Position numbers and translations under genes: made by a program | Notes under the pieces: model-generated | What the model saw: the letters and a program-made list of their open reading frames with translations, nothing else | What the model was told of the DNA's origin: nothing | Databases searched by the model: none | Shown here: one piece after another, positions 1 through 64,000 of the stretch | How positions within the stretch are numbered: the first letter of the stretch is position 1 | Layout of the letters: each line of letters begins with the position of its first letter | Source: Bacteroidales bacterium | GTDB taxonomy: Bacteria > Bacteroidota > Bacteroidia > Bacteroidales > JAIOZK01 | DNA: 64,000 nt | Reading direction: 5' to 3' | Assembly: GCA_021738625.1 (NCBI GenBank) | Contig: JAIPBS010000015.1 | Coordinates: forward strand, 1-64,000

Positions 1-12
1 AAATTTTCCTTT

Positions 13-350
13 CGCTGGCGCGGATTTTTAATATAGGAAAGTGTCGGTTACTCAGAACCCGTTAGCTGGCATTAGCTGGCGCGGATTTGCAATCCGTGCC
101 TATTTAGTTTTCCGGAAAGTGGTCCGATTACTCAGAACCCGTTGAACATTGATCAACCTCATTCCCAAGTAATCGGATCACTGAACCCTTGGAGTTTAAT
201 TGCCTGGAAAGTGACCCGTTCACTTGCACTGGCCGGTTGATCAAAGCAATTGACCTTTGCGAGTGAACGGATCACTCAGCGGAGACAGATTTCTGGCAAT
301 GAAACAATTGAGCAATCAAACAATCGAACAATCGAACAATCCAAAAAAAT
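13..350. repeat. Degenerate direct-repeat array (about 76-95 bp period) plus short palindromes and a CAATCGAA tandem repeat, upstream of padR
   Basis: 'gctggcgcggattt' occurs at 13-26 and 75-88. 'ggaaagtg..cgrttactcagaacccgtt' occurs at 37-63 and 113-143, and 'ggaaagtgacccgttcac' at 207. Inverted pairs 'ccgattact/agtaatcgg' and 'cccgttcactt/gagtgaacgg'. 'caatcgaacaatcgaacaatcc' at about 317-345. Confidence 0.5.
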
Positions 351-491
351 TTAGACCGATTCCAGACAAGGGGTTTACTAATTTGGGTACCAATTATTTA
401 CACAACCACAAGATACCTTGCAAAAACAATTAATAAAAATATTTTAGTACCTTGTGTTGCATAGTACTATTTTCTGTTATATATTTGCCGC

Positions 492-827
492 ATGAACACA
501 GAAAAACAAAAAGCACAAATGCGGAAAGGCGTCCTTGAATTATGCATTCTTTCATTGATTGCTGAAAAGGACGTGTACGCATCCGAGATCATCGATCAAC
601 TGAAGGATGCCAAACTGATCGTGGTGGAGGGAACCCTTTATCCCCTGCTCACGCGCCTGAAAAACGAAGGACTGACCGCCTATCGCTGGGAGGAATCCAA
701 ATCGGGCCCCCCTCGAAAATATTATCAGATCACCGAAATCGGCAACAAAGTGCTGGAAGACCTTAAAAACGGATGGACGGCGCTTGAAGATTCAGTTAAC
801 AGTATTGTAAAAAAAAGCAAAAAATAA
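492..827 (+). CDS. PadR family transcriptional regulator
   Basis: The 111 aa product has a winged-helix PadR signature (KGVLELCILSLIAEKDVYASEIIDQL..GTLYPLLTRLKNEGL) and lies 8 nt upstream of a PspC-domain gene, the usual PadR-PspC pairing. Confidence 0.85.
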   Translation: MNTEKQKAQMRKGVLELCILSLIAEKDVYASEIIDQLKDAKLIVVEGTLYPLLTRLKNEGLTAYRWEESKSGPPRKYYQITEIGNKVLEDLKNGWTALEDSVNSIVKKSKK

Positions 828-834
828 ATATTCA

Positions 835-2430
835 ATGAAGAAAACATTCACAATCAACATCAGTGGGATCATTTTCCATATTGATGAAGACGCCTATAAC
901 CAGTTAAACAATTACCTCGAAAATGTCAAGCGGCATTTCAGGGATTCGGAAGGCGGGGAAGAGATCATCAACGACATCGAATCCCGGATCGCCGAAATCC
1001 TCAGCGAAAAGCTATCTGATACCAAGCAGGTGATCACCATCAACGACATCAACCAGGTGATCGACGTGATGGGGCAGCCAAGCGAGTTTGCTGAAGAGGC
1101 GGAAGATACCAAAAATGAAAAACAATCTTCACAACAAAAAGAACAATATTACACGCCCCACAAACGGTTGTTCCGCGATCCCGACAACAAAGTGATCGGC
1201 GGGGTTTCATCAGGTATTGCGGCATATTTCAACATCGATCCTTTGTGGATCCGGCTGCTTTTCCTGATTACCTTATTTGCAGGCGGCACCGGCATCCTGA
1301 TCTATATCATTCTCTGGATCGCCATGCCCGAGGCGCGTACCACTTCCGATCGTTTGCATATGCGGGGCGAGCCCGTCAATATCAACAATATTGAAAAATC
1401 CATACGGGAAGAGTTTGAAGACCTGAAAACCAGAATCAACGATATTTCGGACCGGGCAAAAAGTTCTTACAAAAAAAAAAGAGACGGTGGGCAAACGTTT
1501 TTTGAGAACCTGCTGAATCTGTTTGTCGATGTGCTGAGGATATTCGGAAAAGCCCTTATCATCTTGATAGGTGTGGTGGTTGTGATCATTGCATTGTCGT
1601 TGCTCATCCCCTTTCTGATGATGCTGTTTGGCGCGGTTCCGCCCGTCTGGTCCGAGGGAAGCGATATCATCGCTTTTTCCATTCCCTACATGGCAAACAT
1701 GATCCTGGGTCCGGGAAGCAGTAATGGATTGTTTATTGCCGCATTGATCCTGTTTATCGGGATACCGCTGTTCATGCTCCTTTATCTGGGCATAAGAGTG
1801 ATCTTCAGGTTGCCGCGCACTCGCTTTGTGGGCGTCTCGGCTCTGGCACTATGGATCGTTTCCCTGATCTTTATGTCGTACTATACCATGAAGGTAGTGA
1901 GCGATCTAAAGTATGAAGGAGATTATAAAAGCACGGTTTATTATCAGATGCCCGCGAACGACACCCTTTTCCTTGAAATGAACAACAATATGCTTGATCA
2001 GGAAGAACGCGGTTATGTTTTTCTGGATACCGATGATGGCAAAATCGTTTTCACGGAAGACGAGCAAATGATGATTGCCCCCGAACTCAACATAAAAGCC
2101 TCCGAAAACGACAGCATCGAATTCATCGAGGAAAGGTCGAGCCGGGGTCGCAGCCCGATGGATTCTAAAACCTATGCGAGAAATATCCTATACAACTACA
2201 CGTTCGAATCCAACACCCTGACATTTGATAAATACATGGGTATTGAAAAAGATGAGCCCTTCCGCGGACAGGAACTGGACATCCTGGTAAGGATCCCCGT
2301 CGGAAGTGTGGTTTACATTGAAGAAGAACTGGAAACCCTGCTCGACTGGTGGCATTTTAACGACCCCTGGCAAATGGGCGGAAAATACTGGACCATGACC
2401 AAAAAGGGCTTGAAAGAAGAAAGGGAATGA
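835..2430 (+). CDS. PspC domain-containing membrane protein
   Basis: Conserved PspC motif (RLFRDPDNKVIGGVSSGIAAYFNIDPLWIRLLFLI...ILWIAMPEA) followed by several transmembrane segments and a C-terminal extracytoplasmic region. Confidence 0.8.
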   Translation: MKKTFTINISGIIFHIDEDAYNQLNNYLENVKRHFRDSEGGEEIINDIESRIAEILSEKLSDTKQVITINDINQVIDVMGQPSEFAEEAEDTKNEKQSSQQKEQYYTPHKRLFRDPDNKVIGGVSSGIAAYFNIDPLWIRLLFLITLFAGGTGILIYIILWIAMPEARTTSDRLHMRGEPVNINNIEKSIREEFEDLKTRINDISDRAKSSYKKKRDGGQTFFENLLNLFVDVLRIFGKALIILIGVVVVIIALSLLIPFLMMLFGAVPPVWSEGSDIIAFSIPYMANMILGPGSSNGLFIAALILFIGIPLFMLLYLGIRVIFRLPRTRFVGVSALALWIVSLIFMSYYTMKVVSDLKYEGDYKSTVYYQMPANDTLFLEMNNNMLDQEERGYVFLDTDDGKIVFTEDEQMMIAPELNIKASENDSIEFIEERSSRGRSPMDSKTYARNILYNYTFESNTLTFDKYMGIEKDEPFRGQELDILVRIPVGSVVYIEEELETLLDWWHFNDPWQMGGKYWTMTKKGLKEERE

Positions 2431-2440
2431 TTGTCAGTGC

Positions 2441-2467
2441 CAGAGACGTCCAATTTGGGCGTCTCTG
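2441..2467. terminator. GC-rich hairpin between convergent genes, a possible terminator
   Basis: cagagacg(tcc aatttgg g)cgtctctg sits between the PspC gene (+) and the SDR gene (-). No clear U-tract follows. Confidence 0.3.
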
Positions 2468-2534
2468 CATAACCCCCGTAATCATTCACCAAATAATAGC
2501 GGCACACCGTTCGCCAGTCCCGGGCAATCCCCCA

Positions 2535-3320
2535 TCAATACCTCTCACAAATCTCCATCAAACGGTTCACCATTTCCTTATCCTTCAAAAAGTTGTCGGA
2601 TGATTCCTGCCGGTGCTCAAAATATTTTCCGCTTACGCCTTTCAATTCCTCGGCGGTCGCTGCCCATACGGGTGTATCCGCACCCTGGTCGGGGGACTCG
2701 AAACCGCCGTAGCCCAGGTTATTGCTCAACTTTGAATTAACATCACCGGGATGAACAGCGTTTACGCTTATGCCCTTGTCTTTCAACCGTTCTGCAAAGG
2801 CGCTGCTCAGCATGCGATCGGCCTGCTTGCCGGCGCGGTAGGCCGTATCGTTATCGTATGGGCGGTCTTTGAACTCGGGATCGTCCAGGTCGAGGCCCCC
2901 GGCCCAGTAACTGGCCACATTCACGATGCGGGCGTCTTCCCGCCCTTCCATCATGGGATGCATATATTTGATCATGCGGTAGTAGCCCAGCACATTTGTC
3001 GCCCATTGCATTTCAACGCCTTCCTTGTTTTCCTCCCGCCTGCGGGGCGTGGTGGAAGCATTGTTGACGAGTACATGCAGCGGACCGTTCCATCTTTCCG
3101 AGAGGGCTATAATGGATTGTTCCTCCGAAAGATCGACCAACTCGAAAGTGACGGCTCTGTTGCCGCTTTGTTGAATGATTTCCTCAACCGCCCTTTGCAG
3201 TTTCATCTTATTTCTTCCGGCCACAGCCACCTGGTAATCCTTTTCGGCAAGTTGTCTGCATATGGCCTGACCAATGGCGCCGTATCCTCCGGTAACCAAT
3301 GCTGTTCTTTTTTGTTCCAT
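2535..3320 (-). CDS. SDR family NAD(P)-dependent oxidoreductase
   Basis: N-terminal TGGYGAIGQAI Rossmann motif with the length and layout of a classical short-chain dehydrogenase. Confidence 0.85.
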   Translation of the reverse strand: MEQKRTALVTGGYGAIGQAICRQLAEKDYQVAVAGRNKMKLQRAVEEIIQQSGNRAVTFELVDLSEEQSIIALSERWNGPLHVLVNNASTTPRRREENKEGVEMQWATNVLGYYRMIKYMHPMMEGREDARIVNVASYWAGGLDLDDPEFKDRPYDNDTAYRAGKQADRMLSSAFAERLKDKGISVNAVHPGDVNSKLSNNLGYGGFESPDQGADTPVWAATAEELKGVSGKYFEHRQESSDNFLKDKEMVNRLMEICERY

Positions 3321-3418
3321 AACATCCTTGTTTTATTGATGATTTTTTGTTTGAGGAAATCTAAATTTACAAAATGTATTCCTTTCCACTAAAATTATCA
3401 AACCCGCATTGATTACAT

Positions 3419-3688
3419 TTGTTTAAACTTATGATTATGGATACAACAGATATCATCGGCGCAGCCGGGGTGGGACTTTTGTTGCTGGCATATTTGCTAT
3501 TGATGATGAAGGTCCTCAACAGGAACGACAATGTTTATATCGTGATGAATTTGCTGGGTGCCTCCATTGCATGTTACGCATCGGTGCTGCTCGAATATAT
3601 GCCCTTCATCATCCTTGAAGCATTCTGGGCTCTGATCGCTCTGGCGGCCTTGATAGGCAATTTATCGAACGGCTGGATCAGGCGATGA
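3419..3688 (+). CDS. Small membrane protein (CBU_0592-like family)
   Basis: 89 aa with two or three predicted transmembrane helices; resembles the DIIG..G..LLL.AY.LL ... IE.FWA.I small-membrane-protein family. Confidence 0.5.
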   Translation: MFKLMIMDTTDIIGAAGVGLLLLAYLLLMMKVLNRNDNVYIVMNLLGASIACYASVLLEYMPFIILEAFWALIALAALIGNLSNGWIRR

Positions 3689-3771
3689 TAAAGGATTTGT
3701 TTTTTTTTATTTAGAAAGATTTTAAGTAAATTTGTGATCGCTTGATCAGGATGTAAATGAAATAGAAACGC

Positions 3772-6231
3772 ATGATGAAAAAGAATGAAACCGTAGCAGA
3801 ACCCAAAATAAAAAACAAAAAATCAACCGGAGCCAAAACCGGATTCAACAAGGAAGAAGTCCTTAATGATTACCGCATTGCCAACGAGAGCAGGCAAGCC
3901 AGCCTGATCGGAAGGCGTGAGGTGCTGACAGGAAAAGCCAAGTTCGGGATTTTCGGCGATGGGAAAGAGATCCCGCAACTGGCTATGGCCAGGGTTTTTA
4001 AAGAAGGCGACTGGCGATCGGGTTATTACCGCGACCAGACCTTCATGTTTGCCGCAGGGATGATGACCCTGGAAGAATTCTTTGCTCAATTATACGGCGA
4101 TACCGACCTCAAATACAATCCCCAGACAGCAGGCCGCATCATGAATAACCACTTCGCCAACCGCACCCTGGATGACAAAGGCATGTGGAAAGATCTCAGC
4201 GCGATGAAGAATTCCGCCGCCGACACCTCCCCTACCGCCAGCCAGATGCCCCGTTTGCTGGGACTGGCCGCAGCGTCCAAATCGTTCAGGAACATCTCCG
4301 AACTTAAAGATTTTAAAAAATTCTCAAAAAAAGGAAATGAAGTCGCCTTTGGAACCATAGGCGACGCCAGTGCCGCCGAAGGCCATTTCTGGGAAACCAT
4401 CAATGCCGCCGGGGTATTACAAGTTCCAATGGCGGTTTCTATTTGGGATGATGGATGGGGCATTTCCGTGCCCAACAAATACCAAATCACCAAATCGGAC
4501 CTGTCCGGTGTATTGAGAGGGTTCGAAAAAGACAGCAATAATCAAGGATTTCTCATCTTTAAAGAAAAAGGATGGGATTATCAGGCCCTGATCAGCATGT
4601 ACGAAAAAGGCGTTGAGGCCTGCCGCAAGGAACACATCCCGATCATCTTTCACATCACCGAGCTGACCCAGCCGCAAGGACATTCCACCTCCGGATCGCA
4701 TGAGAGATACAAATCAAAAGAGCAGCTAAAGTGGGAAGAAGAACACGATTGCATCATAAAAATGCGTGAGTGGATATTGCATAAAAAAATCGCTGCAGCC
4801 ATTGAGCTTGACGCCATAGAAAAAGATGCGGCGAAAGCAGCAAAAGATGCGCGCAAAAAGGCATGGCGGAATTTCCTGGAGCCCCTTCGCAAGAAACAGC
4901 AGGAATTTGTGGACATGGTTGATGTAACTACCTGTAATTGCGCCAAAACCGCCAAGATCGAAAACATCAAAAAGGAACTTGCCCGCGTGGGTGAGCCCAT
5001 TCGTAAAGACATCATGTCGTCGGGAAAGAAGATCCTGCGTTTGATATGCAACCAGTGCAGCGATCCCACCAACTCCCTTAAAACCAATGTAACCAATTGG
5101 CTGAACAAGGAAATGGAAGAAGGACGTGAAGCATACAACTCCCACTTATACAGCGAATCTGAAGAATCTGCCCTGAAAGTCAGGCATGTAAAACCCGAAT
5201 ACGAAGAAGGAAAAAACAACACGGTTCCCGGCAGGGAAATCCTCCAAAGGAATTATGATTACATCCTGAAAAATTATCCACAGGCTCTGCTTTTTGGTGA
5301 GGATGTTGGAAAGATCGGAGGGGTGAACCAAACCGCCGAAGGCCTGCAGGAAAAATACGGAGAGGAACGTGTTTTCGATACCGGCATACGCGAGGCCACC
5401 ATCATCGGACAGGGCATAGGCATGGCCATGCGCGGACTAAGGCCTATCGCCGAAATCCAGTATTTCGATTATTTGCTTTACGGATTGCAGGTGCTGAGCG
5501 ACGACCTGGCCACATTGCAATACCGCACACGCGGCGGACAAAAGGCCCCGTTGATCATCAGCACGCGCGGTCACCGCCTGGAAGGCATCTGGCATGCCGG
5601 CTCGCCCCTCAGCATGGTGATCAACTCCATTCGCGGAGTGCATGTGCTGGTGCCCAGAAACATGACACAGGCCGCCGGGTTCTACAACATTATGATGCAA
5701 AGCGATGAGCCGGCCCTCATCATTGAACCCCTGAACGCATATCGTTTGCGTGAAAAACTACCCACCAACATCGGGCAGTTCACAACGCCTATCGGAAAAC
5801 CGGAGATCCTTAAAGAAGGCCGCGACATTACCCTGGTAACTTATGGCTCCTGTGTCCGGATCGCTCAGGATGCCGTTGAACAACTGCAGGAGTTCAGCAT
5901 TGACGTGGAACTGATCGACGTGCAATCCCTCCTGCCCTTCGACCTGGATCACGCCATCGTTGAATCGCTGAAAAAAACCAACAAGGTATTGTTTTTCGAT
6001 GAGGACGTGCCGGGTGGTGCAACCTCCTATATGATGCAAAAAGTGATGGAAGAACAAAAAGGATACTATTTTCTCGATTCCGAGCCGCGCACCCTCACGG
6101 CAAAAGCACACAGGGCGGCTTATAGTACCGACGGGGATTATTTCTCCAATCCCAATGCCGAAGATGTGTTCGACAGGGTGTATAACATCATGCATGAAAA
6201 CAATCCTTATAAATACCCGAAAATATTTTAA
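3772..6231 (+). CDS. Fused 2-oxoacid dehydrogenase E1 component, alpha/beta subunits (TPP-dependent)
   Basis: 819 aa. The N-terminal half resembles E1 alpha (TPP-binding); the C-terminal half has the transketolase-like pyrimidine-binding and C-terminal domains of E1 beta (GEDVGKIGGVNQTAEGLQEKYGEERVFDTGIREATIIGQGIGMAMRGLRPIAEIQ). Confidence 0.8.
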   Translation: MMKKNETVAEPKIKNKKSTGAKTGFNKEEVLNDYRIANESRQASLIGRREVLTGKAKFGIFGDGKEIPQLAMARVFKEGDWRSGYYRDQTFMFAAGMMTLEEFFAQLYGDTDLKYNPQTAGRIMNNHFANRTLDDKGMWKDLSAMKNSAADTSPTASQMPRLLGLAAASKSFRNISELKDFKKFSKKGNEVAFGTIGDASAAEGHFWETINAAGVLQVPMAVSIWDDGWGISVPNKYQITKSDLSGVLRGFEKDSNNQGFLIFKEKGWDYQALISMYEKGVEACRKEHIPIIFHITELTQPQGHSTSGSHERYKSKEQLKWEEEHDCIIKMREWILHKKIAAAIELDAIEKDAAKAAKDARKKAWRNFLEPLRKKQQEFVDMVDVTTCNCAKTAKIENIKKELARVGEPIRKDIMSSGKKILRLICNQCSDPTNSLKTNVTNWLNKEMEEGREAYNSHLYSESEESALKVRHVKPEYEEGKNNTVPGREILQRNYDYILKNYPQALLFGEDVGKIGGVNQTAEGLQEKYGEERVFDTGIREATIIGQGIGMAMRGLRPIAEIQYFDYLLYGLQVLSDDLATLQYRTRGGQKAPLIISTRGHRLEGIWHAGSPLSMVINSIRGVHVLVPRNMTQAAGFYNIMMQSDEPALIIEPLNAYRLREKLPTNIGQFTTPIGKPEILKEGRDITLVTYGSCVRIAQDAVEQLQEFSIDVELIDVQSLLPFDLDHAIVESLKKTNKVLFFDEDVPGGATSYMMQKVMEEQKGYYFLDSEPRTLTAKAHRAAYSTDGDYFSNPNAEDVFDRVYNIMHENNPYKYPKIF

Positions 6232-6242
6232 ACCATAAAACC

Positions 6243-7565
6243 ATGAAAACCAAATTGCTTCCCATTTTGGCTTTTTTGATTTCATCAGGCATAGGTTTCG
6301 GGCAGGAGCCGCTTTGGCAAAACGATTCTACACTGATCTATGAATTTGACGGAGTGAATGATTCCACTCCGAAACAGAAAAAACTTTATACCCAGGATTT
6401 CAACATCCGGCAATACATAACTGTGGATTTTGATTATAATAACGGCTGGCAACCTACCAGGAAAACCGTCGAATTGCAAAACGAAGACGGGAACAGTTTG
6501 CTGATAACAGGCTATGTTTATGATGAGGACTTGCAGGATTTCAGGAACAACTGGAAAAATGAATTTATTTACGAGGCTTCAGGAAAGGTCGCTGAAAGAT
6601 CAACCTATAGTTGGGATGTCATGAATTCGATCTGGAAATACAGCTCAAAATATGAATACAGTTACAATATCCATGGAGACAAGATACTGCAGCTTCAATA
6701 CAAAGGCAGTGGACAAAACTGGGTCAAAAAGGAAAAAGACACCCTGATTTATGACGATAATCAAATCATCCGGGAAAGGATCACGCATCAATGGCAAGCC
6801 ATATTTCAATACTGGGAAAAAGAAAGCCGCCTGCTTTATTTCAACAGTGAAAAAGTCACCGACAGCTTGTATGAATACTATGCATTGAATGATGAATGGA
6901 TGCTTGATGAAAAAACAATTTACACATACGAGGACAGTCTGCTGATTGGCGCCCACACATACAGTTTTGAAGATGAAACATGGAAAAACCTGACCATGAC
7001 CAATTATGATTATGATCAAAGCAACCACATCATCCTGAATGAACAATATGCCTGGTACCCCGACCTTCAACAATGGCAGGGACTATACAAATTCACCTAT
7101 GTTTACAATTTCGACAACCTGTTATCCAAATCCTTCTCCTACAACTGGCATTCGGAGGAAAACGAATGGATCAACAGCCGAAAAAGCAACTTTACCTATG
7201 ATGAAAACAGGCTGAATATAATTCTGGAGACATATCTCTGGAACCTTATATTTGAAGAGTTTGAGATCAACCTTAAGGTTTTTAATTATTTTACCGATGT
7301 CGCCTCGGTTGACGAAAAACTCAACCGATCGGAACTGGCCGTGATCTATCCCACCATTTCGAACGGCAGTTTTCATATACTTGCAGAAAACGGAGTTTCC
7401 CCGCTGTTGATGGAGATGTTTGCAACAAACGGCAAACTGATCAAGAATCAATCGCTGAAGCCAGGGCTGAACACCATATCGGTCGGGAATCCCGAAAAAG
7501 GTATTTATATCTTGAAACTCCATTCAGGCAATAATAGCCAGCACGACAAAATCATCATTAGATAG
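6243..7565 (+). CDS. Secreted repeat protein with T9SS C-terminal sorting domain
   Basis: N-terminal signal peptide, internal aromatic-rich repeats of about 45 aa (W/Y-rich), and a Por/T9SS-type C-terminal domain (...IYILKLHSGNNSQHDKIIIR). Confidence 0.6.
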   Translation: MKTKLLPILAFLISSGIGFGQEPLWQNDSTLIYEFDGVNDSTPKQKKLYTQDFNIRQYITVDFDYNNGWQPTRKTVELQNEDGNSLLITGYVYDEDLQDFRNNWKNEFIYEASGKVAERSTYSWDVMNSIWKYSSKYEYSYNIHGDKILQLQYKGSGQNWVKKEKDTLIYDDNQIIRERITHQWQAIFQYWEKESRLLYFNSEKVTDSLYEYYALNDEWMLDEKTIYTYEDSLLIGAHTYSFEDETWKNLTMTNYDYDQSNHIILNEQYAWYPDLQQWQGLYKFTYVYNFDNLLSKSFSYNWHSEENEWINSRKSNFTYDENRLNIILETYLWNLIFEEFEINLKVFNYFTDVASVDEKLNRSELAVIYPTISNGSFHILAENGVSPLLMEMFATNGKLIKNQSLKPGLNTISVGNPEKGIYILKLHSGNNSQHDKIIIR

Positions 7566-7572
7566 AGCTACT

Positions 7573-7725
7573 ATGGAAGAAACTATACAATTGCATTTCA
7601 ACAGCAGGGAAGAATGGAGAGAATGGTTAAGCCAATACAATGAAACTGCCGATGGAATTTGGCTTGTTTATTTTAAAAAGCACACCGGCAAACCAACTGT
7701 AACGCAGGATAAATTTGGTGGTTGA
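7573..7725 (+). pseudogene. Truncated YdeI/OmpD-associated (DUF1905-like) family ORF fragment
   Basis: The 50-aa ORF MEETIQLHFNSREEWREWLSQYNETADGIWLVYFKKHTGKPTVTQDKFGG* matches the N-terminus of roughly 190-aa YdeI-family proteins and stops just before the conserved EALCFGWID region. A hairpin follows (ggcatga..tcatgcc). Confidence 0.45.
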
Positions 7726-7836
7726 ACGTGCGGAGAAGAACCTCAAACCGGGCATGATGTGAACCGGTTCATGCCGTTTTGAAAGTTTTATAAAAAACCC
7801 GGCCGAGATAAACAGGTCGAAATTTATTCCTTACTT

Positions 7837-8799
7837 TTGAAATCAATAAGAAATAAATTCATAATCAAAATCATGAAAACAATTAAAATTCTCGTACTTT
7901 TCATCACCAGCCTGTTTTTTTTCCAGGCTTGTAAAACCGACAAGATCGCACTAAAGCTCGACCTGAAAGAAGGAAAAACCTACACCATGAAAACGACGGT
8001 TAAGCAAAACATGACGCAAACCATACAGGGCAACACACAGGAGATCCAAACGGATATCACGGCTGTATTGGATTACAAAATCACCGGGCGATCGGGTGAT
8101 ACCATGTCGATCGATCTGATATATTCAAAGATGAATCTCAGCATGAAATCTCCTTTCATCAACATGGCGATCAACAGCGACCAGCCCCAAGAAGGCAATG
8201 TGATGTATGATATCATTTCACAACTCATCGGCCAAAAGATCAGCCTGAAGGTGCTTAACACCGGTGAGGTGGTTTATATGAGTGATTTCGGGGAGGTGAT
8301 GGATGCGATACTGGAAACGATACAACTTCCCGAAGGATACAATGAAGATCAAATGAAGCAGCAGTTCAACCGGTCTTTTGGCGAAGGATCCATTGCCGGC
8401 AATTTTAAACTGATGTTTGAATATTTGCCTGAAAAACCTGTAAAAGAGGGTGGAAACTGGGAAACAACCACTGAAACGGATTTCATGATCAAAGGGCTTT
8501 ATGAAAGTGAATGGACCCTGAAAGAGATAAAGGACCGGATCGCTGTGATTGAAGGTGAAACGGATATCACTGCCGAGAGGACAGCTGTCGAAACCGGCAT
8601 GCAGCAGTTTCCCGTTGAAATGGAAATGACCGGCACACAAAACACGCTGCTCAATGTTGATAAATCAACCGGATGGATAGAAAGCGGAGAGGCAAACATC
8701 AAAATGGAAATGAAATTGTTTACTTCCAATCCCCAGATGGGCGAGATGGAAATCCCCATGTCGATTGATATGACTGTTCAATACAGCAGCGTTGAATAA
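7837..8799 (+). CDS. Hypothetical lipoprotein
   Basis: Signal peptide with lipobox (LFFFQAC). Acidic, Met/Glu-rich mature protein with no recognisable catalytic motif. Confidence 0.5.
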   Translation: MKSIRNKFIIKIMKTIKILVLFITSLFFFQACKTDKIALKLDLKEGKTYTMKTTVKQNMTQTIQGNTQEIQTDITAVLDYKITGRSGDTMSIDLIYSKMNLSMKSPFINMAINSDQPQEGNVMYDIISQLIGQKISLKVLNTGEVVYMSDFGEVMDAILETIQLPEGYNEDQMKQQFNRSFGEGSIAGNFKLMFEYLPEKPVKEGGNWETTTETDFMIKGLYESEWTLKEIKDRIAVIEGETDITAERTAVETGMQQFPVEMEMTGTQNTLLNVDKSTGWIESGEANIKMEMKLFTSNPQMGEMEIPMSIDMTVQYSSVE

Positions 8800-8828
8800 A
8801 TAATCAGGCAGGAATAAAACACCTCATC

Positions 8829-9710
8829 ATGAAAAGAACCATAAAGTTGGTGCTGCTTTTATGCTGTATGCTGGCTATTTTTCCCATGCAACAGCTAAGC
8901 GCCCAAAACAGCCCGAACAACAGCCTGCTTTATGGGATTTCAGGGAATGGCCTGAAAGAACCCTCTTACCTTTTCGGCACGGTCCATCTTCTGTGTCCCG
9001 ATCAACTTGAAATCTCCGAGAATGTTACAAATGCCATCCAACAAAGCGAGGTTCTGGTACTTGAAGTCAATATGAGCATACCGGATTTTCTGTCCCGTGC
9101 CCAAAAGCTCATGTATATGAAAGAAGGTCTTACCCTCGATTCGCTGTTCAATGAGGAAGAATATGAAACCCTGAACCATTATTTCAAAGACAGCATTCAA
9201 ATGCCGTTGTTCATGTTCAGGCGGGTAAAACCTTTTTTTGTGATGTCCTTTACCTTAATCGGTTTCATGGATTGCAAGCCGGCCTCGTATGAAGAAGCCC
9301 TGCTGAAAATTGCAAAACAAAACGATCTGGAGGTTATCGGGATCGAAACCGTTGAAGAACAAATGGGCATTATCGATGAGATCGAACTTGAAATGCAGGC
9401 TGATATGTTGCTTGAGAGCATCTCAAAGTATGACAGCACCAGAATGATGTACAATGAAATGATGCGATTGTACCTCTCAGGAGACATCGACGGCATTTTT
9501 ATGCTAACACAGGAATACATGAGCGACGAATACGCTGAGATAGAAATGGGATTGCTTACCGAACGCAACCACAAATGGATCCCCATTATCATGGATTTAA
9601 TTAATAAACAGCCGGCATTTATTGCAGTTGGCGCGGCGCATCTTGGTGGAAAAAACGGGTTGATTCATCTGCTCAGAAAGAAAGGATTTAAAATAAAGCC
9701 TCTGCCTTAG
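8829..9710 (+). CDS. TraB/GumN family protein
   Basis: Signal peptide followed by the characteristic LYGISGNGLKEPSYLFGTVHLL motif of the TraB/GumN family. Confidence 0.75.
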   Translation: MKRTIKLVLLLCCMLAIFPMQQLSAQNSPNNSLLYGISGNGLKEPSYLFGTVHLLCPDQLEISENVTNAIQQSEVLVLEVNMSIPDFLSRAQKLMYMKEGLTLDSLFNEEEYETLNHYFKDSIQMPLFMFRRVKPFFVMSFTLIGFMDCKPASYEEALLKIAKQNDLEVIGIETVEEQMGIIDEIELEMQADMLLESISKYDSTRMMYNEMMRLYLSGDIDGIFMLTQEYMSDEYAEIEMGLLTERNHKWIPIIMDLINKQPAFIAVGAAHLGGKNGLIHLLRKKGFKIKPLP

Positions 9711-9766
9711 CATTTGATCGTCCGATTATTTTGTATATTTATTGCCATAACCAATTCCAATGCATT

Positions 9767-10738
9767 ATGAAAAAAACAACTTTCATAACAATTTTATTTC
9801 TGATAAGCATTTTGTTTTCATGCCGGGAAAAAGAGCCGGAAAAGATCTTGCTGGTTTTCAGCTATCATCCCGAATATGTATGGGTATCAGAAGAAATTGC
9901 CGGTTTGAATGAAGTATTTGCGAACCAGAACCTGGAATTACACAGGTTGTTCATGGACACCAAACGCAATACTTCGGAAAGCTGGAAACAGAAAATGGCC
10001 GATAGCGCCATGCGGATGATCAAACGAATTCAACCGGACGCCATTATGTTGTTCGACGACAATGCCTGTAAATATGTCGGGCAAAATCTTATTGGCAAGG
10101 AAACCCCTGTTGTGTTTTGCGGCGTCAATAACGATCCTGCCGGTTACGGCTTTCCTGCAGAAAACGTGACGGGCGTGGTGGAACGCGTTCCCCTGCAAAA
10201 GATGTTTAGGTTGCTCAGAACAATTGCTCCGGAGGTAACCTCCATAAGCATTATTTCGGATGAAAGCCCGACAGGGATCGGAATTGATGAGCAGCTTGAA
10301 CAAACGGAGCTGGATATCGAAGTCGGGGAGTTGCTGGCAACAAATGATTTCGGGGAATGGAAGGAGTTCATCACAAATGCACAGGAATCGGTGGACGCCC
10401 TGGCGGTGATCAGCTACCTGACCCTCGAAGATACGATCACGGGAAAAAGCATGGATCCTCAAAAGGTCATAAACTGGATCCTGGAAAACAACAAGCTGCC
10501 GGAAACAGCCCCTTTCGACTTTGCTGTTTATGACGGATTGCTCTGTGGCGTTTACCTTCCCGGCCAGTCACAATCAAAACCGGCGGCAGAAATGCTGTTG
10601 GAAATACTTGATGGCGCCGATCCTGCAGAACTTCCACTTCAATACCCTGAAGGAGGTGACAGGATGATCAACAGGCAACGGGCCGAAAAACTCGGCATCG
10701 AAGTACCGGAAACAGGTGAAATTAAAATCATTGAATAA
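9767..10738 (+). CDS. ABC-transporter-type substrate-binding lipoprotein (PF04392-like), orphan
   Basis: Start moved to MKKTTFITILFLISILFSC (lipobox). The body resembles the ABC_sub_bind family (VVFCGVNNDPAGYGFPAENVTGVVE). No permease or ATPase lies adjacent. Confidence 0.55.
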   Translation: MKKTTFITILFLISILFSCREKEPEKILLVFSYHPEYVWVSEEIAGLNEVFANQNLELHRLFMDTKRNTSESWKQKMADSAMRMIKRIQPDAIMLFDDNACKYVGQNLIGKETPVVFCGVNNDPAGYGFPAENVTGVVERVPLQKMFRLLRTIAPEVTSISIISDESPTGIGIDEQLEQTELDIEVGELLATNDFGEWKEFITNAQESVDALAVISYLTLEDTITGKSMDPQKVINWILENNKLPETAPFDFAVYDGLLCGVYLPGQSQSKPAAEMLLEILDGADPAELPLQYPEGGDRMINRQRAEKLGIEVPETGEIKIIE

Positions 10739-10759
10739 TCATTAACCAAAATCATCATC

Positions 10760-11242
10760 ATGGAAGAACAATTACAACAACAAAATCCTCAGGAACAAGA
10801 AGGATTGCAAATACCCGAAATCACCATCAAAGTGTTAAATGAAACCCGCCGATGGACCATGTTTATGGCGATCCTGGGTTTTATTATGAGCGCCTTTATT
10901 TTACTGGGGGCCTTATTTTTGGGAAGCGTGGTATCATTTGTACCCAGCGATGCATTTACAACACCATTTCCAACTTATTTCATCCCTGTGCTCTACCTGA
11001 TCATTGCATTTGTCAATTTTATGATCGCCTTGTTTTTATACAAATTCTCATCCAGAACCAAGGATGCCATTCACTGGAGAAAGCCTGAGATGATCCATAA
11101 AGCGCTCAACAACATGAAGCTTTACTGGAGATGGGTAGGCATTTTAACCATCGTCGCCATCGTTTTCATGATCGGCTCTTTTATCTATGCCATCATCTTT
11201 GGTGTAAACACCTTACAGGACGCAGGATTTAACTATTACTAG
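10760..11242 (+). CDS. Hypothetical 4-TM membrane protein
   Basis: 160 aa with four hydrophobic helices, 21 nt downstream of the substrate-binding-protein gene. Confidence 0.5.
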   Translation: MEEQLQQQNPQEQEGLQIPEITIKVLNETRRWTMFMAILGFIMSAFILLGALFLGSVVSFVPSDAFTTPFPTYFIPVLYLIIAFVNFMIALFLYKFSSRTKDAIHWRKPEMIHKALNNMKLYWRWVGILTIVAIVFMIGSFIYAIIFGVNTLQDAGFNYY

Positions 11243-11261
11243 AACAGAAATTTCATGGAAA

Positions 11262-11300
11262 TAAAAAAACGGGAATACAAAAATATTCCCGTTTTTTTTA
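11262..11300. terminator. Bidirectional rho-independent terminator
   Basis: The sequence aaaaaaACGGGAATAcaaaaaTATTCCCGTtttttttt is a 10-bp stem flanked by an A-run and a T-run, between the convergent membrane-protein gene (+) and sucC (-). Confidence 0.8.
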
Positions 11301-11314
11301 TTTTATTTCTCAAG

Positions 11315-12502
11315 CTAAAGCACCTTACCTACCAGGGTTGCCGCATCTTCGAGCCTAATGGCGGAATGCACTTTTAAGCCCGATTCATCAATGATCTTCT
11401 TGCCTTCTTCCGCATTGGTACCCTGCAGGCGCACAATCACGGGCTGATCGATTTTACCGATGTTCTTATAGGCGTCAACCACGCCCTGGGCTACGCGGTC
11501 GCACCGAACGATCCCACCAAAAATATTGATCAGGATGGCCTCAACATTTTCATCCTTCAGGATGATGCGGAAAGCTTCTTCCACCCTTTTGGCGTCGGCA
11601 GTGCCACCCACATCAAGAAAGTTTGCAGGCTCTCCGCCTGAAAGCTTGATGATGTCCATAGTAGCCATAGCAAGGCCTGCTCCATTTACCATGCACCCAA
11701 CATTGCCATCCATTTTCACATAACTGAGGTCATATTTGCTTGCCTCTAATTCGATCGGGTCTTCTTCGTGCACATCCCGCATTTCCACAATATCAGGATG
11801 GCGAAACATCGCATTGTCGTCTATGCTGACTTTGCAATCCACCGCATATATGCGGTCATCGGAGGCTTTGATCACCGGGTTGATCTCAAACAGTTTTGCG
11901 TCGGCACCTTCATAAGCTTTGTATAGCGCAGCAACAAATTTCACCATTTCCTTAAATGCCTTACCGTTTAAACCAAGGTTATAGGCCACCTTGCGACCTT
12001 GATAGCCTTGAAATCCCACCGAAGGATCGATCTCTTCATAAAAGATCTGTTCGGGTGTTTCTTCTGCAACGGCTTCGATGTCCACCCCGCCGCGGGGAGA
12101 GTACATGATCATATTCCTTCCCGTTTGTCTGTTCAACAGAATGCCGACATAGAACTCCTGCACTTCCGAAGGTCCGTCATAATAAACATCTTGTTGTATC
12201 AGCACCTTTCTTACCAGTTTGCCTTCTTTTCCGGTTTGCCTGGTAACCAGGTTCATGCCGAGTATTTGCTTACTCAGATCGCGCACTTCATCAAGAGATT
12301 TGGCCAGTTTCACGCCGCCGCCTTTACCGCGGCCTCCGGCATGGATCTGAGCCTTCACCACAAAAAATTTAGAACCTGTTTCATCCTGGATTGTTTTTGC
12401 CGCTTCAACAGCCTGTTCAGCGGTATCGGCCGGATAGCCCGTGGCAACGGAAGCTCCGTATCGGCTTAATATGGATTTTCCCTGATATTCGTGTAGATTC
12501 AT
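11315..12502 (-). CDS. sucC: ADP-forming succinate--CoA ligase subunit beta
   Basis: MNLHEYQGKSILSRYG N-terminus with ATP-grasp and CoA-ligase domains. Start trimmed from the upstream in-frame ATG to the canonical MNLHEYQ. Confidence 0.9.
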   Translation of the reverse strand: MNLHEYQGKSILSRYGASVATGYPADTAEQAVEAAKTIQDETGSKFFVVKAQIHAGGRGKGGGVKLAKSLDEVRDLSKQILGMNLVTRQTGKEGKLVRKVLIQQDVYYDGPSEVQEFYVGILLNRQTGRNMIMYSPRGGVDIEAVAEETPEQIFYEEIDPSVGFQGYQGRKVAYNLGLNGKAFKEMVKFVAALYKAYEGADAKLFEINPVIKASDDRIYAVDCKVSIDDNAMFRHPDIVEMRDVHEEDPIELEASKYDLSYVKMDGNVGCMVNGAGLAMATMDIIKLSGGEPANFLDVGGTADAKRVEEAFRIILKDENVEAILINIFGGIVRCDRVAQGVVDAYKNIGKIDQPVIVRLQGTNAEEGKKIIDESGLKVHSAIRLEDAATLVGKVL

Positions 12503-12669
12503 ATGGAATGATTTATTAAAATTCTGATTCACAAAAATAACAGAATTTCTCGTTTTTAAAGCGAAATTTAAACTTCAGGTCAAGGTACATAAAAATAAAA
12601 ACCCGACCTATTTTCCACATCCCGCTCCTCACAAAATCATTTCTTATCTTTGCCTTCAATAAGCAGACT

Positions 12670-13329
12670 ATGATCAAGGCAACCGACATTCGTAAAACAT
12701 ACGGAAAGCTGGAAGTGCTGAAAGGCATCAATTTGGAGGTTGAAAAAGGTGAGATCGTTTCTGTTGTCGGTGCAAGCGGGGCGGGTAAATCCACCCTGCT
12801 GCATATCATCGGAACTATTGACCGGGCCGACAGGGGAAATGTAAGCATCAACAACATCAATATTTCAGGGCTTTCAGAAAAAAAACTTTCGGAATTCCGC
12901 AATATGCAAATCGGTTTTGTATTTCAGTTTCATCATCTGCTGCCTGAGTTTACAGCCTTTGAGAACATATGCATTCCGGCATTTATTGCAGGTAAGGGGC
13001 GAAAAGCAGCAGAACACAGGTCGCATGAGTTGCTTGAGTTTTTAAACCTGACCGACAGGAAAGAGCATAAACCTTCAGCGCTCTCAGGGGGCGAACAGCA
13101 AAGGGTAGCAGTAGCCAGGGCGCTGGTAAACCAGCCTGCCGTGGTGCTGGCTGACGAACCCTCGGGCAACCTCGATTCAAAAGCATCGGTTGAGTTGCAT
13201 AAACTTTTCTTCAGCTTGCGCGAAGAATTCAAGCAAACCTTCATAATCGTCACCCACAACAAAGAACTGGCCGAAATGGCCGACAGGAAACTTACCATCA
13301 AAGACGGGCTTATCCTCAACTCAAACTAA
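12670..13329 (+). CDS. ABC transporter ATP-binding protein (LolD/FtsE-like)
   Basis: Walker [10 protein letters not shown], signature [10 protein letters not shown], Walker B VVLADEP; 219 aa. Confidence 0.85.
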
Positions 13330-13394
13330 TGTTAACCAACAATATTCAACCTGCTACATCGTTCAAATCTCAGTTCCAAATTGAAGTTGCATCC

Positions 13395-15695
13395 ATGAGA
13401 TTTTTTTCAATATTGCTTTTTATTATTCTTTCGGCCTCCACCACCGTTGGTCATGCCCAAAGCAACGACCAGCGCTATGAAGAGCTCATTACACAGGCAG
13501 ATACCTATTTCGAATCAAAAGATTATATCAATGCCAAGGCAGCATATCAATATGCCCTCAGAATGAGACCTGAAGAAGAATACCCGCAAAAACAGCTAAA
13601 AAAAACGGTGGATATTCTTAGGAAGCGTTTTGAAAAAAGCAGCCAGTACACCCAGTACATCAATGAAGCAGAAAAAAGCCTCGAAGAGGGAACAGTGGAT
13701 CAAGCCATAGAATACTACCGCATGGCGGAAGAAGTGTTGCCGGGCGAAACCTATCCTTCGGAAAAGATAGGTGAGTTGCAATCGGCGCTCAAGCAACAGC
13801 AAGAGAGAGAACAGGCCTATGACAAAGCCCTGCAGGCCGGAGAAAAATACTATCAGGAAAACAACATGCAAGCCGCCCTGCAACATTACCGCATCGCTGA
13901 CAGCCTGAAACCGGGCGTTAATCAAACCCGGGAAAGAATTACCGAGCTTAAATCTCACCTCTATGAGGAAGCACAGAAAGAAAACAACCTTAACATTGCA
14001 TTGAACAATGCCGAATATTTTTATTCCAGGAAGGAATACCGCGCCGCTTATGCCGAGCTGGAAAAAGCGCTCGGATTGTTTCCCGAAAATGAAGAAGCGA
14101 AAAAAAGATTGGCAGAACTGAAGACCCTGATCATCAGGCAAGAGAAATACGATAGCCTGATCGCCGAAGCGGATGACCTTTATATTGTCAAAGATTTCAA
14201 CGGATCCAAAAGGAAGTATGAAGAAGCCGTTGTACTGCGGCCCGAAGATCCATATGCCACCGAGATGATCTCCAGGTTGGAAAAATCAATCGGTGAAAAG
14301 AACATTTCTGAAGAGAAACAATATGAAAATGCCATCGCCGCCGGCGATCAATATCTGAAAGATAAAAATTACAGCATGGCCGAAAAACAATTCAGCTTTG
14401 CCCTGCGCCTGAAACCCGGTCGGGAGTACCCTCAGGAAAAACTTGAAATTGTTGAAAAAGTTGAAGGTGACTACAGGGCGCTGGTAACCAATGCGGATAG
14501 TTTGTTTGAAAAAGAAGTTTACGAAAAGGCTGAAACCAAATACCAGGAGGCGCTTGCACTTTTTCCGGAAAGAAGTTACCCATCGGAACGTCTTAGCCAG
14601 CTTGATGAGATCAAACAGAAAATTGCCGGGAAAAAGGCCGACGAGGAAGAATACCGCATGCTGATCGATCAGGCCGACCAGTATCTGCGTGACGGAAACT
14701 TCCAGCACGCCATTGCAAAATACAGAGAGGCCCGTAATATAAGGCCAAACGACACTTATCCTGTTGAACAACTCGACAAGATCAATGAGATCCTTGCCGA
14801 CCGGGCAGCCTGGAAAGCACGTCAGGATGCTTATGATTCACTGACTCAAAAAGCAAGCCTCTTTCTGGAGCAAAAGCTATATGATACCGCCAAAAAATAT
14901 TACCAGGAAGCATTGTTGATCATGCCCGATGATCGTTATGTTCGCGAACAAATCATTGAAACCGACAGCATGAAAGTGAGGGCGATCAGGAAAAAAGAAC
15001 GCGAAGCGGAACGGAAACAGATTTACGAAGTTTCCATAAAGGAGGCCGACGAGCATTTTGCCAATGAAGAATATGAACTGGCCAGAGCAGCTTATCAAAA
15101 AGCCGTTGAACAGGATATAGATGAAGGATACGCCAGGCAAAAACTGCAGGAAACCAATGCCATATTTGAAGAAAAACAACGCGAGATCAATCAGGCTTTC
15201 GAGGAAGCCATCGCAGAAGCCGATCGGTATTATCAATCCAAGACCTACGATAAGGCGATCAGCTTTTATAAACAAGCACAACAACTGAAGCCGGAAGAAA
15301 CCTATCCTTCCGAAATGATCGGGCAAATAAAACAAACCATTGAAGACAATTTGCTTGCGGAGGTGAATTCAGAAGAAGTCGTCATCGAGGCCAATGCAGA
15401 TCATAAATTCAATTTCGACCCCATCCCCGTCAGGGAAAGAAAAGACAATTATATAATTTTTACGGCTACCAACCTGAGCGGTGAAGATCTAAAAGTATTT
15501 TTAAATTATGGTAAGGATCAGGCCAAGAATGGCGGATTGCTTTTCATGATACTTGCCGGAGAAGAATCCCAGGAAATGACCATCAGGGTGGGCACCCAAT
15601 ACAAATGGTTCAGTGAAGACAACAACTGGATAAGCTTTTATCCGCAGGGCGGAAAAATGAAGGTTTCAACCATCAGGATCACAAAGAGCGAATAA
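13395..15695 (+). CDS. Secreted tetratricopeptide-like repeat protein with about 17 repeats
   Basis: Signal peptide MRFFSILLFIILSASTTVGHAQ, then about 17 repeats of about 38 aa with a Y-x2-A-x3-Y-x2-AL-x-L-x-P-x3-YP-x3-L pattern (for example ETYPSEKIGELQ, REYPQEKLEIVE, TYPVEQLDKINE). Start moved to the Met preceding the signal peptide. Confidence 0.7.
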   Translation: MRFFSILLFIILSASTTVGHAQSNDQRYEELITQADTYFESKDYINAKAAYQYALRMRPEEEYPQKQLKKTVDILRKRFEKSSQYTQYINEAEKSLEEGTVDQAIEYYRMAEEVLPGETYPSEKIGELQSALKQQQEREQAYDKALQAGEKYYQENNMQAALQHYRIADSLKPGVNQTRERITELKSHLYEEAQKENNLNIALNNAEYFYSRKEYRAAYAELEKALGLFPENEEAKKRLAELKTLIIRQEKYDSLIAEADDLYIVKDFNGSKRKYEEAVVLRPEDPYATEMISRLEKSIGEKNISEEKQYENAIAAGDQYLKDKNYSMAEKQFSFALRLKPGREYPQEKLEIVEKVEGDYRALVTNADSLFEKEVYEKAETKYQEALALFPERSYPSERLSQLDEIKQKIAGKKADEEEYRMLIDQADQYLRDGNFQHAIAKYREARNIRPNDTYPVEQLDKINEILADRAAWKARQDAYDSLTQKASLFLEQKLYDTAKKYYQEALLIMPDDRYVREQIIETDSMKVRAIRKKEREAERKQIYEVSIKEADEHFANEEYELARAAYQKAVEQDIDEGYARQKLQETNAIFEEKQREINQAFEEAIAEADRYYQSKTYDKAISFYKQAQQLKPEETYPSEMIGQIKQTIEDNLLAEVNSEEVVIEANADHKFNFDPIPVRERKDNYIIFTATNLSGEDLKVFLNYGKDQAKNGGLLFMILAGEESQEMTIRVGTQYKWFSEDNNWISFYPQGGKMKVSTIRITKSE

Positions 15696-15860
15696 AAAAA
15701 ATTCATTTCTTTTTGCAAACCCTCAGTGTTCCGGCATTCAAAACTGATCCACAAGGCTTTAAGCAAAACAACAACTCTACCAATTAATGAAAGAGGGGAT
15801 GCTACAGATGAAATATTTACATTTGTGTATTCATTCATGTTTTTATTGTTGAGAAGAAAG

Positions 15861-17336
15861 ATGTCAAAGCTTGAAAACTATTTCGGAAAATTCAGGGAAA
15901 ACACCATTGGCCACGATGTGGAATTCAAAACCCCCTATGGTTTTAAGAAAATGCTTTACGCCGACTGGATAGCCAGCGGAAGGCTTTATGGCCCCATAGA
16001 AGACAAAATGCTGAACCTGTTTGGACCTTATATCGGCAACACGCATACCGAGACTAGCGAAACCGGCACCCTGATGACCAAATCCTATCACTATGCCCAG
16101 CAGATCATCAAAGATCATGTAAACGCCGGTCCGGCTGATGTGATCATCACCACTGGTTTCGGGATGACCTCTGCGGTTGTGAAATTCCAGCGGATACTTG
16201 GATTAAAAACCTGCGGAAAGCTGCTTAACAAGAAGTGTCTTGACAAAAGCGAACGGCCGGTTGTTTTCGTAACCCATATGGAACATCACTCCAACCATAC
16301 CTCCTGGTATGAAACCGTGGCAGATGTGGTTCAATTGCAACCCGATCAAGACATGCTTGTTGATCTGGACGATCTAAAAAAACAGCTCAACAAATACAAG
16401 GACCGACAGCTTAAGCTGGGCGCCTTCACGGCCTGTTCTAACGTAACAGGCATCGAAACGCCCTATCACAAGATGGCCAAAATCATGCATCAGCATGGCG
16501 GACTGGCCTTTATCGATTATGCGGCATCGGCGCCTTATGTCGACATCAATATGCATCCCGAAGACCCACTGGAGAAACTGGACGCCATTTATTTCTCTCC
16601 CCACAAATTTCTGGGAGGCCCCGGTAGCTCCGGAGTATTGATCTTCGATTCAAAACTGTACCGGAATCATTCACCCGATCAGCCGGGAGGAGGAACCGTC
16701 GATTGGACCAATCCCTGGGGAGAGTACAAATTCATCGACCAGATAGAAGCCCGTGAAGACGGCGGCACCCCGGGCTTTCTGCAAGCCATCAGGACGGCGC
16801 TTTCCATCAAGCTTAAAATTCAGATGACCACCGCGAAAATCAGGGAACGCGAAGAGGAACTTGTCGAGAAAGCCTTTAAAAAGCTGTCTGGAATACCCGA
16901 TCTAAACATCCTGGCAGATAATATAAAACAACGCCTTGGCATCATCTCGCTCTATATTGAAGGCATTCATTTTAACCTGGTGGTAAAACTGCTCAATGAT
17001 CGCTTTGGAATTCAGGTGAGAGGCGGATGTGCTTGCGCGGGCACCTATGGTCACTATTTGCTGAATGTGAGCTACGAGGATTCGCATAATATTACATCCC
17101 TGATCAACTCGGGAGATCTGTCGAAAAAACCCGGCTGGATCAGGCTTTCGCTTCATCCTACCATGACGGATAAGGAACTTGATTACGTAATTGACGCCCT
17201 GATGCAGATCAGAAAAAATCATATCGAATGGGGCAAAGATTATGTTTACAACAGGAAAGCCAACGAATTCAGACATAAAACAGAACCAATGGATAAGACG
17301 GAATGGGTAAAGCCCTGGTTTGAGCTTGAAGACTAA
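15861..17336 (+). CDS. Aminotransferase class V-fold PLP-dependent enzyme (cysteine desulfurase/SufS-like)
   Basis: PLP-lysine motif FSPHKFLGGPGSSGVL and a fold-type I architecture. Start moved to MSKLENYF. Confidence 0.75.
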   Translation: MSKLENYFGKFRENTIGHDVEFKTPYGFKKMLYADWIASGRLYGPIEDKMLNLFGPYIGNTHTETSETGTLMTKSYHYAQQIIKDHVNAGPADVIITTGFGMTSAVVKFQRILGLKTCGKLLNKKCLDKSERPVVFVTHMEHHSNHTSWYETVADVVQLQPDQDMLVDLDDLKKQLNKYKDRQLKLGAFTACSNVTGIETPYHKMAKIMHQHGGLAFIDYAASAPYVDINMHPEDPLEKLDAIYFSPHKFLGGPGSSGVLIFDSKLYRNHSPDQPGGGTVDWTNPWGEYKFIDQIEAREDGGTPGFLQAIRTALSIKLKIQMTTAKIREREEELVEKAFKKLSGIPDLNILADNIKQRLGIISLYIEGIHFNLVVKLLNDRFGIQVRGGCACAGTYGHYLLNVSYEDSHNITSLINSGDLSKKPGWIRLSLHPTMTDKELDYVIDALMQIRKNHIEWGKDYVYNRKANEFRHKTEPMDKTEWVKPWFELED

Positions 17337-17341
17337 GCCTG

Positions 17342-18676
17342 TTACTTATCCAGGGTGATCAGCGTAATCTCCGGCAAAATCCCGATCCTTCCGGGATACC
17401 CGATGAAGCCTGTCCCCCGGTTTACATAAATATATTGCTTTTCCTCCCCGTTGGCGTAAAGACCGGCCCATTGCTTATAAACATACTGTGCCGGACTCCA
17501 CTTAAAACCGGGCGTATCGATCCCGAACTGAAAACCATGGGTGTGCCCCGAAAAGGTCAGGTCGATATCAGGATATTTTCTCCGGATCACCTTCTCCCAG
17601 TGGGAAGGATCATGCGATAAAAGCAATTTCACAGGGGTTTGCCTTATATTGTACATCGACTTTTGCACATCTCCTAATTTCGGGAAACGTCCGTGTGAAC
17701 CCCAGTTTTCAACCCCAATAAGGGCAATCTCATCTTCATTGCGCCGGATGTAAGCATGTTCGTTACGCAACAATTTCCAGCCCACACGTTGGTAAAGCTG
17801 GTAAAGGTCCGTCATGTTCTTTTTCTTTTCTTTTTCCGAAGTCCAATTGGAATAATCGCCATAATCATGATTGCCCAGTATGGAATAAACTCCGTGCCGG
17901 GCACGGATATTCTTCATCAGGTCTTCAAAGGGGAAAGCTTCACTGCTGGCGAAATTTACAAGGTCGCCGGTAAATATTACCAAATCCGGTTTGAGATTAT
18001 TGATCAGGTCAACTGCCTCTTTCATGGGTTTCTCATTGGCCCAGCTTCCCAAATGCAAATCTGAAATCTGTACGATCTTAAATCCCCGGAATGATTCGGG
18101 CAATTTAGGTAAGGAAACCGTCACCCGTCTTACCCTGAAATCATACGCCCATTTGACCATGCCCACAAGCATCCCGCTAAAAGCCACCCCTCCGGTGATG
18201 AGTCCCAGATTGATCAGAAATCTGCTGCGGCTGATCTTGGTACCGGTTGGAGCTATGGCCTCACCACGTTTTTTTTGTCTGATAAACTGAAAAAGATGGG
18301 TAAACAGTCTAAGCAAGTCGGCGATCAACAAAAATAAAACAGTAATAAGCTTGGAGGCATAGGTCACAAACACCAATCCGAACGTGTAAGTCCTGAGACC
18401 CGCTGACCAGTCCCTGATTGGTTCCAGGGCCGAACCAACAAACAAACTGATAAAAAGCAAAAAAGGCAGCCAATACAAAACACCAATGATCCAGGTAATA
18501 GAGGATTTTTGTTGGAAAACTTTTTTTCTGACAGATACCCAAAGATAAACATCCAGCAACATCAACACTACAAAAGCGGGATAATAACTGCTGTATTTGG
18601 GCAGGCCGGCCCGCAGCAAGAAATAACCTACAATCATCAACAATACAAAGGTCAGGAAAATGTATTTTTTCCGCAT
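17342..18676 (-). CDS. Membrane-anchored metallophosphoesterase
   Basis: Five or six N-terminal transmembrane helices, then calcineurin-like motifs (ISDLHLG, FTGDLVN, GNHDYG, GHTHG). Confidence 0.8.
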   Translation of the reverse strand: MRKKYIFLTFVLLMIVGYFLLRAGLPKYSSYYPAFVVLMLLDVYLWVSVRKKVFQQKSSITWIIGVLYWLPFLLFISLFVGSALEPIRDWSAGLRTYTFGLVFVTYASKLITVLFLLIADLLRLFTHLFQFIRQKKRGEAIAPTGTKISRSRFLINLGLITGGVAFSGMLVGMVKWAYDFRVRRVTVSLPKLPESFRGFKIVQISDLHLGSWANEKPMKEAVDLINNLKPDLVIFTGDLVNFASSEAFPFEDLMKNIRARHGVYSILGNHDYGDYSNWTSEKEKKKNMTDLYQLYQRVGWKLLRNEHAYIRRNEDEIALIGVENWGSHGRFPKLGDVQKSMYNIRQTPVKLLLSHDPSHWEKVIRRKYPDIDLTFSGHTHGFQFGIDTPGFKWSPAQYVYKQWAGLYANGEEKQYIYVNRGTGFIGYPGRIGILPEITLITLDK

Positions 18677-18992
18677 TAATCTTTAATTCGTTATAAAAGT
18701 AAAAGCCAGCCCGGAAAGATGGATTAAGCGAATTTCATTTCTTCTTTAATTTAACATTATCCCGATTGACTTCCAGGATTAACGAATTGTTAAGCGGCAT
18801 ATTATTCTTCAGGATTTGTTTCATAAAGAATTCATTTTGTGATTCTCATCAAAAATTAGTATACTTGCAAGGGAAATCCAGAAGTTATGAAACCATAATT
18901 ACGAACTGTAACATTGTTCGGATAAGCTGAATGTACAAAAATATGTTTACCTGAAACAAAGCTACAGAAATTGAACCCCAAACTCCCATGAC

Positions 18993-19412
18993 ATGAACGG
19001 AACTCCAAATCAAAACAAACACTACGACTGGAAAGGAAAAACCATTCTGATTGCAGAGGATATGGAATCCAGCAATTATTATTTTGAAGCCGCCCTCAGA
19101 AAAACCAATGTAAATATACTTTGGGCTGTGAATGGAAAGGAAGCCGTCGAAAAAGTTGAGAACAACAAAGAAATCCAGGCGGTATTGATGGATATAAACA
19201 TGCCGGAAATGAACGGTTTGGAAGCTACACGAAAAATCCGCAAGATTCGCCATGATCTGCCTGTCATCGTTCAAACCGCCTATGTTTTATCCCATGAAGA
19301 AGAAAAAAGTTATGAATTCGGAGCCAATGCTTTCATGAGCAAACCCATCAAGCTGAATGACTTGCTGGAAACACTGGATGAGTTTCTTTCGAAACCCGTG
19401 GCTTCAGGCTGA
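18993..19412 (+). CDS. Single-domain response regulator (REC)
   Basis: KTILIAEDMESSNYY...LMDINMPEMNGLEATRKIR...VIVQTAY...SKP. The REC domain is of the same subtype as the C-terminal REC domains of the hybrid kinases at 37619..39559 and 48348..52319. Confidence 0.8.
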   Translation: MNGTPNQNKHYDWKGKTILIAEDMESSNYYFEAALRKTNVNILWAVNGKEAVEKVENNKEIQAVLMDINMPEMNGLEATRKIRKIRHDLPVIVQTAYVLSHEEEKSYEFGANAFMSKPIKLNDLLETLDEFLSKPVASG

Positions 19413-19416
19413 CCGG

Positions 19417-20298
19417 CTATCCGTAAATTTCTTTTTTTGAAGCTTTCAGCGTGTTGGTGAGTAATGAAATAATGGTCATTGGCCCCACCCCGCCAGGAAC
19501 GGGAGTTATGTAACTGCATTTCTTGCTCACCCTATCAAAATCAACGTCCCCAACCAGCTTATAGCCCGTTTTGGTTTGGTTTGATTTAATTCGGTGGATG
19601 CCAACATCGATCACCACCGCATCCTTTTTCACCATATCAGCGGTAACAGAGCCGGCCTTACCAATTGCTGCGATGATGATATCGGCCTGAGCGGCGATAT
19701 CCTTAAGATTTTCCGTTTTGCTATGGCATAAGGTTACAGTTGCATTGCCGGGATCGGACTTGCGGCTCATCAAAATACCAACCGGCGTACCTACGATATT
19801 GCTTCGGCCAATGACAACGCAGTTTTTTCCTTCGGTTTCGATTTCATATCTTTCAAGCAAAGTCATGATCCCCAAGGGAGTGGCGGGAATATAAGCGGGC
19901 ATGCCCGTGATCATGCGGCCCAGGTTGACCGGATGAAAGCCGTCCACATCTTTGCGCGGATCGATGGCTTCGATAACCTTTTGTTCATTGATATGATCGG
20001 GCAAAGGAAGCTGAACGATGAACCCATCGATTTCAGGATCACCATTTAAAAAATCCACCACCTCCAGAAGTTCTTTCTCAGATATGTTTGCAGGATGCTT
20101 GTAAACCGAGGACATCATACCGACTTTTTTACAAGCCTTTTCCTTGCCCGACACATAGGTTTGGCTGGCCGGATCGTCACCCACAAGCACGGCAGCCAGG
20201 TGGGGTGATTTGTCGTTTTTATCGATCATTCCGGCAATTTCTTTTTTGATCTCCTCCTTTATCAGTTCTGCTGTTTTCCGGCCGTCTATCAGTTTCAT
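19417..20298 (-). CDS. folD: Bifunctional methylene-THF dehydrogenase/methenyl-THF cyclohydrolase
   Basis: MKLIDGRKTAELIKEEIKKEI...YVSGKEKACKKVGM...GRSNIVGTPV...TPVPGGVGPMT, the full FolD architecture. Confidence 0.9.
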   Translation of the reverse strand: MKLIDGRKTAELIKEEIKKEIAGMIDKNDKSPHLAAVLVGDDPASQTYVSGKEKACKKVGMMSSVYKHPANISEKELLEVVDFLNGDPEIDGFIVQLPLPDHINEQKVIEAIDPRKDVDGFHPVNLGRMITGMPAYIPATPLGIMTLLERYEIETEGKNCVVIGRSNIVGTPVGILMSRKSDPGNATVTLCHSKTENLKDIAAQADIIIAAIGKAGSVTADMVKKDAVVIDVGIHRIKSNQTKTGYKLVGDVDFDRVSKKCSYITPVPGGVGPMTIISLLTNTLKASKKEIYG

Positions 20299-20309
20299 GG
20301 TCTTTGTAT

Positions 20310-21665
20310 TTATCGGTTCATATTCGGGACGCCACCGCTTTTCGCATTTTTCATCATTCGCATCATATTTTTCATGCCACCCCCGCTCATCATTTTCATC
20401 ATTTTACTGGTTTGGGCAAACTGCTTGATCAGGCTATTCACTTCCTGTATGCTGTTCCCGCTGCCGTTGGCAATCCTTCTTCTGCGGCTCCCGTTAAGCA
20501 ATTTGGGATTATCGCGTTCTTCCGGGGTCATGGAATAAATAATGGCCTCAATGCCCTTGAAAGCATCTTCATCAATTTCTGCATCTTTCATCATTTTACC
20601 CATGCCGGGGATCATGCCCATCAAATCCTTCACATTCCCCATTTTCTGAATTTGCTTGATCTGTTTTAGAAAATCGTTGAAGTTGAACTGATTCTTGGCG
20701 ATCTTCTTTTGTAGCTTCCTGGCTTCGTCAACGTCGAACTGTTCCTGGGCTTTTTCGACGAGTGACACAATATCACCCATTCCCAGTATCCTGTCGGCCA
20801 TACGGCTGGGATGAAAAACATCAATGGCGTCGATCTTTTCCCCTATCCCAATAAACTTAATGGGTTTTTTCACCACCGACTTTACGGTCAGCGCGGCCCC
20901 GCCCCTGGTATCGCCGTCGAGCTTGGTCAGCACAACGCCTTCATAATCGAGCCTTTCGTTAAAGGCTTTGGCTGTATTCACGGCATCCTGACCTGTCATC
21001 GAATCCACAACAAACAGCGTTTCCTGTGGATCGAGGGCTTTTTTGATTGAAGAAATTTCATCCATCATTTGCTCGTCGATAGCCAGGCGACCGGCCGTAT
21101 CCACAATCATGGCATTAAAGCCTTTGTCTTTGGCATGCCTGATCGCATTTTTCGCGATTTTAACCGGATTTTTGTTGCCTTCCTCCGTATAAACCTCAAC
21201 ACCTATTTGCTCTCCCAACGCCTGCAGCTGGTTGATGGCTGCCGGACGGTAAACATCGCAAGCAACGAGCAATGGCTGCCTCCCCCTTTTTTGTTTAAGA
21301 TAATTGGCCAGCTTAGCGGCAAAGGTGGTTTTACCGGAACCCTGCAAACCTGCCAGCAGAAACAAAGCCGGATTGCCCTTTTCGTTGATGTCGGCTTTTT
21401 CACTTCCCATCAGCCTGGCCAATTCGTCATGGACGATTTTAACCATCAGCTGGCCGGGAGATACAGCTGTTAGGATTTTCTGACCAAGGGCTTTTTCCTT
21501 TACGTCATTGGCGAAGTCCTTGGCAATTTTGTAGCTGACATCCGCGTCGAGCAAGGCTTTTCTAACTTCCTTGAGAGTTTCCGCAACATTGACCTCCGAT
21601 ATATGTCCGTGTCCTTTCAGGACCTTAAATGAACGTTCGAGTTTTTCTGATAAACCTTCAAACAT
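20310..21665 (-). CDS. ffh: Signal recognition particle protein Ffh
   Basis: N-domain, NG-domain GTPase (GLQGSGKTT, DTAGR, TKLDGDTRGG) and a Met-rich M domain (MMKMMSGGGMKNMMRMM). Confidence 0.95.
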   Translation of the reverse strand: MFEGLSEKLERSFKVLKGHGHISEVNVAETLKEVRKALLDADVSYKIAKDFANDVKEKALGQKILTAVSPGQLMVKIVHDELARLMGSEKADINEKGNPALFLLAGLQGSGKTTFAAKLANYLKQKRGRQPLLVACDVYRPAAINQLQALGEQIGVEVYTEEGNKNPVKIAKNAIRHAKDKGFNAMIVDTAGRLAIDEQMMDEISSIKKALDPQETLFVVDSMTGQDAVNTAKAFNERLDYEGVVLTKLDGDTRGGAALTVKSVVKKPIKFIGIGEKIDAIDVFHPSRMADRILGMGDIVSLVEKAQEQFDVDEARKLQKKIAKNQFNFNDFLKQIKQIQKMGNVKDLMGMIPGMGKMMKDAEIDEDAFKGIEAIIYSMTPEERDNPKLLNGSRRRRIANGSGNSIQEVNSLIKQFAQTSKMMKMMSGGGMKNMMRMMKNAKSGGVPNMNR

Positions 21666-21856
21666 AGCTTTCTCTAATTTGCTGCAAAGTTACCAATTTT
21701 TTAAAGACTTGACCGGCTCGGCAAAGCAATAAATAAGTAGGAATAACCACTTGCTCAACAAAATGCAGCGGCCACAATAATAACTTTTCAACAGAATATG
21801 GTTTTTATTATCTTTACCTTACTAAACTAAAATGAACACCTATCAAATTTATTGTT

Positions 21857-24800
21857 ATGAAAAAAGCCGCCCTTTATCTCACGTCAGTTTTAGCAATTCT
21901 GATAACGGTTAATACCGGATTCAGTCAGCACAATAAAACAGATTATTATTACTATGAAGGAAATGAGAAAATCATTCCTCAAGTCGACAACAGCAAACTG
22001 TATATCACTTTCATCTCAAAAGACGCCCTGGAAGCATTCAGGCAGCATACGTTCTTAATACCTGATATAAAACTTCCTGAAGATAAGCAGGGGTGGTTTA
22101 AATCGGATCATGCCTTAACAATTTTAACACCCGGGACTGAAAGGGCCGGGGCGCTGCTGGATTTCCTCAGAACGCATCCCTGGGTCGCATCTGCCTACCC
22201 CTATTTATACAGATACAACGAAGTCGCAGTAGTCGACAACTCAATCATTGTCAACATCCCTTTATCTGTAGAAGAAAGTAAACTGGAAAAAATTATAACC
22301 CGGCTGAAAGGAAGTATAACCGAAAAACTCAGTCTCGGCAATTCGGTTTCTTTCATTGTCAGTTTTCCCGCCGAGGTGAATATCTTTAAGGCGGCCAATA
22401 AAATTCACAAGAAAAGATATGTCAACTTCTCCCAACCCAACTTCATATTCCGGGGGTCTTCCGGCTATATTCCCAATGATACCTACTTTACCGATCAGTG
22501 GTTTCTGCAGCAATCGAGCGACAAGGATATCGATGCGGTTGAGGCCTGGGACATTACAACAGGCTCGTCTAACGTGGTGATTGCAGTAATAGACGGTACC
22601 GGTTATGAGCTCTCCCATGCTGACATGACCAACAAATATGTATCGCCTTATTGCGCAGTCAATAACAATTACAATCCCGATGCAACCCACCCTGATGAAA
22701 ACCATGGGACTCCCTGCGCAGGATTAATAGCTGCAGCTACCAATAACAATTATGGAGTTGCCGGTGTCGGGTATAACTGCAAAACCATGCCTATCAGGAT
22801 AGGTTATAATTTTGATGGCAACAACTGGTTAACCTCAAACCAGATCATCCAGCGGGCCGGTTCGCATATTGTCAATTCTACAGAGAATATCGCAGTGGTG
22901 AGCAATAGCATCCTGCTTGGTGTTTGGGCTAACAACATCACCGTTCGCACTGCTTTTGAAAGCATGCGCACCCAGCCCCGCAGCGGACTGGGCGCTGTTC
23001 TAATGGCCTCCACCGGGAACGAAAACACATTAAATTATGTACAATACCCTTGCTATTTTGCACATGTAGTAGGTGTTGGCGCCAGCGACCAGTACGATCT
23101 GCGTGCAAATTTCTCCAACTATGGGGATTCGTGCGACCTGGTTGCACCGGGCGTGAGCACACTCACGATAGATCGCACCGGTGCTGCAGGATACAACAAT
23201 GCAGGAGACTTTTATCAGTTTAACGGCACTTCGGGGGCCTGCCCTATTGCGGCCGGCGTAGCAGGTTTGATTGCCTCCGTCAACCCGAACATGACGGAGC
23301 GGGAAATGCGCCTGCAACTGTACAGTTCCTGTGAAAAAGTCGGTGGATACAGTTACAGTAACAACCCGGCTCACCCATTCGGAACCTGGAACCTTGAAAT
23401 GGGATATGGCCGCCTCAATGCCCATCAGGCAGTGCAAAGCGGTTCAATGCTGGAACCGCCCGACAACCTTTCCGCCTCGGTCAACGGAACCAATGTCTCG
23501 CTGAGCTGGACTGCACCGGGCGGGGGATCAACAACCGAAGAACTGATCTACGATAACAATATTTCCACCGGAGCATACAAGTATCCAGGCTACACCATGA
23601 GCACCCATATGTCGCCTGCTGAAAGCTGCCGGATCATCAGCCTGAAATTTTATACCACGGCCGATGCCGGCGACAATACTTTTAAAGCAAAGATATTTGA
23701 TTGGAGCGGCGGTCAGCCCACCAGCAACCTGCTTTTCGAAAGCAATGCTACCGCAGTGGACAACGACTGGCTCACCATCGACATCAGCAATGAGGATGTT
23801 TTCGTGAATGGTGATTTCCTGCTGGGCTTCGGTTCAATTAACGACTATACCTATCTGGGTTATGATGAAGACCTCAACAACGGACGCTCCTGGGATCATA
23901 ACGACAACAGCCAGAGCTGGAGCATGTGGAACGAAGCTTACCTGATCCGTGCCGTGGTGGAGTATTCGGACGGTAGCCGCGAGGAACTTGGAATTATTCC
24001 GGATATTGAAATCACCCCAAACTATTGCAGGCAAATAAAAACCGGAAACCCTGACCAAATTGCGGTTCAACCTATGGCAAATCAATCGGGCCGGTTTAAA
24101 GGCCTTCTGGGTTATAACCTATACAGGAACGGATCAAAGATCAACTCCAGCCTGATCACCGGCACCACCTATGCGGATAACGGCCTGTCCGCCGGCATCT
24201 ATAGCTATGTTGTTACGGCCGTTTACACTGAAGGTGAGTCGAATGGCGAAGGGCCGGTCCAGGTTGAGGTAACATCCGGCTCTCTGGCAGCCCCCACCAA
24301 CCTGGTGGCCGGCAGCAACGGATCCGATGTAAATTTGAACTGGATCGCCCCGGGCGGCGGCACCGAAGAATGGATTTCATATCATGACGGTACATTCGAG
24401 AATTCTTTTTCATCTACAAACGGGGGCGCCGGACTGGCTCAAATGATCACCCTGCCCGAATATCCTGCCATCGTTAAGCAGGTGAGGTTTCTAACCACAT
24501 CCTACAGCAACTTCAGTGGTCCTATGGAAGTTTATGTACTTTCATCGGATGGCGGCACCATTCTCTCAGGCCCGTTCAACACTCACGGACAGGAGGATCA
24601 ATGGATATATTGCGATATGGAAGATGTTGCCGTGAACGAACAGTCTTTTCTCGTGGCAACATACAATACCGAATCGGGAGGCCCGTATGTTGGGGTTGAC
24701 GACAGCGACTGGAACCAGAGTCTTTATTTCGGGAACCACATCGACGGATTTACCGAAATGAGCCAGATCGACGATTATTTTTACATGGGCAGCCATGAAG

Positions 24801-25291
24801 CCCTGGTGCAATACTCCAATGAAAAGGGCCAAACGGTGGAAACCTTTCTTTCGGGCAACACAGCATCGAGAGGTTTTGAGTATTACAAAATTTACAGGGA
24901 TGGCAACAGCATCGGAACAGCATCCGGTGAATCCTATAGCGATGTGCTCCCGAATTACGGTTCTTACACCTACACGGTTACAGCCTATTATTCCGAAGGG
25001 GAATCCACCCACTCCAACAGCGTGCAGGTAAACTGGGAAGTGGGTGTTGAGGAATACGGTACAGTCGATTTTGCAATATATCCCAATCCCGCCAATGACA
25101 ATGTTGTTGTTAAATGTGGTGAGAATATCCAAAAGCTTAGATTGGAAGATATCTCAGGCAGAAACATATTTACCAAAGAAATTTTTACCGGGAATTTTTT
25201 ATTGGATGTCAGTAGTTTTCCAGTGGGAGTTTATCATCTCATCGTGGAAACAGAAAATGGAAAAGGCGTTAAGAAGCTGATGGTTAGATAA
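21857..25291 (+). CDS. S8 family (subtilisin-like) serine peptidase with FN3-like domains and T9SS C-terminal sorting domain
   Basis: Catalytic triad motifs (VIDGTGYELSHAD; HGTPCAGLIAA; GTSGACPIAAGVAGL), repeated 'SASVNGTNVSLSWTAPGGG' FN3-like modules, and a C-terminal Por sorting domain (FAIYPNPANDNVVVKC...). Confidence 0.85.
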   Translation: MKKAALYLTSVLAILITVNTGFSQHNKTDYYYYEGNEKIIPQVDNSKLYITFISKDALEAFRQHTFLIPDIKLPEDKQGWFKSDHALTILTPGTERAGALLDFLRTHPWVASAYPYLYRYNEVAVVDNSIIVNIPLSVEESKLEKIITRLKGSITEKLSLGNSVSFIVSFPAEVNIFKAANKIHKKRYVNFSQPNFIFRGSSGYIPNDTYFTDQWFLQQSSDKDIDAVEAWDITTGSSNVVIAVIDGTGYELSHADMTNKYVSPYCAVNNNYNPDATHPDENHGTPCAGLIAAATNNNYGVAGVGYNCKTMPIRIGYNFDGNNWLTSNQIIQRAGSHIVNSTENIAVVSNSILLGVWANNITVRTAFESMRTQPRSGLGAVLMASTGNENTLNYVQYPCYFAHVVGVGASDQYDLRANFSNYGDSCDLVAPGVSTLTIDRTGAAGYNNAGDFYQFNGTSGACPIAAGVAGLIASVNPNMTEREMRLQLYSSCEKVGGYSYSNNPAHPFGTWNLEMGYGRLNAHQAVQSGSMLEPPDNLSASVNGTNVSLSWTAPGGGSTTEELIYDNNISTGAYKYPGYTMSTHMSPAESCRIISLKFYTTADAGDNTFKAKIFDWSGGQPTSNLLFESNATAVDNDWLTIDISNEDVFVNGDFLLGFGSINDYTYLGYDEDLNNGRSWDHNDNSQSWSMWNEAYLIRAVVEYSDGSREELGIIPDIEITPNYCRQIKTGNPDQIAVQPMANQSGRFKGLLGYNLYRNGSKINSSLITGTTYADNGLSAGIYSYVVTAVYTEGESNGEGPVQVEVTSGSLAAPTNLVAGSNGSDVNLNWIAPGGGTEEWISYHDGTFENSFSSTNGGAGLAQMITLPEYPAIVKQVRFLTTSYSNFSGPMEVYVLSSDGGTILSGPFNTHGQEDQWIYCDMEDVAVNEQSFLVATYNTESGGPYVGVDDSDWNQSLYFGNHIDGFTEMSQIDDYFYMGSHEALVQYSNEKGQTVETFLSGNTASRGFEYYKIYRDGNSIGTASGESYSDVLPNYGSYTYTVTAYYSEGESTHSNSVQVNWEVGVEEYGTVDFAIYPNPANDNVVVKCGENIQKLRLEDISGRNIFTKEIFTGNFLLDVSSFPVGVYHLIVETENGKGVKKLMVR

Positions 25292-25472
25292 TTTTACCTT
25301 CAGCGGCTCAATAATAATCCCATCTTACATTTTAAAGGCTTGCCCTCCTATCCCATATGAAGGGAGCATCCCCTTCATAAGTTTTACTATAAATTAACCC
25401 GAATCATTGTAGTTGGTATAATTTTGGGTTGTTTCCCGCCGTTCATAACAATTAAATACCAAAACGAAGATC

Positions 25473-25970
25473 ATGAAAAAACCACATTTGGTGCTGTTGC
25501 TGTTAGCAGTGCTGTTTCTCTCAGGTTCCGATATTTACGAACCATACAGCGATTACAAACCGGTGTTCATGTACCGAACCGACATGGAAAATGCCGTTCA
25601 ACTACACGAAGCTCGAACCATTGAAAACCCCGGGAAAATCTACCTGAAGGATGATTACATCTTTGTAAATGAAAAATACAGCGGTGTGCATATCATCGAC
25701 AACAGCAATCCCATCAACCCCGTAAAGATCGGTTTTCTTCAAATCGACGGATGTATCGACATAGCCATGAAAGGCAATGTGCTTTATGCCGATAACGCGG
25801 TCGACCTGATCGCCGTTAAATTTGGGCAGGAATACAACAGCGCAGAGATAACGGAACGGGTCAGAAATGTATTTCCCGAATTGCGCTCCCCCGACGGCTG
25901 GTATATTCCCTGGGAAGTTGAGCAGGCCCGGCCCGAGAATTCAATTGTTGTGAAATGGATTAAAAACTAA
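25473..25970 (+). CDS. LVIVD-repeat lipoprotein (short, about 2 repeats)
   Basis: Signal peptide, then LVIVD-type beta-propeller blades (DYIFVNEKYSGVHIIDNSNPINPVKIG; GNVLYADNAVDLIAVKF). Confidence 0.6.
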   Translation: MKKPHLVLLLLAVLFLSGSDIYEPYSDYKPVFMYRTDMENAVQLHEARTIENPGKIYLKDDYIFVNEKYSGVHIIDNSNPINPVKIGFLQIDGCIDIAMKGNVLYADNAVDLIAVKFGQEYNSAEITERVRNVFPELRSPDGWYIPWEVEQARPENSIVVKWIKN

Positions 25971-25977
25971 GGCGATC

Positions 25978-26739
25978 ATGAAAAAAACATCCATATATTT
26001 ATATTTTGCCAGCGTGATCCTGACCGGCCTGATCATCCTGGCTGCCTGTGAGGAAAGTACCGACAACGACTTTTCACCCGGCAGTGAAGCCGGCATCGGC
26101 GGATCCCTCGCGCGTTTCACCATTGCAAACGATCACCTTTACACGGTTGATGATAACTCCATGCTTATCTTCAGTGTGGAAAATACAGAAAAACCTGTGC
26201 TGAAAAATGAAAAACAAATCGGGTTCGGGATCGAAACCATCTTTCCAAGAGGAGATCATTTGTTCCTGGGATCTCAAACCGGAATGTATATTTATGATAT
26301 AAACAACCCGGCAAATCCCTTTGAGGTTTCCTTTTTCAGTCACATCAAATCATGCGACCCGGTAGTGGCCGACCAGGATTATGCCTATGTTACGCTGAAC
26401 ACGGCAAACAACTGGTGCTGGCGCAACACCAACGAACTGCAGGTGGTCGATATTAGCGACCTTGAAAACCCTAGCCTTGCGGCAAGTAAAAATATGAATT
26501 CACCCCTGGGTTTATCCATCCATAACGACACCCTTTATGTTTGCGACAACGGCCTGAAAGTGCTGGATGTTTCGAATCCCGAAAACATCATTCAGCTTAT
26601 GCATTTCAGCGACATTCAGGCCAATGACGTGATTTATAACGACAACAAACTCTTCGTGATTGGCGACAACGGATTTTACCAATACAAAATCGAAGACGGG
26701 AACATTGAAAAGATCAGTGAAATATTAATCGGAAACTAA
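25978..26739 (+). CDS. LVIVD-repeat lipoprotein (about 5 repeats)
   Basis: Own signal peptide with lipobox (LIILAAC). Repeats DHLYTVDDNSMLIFSVEN / DHLFLGSQTGMYIYDINNPANP / DYAYVTL..LQVVDISDLENP / DTLYVCDNGLKVLDVSNPENI / NKLFVIGDNGFYQY. Confidence 0.6.
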   Translation: MKKTSIYLYFASVILTGLIILAACEESTDNDFSPGSEAGIGGSLARFTIANDHLYTVDDNSMLIFSVENTEKPVLKNEKQIGFGIETIFPRGDHLFLGSQTGMYIYDINNPANPFEVSFFSHIKSCDPVVADQDYAYVTLNTANNWCWRNTNELQVVDISDLENPSLAASKNMNSPLGLSIHNDTLYVCDNGLKVLDVSNPENIIQLMHFSDIQANDVIYNDNKLFVIGDNGFYQYKIEDGNIEKISEILIGN

Positions 26740-26748
26740 CACAAGGAA

Positions 26749-27396
26749 ATGAAAAAGTTGATTGCAATTATTTTGATCGCTATGGTCGCAGCATCAGGCG
26801 TATCTGCACAGGAACAGCAGCAAGAACAAAAAAAACAACCTGGTTTTATGGCGGGATTTGCCCCTTACTACACTTTTATCAACGGTTTAAGGCTGGATTT
26901 TGATTTTAAAATATCGGACGCCAAAAATCAGTGGCTGGTGGTTTCGCCACAGTTTTATTACAACGATGAAAGTTATAATTGGGATTATGAAGAAATGAGC
27001 GGAGTCGGCTTCGATTTGGGATACCGTTTATACCTGAGTGAGAGCAAGCGGCCGAAGGGGCCCTATTTCATGCCTGGGATCACGTTTCAGTATTATACCG
27101 TTGAAGATGAAATTTTTATCCCGGTGGAATATACAGAAAACGGCAACACCTATTTTGTCATGGAAGAAAGACTCGAAAATTCAAACCTTTTCAAAACCGG
27201 GCCCAACGTATTGCTTGGGTACCAGTTTCTGATCAACAATATCCTTTACCTGGATCTATACGGAGGGGTGGCTTTCCGAATGTCTTTCGACAATCGCGAT
27301 GGAGCATTGCAGGAAAACTTCAATTACGACTGGTTCGATTTAGGATACCAGGGCATTTTGCTGAACGGCGGCATGCGGGTCGGGGTAGCTTTCTGA
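26749..27396 (+). CDS. Putative outer-membrane beta-barrel protein
   Basis: Signal peptide (VSAQ), alternating aromatic/hydrophobic beta-strand pattern, and C-terminal 'GVAF'. Sits 9 nt downstream of the LVIVD genes. Confidence 0.45.
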   Translation: MKKLIAIILIAMVAASGVSAQEQQQEQKKQPGFMAGFAPYYTFINGLRLDFDFKISDAKNQWLVVSPQFYYNDESYNWDYEEMSGVGFDLGYRLYLSESKRPKGPYFMPGITFQYYTVEDEIFIPVEYTENGNTYFVMEERLENSNLFKTGPNVLLGYQFLINNILYLDLYGGVAFRMSFDNRDGALQENFNYDWFDLGYQGILLNGGMRVGVAF

Positions 27397-27424
27397 AGAA
27401 ATATTGCTAAAGTCCAGTAATTTT

Positions 27425-27515
27425 AGTCATCGGATGACTTGTTTGCAAATTGGATTTTAAACATTTCAACCTGGTGCTATTTATGAATAAGTCATCCGAT
27501 GACATGCAAAACAAG
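27425..27515. repeat. Twin 13-bp palindromes (GTCATCSGATGAC), each flanked by a ttgtttgcaaa/tgcaaaacaag inverted pair
   Basis: 'agtcatcggatgacttgtttgcaaa' lies at 27425-27449 and 'gtcatccgatgacatgcaaaacaag' at 27491-27515, between the convergent OM-protein gene and the encapsulin gene. Confidence 0.6.
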
Positions 27516-27593
27516 CTTTAAATAAGGAAAAGGAATACAGGCTGTCTCATAAGTTTGGGACAGCCTATTGTATTCATACCATGCTTTTTTATT

Positions 27594-28388
27594 TTACCCG
27601 ATATTGATCACAGCCGCCGGATCGAGCACCTGAAAGGTGAACGACTCGGTAAAGAATAACTGAACATTCCGGCTGTCGTGCGATTCATATCCAATTGAAA
27701 GATCCTGTCCGAGCGTAAGGCGGAAATCCCCTCCGCGTTCAGTCACCAATAAGGCACCGTTCAGGTTGGGCGCCAGGATGATCTTTCCGTCAAGCAGATT
27801 TTCCAGTTGAAGCCTAAGCGGATAATCTCCAACATAGCTCGATACTTTTTCCCATTTATCGATATCGAGCACAAGTGAATATGGCCCTTCAACCGAAGCG
27901 CTCTTAAACATACTTATGGCCCTTGTGACAGCATGAAGGATTTTGGACGGATCCTCCGGGAATTCAACCTTTTCGTGTTCCGAACGGCTTTTAAGTCCGG
28001 TTATACCTGCATTTTTCAAACCCTCGTAAATCACATTCTCCTCGAAACGGGCCATTCGTTTGGCGGCTTTTTCGAGTGATTCCAGGTCGATGTCTTCCGC
28101 GCCTCGGTCGACATTGTCGAGTTCCCACAGATCAAGCTCAAATTTTGAACGGGTTTCAAGCAGCGGCAAAACTTTATACAATCCGTATTCAAGCCCTTCC
28201 TCATCCTGTGCCTTTGGAATCTCCAGTCGACCCGCAGAAACGGAACCCAGCTCCAGCCCATGCGGGCCGTCAACATCCACAAACTTCCTGGCGGATAAAT
28301 CCGTTTTAAAGACATCCTCTGCCTGCTCATTTATTTCCTCCCATGCTTTATCTGAAATGGGAGCCATCTTCTTTTTTAAAATATCCAT
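27594..28388 (-). CDS. Family 1 encapsulin nanocompartment shell protein (HK97 fold, linocin-M18-like)
   Basis: 264 aa, collinear with T. maritima encapsulin (MAPISDKAWEEIN..FKTDLSARKFVDVDGPHG...LDLWELDN...GPYSLVLDIDKW...VTERGGDFRLTLGQDLSIGYES...FTESFTFQVLDPAAV). Confidence 0.9.
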   Translation of the reverse strand: MDILKKKMAPISDKAWEEINEQAEDVFKTDLSARKFVDVDGPHGLELGSVSAGRLEIPKAQDEEGLEYGLYKVLPLLETRSKFELDLWELDNVDRGAEDIDLESLEKAAKRMARFEENVIYEGLKNAGITGLKSRSEHEKVEFPEDPSKILHAVTRAISMFKSASVEGPYSLVLDIDKWEKVSSYVGDYPLRLQLENLLDGKIILAPNLNGALLVTERGGDFRLTLGQDLSIGYESHDSRNVQLFFTESFTFQVLDPAAVINIG

Positions 28389-28397
28389 AACAATACC

Positions 28398-28745
28398 TTA
28401 TTTATTAATTTTCCCAATTCCTAAATCTGATTGATCTTCTTCAGCTTCTTCCTCTTCTCCTGCTTCCAGATTGGTAATATCTCCTTCGGTGAAAAGATAG
28501 GTCCGAAGTTCATCGTCCCAACCGTCCATATTCCGGCGGAGCCACTCAATGGTCATACAGGCATGTTCGATTTCTTCATCACGATTGTGTGCCAGTATGT
28601 TTTTCAGATGCTCATCCTTTGTCACATCCACACGCTGATTATACCAATCCACCGCTTCGATCTCTTCTTTCAAACTCAGCAGTGCACGTGTAATATTGCG
28701 TGCTTTTTCACTTAATTCTTCAGTCGGTTCATGATATTGACTCAT
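28398..28745 (-). CDS. Encapsulated ferritin-like protein (EncFtn) cargo with C-terminal targeting peptide
   Basis: EIEAVDWYNQRVDVTKDEHLKNILAHNRDEEIEHACMTIEWLRRN...LRTYLFTEG is near-identical in pattern to R. rubrum EncFtn, including the Glu/His iron ligands. A Gly/acidic linker leads to the C-terminal SDLGIGKINK targeting peptide. Gene sits 9 nt upstream of the shell gene. Confidence 0.9.
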   Translation of the reverse strand: MSQYHEPTEELSEKARNITRALLSLKEEIEAVDWYNQRVDVTKDEHLKNILAHNRDEEIEHACMTIEWLRRNMDGWDDELRTYLFTEGDITNLEAGEEEEAEEDQSDLGIGKINK

Positions 28746-28918
28746 AACAAATAATTTTAATTTGGTGAAAAGAGTAAAAAAATCCTGCCATCAACCGATA
28801 CTGTGGAAAAACCATTTAAGAAAGCTGATGTCCAGTAGTTTAAAACATAATCAATCCAGTACCTCCACATTATGTAGAAATTTTACAACACAATGATTAA
28901 CATTATGGGTATATATAT

Positions 28919-29725
28919 CTACGTATGATTGATTTTTCTTGCCACGCTTAGCAGATGCTTTGAGTTGGCCACCATTTCCTCGTCTTCACAATACCTGACA
29001 ATAAAGTTGAGCCATTTCTTTTTAAGTTCCGGGTTTAGGTTATGATACAAGTCAAAGCGCTCGCCGAATACACCTTCCGCGCCAGCCAGGTGCAGGGGCT
29101 TCAAACCGGCTTCCGCCATCAATGGATTGATCTCGGAGGGATGCACAAAATAAGCATTTGTAAAAGCTTCGGTACCTTCAACAAAATGGTTGTCGGCACC
29201 GGTCTGCCATAGTTTTTCAGCTCCGTCAGGATAATTGATCCCTTCGGGATTGTTTTTCAAACCATAAACCAGGGCTGCGCTGCGGGTCATAAAAGCAGAA
29301 AAAACAAAGCCGCCCGGATTAAGCGAGGCTGCGGCCCTTTTCAAAAGCATCAGCCGTTTTTCCCTGCTGATCATATGATAAAGCGGCCCCATCAGCAATA
29401 CCGCATCCCAATTGCGTTTTTCCCAGCCTTTGCTTTCGAGGGCTTCCGAACGTTCGATGAAGAGAATATTGGGATTTCCGCCAAGGCGCTCTTTAACGAT
29501 GCGGATATTTTCATCCGCAAGATCATTCAGTCCAAGCTTATAGCCATCACGGATAAGTGCTTCGGCATAGTGCCCGGTTCCGCAACTCGCATCGAATATT
29601 TCTTCCCCCGGGGAAATATATTGGTTGATAAAGTGCCTTGTAACAGGCATTTCAAAAACATGGTAGTCGAGCCGTTTGTCTTCTTCGGCTCTGTGCCGGT
29701 TGTAGTATTTTCTTACTTTTTCCAT
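28919..29725 (-). CDS. Class I SAM-dependent methyltransferase
   Basis: Motif I DASCGTGHYAEAL and a downstream acidic motif. Start trimmed to MEKVRKYY so it does not overlap the CsbD-like gene. Confidence 0.7.
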   Translation of the reverse strand: MEKVRKYYNRHRAEEDKRLDYHVFEMPVTRHFINQYISPGEEIFDASCGTGHYAEALIRDGYKLGLNDLADENIRIVKERLGGNPNILFIERSEALESKGWEKRNWDAVLLMGPLYHMISREKRLMLLKRAAASLNPGGFVFSAFMTRSAALVYGLKNNPEGINYPDGAEKLWQTGADNHFVEGTEAFTNAYFVHPSEINPLMAEAGLKPLHLAGAEGVFGERFDLYHNLNPELKKKWLNFIVRYCEDEEMVANSKHLLSVARKINHT

Positions 29726-29789
29726 AAAAAATTCGGCCCCGGCCAGTAAATGACCAGAGCCGGGTGTATATGAAGATTGACAGGGTGTT

Positions 29790-29987
29790 TTATAAGGTCT
29801 TGATGGTTTCGATGATATCCTTTCGCTTTTGTCCGCCCAGCCGGCTTTGAATACGCCCGACAAAAATTTCCTCATCTTCGGTGTACTCCAGGTCCCGCTC
29901 AGTGAGATGGGGATATTTATCCTTTAGGCGGCGTTTAACATCATTCCAGTTGCTTTTAAAATCTCTCAAATTGATTCTCTCTTCCAT
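29790..29987 (-). CDS. CsbD-like general stress protein
   Basis: 65 aa: WNDVKRRLKDKYPHLTERDLEYTEDEEIFVGRIQSRLGGQKRKDIIETI matches the CsbD/YjbJ pattern. Confidence 0.55.
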   Translation of the reverse strand: MEERINLRDFKSNWNDVKRRLKDKYPHLTERDLEYTEDEEIFVGRIQSRLGGQKRKDIIETIKTL

Positions 29988-30002
29988 TGTTTCCTCCTTT
30001 TA

Positions 30003-30317
30003 TTAAGCAGTGATTTTACTATGCGACTTATCAATTCTAACGGATAAGATACCTGAATTCAGGCTAGCTCTTATCGAATGCGGATCGGCGTTGGCAGGAA
30101 GCTTAAATTTTCTTTCATAAAGCTTTTCTTTTCTGTTGGGAACCATGATCTGCCTGATCACTGATATTTTCAACATATCATGGGTAACATTAACACTTAC
30201 ATCTTCCTGCTGAAAATCAGGCATAGAGATGTTGATAAAGTATTCTTTCAGGTTCTCACATATATCAACAGGCCTTTCACTATATGGGTTGTTGATGGAT
30301 ATCATTTTCTTTTTCAT
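30003..30317 (-). CDS. Hsp20/alpha-crystallin-like small protein
   Basis: YFINISMPDFQQEDVSVNVTHDMLKISV...ERKFKLPANADPHSIRASLNSGILSVRIDK shows the alpha-crystallin-domain beta-sandwich pattern. Confidence 0.45.
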   Translation of the reverse strand: MKKKMISINNPYSERPVDICENLKEYFINISMPDFQQEDVSVNVTHDMLKISVIRQIMVPNRKEKLYERKFKLPANADPHSIRASLNSGILSVRIDKSHSKITA

Positions 30318-30489
30318 TTTTGTGTTTGTTTGTTATATGAGTGGAATAAAAAAATGTGCCACAAATCCGACACTTTGCAGAACACACATCTGTCAAGCAT
30401 TCAAGAAGGAAGACCTATTTATTTGCCTTTCATTTTTAATAATAAAATCAATGAAAAAAAATCAGCATGTGAAAGAAAATCTACATCCT

Positions 30490-31848
30490 TTAAGAAGTTT
30501 TATTCAGTGCGATACCGAATTGCTTCAATTTATTATAAAGTGTTTTCCTGTCGATATTCAAAAGTTTGGCGGCTTTGGATTTATTGTAGTCCGCTTTTTC
30601 CAGGGTGTTCAGTATAACTTTCTTTTCGGCGGATACGGCTGCTTCTTTCAGGTTTCCACTCTTATCTCCGTCAATTGAAGTATATTCATAAGCGGAATCA
30701 ATACCAAGCATATCCTCAGGCAAGTCTTCCACAAGAACTTCATCCGATTTGGCCAGCAACACAGCACGTTTAATCATATTGCGCAATTCCCTGAAATTTC
30801 CCAGCCATCTATGATTCATAAAAATGGATTTAACTTCCTTGCTAAACCCCTGCACATCTTTTTCCAGTTCTTCGTTGGCTTCTTCCCTGAATTTTTCGGC
30901 AAAGATCAGGATATCCTTACTGCGTTCCCTCAGAGGCGGCACATTGATCTTAAATTCATTGATGCGGTGATAAAGGTCATCTCTGAATTTATTCTCCTTC
31001 ACCATATTGAGCAGGGGCTCGTTGGAAGCAGCTATAATGCGCACATCAATTTCAATATTCTTGTTCTCGCCAACGCGGTTGATCACCCTTTCCTGCAAAA
31101 CCCGCAACAGTTTCACCTGCACTTCGTAGGGCAAATTCCCAATCTCGTCCAGGAAAAGGGTTCCGCTCTCGGCTGCCTGAAATGAACCTTCTTTGTCTTT
31201 GATGGCCCCGGTAAATGAGCCCCGCACATGGCCAAACAGTTCACTGTTGGCCAACTCATGCGGAATGGCGCCACAGTCGACCGCCACAAAAGGTTTATCT
31301 TTTCTTTTGCTATTGTAATGGATGGCACGTGATATATATTCCTTACCCGTACCGGTTTCCCCTTCTATCAAAACGGTCATGTCGGTTGGGGCGACAACTT
31401 TGGCCAGTTCCAACACCTTCTTCATCTGCGGGCTTTCGCCAATGATGAATTCTTTTTCAAAGCGCTCTTTGGAGCGGGAGCTTCTTCTTTTTCGCAAGGC
31501 GCTTTTCACAATGGTGGTGATCTCTTCGGGCCGGATGGGTTTGGTCACATAATCAAAAGCGCCGGCCTTGATCAAACGCACGGCCTGTTGTACATCAGCA
31601 TAAGCAGTGATGATAATAACAGGCAATTGCGGTGACAGCTTTTTGATGCCTTGTAAAATAGTGAGTCCGTCATTGTCGGGTAAGCGGTAGTCGCAAAGCA
31701 CCAGGTCAAAAGCTTTATCATTAATTTTATTCAGGCCCTTGCTTCCTGTGAATGCTGTATCCGTGTTGTATCCCTGACCGCTCAGATACTCATCAAGCAA
31801 TGAGCAAATATAGGTATCGTCGTCAATGATCAAAATGTTTTTTTTCAT
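30490..31848 (-). CDS. Sigma-54-dependent Fis-family response regulator (NtrC-like)
   Basis: REC (ILIIDDD...LCDYRLPDNDG), AAA+ sigma-54 activator core (GETGTGKE, ESELFGH-like NSELFGHVRGSFTGA), and a C-terminal Fis-type helix-turn-helix. Confidence 0.9.
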   Translation of the reverse strand: MKKNILIIDDDTYICSLLDEYLSGQGYNTDTAFTGSKGLNKINDKAFDLVLCDYRLPDNDGLTILQGIKKLSPQLPVIIITAYADVQQAVRLIKAGAFDYVTKPIRPEEITTIVKSALRKRRSSRSKERFEKEFIIGESPQMKKVLELAKVVAPTDMTVLIEGETGTGKEYISRAIHYNSKRKDKPFVAVDCGAIPHELANSELFGHVRGSFTGAIKDKEGSFQAAESGTLFLDEIGNLPYEVQVKLLRVLQERVINRVGENKNIEIDVRIIAASNEPLLNMVKENKFRDDLYHRINEFKINVPPLRERSKDILIFAEKFREEANEELEKDVQGFSKEVKSIFMNHRWLGNFRELRNMIKRAVLLAKSDEVLVEDLPEDMLGIDSAYEYTSIDGDKSGNLKEAAVSAEKKVILNTLEKADYNKSKAAKLLNIDRKTLYNKLKQFGIALNKTS

Positions 31849-34193
31849 GCGATATGCTCCTTTAAGGCTTTGTTAACTTTGGTAATGATCTCGATCACAT
31901 CCAGGGTTTTGGCTTTTACCAGGTCATAATCGGGTTTATCGGATTTGAGATTGGTTTCAATATAATCGAGTTTGGGGATCAGGCTATTCACTTTCAAATG
32001 CTTGCTGGAGGGAAGCAACTTATGGGCTACCCCGGCAAGTTCATCCCATCTCTCTTTTTCAAGGTAATAAGACATCATTGAGCGGGCGCTGGAAGAATTT
32101 TTACAAAATGTATTTACCATTTTCTCCATGAACTCTTTCTTTCCCTTACCAAATTGTTTCAATTCACCCAGATCAAATAGCGCACCATTTTTTTCAACCT
32201 TGATGTTTTCCTTTTCTTCATCCTTTTTCGGAGGCAGTACTCTGCTGTATCCCAGCAAGCGAATAATCTTTTTGAACAGCTCCTCCTCTCTGAAGGGTTT
32301 AGTAAGATAATCATCCATGCCGGCTTCCATAAAATGTTCCAGATCCCGTTTCAGCACATTGGCAGTAAGGGCAAGTATATGCGGTTGCCTTCCGCCAGGC
32401 TGGTATCGTGCTCTCAACCTTTTTGCTACCTCCATACCACTGATGCCGGGCATATGTATGTCAAGCAAGATAACATCATAAAAATCATCCTCAAGTTTAT
32501 CCAACGCATCCCAGCCGTCAACCGCCATTTCAAATTCCACCTTCCATTCTTCAAGTATGCTTTCGCCAAGCAACCTGACCATATCATCATCATCAACAAG
32601 CAAAATTTTCTTACCTCTTAACTTTTCAGCCTCTATCATCCCGTCAGAGGGAGTTTGCTCAGGAATAGCGTCTGTCTTTTTAAAAGGGATGATAATGCTG
32701 AAAGTGCTGCCGTATCCAACCTCACTTTCAACAGAAAGTGTTCCGTCTTGCAATTCGACCAGTGTCTTGCTGATGGTCAGCCCGAGGCCCGAACCGCTAT
32801 ATTTTTTCGTGATGCCTGTGTCGTCCTGGTAGTATTCCTCAAAAATTGCCTTCTGCTTGTTCGCCGGTATACCGATACCGGTATCCGCCACATCAATCCT
32901 CACCAGACATCCCTCGTCGCTCTCCTCGAGTATATCGGCCAGAACCTGCACCTTTCCCTTTTCCGTGAATTTGATGGCATTGTTTACCAGGTTGATGATC
33001 ACCTGCCTCAACTGACCCTCATCACCCAATAGCGGTTTATTCAGGCGGGTTGAGCTATAAAAGCTCAAATTAAGTTGCTTTTTCTCAGCCTTGATCCGCA
33101 TAATATTATCAACCTCATTAAAAATGTCGTTCAGTTTGAAGGGCTTGAGCTCGAACTGAATTTCGCCTGACTCGACTTGCGAAAGGGTAAGGGTTTCGTT
33201 AACAATGGACAGCAAATGTTTGGACGACAACTGAATGGCGTCCAGGTAACTTTGCTGCTTGTTGTCGAGCCTGGTTTTGGCCAGCTGATCGCCAAAACCA
33301 ACCACCGAACTTAGGGGGGTTCTGATCTCGTGGCTCATATTGGCAAGAAATTCACTCTTGGCCATATTGGCCTTTTCGGCCGACAGTTTTGCCTTTTTGA
33401 GCACATCTTCGTTGATCTTATCCTGTGTTATGTTCTCAAATACCAACATAACATTTTGTACAGGCTCTTTCTTCGACAGGGGTACGGCCTGAACATAATA
33501 TGTATTGCCTTTGTATTCCATTTCATTGGTGATTGTACTTCCCCTAAACGACAACTCAATGATGGTATTGATGCTTTTCAATTGCTCCCCTTCAAAGAGC
33601 ACTGAAGGATCGCTTCCTTCCACCTGTTTTCTGTCAATTTTCAAAAGTCTCAGTTCGGGTCCTTCAGCAATCTCAATGAATGTTTTTTCATTTAATAAAA
33701 GTATAAACACATTGGGAATACTGTCGATCATTTTCCGGTAGAGGTATTCGCTTTGGAGAATAAAATCCTGGGAAAACATCTGATGCGTGATGTCACGCAC
33801 GGTTTCAACGACATAAGCAACGCCTCCGTCTTCGTCCGATACCGGTATCAGGGTTCTTTCAATAGTAAGCTTACCCTTTTCGGTTTTGAATTCATAAACT
33901 GAATTCATACAGTCTTTTGATTGCAAGCAATTTTTCGTATCGGATAAAACTGTTTCCAATGAATTTTCAGGGTATAAATCTTTAATAAAAAGATTGTTGC
34001 CTGGCTTAGGCGAACTTTTTCCAAAAAGTTTGTGGTAATGATCCGTGTGATCCAACACCTCAAGATTGGAATCAATAACGGCTATACCTTCCGGCATTAT
34101 GTTGTATAATTTCTTGGACTTGCCAAACTGCTCCAGAAATTTATCAGGCCCGCCGAATTGCTTTTGGATGTAATCCATATTAATTTTTCTCAT
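31845..34193 (-). CDS. Hybrid sensor histidine kinase/response regulator with PAS and Hpt domains
   Basis: PAS domains, HisKA (ANMSHEIRTPLSSV), HATPase_c (GTGIGIP...GSGLGLTIS), REC (ILLVDDDD...LLDIHMPGISG), and a C-terminal Hpt (AHKLLPSSKHL). Its stop overlaps the NtrC-like gene start by 4 nt. Confidence 0.9.
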   Translation of the reverse strand: MRKINMDYIQKQFGGPDKFLEQFGKSKKLYNIMPEGIAVIDSNLEVLDHTDHYHKLFGKSSPKPGNNLFIKDLYPENSLETVLSDTKNCLQSKDCMNSVYEFKTEKGKLTIERTLIPVSDEDGGVAYVVETVRDITHQMFSQDFILQSEYLYRKMIDSIPNVFILLLNEKTFIEIAEGPELRLLKIDRKQVEGSDPSVLFEGEQLKSINTIIELSFRGSTITNEMEYKGNTYYVQAVPLSKKEPVQNVMLVFENITQDKINEDVLKKAKLSAEKANMAKSEFLANMSHEIRTPLSSVVGFGDQLAKTRLDNKQQSYLDAIQLSSKHLLSIVNETLTLSQVESGEIQFELKPFKLNDIFNEVDNIMRIKAEKKQLNLSFYSSTRLNKPLLGDEGQLRQVIINLVNNAIKFTEKGKVQVLADILEESDEGCLVRIDVADTGIGIPANKQKAIFEEYYQDDTGITKKYSGSGLGLTISKTLVELQDGTLSVESEVGYGSTFSIIIPFKKTDAIPEQTPSDGMIEAEKLRGKKILLVDDDDMVRLLGESILEEWKVEFEMAVDGWDALDKLEDDFYDVILLDIHMPGISGMEVAKRLRARYQPGGRQPHILALTANVLKRDLEHFMEAGMDDYLTKPFREEELFKKIIRLLGYSRVLPPKKDEEKENIKVEKNGALFDLGELKQFGKGKKEFMEKMVNTFCKNSSSARSMMSYYLEKERWDELAGVAHKLLPSSKHLKVNSLIPKLDYIETNLKSDKPDYDLVKAKTLDVIEIITKVNKALKEHIA

Positions 34194-34445
34194 AGCAAAT
34201 CATTATCAAGAACAACATGCGTAATAAACTCCACATTTTGCTCACTTCCGGGTTTTAAAGTTAAACATTTTTACCAACAGTTTTCCACACCGCTTATAAA
34301 AATGCCAATTGATAAGCAAAAACAACTCCATTTGATGATAAAACAAATATAAATAACACATTGTTATCAGAGAATCCACCAAAAGAGTGGCATGGGATTG
34401 GCAGGACTGAAAGAAAAACAATTATTCAAAAGTTAGGATTAAGCA

Positions 34446-35300
34446 ATGAAGAGGATTGTAACACCAACTGATTTCAGTAAGCTAAGCGACTACGGACTGC
34501 TGATGGCCCTGCAAATTGCAAAAAAGCTCAATGCGGAGATTTTTCTTCTGAATATCATCTACCCCCCACAGGGAACCACCTTTTCTGCCTATGGCGATGT
34601 GAATAAACTTCCCCGGAACGAACAGGACCGCTTTACCGTTGAGCTTGTCAGGAAAAACCTGCAGCGAATGGAGGCACTCCAAGAAAAATATAAATCTTAC
34701 AGTATTAAGATGGAGCCAGGCATCGAGTTCGGCAATCTGAAAAACGGCATCGATCAGTTTATCGTGAACAATGATATTGATTTGGTGGTTATGGGTGCAA
34801 ACAGCAGCCAGAACTTTGTTGAACATTTCGTTGGCAACAACACCGAAAAAGTGATCCGGGTTTCAAAATGCCCGGTGATCACCACAAAAAGGGAGATCAA
34901 AAGTTTCGAACCGAAAAACCTTGTGATCCCACTTGATGTTGACAATGAATTATTTGAAGGCCTGGAGAAGATCGTAGAATTTGGAGAAGAGGTGAATGGC
35001 AAAATGCATCTGTTGCACATATTGAATTCAAGCGGTTTAACTACGGAAGTATCTCTGCAACGGCTTGAAAAGGTTGCAAAAGATTACCGCATAAAAGACT
35101 ACACCCTGAACACCATTGACGAAAAAAACGCCGTTCAGGGCGTAAACGGTTTTGCAAAACGGATCAAAGCGGATATGATCGCCATGATCACCCATGGCCG
35201 AAAAGGGCTTAAGAATTTGATTTTCGGAAGTATGGCTGAAGAACTCATTAAAGAAAATGAGATCCCCATGTTGATCATAAATAAAGAAGAAATTATTTAA
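34446..35300 (+). CDS. Tandem universal stress protein (UspA family)
   Basis: Two USP domains (VVMGANSSQN...; MIAMITHGRKGLKNLIFGSMAEEL). Confidence 0.8.
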   Translation: MKRIVTPTDFSKLSDYGLLMALQIAKKLNAEIFLLNIIYPPQGTTFSAYGDVNKLPRNEQDRFTVELVRKNLQRMEALQEKYKSYSIKMEPGIEFGNLKNGIDQFIVNNDIDLVVMGANSSQNFVEHFVGNNTEKVIRVSKCPVITTKREIKSFEPKNLVIPLDVDNELFEGLEKIVEFGEEVNGKMHLLHILNSSGLTTEVSLQRLEKVAKDYRIKDYTLNTIDEKNAVQGVNGFAKRIKADMIAMITHGRKGLKNLIFGSMAEELIKENEIPMLIINKEEII

Positions 35301-35738
35301 TTATACCGGCTCCGACAAGTTCGCCAGTTGGGGAATATGCAATTGTATCCAGGTATAGAACGGCAATATCTCATCCTGCAACTGATCAGGAAGTTTTTCC
35401 TTTATGATCTCATGCAGGGCGTTTAAAACAGCCGGCCAGTAAGCCAGTTGAAAACCATGTGAGCGATAGGCCCTGAATACCCATAACAAAGTTTCAACAA
35501 AAACCTGTGGATCGAATGCCTTAAATACGGATTCCATGAAACGCACTTGGTTGGCGTGGTTGTCGCGCATCATGGCAAGGTTTTCTTTGCCGATCATTTT
35601 TTTCAGGTCGTCGCGTTGCTCCAACCAGCGGTTTAGTTCCGACAACAGTTCATGGCTGTGCGCTGAAAATGTCCGGGCCGCCTCCTCAGAAGGTTGCCTG
35701 AGCTTAGCTGCATCTTTTATCAATTCTTTTTTTGTCAT
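35301..35738 (-). CDS. Hypothetical all-alpha protein (possible sensor or accessory protein)
   Basis: 145 aa, helical, no signal peptide, at the tail of the kinase array. I could not assign a family. Confidence 0.35.
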   Translation of the reverse strand: MTKKELIKDAAKLRQPSEEAARTFSAHSHELLSELNRWLEQRDDLKKMIGKENLAMMRDNHANQVRFMESVFKAFDPQVFVETLLWVFRAYRSHGFQLAYWPAVLNALHEIIKEKLPDQLQDEILPFYTWIQLHIPQLANLSEPV

Positions 35739-35864
35739 AAGTTCAAAATATTATACCGATTCGGAATAAGTTTGCAATGATTGACCTCCTGCTTCTATCG
35801 GTATAACTGAATCTAGCAGAAAAAAGCTTTGCATTTTTAATAAGATTCAGTATACATGATCATT

Positions 35865-36977
35865 TCATTTTCGTCCAAGAGCCGGCAACAGGAATATAAA
35901 CTCGGAACCTGCTCCCGCTTTGCTTTCAACGCGAATACTGCCTGCATGGGCATCAATAATCTTTTTCACAATAGCCAGACCCAGGCCGGTGCTTTTCTCA
36001 TCGGCTGTGGGCCGTACCGAAGTTTTGGAAAAGGTTTTGAACAACAGGGGCAATTCCTTTTCGGGTATTCCCGGCCCCTGGTCCTTAACAGAAACCCGGG
36101 CATATCCCCCCTTTTCCTTAAGCTCAACCTCTACATTTGTCCCTGCTTCGGAAAACTTAACGGCATTGGATAGCAGGTTATTCATCACCTGCTCGATTTT
36201 ACCCATATCCGCATTTACCGGCAAACTATCCAAAGCCGTCTTTATATCGATCCGAATATCCTTCTTATCTCCAAAAGGTTTGTTCAGGCGAATTGACTTG
36301 CTTACAAGTTGAAGCAAGTCAAAAACTTCCATATCGAGCTTCACCTTGCCCGATTCAATGCGCGCAAAATCCAGCAGCTCATTCAACAGATCCAACATAA
36401 ACTGGCTTTGCGATTCAAGGGTTTTCAGGATATCCATTTCTTCATCATTCAATCTGTCGCGCAATTCATCCTGCAAATAATCGGAATATGACATAACCAG
36501 GCCGATTGGGTTGCGCAGATCGTGCGCGGCAACGCCCAGAAACTCATTCTTCTGCTCATTCATCTGCTGAAGTTCCGTGTTTTTCTTGTACAACTCACGG
36601 CTAAGATTATTCAGCTCATTGTTGAGCGCGAGTAATTCCTGTCTAAGTTTGACATTTTCTTTTTCACTTTGTTCGCCCAAAACCAAGGTAAGCTCATCAT
36701 CTGTTTTATAAAAACTGAAATAAAATGTTTCGGGAAGATTTTCGGGCGTTTTCACATTCAGCAAAAGGGGGCCATTGCTCTCCAACAGCTTATCCAGGCT
36801 CAATTCACCGGTAAAATCAAGAATAAGGTTCCGGATATTTTTACCCACAATCTCAGCACCCAATATCCGTTCGGCAAAAACATTGGATTTTTTAACAAAG
36901 CCCCTTTCATCCATAAGCATCATGATGATACTTGCATGCTCATTGACATATTTATTCAGGATAGCCGACTTCTTCAT
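35865..36977 (-). CDS. Sensor histidine kinase (PAS - coiled coil - HisKA - HATPase)
   Basis: HisKA H-box (GVAAHDLRNPIG), with N, G1 and G2 boxes (NLLSNAVKFS, DQGPGIP, GLGLAIVKKI). Confidence 0.85.
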   Translation of the reverse strand: MKKSAILNKYVNEHASIIMMLMDERGFVKKSNVFAERILGAEIVGKNIRNLILDFTGELSLDKLLESNGPLLLNVKTPENLPETFYFSFYKTDDELTLVLGEQSEKENVKLRQELLALNNELNNLSRELYKKNTELQQMNEQKNEFLGVAAHDLRNPIGLVMSYSDYLQDELRDRLNDEEMDILKTLESQSQFMLDLLNELLDFARIESGKVKLDMEVFDLLQLVSKSIRLNKPFGDKKDIRIDIKTALDSLPVNADMGKIEQVMNNLLSNAVKFSEAGTNVEVELKEKGGYARVSVKDQGPGIPEKELPLLFKTFSKTSVRPTADEKSTGLGLAIVKKIIDAHAGSIRVESKAGAGSEFIFLLPALGRK

Positions 36978-36983
36978 TGCGCA

Positions 36984-37622
36984 TCAATTGTAATTTCCAA
37001 TAAATGACTCGAGTTCCTCAAGGCTCAGGATCAATTTAACCTCATCCATATTTTTAATTAGATTTTGACCTCCCCATCTGAATGCCTGACCTCCGACAAT
37101 TATGGATTGGGACGGAAAGTTTTCCCTGATCAGATCGACCATTTCCTTCATCACGGAAAAATTAAAAGAAACGCTAACGGACAATGCGATGATATCGGGC
37201 TTCCTTTCACTGATCATCGACAACACCTCGCTTTGTGGGGTATTGGCCCCAAGGAAATACCCATCCCATCCGTTCATCTCAAAGATATCCGCAACCATGC
37301 GCGCCCCCACCTGATGATACTCATTGGCCAGGCATGTAACAACCGCTCTTCTCCCTTTTCGCTCGGTACTGAACATGTATGGGTAAACCATACTCATTTG
37401 CCGCTCCACCAGTGAAGTTGCCAGATGTTCTGTGGCTACGCTTAATTTGTTGTGCTCCCATAGTTCCCCCACCTGATAAAGTGCGCGCTGAAAAAGATCT
37501 TTATAGATTTGCCTTATTCCAACCTCCTGATCAATCAAATGGTTAACCGTTGCAACAACTGCTTGCCGGTCGCCATCTAGCAGGGCCTCGAAATATTTAT
37601 TGTAAAGCTGATCCGTTATCAT
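36984..37622 (-). CDS. Stand-alone CarH-type cobalamin (B12)-binding photoreceptor-like domain protein
   Basis: An N-terminal four-helix bundle carrying Wx9EH (ELWEHNKLSVATEHLA) plus a Rossmann B12-binding domain with ExHxxG (ANEYHQVGARMVADIF..GWD). No DNA-binding domain. The start overlaps the stop of the hybrid kinase at 37619..39559. Confidence 0.7.
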   Translation of the reverse strand: MITDQLYNKYFEALLDGDRQAVVATVNHLIDQEVGIRQIYKDLFQRALYQVGELWEHNKLSVATEHLATSLVERQMSMVYPYMFSTERKGRRAVVTCLANEYHQVGARMVADIFEMNGWDGYFLGANTPQSEVLSMISERKPDIIALSVSVSFNFSVMKEMVDLIRENFPSQSIIVGGQAFRWGGQNLIKNMDEVKLILSLEELESFIGNYN

Positions 37623-39559
37623 TTTCGCCCGTTAAGGTATTTTGCGATTGTATCGAGCAGTTGATTTCTCCTGATCGGTTTTTTCAAATAATCGTTGCAA
37701 CCCGACTCCAGCACTTTGTCCCTGTCGGTTGAAAGGGCGTAGGCTGTTTGCCCGATGATGGGAACCTGCTTATCCAGTTTGCGTATTTCACGCGTTGCTT
37801 CGTATCCATTGAGTTCAGGCATTTGAATATCCATTAGAATAAGATCAACTTTTGATTGTTTATCAAACATTTCGACAGCCACCTTCCCGTTCTCAGCTCT
37901 GATCACCTTTGCCCCTGTCGGTTGTAAAATGGTCTCCACATATAGAAAATTGGAATCGACGTCTTCAGCTACCAGGATCACTCTATCTTTGAAATTGTAT
38001 TCCCCGGCAGATTTCTCTTGCAGCAGCCCCTTCTTTTCTCGTTCATGCCTTTTTGCTTTAGAGGGCAAGGAAAAATAAAAAGTTGAGCCCTGATAGAGTT
38101 CGGATTCAAGCCACATGCGGCCACCCATTTTTTCGACCAGGCTTTTGGCAATGGTCAGTCCCAGCCCGGTTCCTCCAAATTCCCTGGTATTGCTGTCATC
38201 AACCTGTCTGAAACGTTCAAAGATCACGTCTTGTTTTTCTTTCGGGATGCCCAGGCCGGTATCCATCACCCGGATAACAATTTCGTCATTTTCAATATAA
38301 CAGGCCAACTCCACCAATCCACTTTCCGTAAATTTAAATGCATTGCCAACCAGGTTGCGGATGATCTGCTCAATCCGGCCCGGATCGGTTCTAACCTGGG
38401 TATCATTGGGGGTTTCAAGACGGAATTTGAATTCAACATTTTTTATCCGATCGTTGAATTCCCGCAAAAGACTTTGATATACATCGCCGACCAGATCATT
38501 GATATCGACCCATTTCCGATCAACTTCGAGCAGACCGGCCTCCAACTTTGCCACATCAATGATGTCGGTTATAATGCGCAAAAGGGTTTCACTGTTTCGC
38601 TGTATGTTTTTCGTAAAATCACGGACATCTTCGCGGTTGAAAGCAGGATCACCCAGCAGGTCGGAAAAACCGATAATGGCATTCATGGGCGTCCTGATTT
38701 CGTGCGACATATTGGCCAGGAAAGCAGTTTTAAGCTTATCGCTTTTCTCGGCTTCCTCTTTGGCCTTGATCAATTCCTCCCTGGCCTTCTTGAGTTCGGT
38801 GATGTCGGCAATGATACCATCCTGAAACAAGTGATCGCCATCCGAATTAAAAATGGTCCGGATATTAAATGAACCCCAAAAACTGCTCCCATCCTTTCTT
38901 AACAGTTCAATCTCATAATTTCTTACCAGTCCGTCCTCATTCAGTTTATCCAATAATGCCTCTCTTTCTTCAGGCCTGACATAATAATCCCGGATCGGTT
39001 TTTCAAGCGCTTGCTCCAGTTGTTCAAAACCAAACATTTCAAGATAGGACGGGTTGGCATACAGCAGATATCCATCCAGGGTAGAACGATAAAGGGCCAG
39101 GGGGACATTGCTGCGCAAGCCTTCAAAGGCGGATTCGGTTTCCCTGAGCTTTTCCTCTGTCCTGCGTTTCTTGTCTGTTTCCTCTTTTCGTTTGAGGGCC
39201 TGTTCGATGGCAGGAGGCAATCTGTAAAGGCGTTCTTTTACCACATAATCCCAGGCGCCCGACTTGATGGTCTGCGCCGCGGTTTCTTCATCCAGCGAAC
39301 CCGTAACGATGATAATAGGCAGATCGGGATTGATTTTTTGCAAGTCGCTGATGGCTGAAATGCCATCATACTGCGGCAGGCCATAGTCGGAGATGACCAG
39401 ATCGGGGGACTCACTCTTGATGGCTTCCAGGTAATCAATTTTGTTATCCACACTGTGGAAATCAAAATTGAATCCGGCTTTTCGGAGTTCGCGGCAAATC
39501 AGTTCCACGTCAGCCTTCAAATCTTCCAGTATCAATAGTTTAAGTTGCTTTATCTTCAT
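37619..39559 (-). CDS. Hybrid sensor histidine kinase (REC-PAS-PAS-HisKA-HATPase-REC)
   Basis: N-terminal REC (LLILEDLKADVEL...ISDYGLPQYDG), PAS modules, HisKA (ANMSHEIRTPMNAI), HATPase, and C-terminal REC (ILVAEDVDSNF...LMDIQMPELNG). Confidence 0.9.
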   Translation of the reverse strand: MKIKQLKLLILEDLKADVELICRELRKAGFNFDFHSVDNKIDYLEAIKSESPDLVISDYGLPQYDGISAISDLQKINPDLPIIIVTGSLDEETAAQTIKSGAWDYVVKERLYRLPPAIEQALKRKEETDKKRRTEEKLRETESAFEGLRSNVPLALYRSTLDGYLLYANPSYLEMFGFEQLEQALEKPIRDYYVRPEEREALLDKLNEDGLVRNYEIELLRKDGSSFWGSFNIRTIFNSDGDHLFQDGIIADITELKKAREELIKAKEEAEKSDKLKTAFLANMSHEIRTPMNAIIGFSDLLGDPAFNREDVRDFTKNIQRNSETLLRIITDIIDVAKLEAGLLEVDRKWVDINDLVGDVYQSLLREFNDRIKNVEFKFRLETPNDTQVRTDPGRIEQIIRNLVGNAFKFTESGLVELACYIENDEIVIRVMDTGLGIPKEKQDVIFERFRQVDDSNTREFGGTGLGLTIAKSLVEKMGGRMWLESELYQGSTFYFSLPSKAKRHEREKKGLLQEKSAGEYNFKDRVILVAEDVDSNFLYVETILQPTGAKVIRAENGKVAVEMFDKQSKVDLILMDIQMPELNGYEATREIRKLDKQVPIIGQTAYALSTDRDKVLESGCNDYLKKPIRRNQLLDTIAKYLNGRK

Positions 39560-39561
39560 AA

Positions 39562-40017
39562 CTATTCAGATTTGTAATCCGGTATCTCATTCATCAACAG
39601 CCAGTAAAGGCCGATCTCAGCGACGGAATCAACAAATTTATTGTAATCAACCGGTTTTACGATATAACTATTCACACCCAGTTCGTAACTTTTCACCATA
39701 TCACGCTCTTCACGCGAGGTGGTTAACACAACTACCGGAATGTTTCTGGTTCGCTCGTTGCTTTTCACTTTTTCAAGCACTTCCAGCCCGGTAACTTTCG
39801 GAAGCTTTAAATCCAGCAGAATCAATTTGGGTAATTCGTTGTTGTTTCTATCTTTAAAGGTGTTTCTACAAAAAATGTAATCAAGCGCTTGTTCTCCGTC
39901 GCGAACCACATGCATGCGCACACCGAGCTTGTGCTTTTTCAGTGCGCGTTCTGTAAGTTCCACATCGTTAGGATTGTCCTCAACAAGCAATATTTCTGCT
40001 TTTTCGCGTATTTCCAT
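39562..40017 (-). CDS. Single-domain response regulator of the phytochrome-associated (Rcp1-like) type
   Basis: ILLVEDNPNDVELTERAL...LLDLKLPKVTGLEVLEKVK...PVVVLTTSREERDMV...NSYIVKPVDYNKFVDSV closely resembles stand-alone REC partners of photoreceptor kinases. Sits 2 nt upstream of the hybrid kinase. Confidence 0.8.
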   Translation of the reverse strand: MEIREKAEILLVEDNPNDVELTERALKKHKLGVRMHVVRDGEQALDYIFCRNTFKDRNNNELPKLILLDLKLPKVTGLEVLEKVKSNERTRNIPVVVLTTSREERDMVKSYELGVNSYIVKPVDYNKFVDSVAEIGLYWLLMNEIPDYKSE

Positions 40018-40061
40018 AGGACATTTTTTTTATAAATATAACATAATATTTTCAGCCTGAA

Positions 40062-41843
40062 TCATTCAGCATATGTTTTGGGTAGTGAGAAAGAAAAGCA
40101 GGCGCCCAGTCCGGGTTTGGCTTCCGCTTTCACCTCGCCTCCATGTTTTTTAACAATGCGTTTAACAAGCGCCAACCCAACGCCGGTTCCTTCAAATTGA
40201 TCGACTGTATGCAGACGTTGAAAAACATTAAAGAGCTTATCAACATATTTCATATCGAAGCCGACACCGTTGTCTTTGACTGAAATCCAGTGGTAAGCGT
40301 CGTTTTCTTCTGCCTTTATTTTTATTTGGGATTCACTTTCATTCCTTGTAAATTTAACGGCATTGGATATTAGGTTGAATAACACCTGCCTGATCAGATT
40401 TTCATCCCCTTCAACTTTCGGGAGAGGCGCTATATCAAAACTTAATTTTCTCTCTGCAGTTTCCTTGCTGACCTCATTTACAACATCATGCGTAATGCTT
40501 TGCAGGTCCAGCTTTCTTTTTTTCAGTTTTTTTCTTCCTGCTCTTGAAAAGTCCAGCAGATCCTGGATCAGATCGCCCATTTTCTGGGTATTTTCCCGCA
40601 CAATACGGAGGTACCTTTTTCCGTCTTCATTCAGTTTATCGGTATAATCTTCGAGCAAGATTTGAGAAAATCCGTCAATGGCCCTAAGGGGAGCCTTCAG
40701 GTCGTGGCTAACCGAATAGGAAAAAGCTTCCAGTTCCTTATTCACCTCTTCCAGCTTTTTGTTGATCCTGTTCATTGCTTCCCGGCTTTCATTCACATCT
40801 TCCAGCAAATAGGTCAGTGCCAACTGAGACTTTTCCAGGTCTTCTTTTTGATTTTTCAGTTCGCTTGTTCTTTTGTTAACGACCTGTTCGAGGTCCTTCG
40901 AGTAATCTTCAATTTTTTGTGCAGCTTTTTTCCGTTCAGAGATATCCCTTGCGACAATTAAAACATCATCTTCCTTGTTTTCACTTCTCATAATGGAAGA
41001 ACTAACCTCAACAGGTATATAGTCACCATCGGAATTAATGAATACCGATTCATACAAAAAAATTGCCTTTTCGTCTTTCATTCTTTTTTGTTGCCGGGCA
41101 ATGGTTTTCTTTCTGTATGAGGGCGCCACATAATCCATCACATTTGAACCGATCACATTGTGGGGGCCTTTACCGATCAGGTTCAAACCAGCCTGGTTTA
41201 AATATTTTATTTCGCCCTTGAGGCCGTGTATGCAGATGATATCACGGGCAGTTTCGGTGAGCAATCTATATCTGCGTTCGCTGGTTTTCAGGGCATTTTC
41301 CGCTTCCCTTACCTTTGTAATATCCTGGCCGAACTCGGCAACACCTATGATCCCGCCATTTTTATTTTTCACGGGTACGGATTTAAAACGATATATTTTC
41401 TCCCCTACCTTGACTTCTCTGTAATTTGTTTTTTTATTTTCCAGGGATTCCAACACGTGACAATTCCAGCAATGCGCATCCTGCCCTTCACGCCACACCG
41501 TATAGCAAATTTCTCCAATGCATTTATGAGCACGGTGCCCCAGATAATTAACTGCTGCCTGGTTGAGTATTTTAATCCTCAAATCCTTATCGTAATAGAA
41601 AAACAGATCATCAAGCGAATCTAAAATCCGGCTTCGCTCCGTCTCCAATCGTTCAAGCTTTTCATTCATCTGCCAAATGATGTCATAGCTATTTTCATAA
41701 ATCAACCTGATGTTTTCTTCTTTGTATTCAGGTTCTGTTCCCTTTTCGGATTCCAGCCCGGCATTCTCTTGCAGTTCAATAATTTTAGAAATCAACTGCT
41801 TTTTTGTAAGCTTGTAGTAACGTCTTATTTTTGCTTCGTCCAT
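40062..41843 (-). CDS. Multi-PAS sensor histidine kinase with a Cys/His-rich PAS insert
   Basis: PAS domains, HisKA (SVSHDLKAPLR), HATPase. The first PAS carries C108..C113..H124-C125-W-N-C128-H129 (CxxCH). Confidence 0.85.
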   Translation of the reverse strand: MDEAKIRRYYKLTKKQLISKIIELQENAGLESEKGTEPEYKEENIRLIYENSYDIIWQMNEKLERLETERSRILDSLDDLFFYYDKDLRIKILNQAAVNYLGHRAHKCIGEICYTVWREGQDAHCWNCHVLESLENKKTNYREVKVGEKIYRFKSVPVKNKNGGIIGVAEFGQDITKVREAENALKTSERRYRLLTETARDIICIHGLKGEIKYLNQAGLNLIGKGPHNVIGSNVMDYVAPSYRKKTIARQQKRMKDEKAIFLYESVFINSDGDYIPVEVSSSIMRSENKEDDVLIVARDISERKKAAQKIEDYSKDLEQVVNKRTSELKNQKEDLEKSQLALTYLLEDVNESREAMNRINKKLEEVNKELEAFSYSVSHDLKAPLRAIDGFSQILLEDYTDKLNEDGKRYLRIVRENTQKMGDLIQDLLDFSRAGRKKLKKRKLDLQSITHDVVNEVSKETAERKLSFDIAPLPKVEGDENLIRQVLFNLISNAVKFTRNESESQIKIKAEENDAYHWISVKDNGVGFDMKYVDKLFNVFQRLHTVDQFEGTGVGLALVKRIVKKHGGEVKAEAKPGLGACFSFSLPKTYAE

Positions 41844-41870
41844 TTGTTCTGAAAAACCTCTCTTTATTAT

Positions 41871-43394
41871 CTAATCCGTATCATTATCTTTACTTGTTCC
41901 CAACTGAGATTCAAGCTTTTTCATTCGTTCTTTAAGTTCATTAATCCTGAATTCCCTGTCAACAAACAGCTTATTGAAATGCTTGAGTTCCTTATTTTTC
42001 TCCACAAGGCTATTGTTTGCTTGTTCTAATTCTGCGGTTCTTTCACGAACCAGTTCCTCCAGCTTCTCTTTATGTTGCTGAACCTCTTCCTTTGCCATGT
42101 GAAGTTCTGTAACATCCATAACCGTTGAAACCATGGTGTTTTGATCGAACAATGGAATATTGACTGCATTGATAAACCGTTTATTACCATCTTTTGTTGT
42201 GGCTACAATATTCTCCCAGTGCATGCGGGAGGGATCACCGGAGGCAACATCTTGTTTTACCTGGGCTGCAATCTTTTCCCTGTAAGTCCTATCAGGATAT
42301 GCTTTTTCAAAAAAACTATTGATATCTTTCAAATCTTCTCTAGGCCAGCCGTATATTTCAGAAAACTTATCATTAATATAGGTGGCGATTCCTTCATCAA
42401 ACTCATTCAATGCAAGGCCAATAGGAAGATTGTCAAGCACGGTTTCAACAAATTGATTTTGCTTTTCGAGAGCCAATTTTACCTTAACCCTTTCAGTAAC
42501 ATCCTGCACCGTTCCGGTTATTATTGTCACTTTACCGGATTTATTCTTAACCGGTGTTCCTATGGCATGATAATAAGCTATTTTTCCATTAGGCAAATTA
42601 ACGCTTAAATCAATGTCGTAAGGCTTTGATTTCGTTACAGCGTTGCTGATGCATTTTTCAAGCGCCTTCACATCTGTGGGACTATGATAAGCCATCACCT
42701 CCTTGTAATCAGGCGGACCCAGTTTGGGATCGCGTTCATACAATTCATACATCATATCGGCCCACCATACCTTGCCTTTCTCAACATCAAATTCCACATG
42801 TCCGATCCGGGCAATTCTCTGAGCTTCACTGAGTCTTCTTTCGTTTTCCTGCAAAGCTATATCAGCATTTTTCTTATCAATGACCAAAGAGGCATGCTGA
42901 ATAAACGCTTCTATTTCACCGAAATTTGATGTATCGGTTTGTGGCTTGGTGAGTATGCTGATATTGGCAAATACCTTTGCGTTTCTTCTAATTGCCATGC
43001 AATACAATTCTTCCAACGACAGCAGTTTTTTCACCTTTTCGGCACTTGATTTATTGATCTTATTTCCGAAAAACAAAGGAAGGTTCAACTCCACCTTCAC
43101 CAATTTACCTTTGATGATCTCATAGTAAAAATCCGTTTTGATCTTCCCCCTGATCTTCCTGAAATCGAAACCCAGGAGATCGATAACTTTATGCATTTGA
43201 TTGCCGACGCCTTTGATCGCATGCAATTTCCAGAAATCATCTTCCGTATCATAATCAACAAGGGTCACAATGCCTCGACCACCCATCATCCGGTATATCT
43301 CCTCAACCAGATATTTGTACACCTCATCAATGGAACTTAACTCCTGCAAATAGAGGATTGTTTTGCCTAAATCAATATGATCGGTTTTGCCCAT
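41871..43394 (-). CDS. Kinase-less GAF/PAS signalling protein with C-terminal coiled coil
   Basis: GAF-like N-terminus, two PAS domains, no H-box or ATPase. C-terminus ...LVRERTAELEQANNSLVEKNKELKHFNKLFVDREFRINELKERMKKLE. Confidence 0.75.
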   Translation of the reverse strand: MGKTDHIDLGKTILYLQELSSIDEVYKYLVEEIYRMMGGRGIVTLVDYDTEDDFWKLHAIKGVGNQMHKVIDLLGFDFRKIRGKIKTDFYYEIIKGKLVKVELNLPLFFGNKINKSSAEKVKKLLSLEELYCMAIRRNAKVFANISILTKPQTDTSNFGEIEAFIQHASLVIDKKNADIALQENERRLSEAQRIARIGHVEFDVEKGKVWWADMMYELYERDPKLGPPDYKEVMAYHSPTDVKALEKCISNAVTKSKPYDIDLSVNLPNGKIAYYHAIGTPVKNKSGKVTIITGTVQDVTERVKVKLALEKQNQFVETVLDNLPIGLALNEFDEGIATYINDKFSEIYGWPREDLKDINSFFEKAYPDRTYREKIAAQVKQDVASGDPSRMHWENIVATTKDGNKRFINAVNIPLFDQNTMVSTVMDVTELHMAKEEVQQHKEKLEELVRERTAELEQANNSLVEKNKELKHFNKLFVDREFRINELKERMKKLESQLGTSKDNDTD

Positions 43395-43541
43395 AATGTA
43401 TTAATCATTGTTTTGTTAACATCTCATTTATACTGAATCTTATTGAAAAAGCAAAGCATTTTCTGTTAGATTCAGTTATACCGATGGAAGCATAAGGTCA
43501 ATCATTGAAAACCTGTCCCGAATCGGTATAATTTAGGCAGA

Positions 43542-46500
43542 TCATTCCTGCACTTTTTTCTCCAGTTCCTTCACTTTCTCACGCAACTCCTTAATCCTGA
43601 TTTCACGGCCCACGAACAATTTATTCATCCGTTCAACTTCTTTGTGTTTGTCTTCAATTTCCGCGGTTCGTTCCTTAACAAGATCTTCCAGATGCTGTCT
43701 GTGCTTATCCAATTCGTTTCGTATTTCAATATCTTTTGTCACATCCCTGAGTATTGAAACCATGCCAATGATCTCTCCTTCATAGTTTTTAACTGCCGAA
43801 GAAACAACCTCGCCAATGAATGCATTGTTTTTAGCAGTTTTCATATGATAGCGGTTAATACCAAGGAATTCACCCTTCATAATGCTGCTTACATTGCGTT
43901 TGGCAAAGTCCTGATCTCGGTCATCAATCCAATCATTAAGGTGAGTCCCAATAATTTTCTCCTGATTTGTTTTAAGGATTTTTCCCATATTCGGTGAAAC
44001 AAACTCAATTTCACCCCTGAGGTTTGAAAAGGTGATGGAATCAGGACTGGCTAAAACAAGTGATTTATACAATTCTTCACTTTCGGCCAGGGCCATGGTT
44101 GCCTTTTTTCGTTTCGTGATATCAGTTAAACCACCAACAATGGCAATTGTCTTTCCATTTCTTACCAGCGGGGCCTCATGTACCTCAACCCAAACCTTTT
44201 TTCCATTTTTATGCCTTAATTCCAGTTGGTAGGTTGGCTGTGGTTCGGCTTTCTCAATAGCCTTCACGGTTAAACCATATCCTATTTCATTAATGGGATT
44301 TTCTGTTGCAAGATCCATCCAGACTTCCGGGATCTCTTTTGGGGTATATCCCAGAATATCTTCAACTTGCGGACTCACATAGGTTAGTTTATGATCGGTG
44401 GTATGGCTGTAAAACATATTGGTGCTGTGCTCAATGATATTGCGAAGCTTTTCTTCACTCTCTTTAAGCTCCCGTTCGGCTTTTTTTCTTTCCGAAATAT
44501 CTGTATGCGTTCCCACCACGCGGATCGCCTTGCCGTTTTCATCGAAAACAGCTTCGGCTTTGGAGAGTATGTCCACCCAATGCCCCTCTTTATGTTTCAT
44601 TTTGAACTCCATCTCAAAACGATCTCTTTTGCCGGCTAAATGCTCTTTCAGCATTTCCCATGATTTCTTTGCATCCTCAGGATTAGTCAGTGTTTCCCAA
44701 ACCGAAAAACTGTTTTCCAGCTCATCTTGAGCATAGCCCAACATACCTTTCCAGCGGGGGGAATAATATATTTCATTGGTTTCAAGGTTCCAGTCGTATA
44801 GTCCGTCATTTGCAGCATTCATGGCCAGGTTAAAACGCTCCTCACTTTCCTTAATTTGTCTTTGGGCTTCCAGCTTCTCGGTGATTTCCAAGAACATCAC
44901 TGCAACAATCATGGGGGAGGTTTGGAAGGCATACACCTCAAAAGCCCCCTTAATTCCTTCATGGTCATAGTCGATCTGATCGGTAAACCAGGAACGGCCA
45001 GTCCGGGCAATTTCCCGGTATATTTCCGGCACTTTGGTTTCGATAAGCCCCGGGAATGCTTCTTCTATGGTTTTCCCGACAAACCGGCTGCAATCCGTTT
45101 CCAGCATAGCATTGCCGGCTTCGTTGTAGCCAGTGAATAATAGGCGGTCGTTGTCCCGAAGCTCATAGGTCAGCGTGCCCATGGGTGTTGATTCGATGAT
45201 GTTTCTGAAGCGTTTCTCGCTTTCTTTTAAAGCCTCTTCGTAATTTTTTCTTTCAACAATCTCACCAATCAGTTGCGCCGATGTTGCCAGCCTTTCTTTT
45301 GCCAAATCAATGATAAATGCGGGACGCGTTTCATATTTTTCCGATTTCTCCTTTAAACGCTCGAATGAAACCTGATACTTTTCAGCAATTTTCTTCAATT
45401 CCGCATCATCTTTGGGCGGATCGCCATATCCAAAATTGATCGCTCCGATCACCTTTTTATTGGCAAGGATTGGAATGGCATAAAGATTCAACCCTCCGGC
45501 GCATTCAATATCGACAGCCTTCTGTTTTTCCATACATTGCAAAGAAGCATCCTTCCAACAGGATTCATGACAATGCCATTTTCCCGAATCGAGGGCTTCC
45601 TTGTTGTTGCATCCTTGACAAAGATTCCTGGAAGCCTCATCCATAAAACTGCACCATTCAGAAGAGAAAATCCCAACCGCATAATCTCCGTTTATCTCAT
45701 AAACCGCTGCCGAAGTCTCCAGTAAATCCAGGTAATCGGAAACGATTTCATTCAGCATTTTTTCACCGACAGCCTCAAGGATGGTACGTTGGGTATTGAG
45801 TTTTCTCAGATCGCCATATGCCGGGATATGCGGTTCTTTTTTCTTTGATTTGGGGTTAAGCAGCCACTCGATCTTTTTCAGCTCTTTTTCGGCCATATGT
45901 TTTTCGGTGATATCTTCCCCTGAGCTAAGGGTTCCTGTTATCTCACCATTTTCTCCCTGCAACAGGCTGTTATGCCATGCAATCATTCTTATTTCGCCGC
46001 TCCGGGATACAACAAAGTTTTCGACATACTCAAGCTGTTCGAGTTTCCCTTTCATGATGTCGTTGAAAACATCCTTTATTTTGGAGATATTATCTTTTAG
46101 TAAAAAGCTATCAAACCAGTTCTTGCCAACGATCTCATCCTCGCTGTAACCCAGTATTTCTGCTGCCTTTTTATTCGCCAGGGTTACAATGCCTTCCTGG
46201 TTGATCGCGACAAACATCACTCCTGCCACATCAAGATAATGTTGAGCGCGGTTTCTCTCAATTTTAAGCTGCTCATTTGTCTTTAGGATCAGCTCATTAC
46301 GTTCGGCCAGTTCTTCGTTTTGGGTTTGAAGTTCTTCATTTTGGGTAGCGATCTCTTCGTTCTTTTCCTGAATGATCTCTTCCGATCTTTTCGCTTCGGT
46401 AATATCTCTCCAAATGGTATATATACTTTGATCGGGAGCTGTGGGCAGGTATGTAAGGGAAACATCAATCCAGCGCTCTTTGTTGTTTTTGTCGGTATGC

Positions 46501-47441
46501 AACCATTCAAACCGCTGATAACCCTTTTTTATCGCATCACGAATGTAAGCTTTTGCCTTTTTTTGTGAATCTTCTCCATCGGCCTGCTTGGGAGGAGATA
46601 CCTCCCATGGTTTTTTCCCGACAATCTCTTCATAATCTTTATAACCCAAAAAATCCAGGGCGGCCTGATTTGCCTCCACAAATTGATCTCCCTGCAACAT
46701 TAGGCTTGGATCGGTTGATTCTTCAAATAGCAAGCGATATCTCTTTTCGCTTTTTTGAAGTTTCACATATAAATCCTCAAGTTCTTCATTGGTTTGTCTC
46801 AGCTCTTCATTGATGGCCTGAAACTCATGGTTTTGCTTATCTAACCTTCTATTCTGTTTTTGTATTCTTTCATTTTTTCTTTTAAGGTCAAGCTGTGTGT
46901 TTTTTAACTGGCTGATATCCGTGATAACAAGCATGATCCGGTCGGCATAATGAAGGTCGTTTAAATGTCTGGCACTGATCCTGACATGAACCCGTAGGTT
47001 GTGGTGGTTTAATAGATCAACTTCCAGACTGGCATCTCCTTTCTTTTCAACCAGGCTTTTTAAAAGCCTGTAAAAGTCATCCTGGTCATCGGGATGAACA
47101 AAGCTAGAAAAGGGCTGCGACAGCAGGCGGGAACGTTCAAGCTCTAACAGATCAACTGTTGCCAGGTTGGAGTTGGTTATCCGAAGGTTCTTGTCGAGGG
47201 TAATTAAAGATTCGGGTGAAAACTCAAACAGATCGTTGTATTTCTCTTTTTCAATATGGTGGTTTTCTTCAGACTTTCTGAGTTCTTCGTTTTGAAGATC
47301 CATTTCAATTTGATAAACATTGAGTTCTTCTATCAGTCTTTCCAGTTTGTGGGCGTATTTTCTGAAGTTTTCCACCCGGCCTCTTTCCTGAAGAAGCTTT
47401 TCGACCTTTTGCCGGAGTTGATTGGTTTTGCTTGAAGGCAT
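43542..47441 (-). CDS. Kinase-less multi-PAS/GAF signalling protein (1299 aa) with cysteine-rich sensory insert and C-terminal coiled coil
   Basis: At least seven PAS-like modules and a GAF/PocR-like module containing seven Cys and two His in about 50 aa (EWCSF..LCQGCNN..WHCHESC..LQC..IEC). No HisKA or HATPase. C-terminus ...LVKERTAEIEDKHKEVERMNKLFVGREIRIKELREKVKELE. Confidence 0.75.
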   Translation of the reverse strand: MPSSKTNQLRQKVEKLLQERGRVENFRKYAHKLERLIEELNVYQIEMDLQNEELRKSEENHHIEKEKYNDLFEFSPESLITLDKNLRITNSNLATVDLLELERSRLLSQPFSSFVHPDDQDDFYRLLKSLVEKKGDASLEVDLLNHHNLRVHVRISARHLNDLHYADRIMLVITDISQLKNTQLDLKRKNERIQKQNRRLDKQNHEFQAINEELRQTNEELEDLYVKLQKSEKRYRLLFEESTDPSLMLQGDQFVEANQAALDFLGYKDYEEIVGKKPWEVSPPKQADGEDSQKKAKAYIRDAIKKGYQRFEWLHTDKNNKERWIDVSLTYLPTAPDQSIYTIWRDITEAKRSEEIIQEKNEEIATQNEELQTQNEELAERNELILKTNEQLKIERNRAQHYLDVAGVMFVAINQEGIVTLANKKAAEILGYSEDEIVGKNWFDSFLLKDNISKIKDVFNDIMKGKLEQLEYVENFVVSRSGEIRMIAWHNSLLQGENGEITGTLSSGEDITEKHMAEKELKKIEWLLNPKSKKKEPHIPAYGDLRKLNTQRTILEAVGEKMLNEIVSDYLDLLETSAAVYEINGDYAVGIFSSEWCSFMDEASRNLCQGCNNKEALDSGKWHCHESCWKDASLQCMEKQKAVDIECAGGLNLYAIPILANKKVIGAINFGYGDPPKDDAELKKIAEKYQVSFERLKEKSEKYETRPAFIIDLAKERLATSAQLIGEIVERKNYEEALKESEKRFRNIIESTPMGTLTYELRDNDRLLFTGYNEAGNAMLETDCSRFVGKTIEEAFPGLIETKVPEIYREIARTGRSWFTDQIDYDHEGIKGAFEVYAFQTSPMIVAVMFLEITEKLEAQRQIKESEERFNLAMNAANDGLYDWNLETNEIYYSPRWKGMLGYAQDELENSFSVWETLTNPEDAKKSWEMLKEHLAGKRDRFEMEFKMKHKEGHWVDILSKAEAVFDENGKAIRVVGTHTDISERKKAERELKESEEKLRNIIEHSTNMFYSHTTDHKLTYVSPQVEDILGYTPKEIPEVWMDLATENPINEIGYGLTVKAIEKAEPQPTYQLELRHKNGKKVWVEVHEAPLVRNGKTIAIVGGLTDITKRKKATMALAESEELYKSLVLASPDSITFSNLRGEIEFVSPNMGKILKTNQEKIIGTHLNDWIDDRDQDFAKRNVSSIMKGEFLGINRYHMKTAKNNAFIGEVVSSAVKNYEGEIIGMVSILRDVTKDIEIRNELDKHRQHLEDLVKERTAEIEDKHKEVERMNKLFVGREIRIKELREKVKELEKKVQE

Positions 47442-47606
47442 AACGATGGTTCTTTATAATAATGCCAACCATGCCAACCATGTAAAATCAACAGGACATG
47501 GGCGCATGGGAAGATTTACTTTTACATCAAAGATAAAGAATTAAATCAGTTATGTAAATAGGTAAATTACCTAATTATAAGTTGTTGAACCAAAAGAACA
47601 ATTGGA

Positions 47607-48335
47607 TTAAATCAAAAAGCTCAGATCGCTTCTGGGCTCAAATTCTTTAGGCTCCTCACCAAACTTAAACAACCTCAGGGGTTTTGCACCGCCCAATGTA
47701 ATTTTGCCATCCTCGACAAGCAGGTAGGAACTTTCCCGTAAACCGGCTACGGTGATCTCCCGGTTCACCACCAGGAATTCCTCAATCCGTTGCTGCCTGG
47801 TTTCGCCTGCATGACCGTCAGGATTTGCATCCAGATAATGAGGATTGATCTGGAAGGGGATCAGGTTGAAACAACCGAAGTTTTCGGGCTCGATAATAGG
47901 CATGTCGTTGGTTGTTCGCAAACTGGGGCAGGCCACGTTTGAACCGGCGCTCCAACCCATATAAGGGGTGCCCTCCAAAACTTTTTCACGAATGGCTTTC
48001 ATCAGCCCGAGCTTATGAAGCATATAAACCAGGTAAAAGGTATTGCCTCCTCCAACAGCAATGGCTTCGGCATCTTCAACCGCCCGTATGGGATTCTCGA
48101 ACTTATGTATCGAATATAGGTCGTAGCCGATTTCGCTGTAAACCGCTTTTACTTTCTTTTCGTATGCATCGAAGGAATGTTCCAGGCTTTCGTCAGAGAG
48201 CCCAACTCCCGCAAAGGGGATAAAAAGCACACTTCTTGCTTCCGTTCCGTTGAGGAATTCTTTAATGGCCTCCCGGGGCCAACCCAGGTATTCTTCTCCT
48301 GCATTCGTAGAATTACTGATCAATAACAATTTCAT
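47607..48335 (-). CDS. pepE: Dipeptidase E (peptidase S51)
   Basis: Collinear with E. coli PepE (LLLISNST...FIPFAG...VGGGNTF...GWSAGSNVACP..TTNDMPI..FQINPH..GHAGETR). Confidence 0.85.
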   Translation of the reverse strand: MKLLLISNSTNAGEEYLGWPREAIKEFLNGTEARSVLFIPFAGVGLSDESLEHSFDAYEKKVKAVYSEIGYDLYSIHKFENPIRAVEDAEAIAVGGGNTFYLVYMLHKLGLMKAIREKVLEGTPYMGWSAGSNVACPSLRTTNDMPIIEPENFGCFNLIPFQINPHYLDANPDGHAGETRQQRIEEFLVVNREITVAGLRESSYLLVEDGKITLGGAKPLRLFKFGEEPKEFEPRSDLSFLI

Positions 48336-48347
48336 AATGTTTTCCTT

Positions 48348-51300
48348 TCAAAAATATTTACCAATAAGATTCAACAATTTATTTTTAGCTATGGGTTTTG
48401 AGATGTAAGCATTGCAACCGGCATCCAGACACTTTTGCTCATCTTCCACCATGGCGTATGCCGTTTGAGCAATAACAGGCAAATTCTTCCGAATTTCCCT
48501 GATTCTTTCCGTTGCCTCATAGCCGTCAAGTATGGGTAATTGAATATCCATCAATACGATATCGATCTTTGAATTGTTCCGGACCTGCTCCACGGCTTCC
48601 CGTCCGTTTTTCGCCCAGCATATCTCAATGCCGGTTCTTTTGAATATGGTTTTCAGATAAAAGAAGTTCGATTCGTCATCTTCAACGATTAAAATTGTTT
48701 TATCGGCCCAATCCGCACTTTTTTTCTTTGAGGGATTTTCAACCGTTTTCCCAAACTCAGCGTTCGGTTTTTTATCCGGGATCGTAAAAACAAAACGCGA
48801 GCCTTTACCTACTTCGGACCATAAGTGAATGCCGCCGCCCATTTTCTCCAGCAGGTTTTTACAAATGGTCAAACCCAGCCCTGTTCCTCCAAACTCCCGT
48901 GTATTGGAACCATCCACCTGTATGAAGCGATCAAATATGCGTTCCTTCATTGCCTTGTCGATCCCCATTCCGGTATCTTCAACGAAGAATTCAAGGTTTT
49001 CTCCTTTAGGCACATAACCAAACTCCACATATCCTTCTTTTGTGAACTTCAGGGCATTGTCGATTAGGTTAGTAAGAACCTGGCGCAATCTCTTTTTATC
49101 TGTCAAAATAAAGCAATTTTCATTGGGAACCTTTAATTTAACATCCAGTAGCTTCTTTCTTTGTCCATGCAGATTTTTCGAATAAAAAGCATACAGTTCA
49201 TTCAAAAGTTCCTGCACATTGCATCCGGACTCATAGATAGCCAGTTCTCCTGCTTCGATCTTGGCAACATCAATGATATCATTGATGATATTAAGCAATT
49301 GATTGCCCGAGGAGTTAATTATGCGTACATATTCTTTTCTTTCTTCCGGATCGATGTCGGCAGCCAGCAACTCGGCAAATCCCAGGATGCCATTGAGCGG
49401 AGTACGAATTTCATGTGACATATTGGCCAGGAAAGCTGTTTTGATGCGGTCGGATTCTTCGGCTTTATCTCTTGCAATTTTTAGCTCCTCATTCTGTTTT
49501 TTGATCAGGGTTTCGTATTCCTTTTGCCTGCTAACGTCACGGCAAACCGTTACCCACACCTTTTCGCCCCTGTAGTTGTATTTCCGGCTATGGACTTCCA
49601 TGGGAAATCTTTCACCGTTTTTTCTGAGGCCAAGCACCTCATAAGGTTTGGAATAACTGGATTTCATATACCTACCGGCCAGCTCCCTCGACTCGGGAGC
49701 AACAATTTCAAGACCGTGGATGCCGATAAGCTCCTCATAGGAATATCCGAACATTTCGCAGGCAGCCGTATTGGTTTCAATACTTTTCTTATCCTTTGAA
49801 AAAAAGATGGCTTCCCTGGCGGCCCGGGCGAGTGCACGCGTGCGTTCTTCACTTTCTGCGAGGCTCTTTTCGGTCAACACACGTTCCGTTACATCCATGA
49901 TAACGCCTTCGAGATGAACCAGTTCATCCTCCTTATAAACTCCTATACCAACTTCATTTACCCACCTGTATTTACCATCTTTATTTAAAATTCTGTAATC
50001 TATGATATATGGTGTTTTCTGCCTTACGCCCCTGTCAACTTTCTTGTGCACATGGTCGCGGTCTTCGGGATGGATCAAATCGTCGAATGAAACTTCACCT
50101 TTTAGGAATTTTTGTTTATTATAACCCGTCAGCCTCAAAATATTGTCATTCAGATAGGTCATGGTGTAATCTTTATCATTTAAACAGATATAGATCACAC
50201 CTGGAAAATTCTCGGCCAACAGCCTGAATTTCTGTTCCGATTCCTTTAACTCATCTTCAACGCGCTTTTTCTCAATGAGATGGCCGACCTGCTTGGCGAT
50301 CAGTTCAAACACATTTAGATCCCTCAAGCCAAAGGCATTCTCATCTTTGTAGTTCTGAACGACCATCAATCCGCTCACTTTGCCTTTCACATAAAGCGGC
50401 GCTCCCATCCAAACTTTGGCCGGGGTGCCCACCAGTTCAATAACGCCCTCATTCTCGAGCTGTTTAAGCTCCGGGCGTTTTAACAGGGTAGGTTCTTGTT
50501 TTGATATCACATGTGCCGTCACTGTTTTCCTGGCAGGGAATTCCTGAAATTTATCCTCCTCATCTATAATGTAGGGCAATGAGAGTGTATCTGTTTCTTC
50601 ATTGTAGAGGGCAACATAGAAATTGGAAGAATCCAGCACATGGGACAATTCGCTTTTTATTGTTTTCAATAAATCCGTCAGAACACTTCCTGATAAAACG
50701 GCATTGGTAATATTGAGGATGATATCCTGAATGATCCGGTTGTATTTCTGCTCGGTAACATCTCTTACAATCCCCACCATGCGTTGCAGTTTTCCCTCCC
50801 GGTTTTTTATCCCGAAGCATTTTTCCTGCAACCACAAGGTTTTACCCGATCGCAATACGATACGGTATTCGAAGTTGATAGAATCTTTGCTTTTAAGTGA
50901 TCCGAATTGATCATCCACCAGATCAACATCATCCTGATGGATCAAATTACTCCATGTATTCCGGTCTTTCAGAAATTCTTCTTCGACAATACCGGTTATT
51001 TTTCTTATGGCGGGTGAAACATAGAGGAATTTATCCCGGATCAGATCACCTATCCAAAAAATATCATCAATTGCATTGGATATTTGCCTGAATTTCAATT
51101 CGCTTTCCAGTAACGCTTTCTCGGCATTCTTCCTATTATGTATATCAACTGCGGTGCCCAATACAACTGTTTCACCTCCGAATTCAACCCTTCCATTCGA
51201 AATTTCAACCCACTTACTTTCATTGTTTTTTGTAACGATCTTGAACTCGTAATTGCTGATCGGGTCATCTCCTTGTGCGCGCCGGGAACCTCTTTCTTTT

Positions 51301-52319
51301 ACAATCGCCCTGTGATCGGGATGAACCAGATCGTAAAAATGCATATTGAGCAATTCACCCTCACTATAACCTGTTATCCGGGTCATGGCACTGTTAACAT
51401 AATTTAAAACGCCATCCTTTCCAAAGGTATAAACTCCGCTTTGCAAATGTTTTGTGAGTACCTTAAAGCGCTCCCGTTCATTTTCGATGATCTCCTTATC
51501 TTTTTTACTTCTCGAAATATCACGCAAAGATCCGTCGTAGGCAATGACCCGGCCATTTTCATCATAGATGGCATTGGTGTTATCGATGGCCCAAAACGTG
51601 CTGCCGTCTTTTCTTTTCAGCTCGATCTCCGCATCTTTCAGTGTACCGATCTTATCAAGTTGGTATTGCTGGTCTTTTCTTTTTGATTGGTGGACATAGA
51701 AATCTGCGACCTTTTTTCGCTTTAACTCTTCAGCATCATCAAATCCAAGCAGTTTTACCAGCTCGGGATTTACCTCCAGAAATACCCCACCCGGAGTGGT
51801 GCGGTAAAGGCCGACCGGTGCATTGTTAAAGAATTTTTCAAAACGTTCTTCAGTTCTTTTAAGGGCTTCGGAAGTTTTCATCCACTCGGCTATGTTCCTG
51901 GTAATGGTGAAGATGTACTTTTCGCCTTCAATTGAAAACAAACTTGCCGACATCAAACCGGATTCGACGATTCCGTTTTTCAGCCTGAATTTTGAAATAA
52001 AATAATTGACCCGGCCACCTTTCAAAAGTTCTTCAACCAGCCGGTTGCGCTCAACGGCAGCAGACCAAACACCCACATCTGTAGAGGATTTGCCCTTCAC
52101 ATCCTTCTCAGTGAAACCTGTGAGCCTGGTGAAGCCCGCATTTACCCGCACAAATACACCATCTTTTAAACGCGTTATGGCAAGTGCATCGGGGTTGGTC
52201 CGGAAACTCTGTTCAAATAACTCAGGATTATTATAAAGGTCAGGAGGAATGATGTCGCCATCCTTATCCGGTTTTTGGCTTTTCTCCTTCTCGCTTCTTT
52301 TATGATACTTATCAATCAA
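48348..52319 (-). CDS. Giant hybrid sensor histidine kinase (multi-PAS/GAF - HisKA - HATPase - REC)
   Basis: 1323 aa with at least six PAS modules and a GAF, HisKA (ANMSHEIRTPLNGILGF), HATPase (GTGLGLTICK), and C-terminal REC (ILIVEDDESNF...LMDIQLPILDG). Confidence 0.9.
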   Translation of the reverse strand: MIDKYHKRSEKEKSQKPDKDGDIIPPDLYNNPELFEQSFRTNPDALAITRLKDGVFVRVNAGFTRLTGFTEKDVKGKSSTDVGVWSAAVERNRLVEELLKGGRVNYFISKFRLKNGIVESGLMSASLFSIEGEKYIFTITRNIAEWMKTSEALKRTEERFEKFFNNAPVGLYRTTPGGVFLEVNPELVKLLGFDDAEELKRKKVADFYVHQSKRKDQQYQLDKIGTLKDAEIELKRKDGSTFWAIDNTNAIYDENGRVIAYDGSLRDISRSKKDKEIIENERERFKVLTKHLQSGVYTFGKDGVLNYVNSAMTRITGYSEGELLNMHFYDLVHPDHRAIVKERGSRRAQGDDPISNYEFKIVTKNNESKWVEISNGRVEFGGETVVLGTAVDIHNRKNAEKALLESELKFRQISNAIDDIFWIGDLIRDKFLYVSPAIRKITGIVEEEFLKDRNTWSNLIHQDDVDLVDDQFGSLKSKDSINFEYRIVLRSGKTLWLQEKCFGIKNREGKLQRMVGIVRDVTEQKYNRIIQDIILNITNAVLSGSVLTDLLKTIKSELSHVLDSSNFYVALYNEETDTLSLPYIIDEEDKFQEFPARKTVTAHVISKQEPTLLKRPELKQLENEGVIELVGTPAKVWMGAPLYVKGKVSGLMVVQNYKDENAFGLRDLNVFELIAKQVGHLIEKKRVEDELKESEQKFRLLAENFPGVIYICLNDKDYTMTYLNDNILRLTGYNKQKFLKGEVSFDDLIHPEDRDHVHKKVDRGVRQKTPYIIDYRILNKDGKYRWVNEVGIGVYKEDELVHLEGVIMDVTERVLTEKSLAESEERTRALARAAREAIFFSKDKKSIETNTAACEMFGYSYEELIGIHGLEIVAPESRELAGRYMKSSYSKPYEVLGLRKNGERFPMEVHSRKYNYRGEKVWVTVCRDVSRQKEYETLIKKQNEELKIARDKAEESDRIKTAFLANMSHEIRTPLNGILGFAELLAADIDPEERKEYVRIINSSGNQLLNIINDIIDVAKIEAGELAIYESGCNVQELLNELYAFYSKNLHGQRKKLLDVKLKVPNENCFILTDKKRLRQVLTNLIDNALKFTKEGYVEFGYVPKGENLEFFVEDTGMGIDKAMKERIFDRFIQVDGSNTREFGGTGLGLTICKNLLEKMGGGIHLWSEVGKGSRFVFTIPDKKPNAEFGKTVENPSKKKSADWADKTILIVEDDESNFFYLKTIFKRTGIEICWAKNGREAVEQVRNNSKIDIVLMDIQLPILDGYEATERIREIRKNLPVIAQTAYAMVEDEQKCLDAGCNAYISKPIAKNKLLNLIGKYF

Positions 52320-52390
52320 TGCCTATATCAATTTGCTTTCGTTTCAAACGAACATATACAACAATGCTCAACACAACAAATGTAAAAAAA

Positions 52391-55108
52391 TTAATTTTGT
52401 GTGTCTTGCCCATCATCCGTTTTTGGACCGCCTGAAAGATTCAGCTTTACGATTTGCCAACGGTAAGACCTTTTAAAAAAGCTAAACCACTTTTCGGAAT
52501 GCGTATAATTTTCAATTTTTTGTTTGTAGTCGATCTCGCTTTCCGGCTGATAATCATCCAGGGCAAGTGCAATGCCAACCGCTTTCTGCTGGTCAACAGT
52601 TTCGTGACGCGACAGACCCATTTCTTTCAGCACAAAAAGCATTTGTAGCGCAGGACGGGGGCGGCTGCTATTCATAAAATATCCGATGCTTGCAAATACG
52701 AGATCCGGGCTTTGTTGTTCAAGTAGAAATTGTTCGAAATGATCGTGCCTTATACCATAGCGTGTAATGTTGTTTTGAATATAAAACGTATCCAGGCGAA
52801 GATACTCAGGGATGACTGCAGAAAAGCCCTGCTCAAAGATATTATCCCTGATCCGTTTCATGCTTTTCTGATATTCGGAAACGGTAGCATATTTCTGAAT
52901 TGCTTGCAATGGGATACTATCTGTAAAATCACATTCATCCAGGGTTTTAAGTAGGTTCAATGCTTTTAAAAACTGCTCTTCCGCAGCCACGAAATCCCGT
53001 TTATCAACCAGGTTGAAACCCTGCATCACCACTTTTTCATAATCATTGATCCGTTTGTCGCAAATTAAAATATTCAGTTTCTCCCTGATTTTGTTCAGCT
53101 CCGTGCGATAATAAGGATCCAATTCGAGCCGGTAAAGTTGCATGTGTTCCTGCAAGCGTGTGAATTTGGGATAGGCATTTTGCAGGTCCTCGTTCCATAT
53201 GCTGAAACTAACCTCATACAGAAGCTTATCTCCAAGCATCCTTGCTGCTTTTTCGATGAGGCTGTCGATATTTGTAAACTGCGAGGCGTCAAGCGCTTTA
53301 TTGTCCCGAAGCTTGTTCAACTCTTCAAGCGCCTCCTTATATCCGCCCTTTCGGATCAGTTTTTCGCATTGGGAGATCAGTGCGATTTGGGCGGTGAATT
53401 CCACCTGATCAATATTTTTTCCAGGTTGGGATTGCACCACATCTTCATCCCCGTGTTTGTCAGCCTGGTATTGTTCCGCTTTATTCAACCATTTTCGGGC
53501 GGCTGAATACTCGCCTTTATTGAAAAGGGCACTGGCTTCGGCCAGGCATTTTTCATACATGGCCTGCCAGGCCTTAAGCTTAAGTTCACTGTAATTTTTT
53601 CGATTTAGCTTTACCGCAGGATTTTCCTCAATGATCTGTCTGGATTTGTCCAGATTTGCCAGTGCATCCTCATAATACTTTTTGTCGATCAAAGCAGCCG
53701 CATCCTTAAGGTAAGCATCAGCCATTTTACCATAAGCATTCCAAATCCCAAGTTTGTTGATGATATGCTTGCTGTTGTTTTCCTGGAAATTTTCTGCACG
53801 ACTCAGATAGATTTCCGCCATACTGTAATTACCGACCTCAATTGCCTTGATCGCCACGCTGAGCAATGAATTGTACAGACCGCTGATGGCTCTGGCCTGC
53901 TTGGTCCGTATCAAATCCCTGTTGCATTCGGCTTCCGTCGAATTGCAGAAGGAATTAAGTCCCTCAACAAATTCAAGGGCTTCATTGTAGTTCTCATTTC
54001 CAATACAATAATCGATCAGGATGAGATAGTTTTCGTAAAACAGTTTACTCATCCCGGCAATGTCCGGTTCAGTATCGATTTTATATTTCAGCAGGCGTTG
54101 CAGATTGCTGAAAAAATCCTTGATCTCTTCGCTGCTGTATTTCCTGGAAAGCAGGTCGTAAAAGGAATTCTCAAAGTAATGGCCGGCTTTGGAAGCCATG
54201 TGCATATATTGCTCAAGCTGCTTAAAATAAGGATAAAAATAATTACCGGGAACCCCTGCCCGGGCAACTCTTTGTTTGTTATAAATCTCTTGCTCAAACA
54301 ATGTATTCAGCCGCCCCGTTTTTAAACTAAAATCCTGTAGTTGATTGTAGAAGAATAAAGGATCATGATCCCGGTTGATATTGAGTTCGGTAAGAAATAC
54401 CTTTCTTGCAAGTATCTTATAAACCTGTTTAAAATCGAAAGGCAGGACTGCAAATTTCAGCAGGGCGTCATCTGCACCTTCATCCAGCTTCTTGAGTTGA
54501 TCAAGCAGTTGATCCAGGATCATGGACGATCCGTAATAATCGTTGATCAAGTCCATTCTCCGGACAAAGGCTTTACGGTCTTCCTGGCTGTAATAAAAGC
54601 GCAAGTCAGAAAGCTCAAGTCTAAGGTCCGCATTCCCGGTTCTGAACCGGATTGCGGCACTGATCCCCTTTCCGTTCAGATTTGCTGTTATGGTTTTTGC
54701 GAGAACGATCCGATCCTCTTTATCAAAACAATAAACCCGGAACTCGGCCATGGAGGGTTGTAAAATATCGGCAATATCGAATTTTCTGTAGGCCGTCGCT
54801 CCCTGAACCTCGGCAACATGAATATCAACAATAGCTTCCAGGATGTTTTCTTTCTCAAGAATATCGAGATCAGCGGTATATCCAAGAGAATAATTGACTG
54901 AAGAAACAGCCATCCCTTGCGATAAGGCAATTTCGTTTATAAAATAGGAGGTATTGAAAGATTTCGCATCAGGATGACTAATATTGGAAAAAACATATTT
55001 CCCACTGATCTCATTATGAAACAGATTTTTACCCTGTGCGAAAACAATATCCTGAAATGGAAAGCAAAGCAACAAACAAGCAATAAGCCTAAAAATCATG
55101 TAAAGCAC
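52391..55108 (-). CDS. Large secreted hypothetical protein (alpha-helical, TPR-like)
   Basis: 905 aa with signal peptide (CFPFQDIVFAQ) and a Y/A/L-rich helical repeat character. It is the first gene of the co-directional array, 71 nt upstream of the giant kinase. Confidence 0.5.
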   Translation of the reverse strand: MLYMIFRLIACLLLCFPFQDIVFAQGKNLFHNEISGKYVFSNISHPDAKSFNTSYFINEIALSQGMAVSSVNYSLGYTADLDILEKENILEAIVDIHVAEVQGATAYRKFDIADILQPSMAEFRVYCFDKEDRIVLAKTITANLNGKGISAAIRFRTGNADLRLELSDLRFYYSQEDRKAFVRRMDLINDYYGSSMILDQLLDQLKKLDEGADDALLKFAVLPFDFKQVYKILARKVFLTELNINRDHDPLFFYNQLQDFSLKTGRLNTLFEQEIYNKQRVARAGVPGNYFYPYFKQLEQYMHMASKAGHYFENSFYDLLSRKYSSEEIKDFFSNLQRLLKYKIDTEPDIAGMSKLFYENYLILIDYCIGNENYNEALEFVEGLNSFCNSTEAECNRDLIRTKQARAISGLYNSLLSVAIKAIEVGNYSMAEIYLSRAENFQENNSKHIINKLGIWNAYGKMADAYLKDAAALIDKKYYEDALANLDKSRQIIEENPAVKLNRKNYSELKLKAWQAMYEKCLAEASALFNKGEYSAARKWLNKAEQYQADKHGDEDVVQSQPGKNIDQVEFTAQIALISQCEKLIRKGGYKEALEELNKLRDNKALDASQFTNIDSLIEKAARMLGDKLLYEVSFSIWNEDLQNAYPKFTRLQEHMQLYRLELDPYYRTELNKIREKLNILICDKRINDYEKVVMQGFNLVDKRDFVAAEEQFLKALNLLKTLDECDFTDSIPLQAIQKYATVSEYQKSMKRIRDNIFEQGFSAVIPEYLRLDTFYIQNNITRYGIRHDHFEQFLLEQQSPDLVFASIGYFMNSSRPRPALQMLFVLKEMGLSRHETVDQQKAVGIALALDDYQPESEIDYKQKIENYTHSEKWFSFFKRSYRWQIVKLNLSGGPKTDDGQDTQN

Positions 55109-55121
55109 CTTCCTGAAAAAG

Positions 55122-55205
55122 TGCCCAAGAAAGGACTCGAACCTTCACGAGCATTCGCTCACTACACCCTGAATGTAGCGCGTCTACCAATTCCGCCACT
55201 TGGGC
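55122..55205 (-). tRNA. tRNA-Leu (anticodon CAG)
   Basis: Reverse complement folds as a cloverleaf: acceptor GCCCAAG/CTTGGGC, D-arm GCGG..AATTGGTAG, anticodon stem CTACA/TGTAG with loop TTCAGGG, a long variable arm, T-loop TTCGAGT, discriminator A. Confidence 0.85.
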
Positions 55206-55332
55206 AATTTACTTGTTAAGAACGTTATATTATACTGCAAAGTTAGTAAAAATCGAACTCTAAAGATTTTCTATTTTTCGGAGCTTGCACTCTTTCATGC
55301 TCCGTCGTATCATTACAATGAACAATTTTGTG

Positions 55333-55416
55333 TGCCCAGGACAAGAATCGAACTTGCACGTCCTAACGGACACATGGCCCTCAACCATGCGCGTCTACCA
55401 GTTCCGCCACCTGGGC
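55333..55416 (-). tRNA. tRNA-Leu (anticodon GAG)
   Basis: Reverse complement: acceptor GCCCAGG/CCTGGGC, anticodon stem CATGG/CCATG with loop TTGAGGG, a long variable arm, T-loop TTCGATT. Confidence 0.85.
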
Positions 55417-55561
55417 TGATGTTTTTAATGAACGCCGCTTTTTCAAAAGCAAGTGCAAAATTATAAAAAATTAACAAAATGATAAATCTTTAAATAAGTT
55501 TAATTCATATCCATGATGCTACGATTTTATATTTTTGCAAATCAAACCTAAACAACAGATT

Positions 55562-57109
55562 ATGTTTAGTCAAAAAGACAGACAGCAGATCGAAGCAAAA
55601 GGCATTGGCCTTGAAACCATTCAAAAGCAAATCGAACATTTTGAGGAGGGCTTTCCCTGGGTCCGGCTGGTAGAACCGGCAAGGGTGGGCAATGGCATCA
55701 TTTCTTTTAATGATGAAGAAATTGAAGCCCTTGAAAAATCCTACAACCTGCATTCCGGTCAAAAAGATGTTTTGAAGTTTGTTCCGGCCAGCGGAGCAGC
55801 CACACGCATGTTTAAACATCTTTTCGCTTTCCTGGAAAAATATGAGAACAATGAGGAAGGACATAAATACTATCTTTCTGATAAAGAATTCAATTCGGTT
55901 TATTACTTCATTACCAACATCCAAAAATTTGCCTTTTACAACGAACTGAAAGAGATCATGAAAGCTGATGGCCTTGATCTTGAAGATTGCATTAAGAATC
56001 AGGATTATGATGTGGTCATCGATTATGTATTGAATGAAAAAGGCCTGAATTATGCAAGCCTCCCCAAAGGACTGATCAAATTCCATGATTACCCTGACGG
56101 CGCCCGGAAATCGGTGGAGGAACATCTGGTGGAAACTGCCAATTATTGCCGCGACAGAAAAGGAAAAGTTCACCTTCATTTCACGGTTTCTCCCGAGCAT
56201 ATTGATCACTTCAAACAAACCATAAAAGAAGTCAAAGGGAAATACGAAAAACAACTGAATGTTGAATTTGAGATCGAGTTTTCTGTTCAAAAACCTTCTA
56301 CCGATACCATCGCGGTTGACATGGAGAACAAACCTTTCAGGGAGGTGGACGATAGCATGCTGTTCAGGCCCGGCGGGCACGGCGCCTTGATCGAAAACCT
56401 AAACGACATCGACCACGATATCATCTTCATTAAAAACATCGATAACATTGTGCCCGACAAGCTTAGGGACGAGACTTACAGATACAAAAGAGTGATCGGC
56501 GGGCACCTTATCAGTATTCAGGAGAAAGCATTCCGCTACCTCGAAAAGCTTGAGGGTGATTTTGCAGATATGCAATTGCTTGAAGAAATCGCTGATTTTG
56601 CCACCAACGATTTGACTATAGATATCCCAAAGGATTTTAACAACTATGGTTCTGCTGAAAAGAAAGAGTTCCTGTTTAGGAAACTGAACCGGCCCATCAG
56701 GGTGTGCGGCATGGTGAAAAACGAAGGCGAACCCGGTGGAGGCCCGTTTTGGGTGAAACAAAAGAACGGCGAAATTTCCCTACAAATCGTTGAAAAATCT
56801 CAGATCAATCTCGACGACAGCGGGCAACAGATGATCCTTAACCAAAGTACTCATTTCAACCCGGTTGACATCGTTTGCAGCATACGAAACTACAAAGGCA
56901 AAGCATTCGACCTGCACGAATTCGTCGATCCTGAAACGGGCTTCATTTCCATCAAATCGAAAAACGGAAGAAGCCTGAAAGCGCAGGAGCTGCCGGGTTT
57001 ATGGAACGGCGCCATGGCCGACTGGAACACCGTTTTCGTGGAAACACCCATCATCACTTTCAACCCGGTGAAAACGGTGAACGACTTGCTGCGCCCCACA
57101 CATCAATAA
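55562..57109 (+). CDS. Conserved hypothetical protein (DUF4301-like)
   Basis: N-terminus MFSQKDRQQIEAKGIGLETIQKQIEHFEEGFPWVRL matches, from my recollection, the Bacteroidota DUF4301 family. Start moved to this Met. Confidence 0.5.
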   Translation: MFSQKDRQQIEAKGIGLETIQKQIEHFEEGFPWVRLVEPARVGNGIISFNDEEIEALEKSYNLHSGQKDVLKFVPASGAATRMFKHLFAFLEKYENNEEGHKYYLSDKEFNSVYYFITNIQKFAFYNELKEIMKADGLDLEDCIKNQDYDVVIDYVLNEKGLNYASLPKGLIKFHDYPDGARKSVEEHLVETANYCRDRKGKVHLHFTVSPEHIDHFKQTIKEVKGKYEKQLNVEFEIEFSVQKPSTDTIAVDMENKPFREVDDSMLFRPGGHGALIENLNDIDHDIIFIKNIDNIVPDKLRDETYRYKRVIGGHLISIQEKAFRYLEKLEGDFADMQLLEEIADFATNDLTIDIPKDFNNYGSAEKKEFLFRKLNRPIRVCGMVKNEGEPGGGPFWVKQKNGEISLQIVEKSQINLDDSGQQMILNQSTHFNPVDIVCSIRNYKGKAFDLHEFVDPETGFISIKSKNGRSLKAQELPGLWNGAMADWNTVFVETPIITFNPVKTVNDLLRPTHQ

Positions 57110-57116
57110 ACAACAT

Positions 57117-58763
57117 TTATTCTTTTTTCGGTATCAGATAGCTTGACAATACCGCAACGAACAGGGCTACAACGAAGGTAAGGAATCGTGCGGAAACACC
57201 CGTAACCGATGCATTCCTAATGATTGCACCGCTATACTCTTCATATTCGTTTTGCTTGTAGAGGGTTTTGAGTTCCTTTTTGAAGCGGTTTTCCGAACTG
57301 AAGCGTTCATCCAATATCACACTGAGCCTGCTGCTTGCCTCAGAGGGCACTTTATCCGCTTCAACGGCTGTGATGGTATCCTCCGTAACCCGGTAATGTT
57401 TTTCCATTCCGCTTGAAAACCAAATGATGGTGAATATCAGGCCGGTAATAATAGTCACAAGAACAGCTCTTCCGTGATATCGCTTCCAGAAAAGGGTTAG
57501 AAGGATGACAACTGAGAAAGTGCTGCCGATGCCGGCCCAAACGTAACCCACAATGGTATAGATCATATCGGAGGGTGAAATGTAGGCAAGCAACAGGGCG
57601 ATCACGGCAAGCAGAGCGGTGGTGATCCTTGAATGCTTCAGGGCTAATTTGGCTTTGTTCTGAGTTTTGAGTGCGGGTTTTAACAAATTCTCTGATAATT
57701 CGCTTGAAGAAAGAATCAGCAGGGAGTCTGCCGTTGAGATCATGGCAGCGATGGCTCCGGTAATGAGGACAGCGGCAATAGCGGGCGGAAATATCTTAAG
57801 AAACACTTCCGGCATCACCATTTCCTGGTCCTGCAATCCGTCCGGCCCAAATATGGCGATCCCCAGCCAACCGATAAACAATGCGCCGATATATGCAATG
57901 ATCGTCCAGATGATCCCGATATTGCGGGCTTTCTTGGCCTGGCGTTCATCGCTTATGGCCATAAAACGCATGCTCAGTTGCGGCTGTCCGCCCAGATAAC
58001 CGAAAAACCAGGAAAGCCCGCCAACCAGGACTACGCCGGCCATAAAGCCGGTTGCACCTCCGGTAAGTGAAGTGTAAGCCGTACCAGCCTTATCGAGGGC
58101 TTGGGGTACGGATTGCGCAAACACTTCCGGGTGATTGGCCAGATAGATGATCCCGACAATGGGACCGAGGATCAAAGCAGTGATCATCACGATGGCCTGG
58201 ATCACATCTGTATAAACCACCGAACGAAATCCGCCGTATATAGTATAAGGTATGATAATGACCGCCGTGATCAGCATGCCCCATTTGGTTTCGACGCCAA
58301 ACATGGATTCGAGGGTTTTGCCCCCGCCCAAAAACTGGGCGCCTACATAAAAGAAAAAGAAAAACACAATGGTGAAACTCCCCACAATCCTAATCCACCT
58401 GCCCACCTCACCATGCTTTTTGGCAATGAATTCGGTGAAGGTATTTACTTCATACTTTTCGGAGGCATCGCGCAGACGCCACGAAATGGTGATCCAGGCG
58501 GTTAGGATGCCACCAGCACAACCAATGGCCGTCCATATCTCGGTCAGACCCGTGGCGTAAGCTGCTCCCGGCAAACCCAGCAAAGCCCAGGAAGATTCAC
58601 CGGTGGCCCGCTCAGACAAGGCCGCTACCCAGCCCGGCAATTTGCGCCCGGCAATGGCATAATCCGAATCCGTTTTTACTTTTCTTCCCTGGTATAAGCC
58701 CCATAAAATCAATAGGGAAAGATAAGCGATCATCACGATCAGGATCTGCGTTTGTGTATCCAT
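57117..58763 (-). CDS. Sodium:solute symporter family transporter
   Basis: 548 aa, about 13 transmembrane helices, SSF-type motifs (GRKLPGWVAALS...; GGLSWFFGYLGGQP). Confidence 0.8.
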   Translation of the reverse strand: MDTQTQILIVMIAYLSLLILWGLYQGRKVKTDSDYAIAGRKLPGWVAALSERATGESSWALLGLPGAAYATGLTEIWTAIGCAGGILTAWITISWRLRDASEKYEVNTFTEFIAKKHGEVGRWIRIVGSFTIVFFFFFYVGAQFLGGGKTLESMFGVETKWGMLITAVIIIPYTIYGGFRSVVYTDVIQAIVMITALILGPIVGIIYLANHPEVFAQSVPQALDKAGTAYTSLTGGATGFMAGVVLVGGLSWFFGYLGGQPQLSMRFMAISDERQAKKARNIGIIWTIIAYIGALFIGWLGIAIFGPDGLQDQEMVMPEVFLKIFPPAIAAVLITGAIAAMISTADSLLILSSSELSENLLKPALKTQNKAKLALKHSRITTALLAVIALLLAYISPSDMIYTIVGYVWAGIGSTFSVVILLTLFWKRYHGRAVLVTIITGLIFTIIWFSSGMEKHYRVTEDTITAVEADKVPSEASSRLSVILDERFSSENRFKKELKTLYKQNEYEEYSGAIIRNASVTGVSARFLTFVVALFVAVLSSYLIPKKE

Positions 58764-59006
58764 AAGCGTTTTGGTTTTTGCAGGTCAAAGTTAAAAAATA
58801 AATAAAACCCAAACATCTAAACAACAATATGTTATGTCGTGTTAACTTTATGTTAAATTACAAAGGTTTTGGCACTTGATAATTAACAATATTTTAACCC
58901 ACATTTAAACTTCACTTTTCAATTAACAACTTCCTTTGCTTCCGAAAAAGGGGTAACAAAAAATCAAACTCAAAAAATAATTAATAACCCACAATTCAAA
59001 AACAGT

Positions 59007-60185
59007 ATGAAAAAATTAAACTTCAAATTTTTAGCGTTGCTTTTCGCAGCTTTTGCTATGTCATTAACTTTCGTTGCTTGTAATGATGACGACGATGATG
59101 ATCCGGATCCTGAGCCGCAAAATGAGTTTATAGTAAGCTCTAACATTTCGGAAAACACAACTTGGAAAACCGGCAAAACTTACATCCTGGGCAGTCGTAT
59201 TTCAGTATTGGACGGCGTTACCCTCACCATTCAGCCAGGCGTTATCGTGAAAGGCCAGGCAGGTACGGGAGCCAATGCTACCGCACTTCTTATTGCACGC
59301 GGTGGAAAACTCATGGCAGAAGGCACCGCATCAGAACCCATTATCTTCACATCGGTAGCTGACGAAATCGAACCAGGACAGATTGCCAGTCCCAACCTCG
59401 ATCCCGACCTCAACGGTCTCTGGGGTGGTTTGCTGGTACTTGGCAAAGCACCCATCAGTGCGGATGCTGAAGCTGTTCAGATTGAAGGTATTCCTCCTTC
59501 AGATCCCAACGGCCTTTACGGCGGAACCCAACCCGACGATAACTCAGGAGTTATTCGTTACATCTCCATTCGCCACGGTGGCGCCAATATTGGTGAGGGT
59601 AACGAAATCAACGGTTTGACACTGGGGGGTGTTGGTTCACAAACTGTTATCGAAAATATTGAGATCGTTTCCAATCAGGACGACGGTATTGAATGGTTTG
59701 GAGGCACTGTGAATGTTTACAATGCAATTGTATGGAACACAGGTGATGACGCCGTTGACACAGACCAGTCATGGGCAGGAACACTGGATAACTTCGTAGT
59801 TGTTAACCCCGGTGATGAATGCTTTGAGCTTGACGGTCCGGAAGGCACCATGGAAGCCGGTCAACTGATCAAAAACGGAACCGTATATGCAGGCGATGCT
59901 GAAGGTCTGGCCGATCTCGATGACAACTCCATCGTAGAAATGATGAATATTTATTTCTTCGGAATTGCCGAGGGACAGGATTTCGACTTGAATCCAGCAG
60001 GACTTGTTGCTGCCGATTTTCAGGCTACTCTTCCCGACGGGGCAGCAGTTGCTGACTATTTCAAGGATGGCACCGATGCTTATGTTACCCTGGTAGCTGA
60101 AGCACAGAACACCGTTGGAGCCGATCTCACCAAATTTCAGGGATGGTCATGGGCTTCCGTTTCCGGCGCTCTCAACAACTTCTAA
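59007..60185 (+). CDS. Hypothetical surface lipoprotein (beta-helix-like)
   Basis: Lipobox (TFVAC) followed by a poly-Asp linker (NDDDDDDPDPEPQ). Gly/Asp-rich repeats suggest a right-handed beta-helix. Confidence 0.5.
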   Translation: MKKLNFKFLALLFAAFAMSLTFVACNDDDDDDPDPEPQNEFIVSSNISENTTWKTGKTYILGSRISVLDGVTLTIQPGVIVKGQAGTGANATALLIARGGKLMAEGTASEPIIFTSVADEIEPGQIASPNLDPDLNGLWGGLLVLGKAPISADAEAVQIEGIPPSDPNGLYGGTQPDDNSGVIRYISIRHGGANIGEGNEINGLTLGGVGSQTVIENIEIVSNQDDGIEWFGGTVNVYNAIVWNTGDDAVDTDQSWAGTLDNFVVVNPGDECFELDGPEGTMEAGQLIKNGTVYAGDAEGLADLDDNSIVEMMNIYFFGIAEGQDFDLNPAGLVAADFQATLPDGAAVADYFKDGTDAYVTLVAEAQNTVGADLTKFQGWSWASVSGALNNF

Positions 60186-60229
60186 TAAAGTATTGATAAA
60201 GAAAATCATTAGTGTCTGGAAAATTTAAG

Positions 60230-60372
60230 AAGATTCCTCGCTCCGCTCGGAATGACAAGCTATTTAGAGGATACAGAGGAGTTGGGGGGTTGGATGGCGG
60301 CTCTGCCGCCATCCAACCCCCCAACTCCTCTTCCGACCCTTGACAAACTGTCATTCCGAAAGCGAGAAATCC
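60230..60372. repeat. REP-like nested inverted repeat with a perfect 25-bp palindrome
   Basis: Outer arms 'ttcctcgctccgctcggaatgacaag' and 'ctgtcattccgaaagcgagaaatc'. Core 'gaggagttggggggttggatggcgg ctctg ccgccatccaaccccccaactcctc' at 60276-60330. Confidence 0.75.
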
Positions 60373-60432
60373 CGTTGCGATTAATCGGACAGTAGTGACA
60401 TAAAATAAAATAAACAACTGAATCTAAAAAAA

Positions 60433-63324
60433 ATGCGCAATAAGGTATTCATTGGTTTGATATTGCTTGTGATGGCATCTTTGGCTCAGGCACAAAAAGG
60501 TCATATCAGGGGATTGATTTTCGACTCTAATACGGGAGATTATCTGCCCGGGGTTACTGTTTTGGTTGAAGGAACAAACACTGGTACAATTACCGATCTG
60601 GATGGCAACTTCAGCTTAGCCATCAAAGCGGGAACTTACAATCTGATTATTTCCTATATTTCATACAGCAGCATTACCATCAGTGATGTATTTGTTGAAG
60701 CAAATGAAGTTACATTGCTGGATGAAATCGGTTTGAGCGAGGCTACGTTTGAATTGAATGAAATTGTAATTTCGGCCCAGGCAGTGCGTAATACGGAAAC
60801 CGCCATGATCGCCATGAAGAAAAAATCGGCCAATGTGCTGGATGGCATATCTTCGTCAAGACTGAGAAAAATCGGCGACTCTGACGCGGCCTCATCGATG
60901 AGAAGGGTGCCTGGTGTTTCCGTGGAAGGAGGCAAGTACGTTTATGTGAGAGGGCTGGGTGACCGTTATACCAAAACCATGCTGAACGGGATTGATATTC
61001 CCGGACTTGATCCTGACAGAAACACACTGCAAATGGATATCTTCCCAACCAGTGTGGTTGACAACCTGATTGTGCATAAATCCTTCAGCGCCGATCTTCC
61101 GGCAGACTTTACAGGGGGTGTTATCGACATTGTTTCAAAGGATTTTCCTGCTGAGAAAAACGCAAGCATATCATTCAGCCTGGGTTACAATCCCAAAATG
61201 CACTTCAATTATAATTATTTGACCTACCAAGGCAGCAACACAGACTTTCTGGGATTCGACCATGGCGCACGCAAAATCCCGGCAACCTCCAATATTCCGT
61301 TCTTCTCGCAAGTAGTCGGTAATCCTTATGGAGAAAAAGGCCGGCGTTACCGGCAAATCCTGGAAAACTTCAATCCCATTATGGCCGCAGAAAGGCAGAT
61401 GAGCTTCATGGATTTCAGTATAGGTGCCAACTTCGGAAATCAATTCACCCGCAAGAAAACCACTTATGGATACAACATCGTCTTCTCCTATAAAAATGAT
61501 ACGGAATTTTATGAAGGCGCTGAGTTTGGGCGATACGGGCTCTCCGGCAATCCCGATATATATAAAATGGATGTAAGGGAGTTTCAAAAAGGCGATTATG
61601 GCATTAACAATGTTTTGCTTAGCGGTTTGGCCGGCTTTGCCATCAAAAAGATCAACTCCAAATATCGTTTGAACCTGCTGCACCTTCAAAATGGTGAGTC
61701 AAAGGCTGGTATTTTCGACTACCAGGGATCCGATCAGGGATCTATTTTTGACGGACTCCAGCACAACCTGGATTACAGCGAACGTTCATTATCCAATCTT
61801 TTATTAAGCGGTGAACACAATATGAAAGACGGCAAATGGAAACTCTTATGGAAATTGTCCCCTACCTATGCCAAAATGGAAGATCCGGATATCAGGTTTA
61901 CACGCTATGAAGATCGCGACGGAGACTACCATATCGGCACGGAAGTTGGGTTTCCGGAACGGATCTGGCGCGAGCTGGAAGAAGTTGATATAGCAGGAGC
62001 CGTTGATCTTACAAGAGAACTGGAACTTTTGGGAGAAAAAGCCCAAATTCAGTTTGGCGGCGCATACACCTATAAAAACCGCGATTATGTGATCCGAAGC
62101 TTTGCCCTGAACATCAGAGATGTGCCGCTTACAGGTAACCCGAACGAACTCTTCTTCCCTGAAAACCTTTGGCCGCTTGACGGTAACCCGGCAAGAGGCA
62201 CTACCTACGAGGCGCGATTTATTCCGACAAACCCCAATAAATTCGATGCCAACACCAACAATGCGGCAGCGTATATATCAACTGAAATGAACCCATTCAG
62301 AAATTTTAAAACCATCCTCGGTGTGCGTGTTGAGAACTACATCCAACGTTATACCGGCAGGGATCAGCTTGGAAATAACATACTGGATAACGATAAAGTG
62401 CTCGATGATGTTGATTTCTTTCCTGCCATAAACCTCATCTATAAGTTCACCGAAAAACAAAACATAAGGTTTTCCTATTCGAAAACAATTGCCCGCCCGT
62501 CTTTCAAGGAATTATCCTTTGCCGAGATTTACGATCCGATTACCGGACGTACATTTGTCGGTGGATTGTTCCCTGACAGAAATCCTGTCGGGAACATAGT
62601 TTACTGGGACGGAAACCTGATCAGCACAGACATTCACAATTACGACCTGCGCTGGGAATTGTTCGGTGAAACAGACCAGATGATCTCATTCAGCACTTTT
62701 TACAAAGAATTTATCAATCCTATCGAAATCGTTCAGTACGCAACGCTGGTTGGCGCATTTCAGCCGAGAAACGTGGGTGACGGCGAAGTTTACGGAGCAG
62801 AAACAGAAATCCGTTATAATTTAAAAAACCTGACTGAAGCCCTAACCAATTTCAGGATAGCACTTAATGTTACATTGACCAAATCACGCATAAAGCTCAG
62901 CAAAACCGAATATGATTCAAGGGTCGATAATGCCCGTACCGGACAAAAGGTGGATGAATACAGGGACATGGCTGGCCAGGCGCCATACATCATCAATGGG
63001 GGCGTCTCCTATGAAGGAGGACAGCATGGGTTCTGGGAAGAATTTGAAGCCGGTTTGTATTATAATGTTCAGGGGGAAACCTTGCTTTATGCAGGTATCG
63101 TAGACAGGCCGGATATCTATACCGTACCATTCCACAGCCTGAATTTTAATTTGAACAAAAGCTTTGGAAAAAACAAGAGGTACAGGGTAGGATTGAAAAT
63201 CGAAAACATTTTAAACGACAAAAAAGAATCCGTTTTCAAATCCTACAACAGCAGGGATGAATTTTTTGAAAGGCTTGATCCGGGCATCAAGTTTAAGCTC
63301 AGTTTCAGCTATTCGATATTCTAG
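60433..63324 (+). CDS. TonB-dependent receptor-like outer-membrane protein (CarboxypepD_reg N-domain + plug + barrel)
   Basis: Signal peptide, carboxypeptidase-regulatory-like domain (GLIFDSNTGDYLPGVTVLVEGTNTGTITDLDGNFSL), plug-like segment (YVYVRGLGDRYTKTMLNGIDIPG), a long barrel, and a terminal aromatic residue (…SFSYSIF). Confidence 0.65.
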   Translation: MRNKVFIGLILLVMASLAQAQKGHIRGLIFDSNTGDYLPGVTVLVEGTNTGTITDLDGNFSLAIKAGTYNLIISYISYSSITISDVFVEANEVTLLDEIGLSEATFELNEIVISAQAVRNTETAMIAMKKKSANVLDGISSSRLRKIGDSDAASSMRRVPGVSVEGGKYVYVRGLGDRYTKTMLNGIDIPGLDPDRNTLQMDIFPTSVVDNLIVHKSFSADLPADFTGGVIDIVSKDFPAEKNASISFSLGYNPKMHFNYNYLTYQGSNTDFLGFDHGARKIPATSNIPFFSQVVGNPYGEKGRRYRQILENFNPIMAAERQMSFMDFSIGANFGNQFTRKKTTYGYNIVFSYKNDTEFYEGAEFGRYGLSGNPDIYKMDVREFQKGDYGINNVLLSGLAGFAIKKINSKYRLNLLHLQNGESKAGIFDYQGSDQGSIFDGLQHNLDYSERSLSNLLLSGEHNMKDGKWKLLWKLSPTYAKMEDPDIRFTRYEDRDGDYHIGTEVGFPERIWRELEEVDIAGAVDLTRELELLGEKAQIQFGGAYTYKNRDYVIRSFALNIRDVPLTGNPNELFFPENLWPLDGNPARGTTYEARFIPTNPNKFDANTNNAAAYISTEMNPFRNFKTILGVRVENYIQRYTGRDQLGNNILDNDKVLDDVDFFPAINLIYKFTEKQNIRFSYSKTIARPSFKELSFAEIYDPITGRTFVGGLFPDRNPVGNIVYWDGNLISTDIHNYDLRWELFGETDQMISFSTFYKEFINPIEIVQYATLVGAFQPRNVGDGEVYGAETEIRYNLKNLTEALTNFRIALNVTLTKSRIKLSKTEYDSRVDNARTGQKVDEYRDMAGQAPYIINGGVSYEGGQHGFWEEFEAGLYYNVQGETLLYAGIVDRPDIYTVPFHSLNFNLNKSFGKNKRYRVGLKIENILNDKKESVFKSYNSRDEFFERLDPGIKFKLSFSYSIF

Positions 63325-63389
63325 TCAGAACAATTCATCAACCATAAGAAAGATTGTGAGATCAGGCCAAAACCCGTGCCTTTTAAAAG

Positions 63390-63960
63390 ACTTGAAATTG
63401 GGATTGATTGGTTGTATGAATGTATGATTGTATGGTGGGATTAGCCGAAATGCACAGTAATTAATTGTAATTGATGGTAATTTTTTTAGCTCTGCGTATG
63501 GCGGGCGCGGATTAGCATTGATTGGTATATGGATGCACGGGCGTGGGCCAGTGAACCGATCAATCGCCCACTGCGTTTTCTTCGATCAATCGACCTTCCA
63601 ATTGATCGGTTCACAGGCAAGCGTATGACAAAACCTTGATCATTGGACATCGGATATTGACAATTCAAATGTTCCAGAACTCACATCAGCAAAACAAGAG
63701 GCACGGATTACAAATCCCCGCAAGCCGGGGCCATCCGGGACCTGTATGCAATGGCGCTCCAAATTTCAACTTTCAATTTTCAAATTTCGAATATCCGGGT
63801 GAAAAATGCCAGGGAATCCCGTGCAAAGGCGGATTTACTCTCCTTCTCCTTACTCCCTACTCACCATTTACCACTTGTCAATGCTATTCAGACTTTGACA
63901 GCTCACCACTCACCACTCGCCACTCACTACTCACTACTCACTACTCACATCCTCTCCGGC
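63390..63960. repeat. Intergenic repeat-rich region at the window edge
   Basis: 'ggcgggcgcggattagcattgattgg' also occurs near the window start. Inverted repeat 'gtgaaccgatcaat...attgatcggttcac'. 'caatttcaactttcaattttcaaatttcgaa' and tandem 'cactca/ctactca' heptamers at about 63900-63950. Confidence 0.45.
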
Positions 63961-64000
63961 ACCTCAATTCCCAGCAACTGCATGGCTGATTTAACGATCC

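Follow-up and report, generated by a model that had tools for sequence, protein, structure and literature searches.

What compartment do two adjacent genes of an uncultured Bacteroidales bacterium encode, and what controls their expression? Catalogues already list Flp/EncFtn encapsulins from 23 bacterial phyla, and the conditions and reasons for the expression of encapsulated ferritins in bacteria are, to our knowledge, poorly understood. We examined the gene pair within the 64-kb stretch of DNA that was analysed as a whole (the window) and compared it with the corresponding loci of related species, which carry labels such as L084.

The gene pair and its surroundings

The gene pair and its neighbours are arranged as follows.

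27539..27566, strand not assigned: 11-bp hairpin, 28 nt past the enc stop codon, candidate terminator
27594..28388, minus strand: enc, 264-aa family 1 encapsulin shell protein, ATG start (NF041155, PF04454)
28389..28397, minus strand: 9-nt spacer between encFtn and enc (operon junction)
28398..28745, minus strand: encFtn, 115-aa encapsulated ferritin (cargo), ATG start (PF22277, TIGR04535)
28401..28430, minus strand: codons of the C-terminal targeting peptide SDLGIGKINK, with the acidic linker LEAGEEEEAEEDQ just before it
28919..29725, minus strand: class I SAM-dependent methyltransferase, 268 aa (Pfam Methyltransf_25/23/11)
29790..29987, minus strand: CsbD-like small protein, 65 aa (NCBIfam PRK10428, below cut-off)
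30003..30317, minus strand: Hsp20/alpha-crystallin small heat-shock protein (PF00011)
30490..31848, minus strand: NtrC-type response regulator/sigma-54 enhancer-binding protein (REC, Sigma54_activat, AAA_lid_14, HTH_8)
31845..34193, minus strand: hybrid sensor histidine kinase (PAS, HisKA, HATPase_c, REC)
34446..35300, plus strand: tandem universal stress protein (USP), divergent from the kinase gene (PF00582)

The pair is an ordinary two-gene operon, and it was correctly identified in a preliminary description made from the sequence. The coordinates and the 9-nt spacing given there match the ORF list of the window, which also shows encFtn upstream of enc with both genes on the minus strand, a location that the description had left unsaid. 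GenBank already has EncFtn and Enc proteins of exactly this sequence from Bacteroidales MAGs, where their names are generic. The hairpin beyond enc is a probable terminator common to the convergent genes; we judge its minus-strand U-tail to be moderate only. A search of positions 26500-35800 returned no known RNA element or riboswitch at E<=0.1.

The operon had been described as embedded among stress genes for CsbD, Hsp20-like and USP proteins. Two of these assignments are borne out, as the Hsp20 protein scores 54.8 bits on PF00011 and the USP 110 bits on PF00582 in two stretches. The CsbD label is the weaker part of the claim, with a sub-threshold PRK10428 match (E 7e-6) and no Pfam match at E<=0.01; the gene is conserved in L004, L085, L055 and L066, and its orthologues in L085 match PF05532 CsbD. 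The nearby pair of a sigma-54 activator and a hybrid kinase, also named in that description, is confirmed by the domain matches listed above. The kinase gene overlaps the activator gene by 4 nt, and the activator (237 bits on Sigma54_activat) has a Walker A motif GETGTGKE, a Walker B motif and an intact GSFTGA loop starting at residue 210. The methyltransferase gene between the CsbD-like gene and encFtn is absent from the earlier account; its start at 29725 lies just after a hairpin at 29762-29734. It is present in L084 and L085 and absent in L088, L004, L005 and L007, making it a variable neighbour outside the core.

The shell protein and its cargo

The family assignments of both proteins are far beyond chance. 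The HMM searches that had been proposed as a check place the 264-aa protein at 288 bits on PF04454 Linocin_M18 (cut-off 24.3) and the 115-aa protein above the curated cut-offs of two EncFtn models, with 142 bits on PF22277 EncFtn-like (cut-off 27) and 155 bits on TIGR04535 (cut-off 125). The cargo is not of the EncB type, because it scores 69.7 bits on the EncB_fam model, under the cut-off of 90. For the shell, the preliminary description had proposed a family 1 HK97-fold protein collinear with the T. maritima encapsulin, and this agrees with a score of 281 bits on the NF041155 encap_f1 equivalog model (cut-off 100) and with an alignment to 3dkt that runs collinearly over residues 1-261 of both proteins (E 1e-76, 47.5 % identity). 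An AF2 model of the shell (pLDDT 74.7) superposes on the T=1 encapsulins 7kq5, 3dkt, 9bkx and 7oe2 with TM scores of 0.78-0.86 and a probability of 1.00, which identifies the HK97 fold, and the T. maritima encapsulin (PDB 3DKT, 7KQ5, 7MU1) is the best structural match.

As the HK97 fold is common to encapsulins and phage capsids, and as GenBank names the 264-aa protein a 'bacteriocin family protein', we also considered whether it is a secreted bacteriocin or the capsid of a remnant prophage, paired with a ferritin-like gene only incidentally. This reading is effectively refuted: calling PF04454 proteins bacteriocins is a known annotation error (PMC8346489), and the protein passes the family 1 equivalog model. 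No phage genes occur within +/-8 kb of the pair, so that it is not part of a prophage, and the neighbours in this range are a protease, an OMP-like protein, the methyltransferase, Hsp20, the two-component pair and the USP. The gene upstream also encodes a targeting peptide that matches, and in 74 of 80 related species the shell gene is directly preceded by an EncFtn gene. The recurrence of the pair therefore marks it as a new member of a well-known kind.

We infer from end-to-end similarity to T=1 shells that the shell protein assembles as a T=1 particle of 60 subunits. It aligns in this way with the shells of T. maritima, H. ochraceum, mycobacteria and R. rubrum at E 1e-50 to 1e-76, whereas its matches to T=3 and T=4 shells are at E 1e-4 or worse with 17-23 % identity. 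It is closer to the T. maritima shell than to that of R. rubrum (E 1e-50). On these scores we regard assembly into one of the larger cages, the T=3 or T=4 types of M. xanthus, P. furiosus and Q. thermotolerans, as very improbable, with the qualification that a T number is not readable from sequence with certainty and that engineered EncA variants switch T number (PDB titles).

In the T. maritima shell, Trp87 stacks on a flavin with Arg79 opposite (PMC8086168; PMC8610991); this Trp87 is numbered W90 in LaFrance et al. The two residues align with R80 and W88 of the shell described here, both of which are conserved at >=90 % in 25 Bacteroidales-type shells. Because this Arg/Trp flavin-binding pair is kept, the shell probably binds flavin as well, like the flavoprotein shells that have been reported chiefly from anaerobes. 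The likeness to T. maritima extends to the cargo gene directly upstream and to its C-terminal ...DLGI(G/R)K... tail. The host, on the other hand, is a mesophilic-looking Bacteroidales MAG and not a thermophile, the compartment is a predicted one, and the genomic context differs in having a sigma-54 two-component pair, Hsp20 and USP.

The identity of the cargo as an EncFtn with Glu/His ferroxidase ligands, also part of the preliminary description, can be followed residue by residue. Its closest solved relatives are the R. rubrum EncFtn structures 33bf/5da5 (E 1e-33 to 4e-32; the R. rubrum system is represented by PDB 5DA5, 33BF and 9RY4), for which the roles of the metal-site residues have been described (PMC5012862). 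R. rubrum E31, E32, E34, W38 and Y39 correspond to E27, E28, E30, W34 and Y35, and H57, E61, E62, E64 and H65 to H53, E57, E58, E60 and H61. Thus the di-iron ferroxidase ligands (R. rubrum Glu32, Glu62, His65, Tyr39) are E28, E58, H61 and Y35, invariant in 120 homologues. The secondary metal sites (R. rubrum Glu31/Glu34 and His57/Glu61/Glu64) are E27/E30 and H53/E57/E60, so that the ferroxidase-centre, entry-site (E31/E34/W38) and outer-site (H57/E61/E64) residues are all conserved. Across the 120 closest homologues, none of the ten positions varies except for a single E-to-Q exchange at E30. Compared with the R. rubrum protein, the cargo is 115 rather than 140 aa in full length, and its linker is shorter and more acidic.

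The C-terminus of the cargo reads ...EAGEEEEAEEDQSDLGIGKINK, which upholds the earlier description of a flexible linker followed by a targeting peptide. The tail SDLGIGKI(NK) has the core LGIxx(L/I) and fits the localisation motif GxLGIxxL, except that Ser stands in place of the first Gly and Ile in place of the last Leu. In the T. maritima and H. ochraceum shells this motif has been observed in its bound state (PMC8791618). A (D/S)LGIGK(I/L)K tail is found in nearly all of the 120 EncFtn homologues. In the H. ochraceum Enc:EncFtn system (PDB 7ODW, 7OE2; shell E 3e-56, cargo E 2e-29), a T=1 shell, a decameric EncFtn and docking of GxLGIxxL on the inner face occur together. Within the window, EncFtn is the sole real ORF with a targeting-peptide-type tail. 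As a possible second cargo, the only other frame with a targeting-like tail is a 59-codon stop-to-stop frame, which has no standing.

With close solved homologues as the guide to mechanism, we are highly confident that the locus encodes a classical (family 1) encapsulin iron-storage nanocompartment. EncFtn would form a decamer with di-iron ferroxidase centres (E28, E58, H61, Y35) at its dimer interfaces, and its flexible acidic linker would let the C-terminal SDLGIGKI reach a pocket that the shell protein has on its inner face. The T=1 HK97-fold cage of ~24 nm would be built from sixty shell subunits; Fe2+ would enter through pores, and the cargo would oxidise it for deposition within the shell as a ferric mineral. 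For assembly, T number, cargo loading, ferroxidase activity and flavin binding alike, the prediction comes from homology.

Candidate promoter elements and the control of the operon

Four elements lie upstream of encFtn, hsp20 and the USP gene.

28774..28790, minus strand: TGGCAGGATTTTTTTAC, a -24 box of the sigma-54 type followed by a degenerate, T-rich -12 region; encFtn ATG 45 nt downstream
28863..28879, minus strand: TTCTACA-TAA-TGTGGAG imperfect palindrome, ~90 nt upstream of this -24 box, tentative activator-binding (enhancer) site
30345..30361, minus strand: TGGCACATTTTTTTATT, an element of the sigma-54 type; hsp20 ATG 44 nt downstream
34388..34402, plus strand: TGGCATGGGATTGGC, sigma-54 promoter-like with canonical GG-N10-GC spacing, upstream of USP

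The canonical sigma-54 pattern (TGGCAC-N5-TTGC, 2 mismatches) has 39 matches against 60 expected, and a search with it is therefore uninformative alone; a comparative PWM was the sole approach that discriminated. The PWM has three matches only in the 64 kb, upstream of encFtn, hsp20 and USP, with the encFtn element at the top. In an alignment of the encFtn upstream regions of the window and of L084, L085, L088, L004, L005 and L007, TGGCAGG-TTTTTT is the sole invariant island, 39-47 nt before the ATG. The hsp20 element is kept as TGGCAY followed by a T-rich stretch in L084, L085, L088, L004 and L023, and the USP element is conserved in all eight loci examined (its L007 version is TGGCATATGCTTTGCA). 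By the -24 GG/-12 GC pattern, the USP site has the proper spacing; at the encFtn and hsp20 sites of the window a perfect TGGCA stands at -24, but TTTT/TTTA at -12.

We lean towards the view that the encFtn operon is served by a sigma-54-type promoter of its own, 45 nt before encFtn, and is probably activated by the adjacent kinase and activator, together with hsp20-csbD and USP. The PAS hybrid kinase and the NtrC-type activator would then govern encFtn-enc, hsp20-csbD and the divergent USP gene as a small stress regulon. As in sigma-54 (RpoN)/NtrC-type regulons, there is an adjacent activator with an intact AAA+ domain and a GAFTGA-like loop, three neighbouring genes each have a TGGCA -24 box at a fixed distance, and the USP promoter has GG-N10-GC; the difference lies at -12, where the encFtn and hsp20 sites have a T-rich sequence (TTTC/TTTT) in place of TTGC. 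Sigma-54 has been reported to drive chaperone genes in Bacteroidota (PMC12316311). No rpoN gene was seen within the 64-kb window.

These departures from the consensus leave room for a genuine EncFtn encapsulin that is not under sigma-54 control, which we hold to be a serious, if less favoured, possibility. TGGCAGG-TTTTTT would in that case be the site of another factor or part of a housekeeping-sigma promoter, with the kinase and activator regulating only USP and perhaps hsp20. In line with this, canonical GG-N10-GC spacing occurs in the USP element only, the encFtn and hsp20 elements of the window are without the -12 GC (TTTT/TTTA; TTTTTA), and the canonical pattern shows no enrichment. Against it, TGGCA with TT exactly 5 nt on, which is the sigma-54 geometry, is invariant in 24 of 24 sites from four promoter classes, and the -12 C is kept in most relatives, where encFtn- and hsp20-type sites read TTTC (canonical TTGC). 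The encFtn element is moreover present in every species with an adjacent activator orthologue and rare elsewhere (~5 of ~60 species without the activator; chance expectation ~0.015 matches per 50-nt slot), and in L005 and L007 encFtn comes right after the activator gene, the two directly abutting.

Candidate upstream activator sites for the sigma-54-type promoters lie 90-165 nt from the promoter elements. The TTCYACA word family, first spotted by eye, is the top k-mer of 23 upstream regions, with distances conserved within a promoter class; any single k-mer of the family is borderline against shuffles. Two further candidates were rejected. The TGGCAGG-T-run does not qualify as a terminator: compared with shuffles, five of the six upstream sequences show no better folding, and a consistent 5' arm is lacking. 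A Fur-box-like sequence ~150 nt upstream of encFtn, CATAATGTTAATCATTGTG, matches ~15 of 19 positions of the E. coli Fur-box consensus; we treat it as chance in AT-rich DNA because even the near-identical relative L084 does not conserve it.

A clade-specific arrangement

The order USP, divergent kinase, activator, EncFtn and Enc, with or without intervening genes before EncFtn, is kept in six to seven species (L085, L088, L004, L023, L005 and L007 among them), whose shells are 59-70 % identical to the one described here. This conserved neighbourhood and the upstream element suggest sigma-54-dependent stress control, and they make the hint of stress-regulated expression in the preliminary description stronger than could be known from a single sequence. 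In ~55 of 80 species, related EncFtn operons have neither activator nor element, so the control circuit would be specific to one clade. The stress context is likewise clade-specific, because the immediate neighbours of EncFtn operons are heterogeneous in 68-76 species, which rules out a general stress-gene neighbourhood: superoxide dismutase (4), a sigma-54 activator (3), nitroreductase (3), rubrerythrin (2) and AhpC (2) occur upstream and an MscS channel occurs downstream eight times.

We see an even chance that, in this one Bacteroidales clade, the EncFtn operon is a direct target of a dedicated PAS-hybrid-kinase/sigma-54 activator pair, whose further targets would be hsp20-csbD, USP and, among relatives, a USP-baeRF-oxidoreductase-dodecin operon. 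The promoters concerned would all read TGGCA-N6-TT(T/G)C, their -12 region being unusually rich in T. In the literature library that was searched, no paper mentions encapsulin together with sigma-54, and none of the 12 best matches of a broader search contained the word encapsulin.

The operon itself adds nothing new; the new point is the comparative evidence for its control by a kinase and sigma-54 activator together with stress genes. Only a minority of ferritin-loaded encapsulins retain the flavin-binding tryptophan, and the shell described here is one of them; this subset comes almost entirely from anaerobes. The conserved kinase/sigma-54 activator pair and the recognisable promoter elements offer a concrete starting point for tests of which signal induces expression in Bacteroidales. 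If the proposed control is real, an encapsulated ferritin would for the first time have a defined signal-transduction circuit as its regulator, and the compartment would belong to a stress regulon, possibly related to redox or oxygen, instead of falling under classical iron regulation.

The encapsulin gene pair and its products

Both genes of the putative operon were recovered as ATG-initiated ORFs, 9 nt apart, in the ORF list and in the raw sequence. The preliminary description had their coordinates and products right, but left unstated that both lie on the minus strand.

Features of the operon region
28398-28745, minus strand: encFtn, 115-aa encapsulated ferritin (EncFtn)
27594-28388, minus strand: enc, 264-aa encapsulin shell protein (Enc)
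27539-27566: 11-bp hairpin, 28 nt past the enc stop codon
28919-29875, minus strand: methyltransferase, 318 aa as the longest ORF, overlapping the CsbD-like gene
29762-29734: 12-bp hairpin with a T-run, just 3' of the CsbD-like gene

The intergenic stretch 5' of encFtn is 173 nt long, and no known RNA family matched in the operon region. The hairpin at 29762-29734 looks like an hsp20-csbD terminator, and the methyltransferase is probably best taken as 268 aa with its ATG at 29725, a codon that sits directly after that hairpin.

The small protein scores 142 bits against Pfam PF22277, EncFtn-like (cut-off 27), and 155 bits against NCBIfam TIGR04535, "encapsulin-associated ferritin-like protein" (cut-off 125), while falling under the cut-off of the EncB family model. 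Its closest solved relatives are the encapsulated ferritins of R. rubrum, H. ochraceum, and P. furiosus (E 1e-33 to 6e-29). The alignment with R. rubrum EncFtn is shifted by 4 residues throughout, which assigns Glu32, Glu62, His65, and Tyr39 of the ferroxidase centre of that protein to E28, E58, H61, and Y35; the Glu31/Glu34 and His57/Glu61/Glu64 sites (R. rubrum numbering) are likewise kept. The roles of these metal-site residues in R. rubrum have been described by He et al. 2016 (PMC5012862). When the 120 closest homologues in the database are aligned, the ten metal-site positions are invariant but for one E-to-Q substitution. The protein ends in ...TNLEAGEEEEAEEDQSDLGIGKINK, and in nearly all of these homologues an acidic or glycine-rich linker leads into a terminal (D/S)LGIGK(I/L)K, a tail whose sequence fits GxLGIxxL, the localisation motif described for the cargo proteins of T. 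maritima and H. ochraceum (PMC8791618). Of the real ORFs in the window, this one alone has such a tail. Both the proposed EncFtn identity and the C-terminal targeting peptide are upheld at the sequence level.

The large protein scores 288 bits against PF04454 and 281 bits against the NCBIfam equivalog NF041155, "family 1 encapsulin nanocompartment shell protein", and residues 1-261 align with the same residues of T. maritima encapsulin (E 1e-76, 47.5% identity), in agreement with the collinearity claimed earlier. An AlphaFold2 model built with 25 homologues (pLDDT 74.7) gives TM 0.78-0.86 when superposed on 27 T=1 family-1 shells, and the T=3/T=4 shells of M. xanthus, Q. thermotolerans, and B. 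methanolicus rank next at just 17-23% identity; on these grounds, a T=1 60-mer is the best inference for the predicted assembly. The Arg79/Trp87 pair that sandwiches a flavin in the T. maritima shell (PMC8086168) aligns with R80/W88, each at least 90% conserved among 25 related shells. According to LaFrance et al., this tryptophan is kept in only 35% of ferritin-loaded encapsulins, nearly all of them from anaerobes (PMC8610991).

GenBank already has identical EncFtn and Enc sequences under adjacent accessions (MCF8234738.1 and MCF8234739.1, and others) from four Bacteroidales MAGs, named generically as "bacteriocin family protein" and "ferritin-like domain-containing protein"; the window contig was found in three sequencing runs. 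Shell homologues at 55-70% identity number in the hundreds and EncFtn homologues in the thousands, many already labelled as encapsulin components. In 74 of 80 related species (GTDB genomes), an EncFtn gene lies directly 5' of the shell gene; for three of the other six, there is simply no upstream sequence. The locus is therefore an ordinary family-1 EncFtn encapsulin operon of the well-known, textbook type, and the preliminary reading of it is supported.

Beyond the window, another Bacteroidales MAG encodes a 382-aa protein (P0011, GenBank MFO7615400.1) with an EncFtn domain fused in frame to a shell part 64% identical to the window shell, running ...ELGDNEPGEIKSIKINT and then MDLLKK... where the LGIGK tail usually stands. 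According to Andreas & Giessen, Flp-fusion encapsulins are all archaeal (PMC8346489). This protein, seen on a single contig, is either a bacterial fusion or the product of a lost stop codon or assembly error.

Gene neighbourhood and its conservation

On the minus strand, the order is hybrid PAS kinase, NtrC-type sigma-54 activator, Hsp20, CsbD-like protein, methyltransferase, EncFtn, and Enc, with the kinase and activator genes overlapping by 4 nt and a tandem universal stress protein (USP) gene divergent from the kinase gene. Walker A, GSFTGA, and Walker B motifs are all present in the activator. The regulatory pair reported beside the operon is indeed there. The same order, from divergent USP through kinase and activator to EncFtn and Enc, is found in six loci of related species (L085, L088, L004, L023, L005, and L007; shell 59-70% and activator 65-68% identical to the window proteins), and this neighbourhood is therefore no accident of a single genome. 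The genes between activator and encFtn differ: an Hsp20 gene is immediately 5' of encFtn in L088, and encFtn immediately follows the activator gene in L005 and L007. Outside this clade, EncFtn operons have mixed neighbours: on the upstream side superoxide dismutase (SOD), rubrerythrin, AhpC, and nitroreductase, and on the downstream side an MscS channel. An Fe/Mn SOD gene ends immediately 5' of encFtn in L047, L055, and L066 (Tangfeifania / Prolixibacteraceae), and SOD is the commonest immediate upstream neighbour in the census (4/68), an independent link to oxidative stress.

Convergent to enc in L085 (9345-15096), L088 (9461-14593), L004, L023, and L005 is a second USP operon, encoding USP, a baeRF-family protein, (MarR/HTH), a pyridine-nucleotide disulphide oxidoreductase, an unknown protein, dodecin, and DUF302; a GNAT acetyltransferase gene lies 3' of enc in L085, L088, L004, and L007. 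Neither is present beside enc in the window. Since dodecin is a protein that stores flavins, its place in this operon is curious given the flavin-site residues of the shell.

Other features of the window
27426-27438 and 27491-27503: two copies of the palindrome GTCATC(G/C)GATGAC, 65 nt apart
35301-35738, minus strand: 145-aa protein with a marginal Globin match (23.2 bits, cut-off 22), abutting the USP stop codon
21857-25291, plus strand: 1144-aa S8 subtilisin-like protease with a Por/T9SS C-terminal sorting domain
55121-55205 and 55332-55416: two tRNA-Leu genes

Between enc and a convergent gene for a 215-aa OMP-like protein, the palindromes sit inside inverted-repeat arms of 25 nt (84% complementary), and the window holds no further copies (0.03 expected by chance). 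The Globin-like protein, conserved in L084 only, may be a haem-based sensor, as its gene heads a long run of sensor kinase and response regulator genes (35865-51953). The protease is consistent with the Bacteroidota origin of the window.

Sigma-54-type elements and candidate regulation

In activator-bearing loci, TGGCAGG(A/G)TTTTTT is the sole invariant island 5' of encFtn, 39-47 nt before the ATG in otherwise diverged sequence; in L023, it lies ~700 nt upstream of encFtn, ahead of an extra gene. In four of the five species with the hsp20 element (TGGCAY...T-rich), it lies 44-51 nt upstream of the ATG; L023, the fifth, has it at 70 nt. The USP element, TGGCAY-N5-TTNG(C/T), has the canonical GG-N10-GC spacing in the window, L084, L023, and L007 (where it reads TGGCATATGCTTTGCA) and GT at the -12 position in the remaining relatives, and TTTGGCATATTCTTTT precedes the second USP operon of five relatives, L085 and L005 differing from it by one or two substitutions. 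All 24 sites share TGGCA and, five bases on, a TT, although TGGCA and one T were set by the search pattern. A PWM built from these sites matched exactly three places in the 64-kb window, the encFtn, hsp20, and USP sites. Over 80 loci, the element lies 30-80 nt 5' of encFtn in all species with an adjacent activator orthologue except L023; of about 60 without one, only about 5 have it, against a chance expectation of ~0.015 hits per 50-nt slot. The -12 half lacks GC in the window encFtn and hsp20 elements (TTTTTA), and in most relatives it is TTTC, not TTGC. That the element is a terminator was rejected, as shuffled versions fold at least as well as five of the six sequences.

Words of the TTCTACA/TTCCACA family top an unbiased k-mer count over the 190 nt upstream of 23 boxes, at conserved, class-specific distances: at USP2 about -145, at USP -151 to -166 in most species, and at most hsp20 and encFtn sites about -89 to -122. 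The window copy is an imperfect palindrome, TTCTACA-TAA-TGTGGAG. Since each single k-mer is only borderline against shuffles, these words are suggestive at best as a candidate upstream signal. A separate sequence, CATAATGTTAATCATTGTG (~28887-28905, minus strand, ~150 nt upstream of encFtn), is Fur-box-like by the E. coli-type consensus, and was rejected as it is not conserved in the near-identical L084.

From these sequence patterns, we rate the chance that the operon would be under sigma-54/activator control as even or marginally better, and the putative circuit is confined to one clade. In the literature searched, we found no paper on encapsulin together with sigma-54; for Bacteroidota, dependence of chaperone genes on sigma-54 has been reported (PMC12316311). 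The weight that this locus adds is slight, and lies in its conserved sigma-54-type regulatory signature and the flavin-site residues of its shell.

Follow-up and report, generated by a model that had tools for sequence, protein, structure and literature searches.

The window (the whole 64,000-nt stretch that was analysed) contains ten consecutive open reading frames on the minus strand between positions 35865 and 55108, here called g1 to g10 in order of transcription. They code for proteins of 905, 1323, 242, 1299, 507, 593, 151, 646, 212 and 370 amino acids and are separated by 71, 12, 165, 147, 27, 44, 2, -4 and 6 nt; the ORF coordinates thus bear out a previous sequence-only reading of this DNA, which had described ten same-strand genes spaced by -4 to 165 nt. 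That reading stopped at g10 and overlooked an eleventh co-directional gene, g11 (35301-35738, minus strand), which lies 126 nt downstream and is part of a conserved B12-kinase module. The two tRNA-Leu genes that it placed directly upstream were both found on the same strand. The first gene of the run is tRNA-Leu (GAG) (55332-55416), with a TAnnTTTG motif plus an upstream TTTG at 55463, about 47 nt upstream of the gene, and tRNA-Leu (CAG) (55121-55205) has its own TAnnTTTG motif at 55245. A scan of the gaps gave no terminator-like site in any of them. The domain calls made earlier (hybrid kinases, pepE, a PAS protein, a regulator and B12) were upheld by Pfam and NCBIfam, but the estimate of more than 30 PAS/GAF modules was too high and only about 20-21 could be counted. 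An iterated PAS profile detected 17 PAS domains (6, 6, 2, 2 and 1 in g2, g4, g5, g6 and g8), to which one GAF, one PocR (Pfam) and two weak PAS-like stretches are added. In total the array has four kinase cores and four REC domains, with all the His and Asp phospho-sites intact. None of the scanned ORFs contained an Hpt domain, and domain annotation revealed no output domain across the array.

The start codon of g1 (52391-55108, minus strand) is located 13-22 nt past the end of tRNA-Leu (CAG), and because of this spacing both are probably co-transcribed. Its 905 residues (902 if translation starts at the ATG at 55099) begin with a signal-peptide-like hydrophobic stretch followed by a helical TPR-like body. 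The N-terminus agrees with the earlier description as a secreted protein, although no Pfam domain accompanies it, nor could it be assigned to any NCBIfam family. Homologs beyond its own lineage were not found, marking g1 as a lineage-specific ORFan by sequence comparison. The next gene, g2 (48348-52319, minus strand), codes for a soluble hybrid histidine kinase of 1323 aa with six PAS domains, one GAF (547-683), HisKA, HATPase and REC, and with intact H, N, G1 and G2 boxes. Only 12 nt downstream, g3 (47607-48335, minus strand) codes for a 242-aa dipeptidase E (Peptidase_S51) that matches the NCBIfam PepE equivalog with 301 bits (cut-off 156). Neither PepE nor g1 recurs in any of about 100 related loci, and g3 is probably a passenger gene. 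We would see g1 and g3 as neighbours rather than obligatory parts of the signalling system, and likewise g2, taken to be a PAS hybrid kinase that works independently.

Two proteins with PAS domains and no transmitter follow. The product of g4 (43542-47441, minus strand; 1299 aa) has an N-terminal coiled coil, six PAS domains plus one weak PAS, a PocR domain (561-722) and a C-terminal coiled-coil tail that is common to g4 and g5. The 507-aa protein of g5 (41871-43394, minus strand) consists of an N-terminal domain (residues 1-180), two PAS domains and this tail. A GAF domain had been proposed for it, but residues 1-180 gave zero Pfam matches even at E<=1 and compared with GAF or PAS the hhalign probability was below 1%; the single-sequence AF2 model of this domain was unusable (pLDDT 43). 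The gap between g4 and g5 is occupied by a two-hairpin repeat of about 110 nt (43424-43532), which is an inverted copy of another element of about 110 nt (35750-35859) found in the gap between g10 and g11. The first copy is missing from the g4-g5 gap of a close relative.

This relative is the only one that keeps the full gene order, with proteins 89-99% identical, excepting the g4 counterpart, which has 1550 aa and only 61% identity. A scan of the GTDB species representatives gave no g4 ortholog. The sequence-only reading had considered the ten genes as a single integrated multi-input phosphorelay or complex, with the PAS-only proteins and PepE as functional members of one expression unit. The complete order in the relative, the shared direction with gaps of at most 165 nt and zero terminator-like sites, and the four kinase cores and four REC domains with no output domain among them would all suit such a unit, as would a similar co-directional multi-kinase array around the B12, kinase and globin genes of another contig (L033). 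However, synteny limited to about 90% identity is uninformative. The g3-g4 gap bears a Bacteroidetes-type promoter motif and extends to 473 nt in the relative, the g4-g5 gap has gained a repeat element only in this lineage, and the numbers of PAS domains in g4 and g6 already differ between close relatives. Together with an ORFan as first member, a housekeeping-type PepE found beside none of the related kinase/B12 loci and the lack of Hpt, this makes one ten-gene unit quite unlikely. What is widely conserved is the core g9-g10-g11.

The first gene of this core, g9 (36984-37622, minus strand), codes for a stand-alone cobalamin-binding protein of 212 aa. The "B12 domain" noted before is confirmed as B12-binding_2 plus B12-binding, but its CarH/photocobilin type and its globin partner had gone unrecognised. 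Its motif residues are W55x9E65H66, E101xH103xxG106, G52xxW55 and G125xxxP129, and both Wx9EH and ExHxxG were invariant across 24 homologs (48-92% identity to g9). These two motifs define the adenosylcobalamin (AdoCbl) photoreceptor domains of CarH type, while MetH-type domains are without Wx9EH (PMC8156234). Three of the four elements of the SignatureFinder light signature (PMC11796333) are held by g9; the fourth, GxxH, reads N-E-Y-H. The best solved relatives are the photocobilins 8j2w, 8j2x and 8j2y, and the g9 family profile matched 8j2w/8j2x with an E of 4.9e-28, compared with 1.4e-14 for MetH and 1.5e-5 for CarH. The top NCBIfam match was the CarH model, far under its cut-off. Alternatively, g9 could be the corrinoid carrier of a methyltransferase, or it could report cobalamin availability or the redox state to g10 in the dark; we regard such a role without light as doubtful. 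The same two-domain architecture is common to MtaC, MtbC and MetH, and many g9 homologs bear the JGI name "methanogenic corrinoid protein MtbC1". Nevertheless, the photocobilins are far closer to g9 than corrinoid proteins, all NCBIfam corrinoid-protein models stayed far under their cut-offs, and no methyltransferase gene is adjacent to the B12 gene in the window or in two other B12 loci (L025 and L026), so that the methyl-carrier version is unlikely, a dark sensor of B12 or redox state less so.

The kinase of the module, g10 (35865-36977, minus strand; 370 aa), is soluble and is made of a PAS-like N-terminal domain (about 1-110), a coiled coil, HisKA and HATPase. Sequence comparison indicates that the PAS-like domain is specific to the B12-kinase module. 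In 45 of 47 metagenome loci the B12 gene was directly followed by a gene that starts with a g10-type domain (41 full-length kinases, 3 GGDEF proteins and 1 PAS-kinase-REC), a constant partner that is not an enzyme of C1 metabolism and that also argues against a carrier function for g9. The B12-kinase pair is found also in Desulfonatronum, and the three genes together in another Bacteroidetes contig.

The 145-aa product of g11 is a stand-alone globin-fold protein, predicted to be a photoglobin-type domain. It scored 23.2 bits against Pfam Globin (cut-off 22) and its AF2 model had a pLDDT of 96.5. The broad g11 family profile had the globin domain of 8j2w as its best PDB match, with an E of 0.21 that is not significant alone, followed by smURFP and then phycocyanin. 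In this same alignment (E 0.21), and with a numbering offset of +6 applied, the near-invariant W86 of g11 aligns with the corrin-contacting Trp296 of SasPcob; H94 is also near-invariant. The globin was present in 17 of the 38 loci with room for it and in 20 loci overall. Of these 20 loci, 18 have it downstream of the kinase or GGDEF gene, 12 of them at a distance of 7-60 nt, and the other two have it ahead of the B12 gene. The longer gap of 126 nt between g10 and g11, compared with 7-60 nt in most other loci, is due to the second copy of the two-hairpin repeat. Furthermore, all seven tested relatives of 366-382 aa contain globin, B12-binding_2 and B12-binding in a single protein; in the fusion P0328 the N-terminus is 36% identical to g11 and the C-terminus 42% identical to g9. 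Some features of the globin and of the hosts speak for a non-light g9. The motif of g11 is MxRD, with Met in place of the bilin-linking Cys of photoglobins and phycobiliproteins (CXQD/CXRD), and its nearest structural neighbours are haem-binding gas/redox sensor globins rather than the photocobilin. The homologs named by source are mostly sulfate reducers or other anaerobes (Desulfonatronum, Desulfonatronovibrio, Desulfobacterales, Flexistipes and Cloacimonadota), and several loci derive from sediment samples. In the habitats of such anaerobes light is scarce and the oxygen-dependent synthesis of biliverdin is doubtful. On the other side stands the Wx9EH motif, invariant in the g9 family and absent from MetH-type domains (PMC8156234).

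Between g5 and g9 there are three more signalling genes: g6 (40062-41843, minus strand), a 593-aa soluble kinase with two PAS, HisKA and HATPase, longer in the relative by 231 residues that contain two extra PAS; g7 (39562-40017, minus strand), a 151-aa response regulator consisting only of REC; and g8 (37619-39559, minus strand), a 646-aa hybrid kinase with the order REC-PAS-HisKA-HATPase-REC whose end overlaps the start of g9 by 4 nt. A g6-like kinase followed by an adjacent g7-like REC (53-62% identical) was found in three other loci (L014, L022 and L043). Kinase-to-kinase wiring is plausible because g8 begins with a REC and g7 has nothing else. Phytochrome Cph1 and its REC-only regulator Rcp1 are an example of a two-component network, and g7 may be comparable to Rcp1. 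Given that g5 to g10 are nearly gap-free, g10 would be co-transcribed with g6, g7 and g8; for g5-g11 as a whole, spacing and the absence of terminator-like hairpins may point to one transcript, against which stands the 126-nt gap with its repeat element between g10 and g11. The three core genes are embedded in co-directional multi-kinase arrays on several unrelated contigs (L033, L104, L064 and L043), making a multi-kinase network plausible for g5-g11. In the long B12 loci kinase-like genes number about 1.4 per 10 kb, well over the usual genome density. The integration proposed earlier is partly supported, by tight packing and recurrent arrays, as a plausible network of this reduced form but not as a ten-gene phosphorelay. 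At the opposite extreme, one-kinase systems that work independently and genes unrelated to them might simply have become neighbours in a genome rich in PAS kinases, without cross-talk even inside g5-g11. Conservation is indeed module by module: the B12-kinase pair, whether or not the globin accompanies it, mostly has no neighbouring hybrid kinases, and the g6-g7 pair is found without a B12 gene in L014 and L022. Sensor arrays also turn over fast. A hybrid kinase is directly upstream of the B12 gene in only about 4 of 35 B12 loci, and any link from g10 to g7 or g8 would thus be lineage-specific at best. Yet the overlap of g8 and g9, the gaps of 2 and 6 nt among g7-g10, the REC domains of g7 (without output) and at the N-terminus of g8, and the recurrence of kinase-rich arrays make complete independence improbable.

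By sequence and gene order the g9-g10-g11 triad matches a published class. Stand-alone photoglobins adjoin B12-binding genes within multi-kinase operons, for which a "light-sensing bundle" was predicted by Schneider et al. (PMC8717448), and the same arrangement is found here. For the photocobilins (SasPcob and AbDPcob; PDB 8j2w, 8j2x, 8j2y) light control of an enzyme domain has been described (PMC10979010). They share with g9 both B12-binding domains and the CarH-type motifs, their globin-B12 fusion is seen also in relatives of g11 and g9, and the GGDEF cyclase output of AbDPcob has parallels in some loci of the triad. Unlike in photocobilins, g9 and g11 are encoded separately, on either side of a kinase gene, and the putative output is a histidine kinase. 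Unlike photoglobins, g11 has Met for the Cys of CXQD and matches the SasPcob globin only with E 0.21; besides, the host is an uncultured Bacteroidales, and the photoglobin paper (PMC8717448) does not mention Bacteroidetes in its main text. The AdoCbl-dependent repressors CarH/LitR have in common with g9 the Wx9EH cap and ExHxxG lower-ligand motifs, but g9 has no MerR DNA-binding domain, is only weakly similar to CarH structures and would act via a kinase instead of DNA binding. Globin-coupled sensors (DosC, GsGCS, AfGcHK, HemAT) follow the same logic of globin and kinase or cyclase partnership. However, those proteins unite globin and output in one chain, and a proximal His of the globin binds haem, while g11 is stand-alone, always with a B12-protein partner, and its weak sequence signals favour the bilin-binding globins. 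Soluble PAS-rich kinases, a REC-only g7 after g6 and an N-terminal REC on g8 resemble multi-kinase networks, although the array differs from hybrid-kinase phosphorelays in having neither Hpt nor an output-bearing regulator.

Altogether, our preferred reading, to which we give a probability of roughly 60%, is that this 19-20 kb chromosomal run strings together, in a lineage-specific way, signalling modules that evolve separately, with the promoter-distal triad as their conserved, photoglobin-type core. From the anatomy, motifs, folds, fusions and conserved gene order we infer cofactor binding, a light response, protein contacts and phosphotransfer routes as follows. The stand-alone CarH/photocobilin-type AdoCbl-binding domain g9 and the stand-alone photoglobin-type globin g11 would be a split version of the globin-B12 fusion proteins of other bacteria, and g10 would receive their signal at the PAS-like domain that forms its dedicated N-terminus. 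In darkness, g9 with AdoCbl bound, alone or together with g11, would keep this domain in one state; in the light, photolysis of the Co-C bond would alter the g9/g11 assembly and switch g10 autophosphorylation. A multi-kinase network may connect g10 with g6, g7 and g8, and in it phosphate would likely be accepted by the REC domains of g7 and g8. The coiled-coil tail common to the kinase-less g4 and g5 may allow these two proteins to modulate the kinases. Widely conserved and known from computational prediction, the trio of B12 protein, histidine kinase and globin probably senses light.

Ten consecutive ORFs occupy the minus strand between 35865 and 55108. Numbered g1 to g10 in the order of transcription, they code for proteins of 905, 1323, 242, 1299, 507, 593, 151, 646, 212 and 370 amino acids and are separated by 71, 12, 165, 147, 27, 44, 2, -4 and 6 nt, bearing out the tight packing (-4 to 165 nt) described in the sequence-only reading. 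Equally correct was the location of two tRNA-Leu genes (anticodons GAG and CAG) immediately upstream of g1 on the same strand. An eleventh co-directional ORF, g11 (35301-35738, 145 amino acids), follows g10 at a distance of 126 nt and turned out to belong to the same system. Pfam and NCBIfam searches confirmed the domain labels previously assigned, with one exception. The product of g2 is a hybrid kinase with PAS/GAF and REC domains, and g3 codes for a Peptidase_S51 protein that matches the PepE equivalog NF003642 with 301 bits (cut-off 156). [quoted passage not shown] The exception was the GAF domain attributed to g5, the N-terminal 180 residues of which matched no Pfam family at E<=1 and gave a probability under 1% against GAF or PAS profiles (hhalign); a single-sequence AF2 model of this part (pLDDT 43) was unusable. 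An iterated PAS profile found 17 PAS domains (six in g2, six in g4, two each in g5 and g6 and one in g8), to which Pfam added a GAF domain in g2, a PocR domain in g4 and two weak PAS-like matches, at residues 723-872 of g4 and at the N-terminus of g10. The total is thus about 20-21 sensor modules and not the more than 30 PAS/GAF modules estimated before.

The H, N, G1 and G2 boxes of the kinases are intact (for g6 the confirmation covers only the H and N boxes), as are the Asp, Thr and Lys residues of all the REC domains. A hydrophobic N-terminus was found in g1 only; g2 to g10 have no hydrophobic segment and are therefore soluble cytoplasmic proteins. Genes for Ffh, FolD and the beta subunit of succinyl-CoA ligase nearby indicate an ordinary chromosomal location, and T9SS sorting domains, a SusC-like receptor and a DUF4301 protein are also encoded in the neighbourhood. 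Together with start codons devoid of Shine-Dalgarno sequences and with an identical protein recorded from a Bacteroidales MAG, these last three point to an uncultured Bacteroidales bacterium as host. At gathering thresholds, Rfam recovered from the whole window only the two tRNAs, with no cobalamin riboswitch or other RNA family. A 45-nt direct repeat family (D1, 36153-36197 and five other sites) is no regulatory repeat and corresponds to the conserved region coding for the HATPase N box in the kinases of the window, plus one 60% copy inside an ABC-transporter gene.

One relative (contigs L107 and L023) has the complete order from g1 to g11 and the same flanks; its proteins are 89-99% identical and thus too close for synteny to be informative. 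Even so, the g4 protein of this relative has 1550 amino acids and is only 61% identical to the one found here (43542-47441), which is 251 amino acids shorter. Its g6 protein has 231 extra residues compared with ours (40062-41843), a clean block corresponding to two PAS domains, and the g3-g4 and g1-g2 gaps measure 473 and 172 nt. Judging from these differences, PAS arrays are under very quick remodelling between close genomes. No relatives at intermediate distance were found in the collections searched. Among 185,579 GTDB species representatives there were no orthologs of g4, only PAS-level matches (32-68% identity over segments), and g1 is an ORFan without homologs outside its own lineage. 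Furthermore, a set of about 100 loci, retrieved because they encode related kinases or B12 proteins, contained neither g1 nor PepE. The ten-gene array is a lineage-specific accretion of modules.

Two sub-modules do recur elsewhere. One is the g6-g7 type pair, in which a REC protein resembling g7 (53-62% identical) comes after a kinase resembling g6 (loci L014, L022 and L043), and the other is the g9-g10-g11 triad. The kinase-less PAS proteins g4 and g5 have in common a C-terminal coiled-coil tail (43545-43700 and 41871-42050; LE.LV.ERTAE...NKLFV.RE.RI.ELKE) that is not a Pfam family, and ahead of the DHp helix g6 has a stretch resembling the first part of this motif. In the Cloacimonadota contig L021 there are matches to the C-terminal regions of g4 and g5 alike.

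The g9 protein consists of a B12-binding_2 four-helix bundle (PF02607, E 5.9e-16) followed by a Rossmann-type B12-binding domain (PF02310, E 7.8e-19), and belongs to a family of stand-alone proteins of about 210 amino acids (1781 matches at E<=1e-10), about 50% identical to g9 across Bacteroidota, Desulfobacterota, Eremiobacterota and others. In 24 diverse homologs both W55-x9-E65-H66, the Wx9EH motif of the upper axial adenosyl cap, and E101-x-H103-x-x-G106, the E/DxHxxG motif of the lower axial His, are invariant. Jointly, Wx9EH and the classic B12 motif define the AdoCbl photoreceptor domains of CarH type, Wx9EH being absent from MetH (PMC8156234). An experimentally validated light signature (SignatureFinder) comprises GxxW, EH, GxxH and GxxxP (PMC11796333), and g9 has three of these four elements (G52xxW55, E65H66 and G125xxxP129); the remaining one, GxxH, reads N100-E-Y-H103, with the His kept and the Gly lost. 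The family profile matched the photocobilin structures 8j2w/8j2x (E 4.9e-28) better than MetH (1.4e-14) or CarH (1.5e-5). CarH/LitR repressors have an N-terminal MerR-type DNA-binding domain, whereas the 212 residues of g9 hold only the two B12 domains, so it is not a CarH repressor. A role as corrinoid methyl-carrier (some sources name such proteins 'MtbC1') is unlikely, given the invariant Wx9EH and scores far below the cut-offs for all the corrinoid-protein models, and no methyltransferase was adjacent in the loci inspected. In L043, a contig that also holds a full triad and the g6/g7-like pair, a second partial B12-binding match (17341-17676, 43% identical over 112 amino acids) follows a 1159-amino acid hybrid kinase.

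We fetched eighty metagenome loci encoding g9 relatives, 47 of which had at least 1200 nt downstream of the B12 gene. In 45 of these 47 the following gene opens with a g10-type N-terminal domain, and in 41 of the 45 this gene is a g10 ortholog over its full length, with 30-48% identity starting at about residue 7. In three others (L059 3834-4766, L062 10645-11577 and L073 10635-11588) this domain, with its coiled coil, is instead fused to a GGDEF cyclase (RxGGEEF), also directly after the B12 gene. The same fusion is present in L089 (10649-11599), with too little flank to enter the count, and in L081 (10471-12633) the domain is fused to a PAS-kinase-REC protein directly after the B12 gene. This swapping of outputs indicates that the g10 N-terminus is an input domain dedicated to the B12 module. 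In L025, from Desulfonatronum parangueonense, the B12-kinase pair is separated from two KaiB genes and a KaiC-like gene (15767-16636) by about 6 kb that include two PAS kinases, an arrangement that may link the B12 sensor to a clock-like system.

A g11 homolog (43-49% identical) was present in 17 of 38 loci with room for it and in 20 loci overall, placed after the kinase or GGDEF gene in 18 of them (by 7-60 nt in 12) and before the B12 gene in two; the globin gene also adjoins the B12 gene in L023 and L026. The g11 protein scores 23.2 bits against Pfam Globin (cut-off 22) and its AlphaFold model (pLDDT 96.5) has the globin fold. [quoted passage not shown] In one of them, P0328, the N-terminus is 36% identical to g11 and the C-terminus 42% identical to g9. 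Therefore, g9 and g11 represent, as two separate proteins, what elsewhere is a single globin-B12 fusion, the architecture that defines the photoglobins (PMC8717448) and also the photocobilins, which have been characterised experimentally (PMC10979010). Another relative, P0269 (258 amino acids), combines a g11-type globin and a REC domain in a direct fusion, a hint that the globin talks to two-component proteins.

A narrow globin profile matched no PDB sequence at E<=10, and the best PDB match of a broad one was the globin domain of 8j2w (residues 214-319) with E 0.21, not significant alone. In that E 0.21 alignment the near-invariant W86 of g11 pairs with chain residue 290, which after a numbering offset of +6 (as seen for Trp61) corresponds to Trp296, a residue that hydrogen-bonds the corrin. 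The next matches were the biliverdin-binding smURFP and then a phycocyanin, and D59 and Y91 of g11, 32 residues apart, mimic the Asp/Tyr pair of phycocyanin in spacing alone. In fold, g11 is nearest to haem sensor globins, and its near-invariant H94 might occupy the position of a proximal His. Where phycobiliproteins and photoglobins carry a CXRD/CXQD motif with its Cys, g11 reads M56-M57-R58-D59, with an invariant Met, an Asp conserved in at least 90% and no Cys. This Cys position is not universally conserved among photoglobins (PMC8717448). The source-named homologs come largely from non-phototrophic anaerobe lineages (Bacteroidales, Desulfobacterota, Cloacimonadota and Flexistipes) and several loci from sediment samples. 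In anaerobes the oxygen-dependent synthesis of biliverdin is doubtful. A Met instead of the bilin-linking Cys and hosts unlikely to make biliverdin suggest that the triad may not sense light through bilin and B12. Given the largely anaerobic and partly sedimentary origin of the homologs, the module could also, with a lower probability, function in the dark, for example by sensing cobalamin form or redox state. Among known systems, the triad is closest to the photocobilins and to the predicted photoglobin/B12 bundle. There is support from domain architecture, motifs and fold, and also from fusions and synteny, for placing it in the photoglobin/photocobilin kind, one already described computationally.

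To look for transcription signals, we used the motif TAnnTTTG, which we take to be a promoter motif of Bacteroidetes type (consensus match only), in place of a sigma-70 promoter scan, unsuited to Bacteroidota. The start codons of the array have no Shine-Dalgarno sequences. The motif is found ahead of each tRNA-Leu gene (55245 and 55463) and, again only as a match to the consensus, in the g1-g2 and g3-g4 gaps, the latter with the promoter-type form TTTA-N-TAnnTTTG. The start of g1 lies only 13 nt (GTG) or 22 nt (alternative ATG) past the 3' end of tRNA-Leu(CAG) (55099-55245), leaving no room for a promoter of its own, and this protein gene is probably co-transcribed with the tRNA. Farther downstream, g5 to g8 are spaced by 27, 44 and 2 nt, g8 and g9 overlap by 4 nt and g10 starts 6 nt after g9. 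The wider 126-nt gap between g10 and g11 is due to the insertion of a repeat element, and there are no minus-strand terminator-like sites in any gap of the array. This spacing and the missing terminators suggest that g5 to g11 are probably a single transcript.

The repeat element is about 110 nt long and, read in both orientations, folds into a pair of neighbouring hairpins (z -2.9 and -4.6). Its two copies (35750-35859 and 43424-43532), oppositely oriented and 88-89% identical, bracket g5 to g10. The copy in the g10-g11 gap is shared with the relative and the one in the g4-g5 gap is present only here, the gap of the relative being 51 nt, so the element looks like a small mobile REP/MITE-like repeat. 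We rejected the possibility that the 74-nt inverted repeats flanking g5-g10 are the ends of an invertible or mobile 7.6-kb segment because the relative without one of the copies keeps the gene order and there is no recombinase nearby.

A hybrid kinase is found directly upstream of the B12 gene in only about 4 of 35 loci, so the triad is autonomous. In several long, unrelated contigs, however, it is surrounded by kinase genes in co-directional arrays. In L033 the order is a kinase (560 amino acids), a hybrid kinase (1665 amino acids, three GAF and a PAS domain), a second hybrid kinase (732 amino acids), the B12 protein, its kinase, the globin, a REC-kinase (386 amino acids) and a third hybrid kinase (1220 amino acids), with gaps mostly of a few tens of nt. 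Loci L104, L064, L043, L066 and L080 are also kinase-rich, and the 16 loci of at least 15 kb have about 1.4 kinase-like genes per 10 kb, several times the typical genome density. The same multi-kinase theme was described for photoglobins, for which multi-kinase cascades were proposed (PMC8717448), and together with the arrays found around other triads this makes a network reading reasonable for g5-g11. The sequence-only reading went further and suggested that the whole array is a single integrated multi-input phosphorelay or signalling complex. Two hybrid kinases, g2 and g8, have indeed a C-terminal REC and an intact H box and Asp. No Hpt domain was detected in the genes of the array, in most other ORFs of the window of at least 145 amino acids or, at E<=1, in the C-terminal part of the hybrid kinase next to the array, and without Hpt this is not a canonical phosphorelay. 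No output-bearing response regulator is coded within the array, g7 being the only REC-only protein, and there is no evidence that g1, g2 and PepE belong to one system with g5-g11. The array was rightly noticed as unusual and its interpretation overstated.

The nearest output-bearing regulator is a sigma-54 activator (30490-31848) paired with its own hybrid kinase and located beyond a Usp gene on the opposite strand. Downstream of this pair there is an encapsulin shell gene (Linocin_M18, 27594-28388), in the relative (L023, 17310-20034) accompanied by genes for an EncFtn-like cargo, HSP20 and a methyltransferase. The encapsulin and its accompanying genes are candidate targets of the neighbouring hybrid kinase and sigma-54 system.

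In the most likely mechanism, g9 would bind AdoCbl and, with or without g11, contact the N-terminal domain of g10. Light-driven cleavage of the Co-C bond would then alter the g9/g11/g10 assembly and switch the autophosphorylation of g10, by analogy with the light control that photocobilins exert on a GGDEF domain in cis and in trans (PMC10979010). The REC of g7 and the N-terminal REC of g8 would be obvious acceptors for g6 and g10, forming a small kinase network, and g4 and g5 may, speculatively, act through coiled-coil contacts. We give roughly one chance in four to the reading that the triad is a widespread class of sensor kinase, perhaps not a bilin plus B12 light sensor, that feeds here a g5-g11 multi-kinase network, which would merge its signal with about 20 PAS-type inputs. 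In that reading, the signal, instead of light through bilin and B12, could be the cobalamin form, the redox state, a gas perceived by the globin or AdoCbl photolysis alone.

For the kinases, the array indicates that tight co-directional packing of PAS kinases can result when modules accrete in one lineage and PAS domains are quickly gained and lost, and that such packing is by itself no sign of one integrated relay. B12-based photoreceptors are so far understood through the CarH repressors and two photocobilins, and we know of no studied case of a B12/globin sensor driving a histidine kinase. The triad, here and at the other syntenic loci, offers three small soluble proteins in a clean split arrangement with which to study how a cobalamin sensor is connected to two-component kinase signalling, and it suits the question of whether B12/globin sensors work in anaerobes expected to have no biliverdin. 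Its main value is that of a split B12/globin sensor kinase, with which an open problem of B12 photobiology becomes tractable.

Follow-up and report, generated by a model that had tools for sequence, protein, structure and literature searches.

The 507-aa and 1299-aa proteins encoded at positions 41871..43394 and 43542..47441 of the window (the whole 64,000-nt stretch of the Bacteroidales contig JAIPBS010000015.1 analyzed here; these and all coordinates below refer to the minus strand) terminate in a conserved coiled-coil module of about 45 residues, hereafter the tail, which replaces the transmitter (DHp plus catalytic domain) in kinase-less receptors. We favor, at a probability of roughly 55%, the reading that the tail is a trans-acting sensor module passing its state to a downstream kinase through a predicted contact. 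Both window proteins are probably detachable sensors for a kinase subfamily distinguished by a so-called LLED insert in its linker. The signaling helix (S-helix) itself was already known; new here are the C-terminal module and its pairing with the LLED-insert kinases.

As derived from the ORF and its translation, the 507-aa protein comprises an unassigned N-terminal region of ~190 aa followed by two PAS domains and the C-terminal module, and the 1299-aa protein an N-terminal coiled coil, PAS domains, a PocR domain, more PAS domains and the same kind of module. Pfam recognized only PAS in the former and only PAS plus PocR in the latter, with no match to HisKA or HATPase in either. NCBI names the 507-aa protein 'PAS domain S-box protein' from a Bacteroidales MAG. 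The C-termini read HKEKLEELVRERTAELEQANNSLVEKNKELKHFNKLFVDREFRINELKERMKKLESQLGTSKDNDTD and HRQHLEDLVKERTAEIEDKHKEVERMNKLFVGREIRIKELREKVKELEKKVQE, respectively, and in both the ERT signaling helix is followed by NKLFV(G/D)RE(F/I)RI(K/N)ELK, a short end piece (24 aa after the K of ELK in the 507-aa protein, 12 aa in the 1299-aa protein) and the stop codon. Translations and Pfam searches confirm what a sequence-only reading of this DNA had claimed, namely that both proteins lack kinase domains and end in an ERT S-helix plus a conserved extra helix; the range 41871..42010 that it quoted contains the motif but leaves the ERTAELE element just outside. In the 507-aa protein the module spans 41910..42074 and consists of HKEKLEELVRERTAELE, one extra heptad and then KNKELKHFNKLFVDREFRINELKERMKKLE, with an ERT-to-GRE spacing of 28; in the 1299-aa protein it spans 43560..43703, reads HRQHLEDLVKERTAEIEDKHKEVERMNKLFVGREIRIKELREKVKELE and has the canonical spacing of 21. 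Regular-expression matching and translation placed the core motifs, LFVDREFRINELK and LFVGREIRIKELR, at 41931..41969 and 43581..43619, and the ERT signatures are KERTAEIE (ER at 42039..42044) and RERTAELE (ER at 43668..43673). The core pattern LFV(D/G)RE(F/I)RI(N/K)EL(K/R) found no third match in the six-frame translation of the window.

By sequence, the similarity of the two tails is far beyond chance. A profile built from four tails gave matches down to E=2e-24, and one built from 36, searched against 1.84 billion proteins, retrieved 9,732 cluster representatives at E<=1e-3, with 2,170 clusters at E<=1e-10; the clusters, about 10^4 in the family, are defined at 50% identity. The suggestion that the motif may define a family was thus borne out by the profile search, and the family reaches well beyond Bacteroidota, with thousands of members in anaerobes. 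All of the 150 best profile matches end no more than about 15 residues from the C-terminus, and in more than 100 occurrences at 79 genome loci from about 12 phyla, mostly taken from MAGs and with ORFs called by a simple script, the motif always lies 10-28 aa before the stop codon, internal occurrences yielding nothing significant. The inputs of 83 motif proteins were PAS (66), REC (11), GAF (8), SBP, Cache and HAMP (5 each), PocR (3) and CHASE8 (2), and HisKA or HATPase was found in none of the 83. MEDS domains and bare transmembrane segments were further seen ahead of the tail. Minimal forms comprise REC-coil-motif (217-227 aa), TM-motif (147 aa), GAF-motif (150 aa) and MEDS-motif proteins, in which the tail is the sole possible output.

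Heptads are continuous from ERT through the tail, with an unbroken a/d hydrophobic phase. The GRE arginine forms a second polar core layer at a 'd' position, three heptads (21 residues) past the ERT arginine and 28 residues past it in the 507-aa protein. This spacing is 21 in 98 of 121 family members, 14 in one and 28 in three, the latter being the rare variant with one extra heptad to which the 507-aa protein belongs. In 300 family sequences the R and T of ERT are invariant and L-7, V-3, L4 and L11 keep the a/d phase; a canonical zipper is made up by I25, L28, V32 and L35 of the last two heptads. The outward-facing N15, V19, F/L23, R24 and E27 are nearly invariant, which would fit a specific binding surface rather than a generic zipper, with the reservation that conservation at F18, V19, R21, E22, R24, E27 and L28 was partly imposed by the search patterns used for collection. 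The S-helix described by Anantharaman, Balaji and Aravind in 2006 (PMC1592074) shares with the tail a parallel coiled-coil structure (predicted for the tail), a length near 40 residues, the ERT signature with its Arg at core 'd', a position directly after PAS, GAF or REC inputs, and an expansion in Geobacter-type and PocR/MEDS sensor repertoires. The tail, in contrast, is terminal instead of lying between two signaling domains, and runs on into a conserved block of about 25 residues (second Arg 'd' layer and zipper) with no catalytic domain after it. No Pfam (E<=10), NCBIfam or PDB entry (sequence profile) covers the tail, all matches being at the generic coiled-coil or S-helix level, and a full-text literature search for 'FVGRE' returned nothing relevant. 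The NCBIfam LOV model YtvA_fam scored 17.6 and 36.1 bits, far below its cut-off of 250.

The gene following that of the 507-aa protein on the same strand, after 27 bp, encodes a 593-aa PAS-PAS-HisKA-HATPase histidine kinase (40062..41843; Pfam), which is the predicted partner. Its linker (40704..40871) is made up of ERT, a five-heptad 'LLED' insert, an NKELEAF stem and the H-box, at an ERT-to-His distance of 55, and a linker of this stereotyped build is shared by 22 of 35 ERT-bearing kinases of related loci; the 593-aa kinase is a member of the subfamily whose genes specifically follow motif genes. The same gene string includes a 151-aa single-domain response regulator (39562..40017; Pfam Response_reg) and a 646-aa hybrid kinase (PAS-HisKA-HATPase-REC by Pfam; 37619..39559), and REC-only genes are enriched at positions +2/+3 of motif genes. 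Across genomes, 80 of 98 downstream genes lie on the strand of the motif gene and 20 overlap it by 1-14 bp; motif genes lie directly upstream of the LLED-insert kinases and are often translationally coupled to them. The +1 gene encodes a kinase in 25 of 98 cases versus 6-9% at positions -3 to -5. The LLED insert is present in 24/29 of the +1 kinases versus 10/66 of the other kinases of the same loci, and the N.EL..F stem in 20/29 versus 6/66 (p=6e-9 for the stem). Reciprocally, a scan seeded by the LLED pattern alone placed a motif gene directly upstream of 25 of 39 LLED kinases, 11 of these 25 pairs overlapping, versus 2 of 35 other kinases (p=1e-7).

About a third of the LLED kinases have no upstream motif gene and about 70% of the motif genes no kinase directly after them, some of the latter showing coupling to genes for periplasmic binding proteins or to additional motif genes. 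Recent tandem duplication does not account for the adjacency, because the sensor region of a paired gene finds its closest relative elsewhere than in its partner. Clustering of 387 neighbors within three genes revealed no recurrent family besides two-component proteins, which discards another dedicated partner family. A split kinase was likewise rejected, the catalytic core of the downstream kinases beginning at residue 227 or later and never at the start, as was an N-terminal zipper serving as receptor in the downstream protein, which only about 7 of 98 neighbors have. Collectively, the data point to the LLED coiled-coil insert of the kinase, rather than the DHp bundle considered by the sequence-only reading as a docking site, as the feature that correlates with pairing. 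Since motif genes pair reciprocally with one downstream kinase subfamily, regulation of neighboring kinases in trans, which the sequence-only reading had raised as a possibility, gains strong, if indirect, support.

We propose that the motif protein would form a parallel dimer whose input domains, PAS in the present case, change the state of the tail helix pair, and that this pair may transfer its state, through direct contact, to the histidine kinase of the gene that follows immediately. The receiving subfamily would be marked by the five-heptad acidic LLED insert between its own S-helix and the H-box; the insert, the S-helix or stem, and the PAS domains are candidate contact sites. For the window, this would make the 507-aa protein, and probably the 1299-aa protein too, an additional sensor with input into the 593-aa kinase and, via this kinase, into the adjacent receivers. 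A narrower version, in which the FVGRE tail is a hitherto overlooked, widespread transmitter 'plug' by which receptors with any kind of input dock as dimers on the LLED 'socket', the resulting four-helix bundle determining the state of the kinase, is tentative, and we rate it as rather doubtful. Net charges are complementary (-2.4 for the insert, +1.4 for the tail). A few proteins (P0109, L140, L143) combine the insert and the tail in a single polypeptide, which speaks for common descent and weakens a simple plug-and-socket reading. Should that reading hold, several interchangeable sensors could serve each kinase, and this modular design of three components would be common among anaerobic Bacteroidota, Desulfobacterota, Cloacimonadota and Verrucomicrobiota as well as in some archaea.

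Several known systems come close to the one that we propose. Short LOV photoreceptors consist of a PAS core and a C-terminal J-alpha helix with no effector domain (PMC9758184). Like the tail proteins, they are PAS sensors with a C-terminal helix as sole output, and PmSB-LOV signals in trans to an adjacently encoded effector, PmlR2 (PMC9758184). However, the short LOV helix differs in sequence and has neither ERT nor FVGRE, PmlR2 is a LitR/CarH transcription factor whereas the predicted partner of the tail is a kinase, and the short LOV family is small whereas the tail follows many kinds of input domain. In the RetS-GacS pair (PMC12148439) and with the repurposed pseudokinase DivL (PMC4211667), as in our proposal, a non-phosphorylating kinase-like sensor controls another histidine kinase by helical protein-protein contact. 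RetS and DivL nonetheless keep full DHp and CA-like domains, of which the tail proteins retain only a coiled-coil stub, and it is the predicted partner of the latter, unlike in the RetS/DivL case, that is marked by a special linker insert. In BvgS-family kinases (PMC5829827), the output depends on how stable the two-helix coiled coil linking PAS and DHp is and on its register, in cis and within one polypeptide, whereas the tail is proposed to act in trans.

Many sensors deposited as 'PAS domain S-box protein' have no known signal output, and a large share of them end in this helix. Its genetic tie to one kinase subfamily with a linker peculiarity offers a testable route from such 'orphan' sensors to a phosphorelay; the family and the gene-pair rule can be used by annotation pipelines, and the short helical element might be reused to couple engineered sensors to kinases. 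Even if the docking model were wrong, the module would still be an unannotated conserved element needing explanation.

Motif proteins and partner kinases are nearly alike in their last PAS-S-helix-stem segment, and this underlies an alternative in which the motif protein heterodimerizes with a kinase monomer in an Id-like, dominant-negative fashion, leaving an incomplete DHp bundle and a silenced or re-tuned kinase. The shared stem, ERTxxLExxNKELExF, is identical without gaps and in the same register between the tail and kinases with a 20-residue ERT-to-His spacing; hhalign aligned 15 columns in register (P=2.7e-4), at a modest probability of 42%, and did not extend the alignment past the Phe. 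Beyond this residue, motif proteins run on with NKLFVGREFRIKELK and stop, and kinases with the H-box, the DHp hairpin and the ATPase domain; the tail diverges after its 'KNKELExF' stem into N-K-L-F-V-G-R-E-(F/L)-R-(I/M)-K-E-L-K and two canonical zipper heptads. Heterodimerization would also suit the pairing of the genes and the PAS-to-ERT spacing, which is equal in the 507-aa, 1299-aa and 593-aa proteins of the window (25 residues from DxT/S to the R of ERT). However, only 3 of 121 motif proteins have the 35-residue LLED insert of the partner kinases, so the stems of a heterodimer would be out of register, and the REC, transmembrane or Cache inputs of motif proteins are unmatched in the kinase. 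We deem this alternative unlikely.

A similarly low probability attaches to the tail being a mere dimerization clamp for PAS dimers, with the output exerted through PAS (ligand buffering or PAS-PAS contacts) or absent and the kinase adjacency reflecting co-regulation. The canonical zipper of the last two heptads and the weak matches to none but generic coiled-coil families are as a clamp would have them. A generic clamp is nevertheless not expected to keep N15, V19, G20, F23, R24 and E27 nearly invariant across phyla, to hold a fixed 21-residue spacing to ERT or to pair specifically with one kinase subfamily, and the minimal REC- or TM-only versions offer no further surface for an output.

We consider it very improbable that the tail folds back at position 20 into a His-less mini-DHp four-helix bundle docking response regulators or catalytic domains. 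The G, D or N at this position typically cap helices, the conserved block shows rough symmetry about it, and GRE(F/L)R resembles SH(D/E)LR with a one-residue shift. However, AlphaFold2 modeled the last 67 aa of the 1299-aa protein, as a monomer, as one straight helix (residues 2-66, pLDDT 97) that is uninterrupted, with pLDDT 97-99, across the G, and the heptad phase continues through position 20 with no loop. HisKA (PF00512) gave no match for eight tails even at E<=10, and HisKA_2 (PF07568) a sub-threshold one to the PAS-S-helix part of a single tail (E 0.053, 14 bits versus a cut-off of 22.3). The phospho-acceptor His is absent from the tail, its position being held by G-R-E, one residue shifted with respect to S-H-D. 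A residue-by-residue remnant was rejected, as it requires shifts of one (SHDL) or three (SHEL) residues, and descent of GRE(F/L)R from SH(D/E)LR is unproven.

Still less credible is the tail as a bZIP-like helix that binds nucleic acids, in which case these proteins would be one-component regulators. Weak matches to bZIP_1/2 (E 0.08-8), H-NS_N and TMF_DNA_bd, together with automatic JGI names such as 'nucleic acid-binding Zn-ribbon' and 'H-NS', lean this way, but every one of these matches falls below threshold and is of the sort that any charged coiled coil gives, the segment N-terminal to the zipper, ELERFNKLFVGRE, is not basic, the tail is of mixed charge (+1.4 net), and many family members are membrane-anchored.

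We give almost no credence to both genes being kinases cut by frameshift or nonsense mutation, i.e. pseudogenes or assembly errors, the frameshift case being a reservation that the sequence-only reading itself had entered: the 507-aa stop codon (TAG) is in frame with the kinase start nine codons on, and some 'stand-alone' 58-66-aa motif ORFs in databases are pieces of frameshifted sensor genes, but the downstream regions (27 bp up to the next start for the 507-aa gene; 147 bp with stops in all frames for the 1299-aa gene) offer no room for HisKA/HATPase and no H-box or ATPase remnant in any translated frame, nothing is missing from the downstream kinase, which has PAS domains of its own, thousands of homologs end alike, and at other loci the partner gene lies in a different frame (overlaps of 1, 4 and 8 bp). 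These -1, -4 and -8 overlaps also led us to discard stop-codon read-through of the 507-aa TAG and to regard its in-frame position as a coincidence. The term 'degenerate kinases' holds in an evolutionary sense only, by virtue of the stem ERT...NKELExF that the tail shares with the pre-H-box helix; the proteins are neither the product of a frameshift nor kinases in decay, because selection acts on the module in thousands of proteins and its ending is invariably the same. First searches had returned only 43-117-aa proteins, suggestive of stand-alone microproteins, an idea that was dropped because the two short motif ORFs checked on long contigs were both C-terminal pieces of frameshifted or mis-called sensor genes.

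The C-terminal tail of two kinase-less sensor proteins in the window, an S-helix with the ERT signature continued by the core LFV(D/G)RE(F/I)RI(N/K)EL(K/R), forms a conserved coiled-coil module found strictly at the C-terminus. The module follows many kinds of input domain and has its stem in common with one kinase type, and its genes show a tight, reciprocal linkage to those of histidine kinases with a five-heptad 'LLED' insert between ERT and the stem (LLED kinases). ORF and Pfam analyses of the window revealed a minus-strand run of signalling genes with nine listed products: a 1323-aa hybrid kinase (PAS-GAF-HisKA-HATPase-REC); a 242-aa S51 peptidase of the cyanophycinase/dipeptidase E type (47607..48335), which separates this kinase from the first tail protein, a 1299-aa PAS/PocR protein (43542..47441); a 507-aa PAS protein, the second tail protein (41871..43394); a 593-aa kinase (PAS-PAS-HisKA-HATPase; 40062..41843); a 151-aa receiver; a 646-aa hybrid kinase; a 212-aa B12-binding protein; and a 370-aa kinase. 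NCBI names the 1299-, 507- and 593-aa proteins of this Bacteroidales MAG alike, 'PAS domain S-box protein'. Translation gives ...LEELVRERTAELE-QANNSLV-EKNKELKHFNKLFVDREFRINELKERMKKLE... as the C-terminus of the 507-aa protein and ...LEDLVKERTAEIE-DKHKEVERMNKLFVGREIRIKELREKVKELE... as that of the 1299-aa protein, and Pfam detects neither HisKA nor HATPase in them, which bears out the sequence-only reading that both are kinase-less and end in this way. Six-frame translation of the window yielded no further copy of the core motif. Approximately residues 1-190 of the 507-aa protein match no Pfam domain and may form a divergent GAF- or PAS-like sensor. The 1299-aa protein carries two more stereotyped coiled-coil linkers, LNVYQIEMDLQNEELRKSEE and EIATQNEELQTQNEELAERNE, at about residues 40-65 and 355-385; such QNEEL-type helices frequently lie N-terminal to PAS domains, and tail-type sensors draw on a limited set of conserved linker helices (QNEEL, ERT, LLED and FVGRE).

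The first half of the tail is an S-helix, whose ERT signature places Arg at core position 'd' (Anantharaman et al. 2006, PMC1592074). With this Arg numbered 0, the core heptad positions run on unbroken through position 35, namely L4 (a), L11 (a), F/M14 (d), F18 (a), R21 (d), I/M25 (a), L28 (d), V/I32 (a) and L35 (d). Since R21 occupies a 'd' position, the GRE arginine adds a second polar layer to the core, precisely three heptads past ERT. This spacing of 21 is found in 98 of 121 proteins, one of 28 in three (the 507-aa protein included) and one of 14 in a single case. From N15 to L28 nearly all residues are conserved regardless of their heptad place, including the outward V19 (b), F/L23 (f), R24 (g) and E27 (c), some of these positions having been fixed by the collection patterns themselves.

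A profile of four tails retrieved 239 proteins (top E=2e-24). The main profile (36 sequences, 57 positions), run with HMMER against 1.84 billion cluster representatives, matched 9,732 proteins at E<=1e-3, of which 2,170 also reached E<=1e-10, and the match in each of the 150 best hits (76-1248 aa) stopped about 15 residues or less short of the C-terminus. Throughout 79 fetched loci, the stop codon lies 10-28 residues after the motif, with a single exception at 3 residues, and an HMM built from the motif alone showed no significant copy at an internal site. Scanning one genome per GTDB species for F[VI][GD]RE[FL]R[IM][KVA]E led to 408 tail sites that were confirmed, distributed over Bacteroidales/Prolixibacteraceae, Desulfobacterota (Geobacter, Syntrophales, Desulfobacteraceae), Cloacimonadota, Calditrichota, Nitrospirota, Chlorobiota, Verrucomicrobiota, Aminicenantes, Chloroflexi and Methanoperedens. 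Several loci, like the window, hold two to four consecutive tail genes; the count of such tandem genes is too low, because the strict pattern overlooked MEDS proteins with the same tail (…NKAFVGRELKMVELKERIRELE…) in three related loci outside the window (L024:775-1650, the 442-aa ORF of L063 and the 224-aa ORF of L053). An ERT-less variant, ...DITKRKKAEEELREKMNELEAFYRATLGREGRVIELKQEVDGLLEQLGENKKYTNI, at L039:11915-12565 (plus strand) shows the F-x5-GRE-x-R-xx-ELK spacing unchanged, immediately behind NELEAF, and has a longer tail; its sequence suggests a superfamily wider than the present profile captures. Two database entries of 58 and 66 aa, labelled 'hypothetical protein' and made of S-helix and tail only, proved to be C-terminal fragments of frameshift-interrupted or mis-called periplasmic-domain/TM(/PAS) sensor genes (L080:2865-4177, L082:2916-4201), and automatic names like 'nucleic acid-binding Zn-ribbon' and 'chromosome segregation ATPase' are coiled-coil artefacts.

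A Pfam census of 83 complete tail proteins identified PAS in 66, Response_reg (REC) in 11, GAF in 8, SBP_bac_3, Phosphonate-bd, Cache and HAMP in 5 each, PocR in 3, CHASE8 in 2 and MASE3 in 1, and HisKA or HATPase in none. Tail proteins have the input architectures typical of sensor kinases but carry the tail where the transmitter would be, and the tail behaves as a mobile module at the output position.

Kinases in the related loci carry a stereotyped linker that sets the H-box His 20, 27, 48, 55 or 62 residues from ERT, 55 being by far the commonest distance. The tail, which reads ERTAELEEKNKELERFNKLFVGREFRIKEL, is collinear with the 20-residue form of this linker, near-identical to it as far as Phe 14 and divergent beyond, and an hhalign alignment in the same register covered precisely those 15 columns (P=2.7e-4, probability 42%). 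The S-helix and pre-H-box stem are therefore common to tail proteins and this kinase type. Likeness between GRE(F/L)R and SH(D/E)LR requires a one-residue shift, so that we claim no residue-level homology there. In tail proteins, a short zipper substitutes for everything from the H-box on.

Genes downstream of tail genes lie on the same strand in 80 of 98 cases, 20 of them overlapping the tail gene by 1-14 bp. This +1 gene encodes a Pfam-confirmed kinase in 25/98 and another tail protein in at least 11/98; at positions -3 to -5 the kinase share is 6-9%. The LLED insert occurs in 24/29 +1 kinases versus 10/66 other kinases of the same loci, and the N.EL..F stem with an SHDL H-box in 20/29 versus 6/66 (Fisher p=6e-9 for the stem), so the +1 kinases are a non-random sample. 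Reciprocally, when metagenome contigs were scanned by the LLED pattern alone, a tail gene was found directly upstream on the same strand of 25/39 LLED kinases (non-identical ones whose 5' end is complete), but of only 2/35 other kinases in those loci (p=1e-7), and 11 of these 25 tail genes overlap the kinase by 1-29 bp. In their sensor parts, paired genes are not mutual closest relatives, so recent duplication does not account for the adjacency, and two-component proteins are the only recurring family within three genes of tail genes. The pairing is incomplete: one LLED kinase in three has no tail gene upstream, most tail genes have no kinase directly downstream, and a few proteins combine LLED insert and tail in cis. 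The window shows the canonical arrangement, with the 1299-aa tail gene just upstream of the 507-aa one and the latter followed, after just 27 bp, by the 593-aa kinase, whose ERT-to-His distance is 55. The 507-aa TAG (41871..41873) is in frame with the kinase ATG (41841..41843), nine sense codons away, and read-through would fuse both proteins; we judged this a coincidence, because other loci have -1, -4 or -8 overlaps.

We infer that tail proteins would be dimeric, detachable sensors, with their terminal pair of helices touching the partner kinase and modulating it. The LLED insert is a speculative docking site, proposed from the correlation, its similar length and charge complementarity (net charge -2.4 +/- 1.7 for the acidic insert, +1.4 +/- 1.2 for the basic tail). 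An Id-like heterodimer of tail protein and kinase, two partners with a common stem, is unlikely. Equally doubtful is a mere dimerisation clamp; minimal members exist as REC-coil-tail (217-227 aa), tail after two TM helices (147 aa), GAF-tail (150 aa) and MEDS-tail (291 aa), and in these only the tail can carry the output. A hairpin resembling a miniature DHp is contradicted by the data and very improbable: AlphaFold2, run on the C-terminal 67 residues of the 1299-aa protein with an 84-sequence alignment, returned one helix (residues 2-66, pLDDT 97) with no kink at the conserved G/D/N, in a monomer model that carries no information on oligomer state. The data likewise contradict a DNA-binding zipper, the chances of which are slighter still. 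Pseudogenes, too, are contradicted by the data and deserve next to no credence: the sequence-only reading had allowed for HisKA/HATPase sequence truncated by a frameshift, but no H-box or ATPase remnant was found downstream of either stop, and the 147 bp 3' of the 1299-aa stop contain stops in each frame.

The tail contains the ERT S-helix, yet it breaks the rule of the S-helix family, a place between two domains, and it is not a HisKA domain. Short LOV proteins, which signal to an adjacently encoded effector (PMC9758184), are alike in concept, and RetS-GacS and DivL in sensor-to-kinase control; a tail protein would be a sensor built from an S-helix and accessory to a histidine kinase, an overall type already known. 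Pfam, NCBIfam and PDB hold no entry covering the tail, giving just sub-threshold generic coiled-coil or S-helix-level matches, and a text search for the motif returned nothing relevant; as far as these libraries and this search go, there appears to be no earlier description of the tail sequence, of its breadth or of its pairing to a marked subfamily of kinases.

In six related loci (L006, L014, L021, L026, L065 and L068), a 4-bp overlap couples the tail gene translationally to a gene for a signal-peptide-bearing periplasmic binding protein (SBP_bac_3, Phosphonate-bd, NMT1) instead of a kinase gene. Beside the signalling island of the window, a 905-aa ORF (52391..55108, minus strand) and a 291-aa ORF (55505..56380, minus strand) have no Pfam match at E<=1e-5. 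Within the island, the stand-alone 212-aa protein (B12-binding_2 plus B12-binding) is encoded 6 bp upstream of the 370-aa kinase, which has no more than a short PAS-like N-terminus; the two, together at 35865..37622 (minus strand), look like another sensor/kinase split across two genes, possibly sensing cobalamin or light.

Follow-up and report, generated by a model that had tools for sequence, protein, structure and literature searches.

The cysteine- and histidine-rich segment at positions 45501-45659 of the window (the whole 64-kb stretch of DNA that was analysed) forms the conserved core of a sensory domain of the PocR family (PF10114). This form of the domain, which we call PocR*, keeps the cysteine set of the family and adds to it one invariant cysteine and a relocated invariant histidine, giving a Cys5His set. 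Annotation places PocR domains in thousands of regulators, which govern propanediol, glycerol, ethanolamine, methanol and microcompartment pathways; the domains are also being engineered as biosensors. PocR* occurs in another setting, that of the large multi-PAS kinases of anaerobic and sediment microbes and of archaea, few of whose signals are known.

A kinase-less multi-PAS protein with a single cysteine cluster

The segment (minus strand, aa 595-647; 45500-45655 in the preliminary description, a position that needs only slight adjustment) belongs to a 1299-aa cytoplasmic protein with one PocR-type domain, encoded on the minus strand at 43542..47441 in the list of open reading frames. Pfam and NCBIfam scans assign six to seven PAS domains plus PocR to this protein and detect no HisKA, HATPase or other output domain, which bears out its description as a kinase-less protein. 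Direct reading of the N-terminus finds neither a signal peptide nor a membrane segment. At the other end, a coiled-coil tail (43545..43754, minus strand) ends in FVGREIRIKELR (aa 1276-1287, window 43581-43616), a terminus that recurs in kinase-less PocR* proteins; Pfam returns no family for the tail, only coiled-coil noise. There is no second copy of PocR or PocR* in the 64-kb window. The same 1299-aa protein, identical in sequence, is present on five contigs from separate assemblies, and it is therefore not an assembly artefact.

Seven of the eight cysteines of the protein fall within aa 597-647. The count of seven cysteines (C597, C608, C611, C624, C628, C636 and C647) and two histidines (H623 and H625) is as originally given, and so is the spacing C-x10-C-x2-C ... 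HCHxxC ... C ... C. In 2,000,000 trials that placed eight residues at random in a chain of 1299, seven or more fell within one 53-residue span a single time; the analytic expectation for such clustering is approximately 2e-7.

The cysteine-rich segment is the PocR core

The PF10114 match proper covers window positions 45276-45761 (minus strand, aa 561-722) and scores 39.5 bits against a gathering cut-off of 23.9 (E-value 6.3e-10, profile positions 6-154 of 162). Profile-profile comparison of the domain with PocR gives a probability of 96.4%, and 47 out of 48 full-length relatives likewise match PF10114. The complete PocR* domain is longer (45237..45878, minus strand, aa 522-735), as it takes in a conserved cap at the N-terminal end (IEWLL...YGDL..LN) and helices at the C-terminal end. 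The predicted structure is an alpha/beta fold of the GAF/PAS-like kind, with helices layered between strands 2 and 3 and the C-terminal helices after them. The module, at first described as PAS/GAF-like, belongs to the PocR family and is not a generic PAS or GAF domain.

The description of the segment as an insert was largely mistaken. In profile alignments the cysteine-rich stretch aligns with the canonical PocR core, on which grounds we reject a foreign insert, and only about 14 residues are additional, a single extra helix that bears the one extra invariant cysteine. With its loop this short helix takes up about 16 residues (45576..45623, minus strand, aa 607-622) that are absent from canonical PocR and appear as gaps in hhalign; the boundaries vary with the choice of alignment. 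This is the only part fairly termed an insert. Predicted secondary structure places three helices between strands 2 and 3 in PocR*, as against two in Salmonella PocR. The Cys/His-rich core (45501..45653, minus strand, aa 597-647) lies on these helices and on the end of strand 3.

At the level of fold there is a wider circle of likenesses. The IclR/GAF effector domains KdgR (1ysp), Thermotoga IclR (1mkm) and the NifA GAF domain (8jrc) are 10-20% identical to PocR*, lack a conserved Cys/His cluster and are matched by Foldseek with E-values no better than 1.8e-3.

Six Cys and His residues are invariant in PocR*

We assessed conservation in 149 phmmer cluster representatives, used as the unbiased set, and in a second set of 80 genome loci. 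Six of the nine residues singled out earlier are conserved (C597, C608, C624, H625, C628 and C647), each in 147-149 of the 149 representatives and in 79-80 of the 80 loci; C611, H623 and C636 are not. The lack of cysteine conservation that the preliminary description named as grounds for refutation was therefore not observed. All codons are on the minus strand. C597 (45651..45653) is present throughout (149/149 and 80/80) and is preceded by the invariant W596. C608 (45618..45620) follows with 147/149 and 79/80. The motif CHESC (C624-H625-E626-S627-C628; 45558..45572), flanked by the invariant W622 and W629, opens the long helix, with C624 and C628 found in all 149 representatives and H625 in 148; profile alignments equate it with the canonical C60-x2-C63/D64 motif. 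C647 (45501..45503; 149/149) sits in an 'ECAGGL' turn after strand 3 and is the canonical C82 of 'C-H-A-G-L'. Among the residues that are not conserved, C611 (45609..45611; 0/149) is private to the 1299-aa protein, while C636 (45534-45536; 10/149) and H623 (45573-45575; 56/149) are variable.

The position of the canonical C47 depends on the method, being C597 by HMM-to-sequence alignment and secondary structure and C608 by profile alignments. Accordingly the three canonical cysteines align with C608 or C597, with C624 and with C647, and C628 stands at position 63/64. PocR* lacks the canonical H83 (here A648) and Q107 (here Y672, a tyrosine in 143/149), and of the 'GQ' pair (G106-Q107) only the glycine is kept. 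The substitutions at A648 and Y672 mark PocR* as a divergent subfamily and do not place it outside the PocR family. As for the histidine, H625 has been gained beside C624 in PocR*, where the canonical H83 has become A648.

A known member of the family is Salmonella enterica PocR, which responds to 1,2-propanediol and, as an AraC-type regulator, activates the pdu and cob operons. PocR* and canonical PocR have in common the GAF/PAS-like fold with cysteine-bearing helices between strands 2 and 3, the cysteine set (C47, C60, 63/64 and C82), the strand-3 motif '..TG.P....C.GGL' and the glycine of 'GQ', and both serve as N-terminal or internal inputs of signalling proteins. They differ in the extra helix, the conserved N-terminal cap, the extra invariant cysteine, His625 inserted in the CxxC motif, and the changes of H83 to A648 and Q107 to Y672. 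They also differ in context: PocR* occurs in multi-PAS histidine kinases, canonical PocR in AraC regulators and in diol, glycerol, methanol or microcompartment operons.

PocR* is a sharply bounded and widely spread subfamily

PocR* is a sharply bounded subfamily of approximately 1,000 clusters. Out of 1234 phmmer matches of the domain, 1001 fall below 1e-30, and canonical PocR seems to lie beyond the reach of the search. In a one-genome-per-species collection the domain is found at 572 places or more, in both Bacteria and Archaea. The domain shows 55-69% identity (about 60%) among carriers from many phyla of Bacteria and from five lineages of Archaea, the full-length proteins being only 26-46% identical. 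A tblastn search with the PocR* domain gave no match in a plasmid collection holding 45 PocR-bearing records; a canonical PocR query did match plasmids, and those matches went into the canonical comparison set.

Most carriers are anaerobes or sediment MAGs, including Bacteroidales, Desulfobacterales, Chloroflexota, Caldisericota and methanogen-related archaea. A kinase ATPase domain is present in 37 of the 48 full-length relatives, in many of them with the kinase core directly behind PocR*. A role of PocR* as an input is supported by this domain architecture together with a recurrent receiver neighbour, described below.

Canonical PocR domains exchange potential metal ligands

In 53 distinct canonical domains C47, C60 and C82 are each present in 53 of 53, with H83 in 46 and Q107 in 49. 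To these three cysteines comes a fourth candidate ligand (Cys, His or Asp) whose identity and place vary: positions 63/64 read CD (24 domains), SH (18), SD (7) or SW (3). All 12 sequences with three cysteines have both H64 and H83, all seven sequences without H83 have at least four cysteines, and the sum of the cysteines of the segment, H64 and H83 never drops below four. Such swapping of ligands is typical of metal sites; the pattern comes from few independent clades and is to be read as suggestive, not as statistical. A metal or Fe-S site in PocR* would plausibly fit this compensation within the family.

The 1,2-propanediol pocket of Salmonella PocR has been mapped by mutagenesis to R51 and D64 (PMC11264322). 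R51 and D64 are each four residues away from a cysteine of the set, C47 and C60 respectively, and the set therefore lines the sensing pocket. Published work explains ligand binding by PocR without a metal, by docking and mutagenesis (PMC11264322). Our search of the literature and of solved structures found no report on the metal content, cofactor or structure of a PocR-family protein.

A candidate metal centre and its alternatives

We tentatively favour, as the best explanation of the Cys5His set, a candidate metal centre that is Zn-type or contains another mononuclear metal. The six residues would hold the metal where the helical layer and the beta-sheet enclose a pocket. Its core would probably be a tetrahedral Zn-type site of Cys3+1, inherited from PocR, and the centre may either be the site at which the signal is read or abut it, the signal being a small ligand, an oxidant or a thiol-reactive species. 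Against a single tetrahedral site stands the number of conserved candidate ligands, since six are more than it needs. Should the Cys/His set prove to be a metal centre, the view of ligand recognition would change for the whole family, as would its engineering, and PocR* would be a new and very widespread two-component input in anaerobic and sediment microbes and in archaea.

In the preliminary description an Fe-S cluster had been suggested side by side with a metal site. Four of the six conserved residues would then ligate a [4Fe-4S] or [2Fe-2S] cluster, and through its oxidation, loss or nitrosylation the kinase would be informed of O2, NO or the redox state. Oxygen sensors of the NreB/FNR type have a PAS or cNMP-like domain with a four-cysteine [4Fe-4S] cluster, the spacing in NreB being C-x2-C-x11-C-x2-C. 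Like these, PocR* is a cytoplasmic sensor domain with a conserved cysteine cluster that controls a kinase or regulator. The invariant tryptophans beside the ligand candidates (W596-C597, W622-x-C624 and C628-W629) speak for a cluster, as do the prevalence of anaerobes and sediment MAGs among the carriers, the placement of PocR* in multi-PAS global sensor kinases rather than beside catabolic operons, and a very high conservation that suits a cofactor-bearing domain. The PocR* spacing, C-x10-C-x15-CH-x2-C-x18-C, differs from that of NreB and on direct reading fits no classical Fe-S motif. No sequence similarity of PocR* to NreB or FNR was detected in the Pfam and NCBIfam scans, which returned no NreB, FNR or Rrf2 model for the whole protein at E-values up to 0.1. 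The carriers also include the oxygenic cyanobacterium Oscillatoria sp. PCC 10802 and MAGs assigned to Polyangiaceae and Rhodobacterales. Finally, Salmonella PocR, with its homologous cysteine core, functions in aerobically grown E. coli (PMC11264322), and an O2-labile cluster is therefore disfavoured, at least ancestrally. On balance we consider an Fe-S sensor possible but doubtful.

A broader proposal, which we advance with considerable reserve, would make PocR* a horizontally spread metallo-sensor whose Cys5His set carries Fe-S or another redox- or ligand-reactive metal and feeds a conserved pathway of kinase and single receiver across several hundred or more species of Bacteria and Archaea. 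Carried over to the PocR family as a whole, with the propanediol sensor PocR and the methanol regulator MtaR among its members, the idea would make all of them metalloreceptors, in which a metal ligated by three cysteines recognises small alcohols. We found no metalloreceptor proposal for the PocR family in the literature searched.

It is unlikely that the cysteines act as metal-free reactive thiols, either as a redox switch of disulfides that form and open again or by covalent capture of an electrophilic ligand. The model for such a switch is the catalytic cysteine triad of free methionine-R-sulfoxide reductase (4mmn, 3mmh and 1vhm), which has a GAF fold as well. This protein is an enzyme and is only 10-11% identical to PocR*, and the likeness is seen at the level of fold. 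A two-cysteine switch does not need five invariant cysteines and a histidine, and both the interchange of Cys, His and Asp at positions 63/64 and the compensation of His83 by an extra cysteine fit metal ligation better.

We think it quite improbable that the residues ligate or attach an organic cofactor such as heme or a bilin, or that they line a plain pocket for a small alcohol-like ligand. A c-type heme site is rejected on account of the motif order, which is C-H-x-x-C (HCHESC) and not C-x-x-C-H, and the cytoplasmic location of the protein. A bilin or other organic cofactor sits poorly with carriers most of which are non-phototrophs. An alcohol pocket has been proposed for PocR, and canonical examples adjoin pdu, dha or glycerol dehydrogenase genes; PocR* genes, unlike these, have no link to diol, alcohol or microcompartment operons, and a plain pocket leaves six invariant residues of metal-binding type unexplained. 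A compositional accident or functionless lineage-specific decoration, in favour of which stands the lack of conservation at C611, H623 and C636, is effectively refuted by the invariance of the other six residues across Bacteria and Archaea and by chance clustering of about one in two million.

A putative pathway from PocR* to a single-domain receiver

The gene cluster downstream of the 1299-aa gene may offer a route for the output of a sensor that has no kinase of its own. Between the sensor and kinase genes lies that of a PAS-only 507-aa protein (41871..43394, minus strand), whose C-terminus is the REFRIxELK coiled coil also found in the 1299-aa protein. It is followed by a 593-aa PAS histidine kinase (40062..41843, minus strand), the probable partner kinase, which in its core of DHp and ATPase domains shares 39-46% identity with the kinases fused directly behind PocR* in other genomes, and by a single-domain receiver of 151 aa (39562..40017, minus strand), the probable cognate response regulator. 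Kinase and receiver are thus separate downstream genes here, in contrast to the PocR*-kinase fusions of relatives. Neither next to the 1299-aa gene nor within its cluster are there diol, glycerol, methanol or microcompartment genes. A neighbouring B12-binding protein was considered as a conserved partner, given the link of PocR to cobalamin, and rejected, with one weak match in 80 loci.

In most relatives the C-terminal helix of PocR* appears to run directly into the DHp domain of a histidine kinase, and we infer from gene neighbourhoods that a signal-driven conformational change would pass along this helix. The kinase-less sensor most likely acts on the 593-aa PAS kinase, which would in turn phosphorylate the 151-aa receiver, a scheme that gene neighbourhoods suggest. 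Of about 60 loci with enough downstream sequence, 18 have an orthologue of the receiver (46-58% identity) on the downstream side of the PocR* gene, and in 12 of these 18 the gap between the PocR* gene and the receiver is less than 300 nt.

The cysteine-rich segment lies in a PocR domain

The clustering of Cys and His residues that the preliminary description had pointed out is real and non-random. The gene (ORF 43542..47441 in the ORF list, minus strand) encodes a 1299-aa protein, found identically on five contigs from separate assemblies. Seven of its eight cysteines (597, 608, 611, 624, 628, 636 and 647) fall, together with His623 and His625, within residues 595-647 of the translated ORF (window 45501-45659, minus strand); under random placement, seven or more of eight residues land within 53 of 1299 positions once per 2,000,000 trials.

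In Pfam terms, aa 561-722 make up a PocR sensory domain (PF10114) which, at 39.5 bits versus a curated cut-off of 23.9, is by curated criteria classed on its sequence as a family member. It is set among six to seven PAS domains (Pfam, NCBIfam), and the same scans of the protein detected neither a kinase nor a cyclase or DNA-binding output. AlphaFold2, given an alignment with 44 homologues, models aa 541-735 with very high confidence (pLDDT 95.3, pTM 0.90). The elements follow the order N-terminal helix, two strands, three helices, three strands and three C-terminal helices, and the three consecutive helices that bear the Cys and His residues span positions 55-66, 73-79 and 83-99 of the domain.

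PocR* is a widespread and strongly constrained subfamily

Searching with the target domain, phmmer retrieves 1234 matches, 1001 of them at E below 1e-30; the domain has no match in a plasmid collection in which Salmonella PocR matches 45 PocR-bearing records. The E-value profile and the absence from plasmids place the target in a sharply bounded subfamily inside the PocR family, delimited by sequence, which we call PocR*. A word-indexed search recovered 69 relatives (46-67% identity), and in a collection with one genome per species at least 572 places encode one. The best 80 of these, 57-68% identical, include Bacteroidales, Verrucomicrobiota, Desulfobacterota, Chloroflexota, Planctomycetota, Caldisericota, Cyanobacteria (including Oscillatoria sp. 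PCC 10802), Gallionella and Polyangiaceae, as well as five archaeal lineages: Thermococci, Methanofastidiosia, Hydrothermarchaeales, Methanosarcinales and Hadarchaeota.

Because the genome scan relied on the pattern W[LHY]CHESCW, conservation was recounted without that bias, using the top 149 cluster representatives of an exhaustive phmmer search. The alignment shows a conserved Cys5His set: C597, C624, C628 and C647 are present in all 149, H625 in 148 and C608 in 147. W596, W622 and W629 are kept in 148-149 representatives, C611 in none, C636 in 10 and H623 in 56. The target agrees with every one of the 66 columns conserved at 90% or above, which makes it an intact PocR* member. Identity to the representatives averages 60% over the domain and only 26-46% over full-length proteins; the domain is under much stronger constraint than the surrounding PAS arrays.

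The segment corresponds to the canonical PocR core

For comparison we collected canonical PocR domains, 53 distinct ones in all, from plasmid records and a profile search. C47 (in 'F-C'), C60 and C82 (in 'C-H-A-G-L'; Salmonella numbering) occur in 53/53 and H83 in 46/53, while positions 63/64 read CD in 24, SH in 18, SD in 7 and SW in 3. Aligned by hhalign with 96.4% probability, the PocR* and canonical profiles pair 'ETGxPVDIEC647xGG' with 'KTGKPyIYrC82HAGL', C624 with C60, and C628 with position 63/64, and the canonical HMM applied to the target reproduces this pairing. Both set C608 on C47; HMM-to-sequence alignment places C597 there instead, an assignment favoured by secondary structure, as in both models an aromatic-Cys pair starts the first helix that follows strand 2. 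Whichever of the two corresponds to C47, PocR* carries one invariant Cys beyond the canonical core.

Between strands 2 and 3 the models have three helices in the target and two in Salmonella PocR, the stretch being about 14 residues longer in the target. Alignment to the canonical core and the helix comparison therefore identify the Cys-rich segment as the family's signature region; the true addition is limited to an extra loop and helix, roughly aa 607-622. The preliminary description, which saw a Cys/His-rich insert in a PAS/GAF-like module and a candidate Fe-S or Zn redox or O2 sensor, was thus borne out in part: conservation holds for six of its nine residues and fails for C611, C636 and H623, and the term 'insert' is mostly wrong. 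His83, nearly always present in canonical PocR, is lost in PocR*, which has A648 instead, whereas His625 is gained inside the CxxC motif. Though a PF10114 member, PocR* is a distinct and apparently undescribed variant.

A candidate metal site in the PocR family

Within the canonical set of 53, a segment with only three Cys is always accompanied by both His64 and His83 (12/12), a missing His83 by at least four Cys (7/7), and the joint absence of Cys63 and His64 by an extra Cys at another place in the segment (11/11). Cys, His64 and His83 add up to at least four in every sequence and to five in 31/53. Cys/His/Asp swaps at one position and a wandering extra ligand are typical of metal sites. The swaps in canonical PocR would fit such a site, with the caveat that the classes come from few clades, so that independent events are few. 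In the canonical loci L085-L096 (proteins P0330-P0374) the candidate ligand set Cys47, Cys60, Cys82, His83 and Cys63/His64/Asp64 resembles a metal site in its compensating substitutions.

Residues R51 and D64 of Salmonella PocR, at which mutagenesis affects the 1,2-propanediol response, lie four residues past C47 and C60 (PMC11264322), which places the Cys set along the sensing pocket. Tentatively we favour a mononuclear centre, Zn-type or other, that PocR* inherited from PocR. The six Cys5His residues would form a putative metal centre in the pocket, the signal would be read there, and output would pass to a downstream kinase. An Fe-S cluster at these residues is only slightly less likely. 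The Salmonella sensor functions in E. coli grown aerobically (PMC11264322), which speaks against a cluster labile to O2 in the canonical core; for PocR*, by analogy, Fe-S or O2 sensing is possible. Thiol chemistry without metal, which would use the same conserved cysteines, is improbable beside the ligand swaps described here. An organic cofactor or plain ligand pocket is slightly less probable again. A 2024 biosensor-engineering study of Salmonella PocR modelled ligand binding without metal (PMC11264322). In the literature searched we found no PocR domain for which a metal, cofactor or structure is reported and, the 2024 study included, no mention of the compensating ligand set. PocR* is a widespread, experimentally tractable candidate metallo-sensor rather than a new kind of system, and this reading bears on the whole PocR family.

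PocR* proteins recur with a kinase and a receiver

Among 48 complete relatives, 47 have a PocR match, about 39 PAS, 37 a kinase ATPase, 32 HisKA and 20 a receiver. In twelve loci from other genomes (L016, L018, L026, L031, L035, L036, L038, L045, L062, L069, L074 and L075) the kinase core starts directly behind PocR* and is 39-46% identical to that of the window's separate 593-aa PAS kinase (40062-41843, minus strand). Downstream of the PocR* gene, 18 of about 60 loci whose sequence extends far enough encode a receiver like the window's 151-aa single-domain protein (39562-40017, minus strand; 46-58% identity); in 12 of the 18 it is less than 300 nt away. The partnership of the subfamily with kinase and receiver is thus recurrent. 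The order of PocR* sensor, with kinase fused or split, followed by the receiver forms a cassette conserved across phyla and in an archaeal MAG (L016, L018, L028, L031, L035, L036, L045, L050, L053, L062, L069, L074, L075 and others). In the Oscillatoria loci it is followed by a REC-PAS hybrid kinase with 31-32% full-length identity to that at 37619-39559 (minus strand).

In a second layout (L030, L032, L039, L042, L046, L056, L057, L076, L081 and L084) the PocR* protein lacks a kinase and ends in a conserved coiled coil, '...ELERFHDATI.REFRIKELR...'; most of these loci encode a kinase like the 593-aa protein separately downstream, several with a receiver beyond. The window has this split layout. 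Its coiled-coil motif (43581-43616, minus strand), common to kinase-less PocR* proteins, contains REFRIxELK, the motif in which the target and the ORF next to it, a 507-aa PAS protein (41871-43394, minus strand), both end. The tail (about 65 aa, consensus 'LN..LE..VAEKT..L.ERV.ELERFHDATI.REFRIKELR.EI..LK') matches no Pfam family and takes the position that the HisKA H-box helix has in relatives with a kinase; it could be a DHp-like helix in degenerate form or one that docks a partner. On the most parsimonious reading of these neighbourhoods, the PocR* protein would act as sensor subunit in a split kinase system signalling to the 151-aa receiver.

Other genes in the window

A free-standing 212-aa protein carrying B12-binding_2 and B12-binding domains (36984-37622, minus strand) is encoded between the hybrid kinase at 37619-39559 and another kinase at 35865-36977. 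Its motifs 'W-x9-E-H' (WEHNKLSVATEH) and 'E-x-H-x-x-G' (NEYHQVG) resemble CarH-type adenosylcobalamin photoreceptor modules, and it may supply the same signalling cluster with a light input based on B12. As a conserved PocR* partner it is ruled out, with one weak match in 80 loci. Upstream of the sensor cluster lies a 905-aa ORF (52391-55108, minus strand) that matches no Pfam family with E up to 1e-5. Two tRNA-Leu genes, anticodons CAG and GAG, adjoin each other (55121-55205 and 55332-55416, minus strand). A peptidase S51 (PepE-like) gene (47607-48335, minus strand) sits between two very large same-strand multi-PAS sensor genes, an arrangement that recurs on the other contigs encoding the 1299-aa protein.
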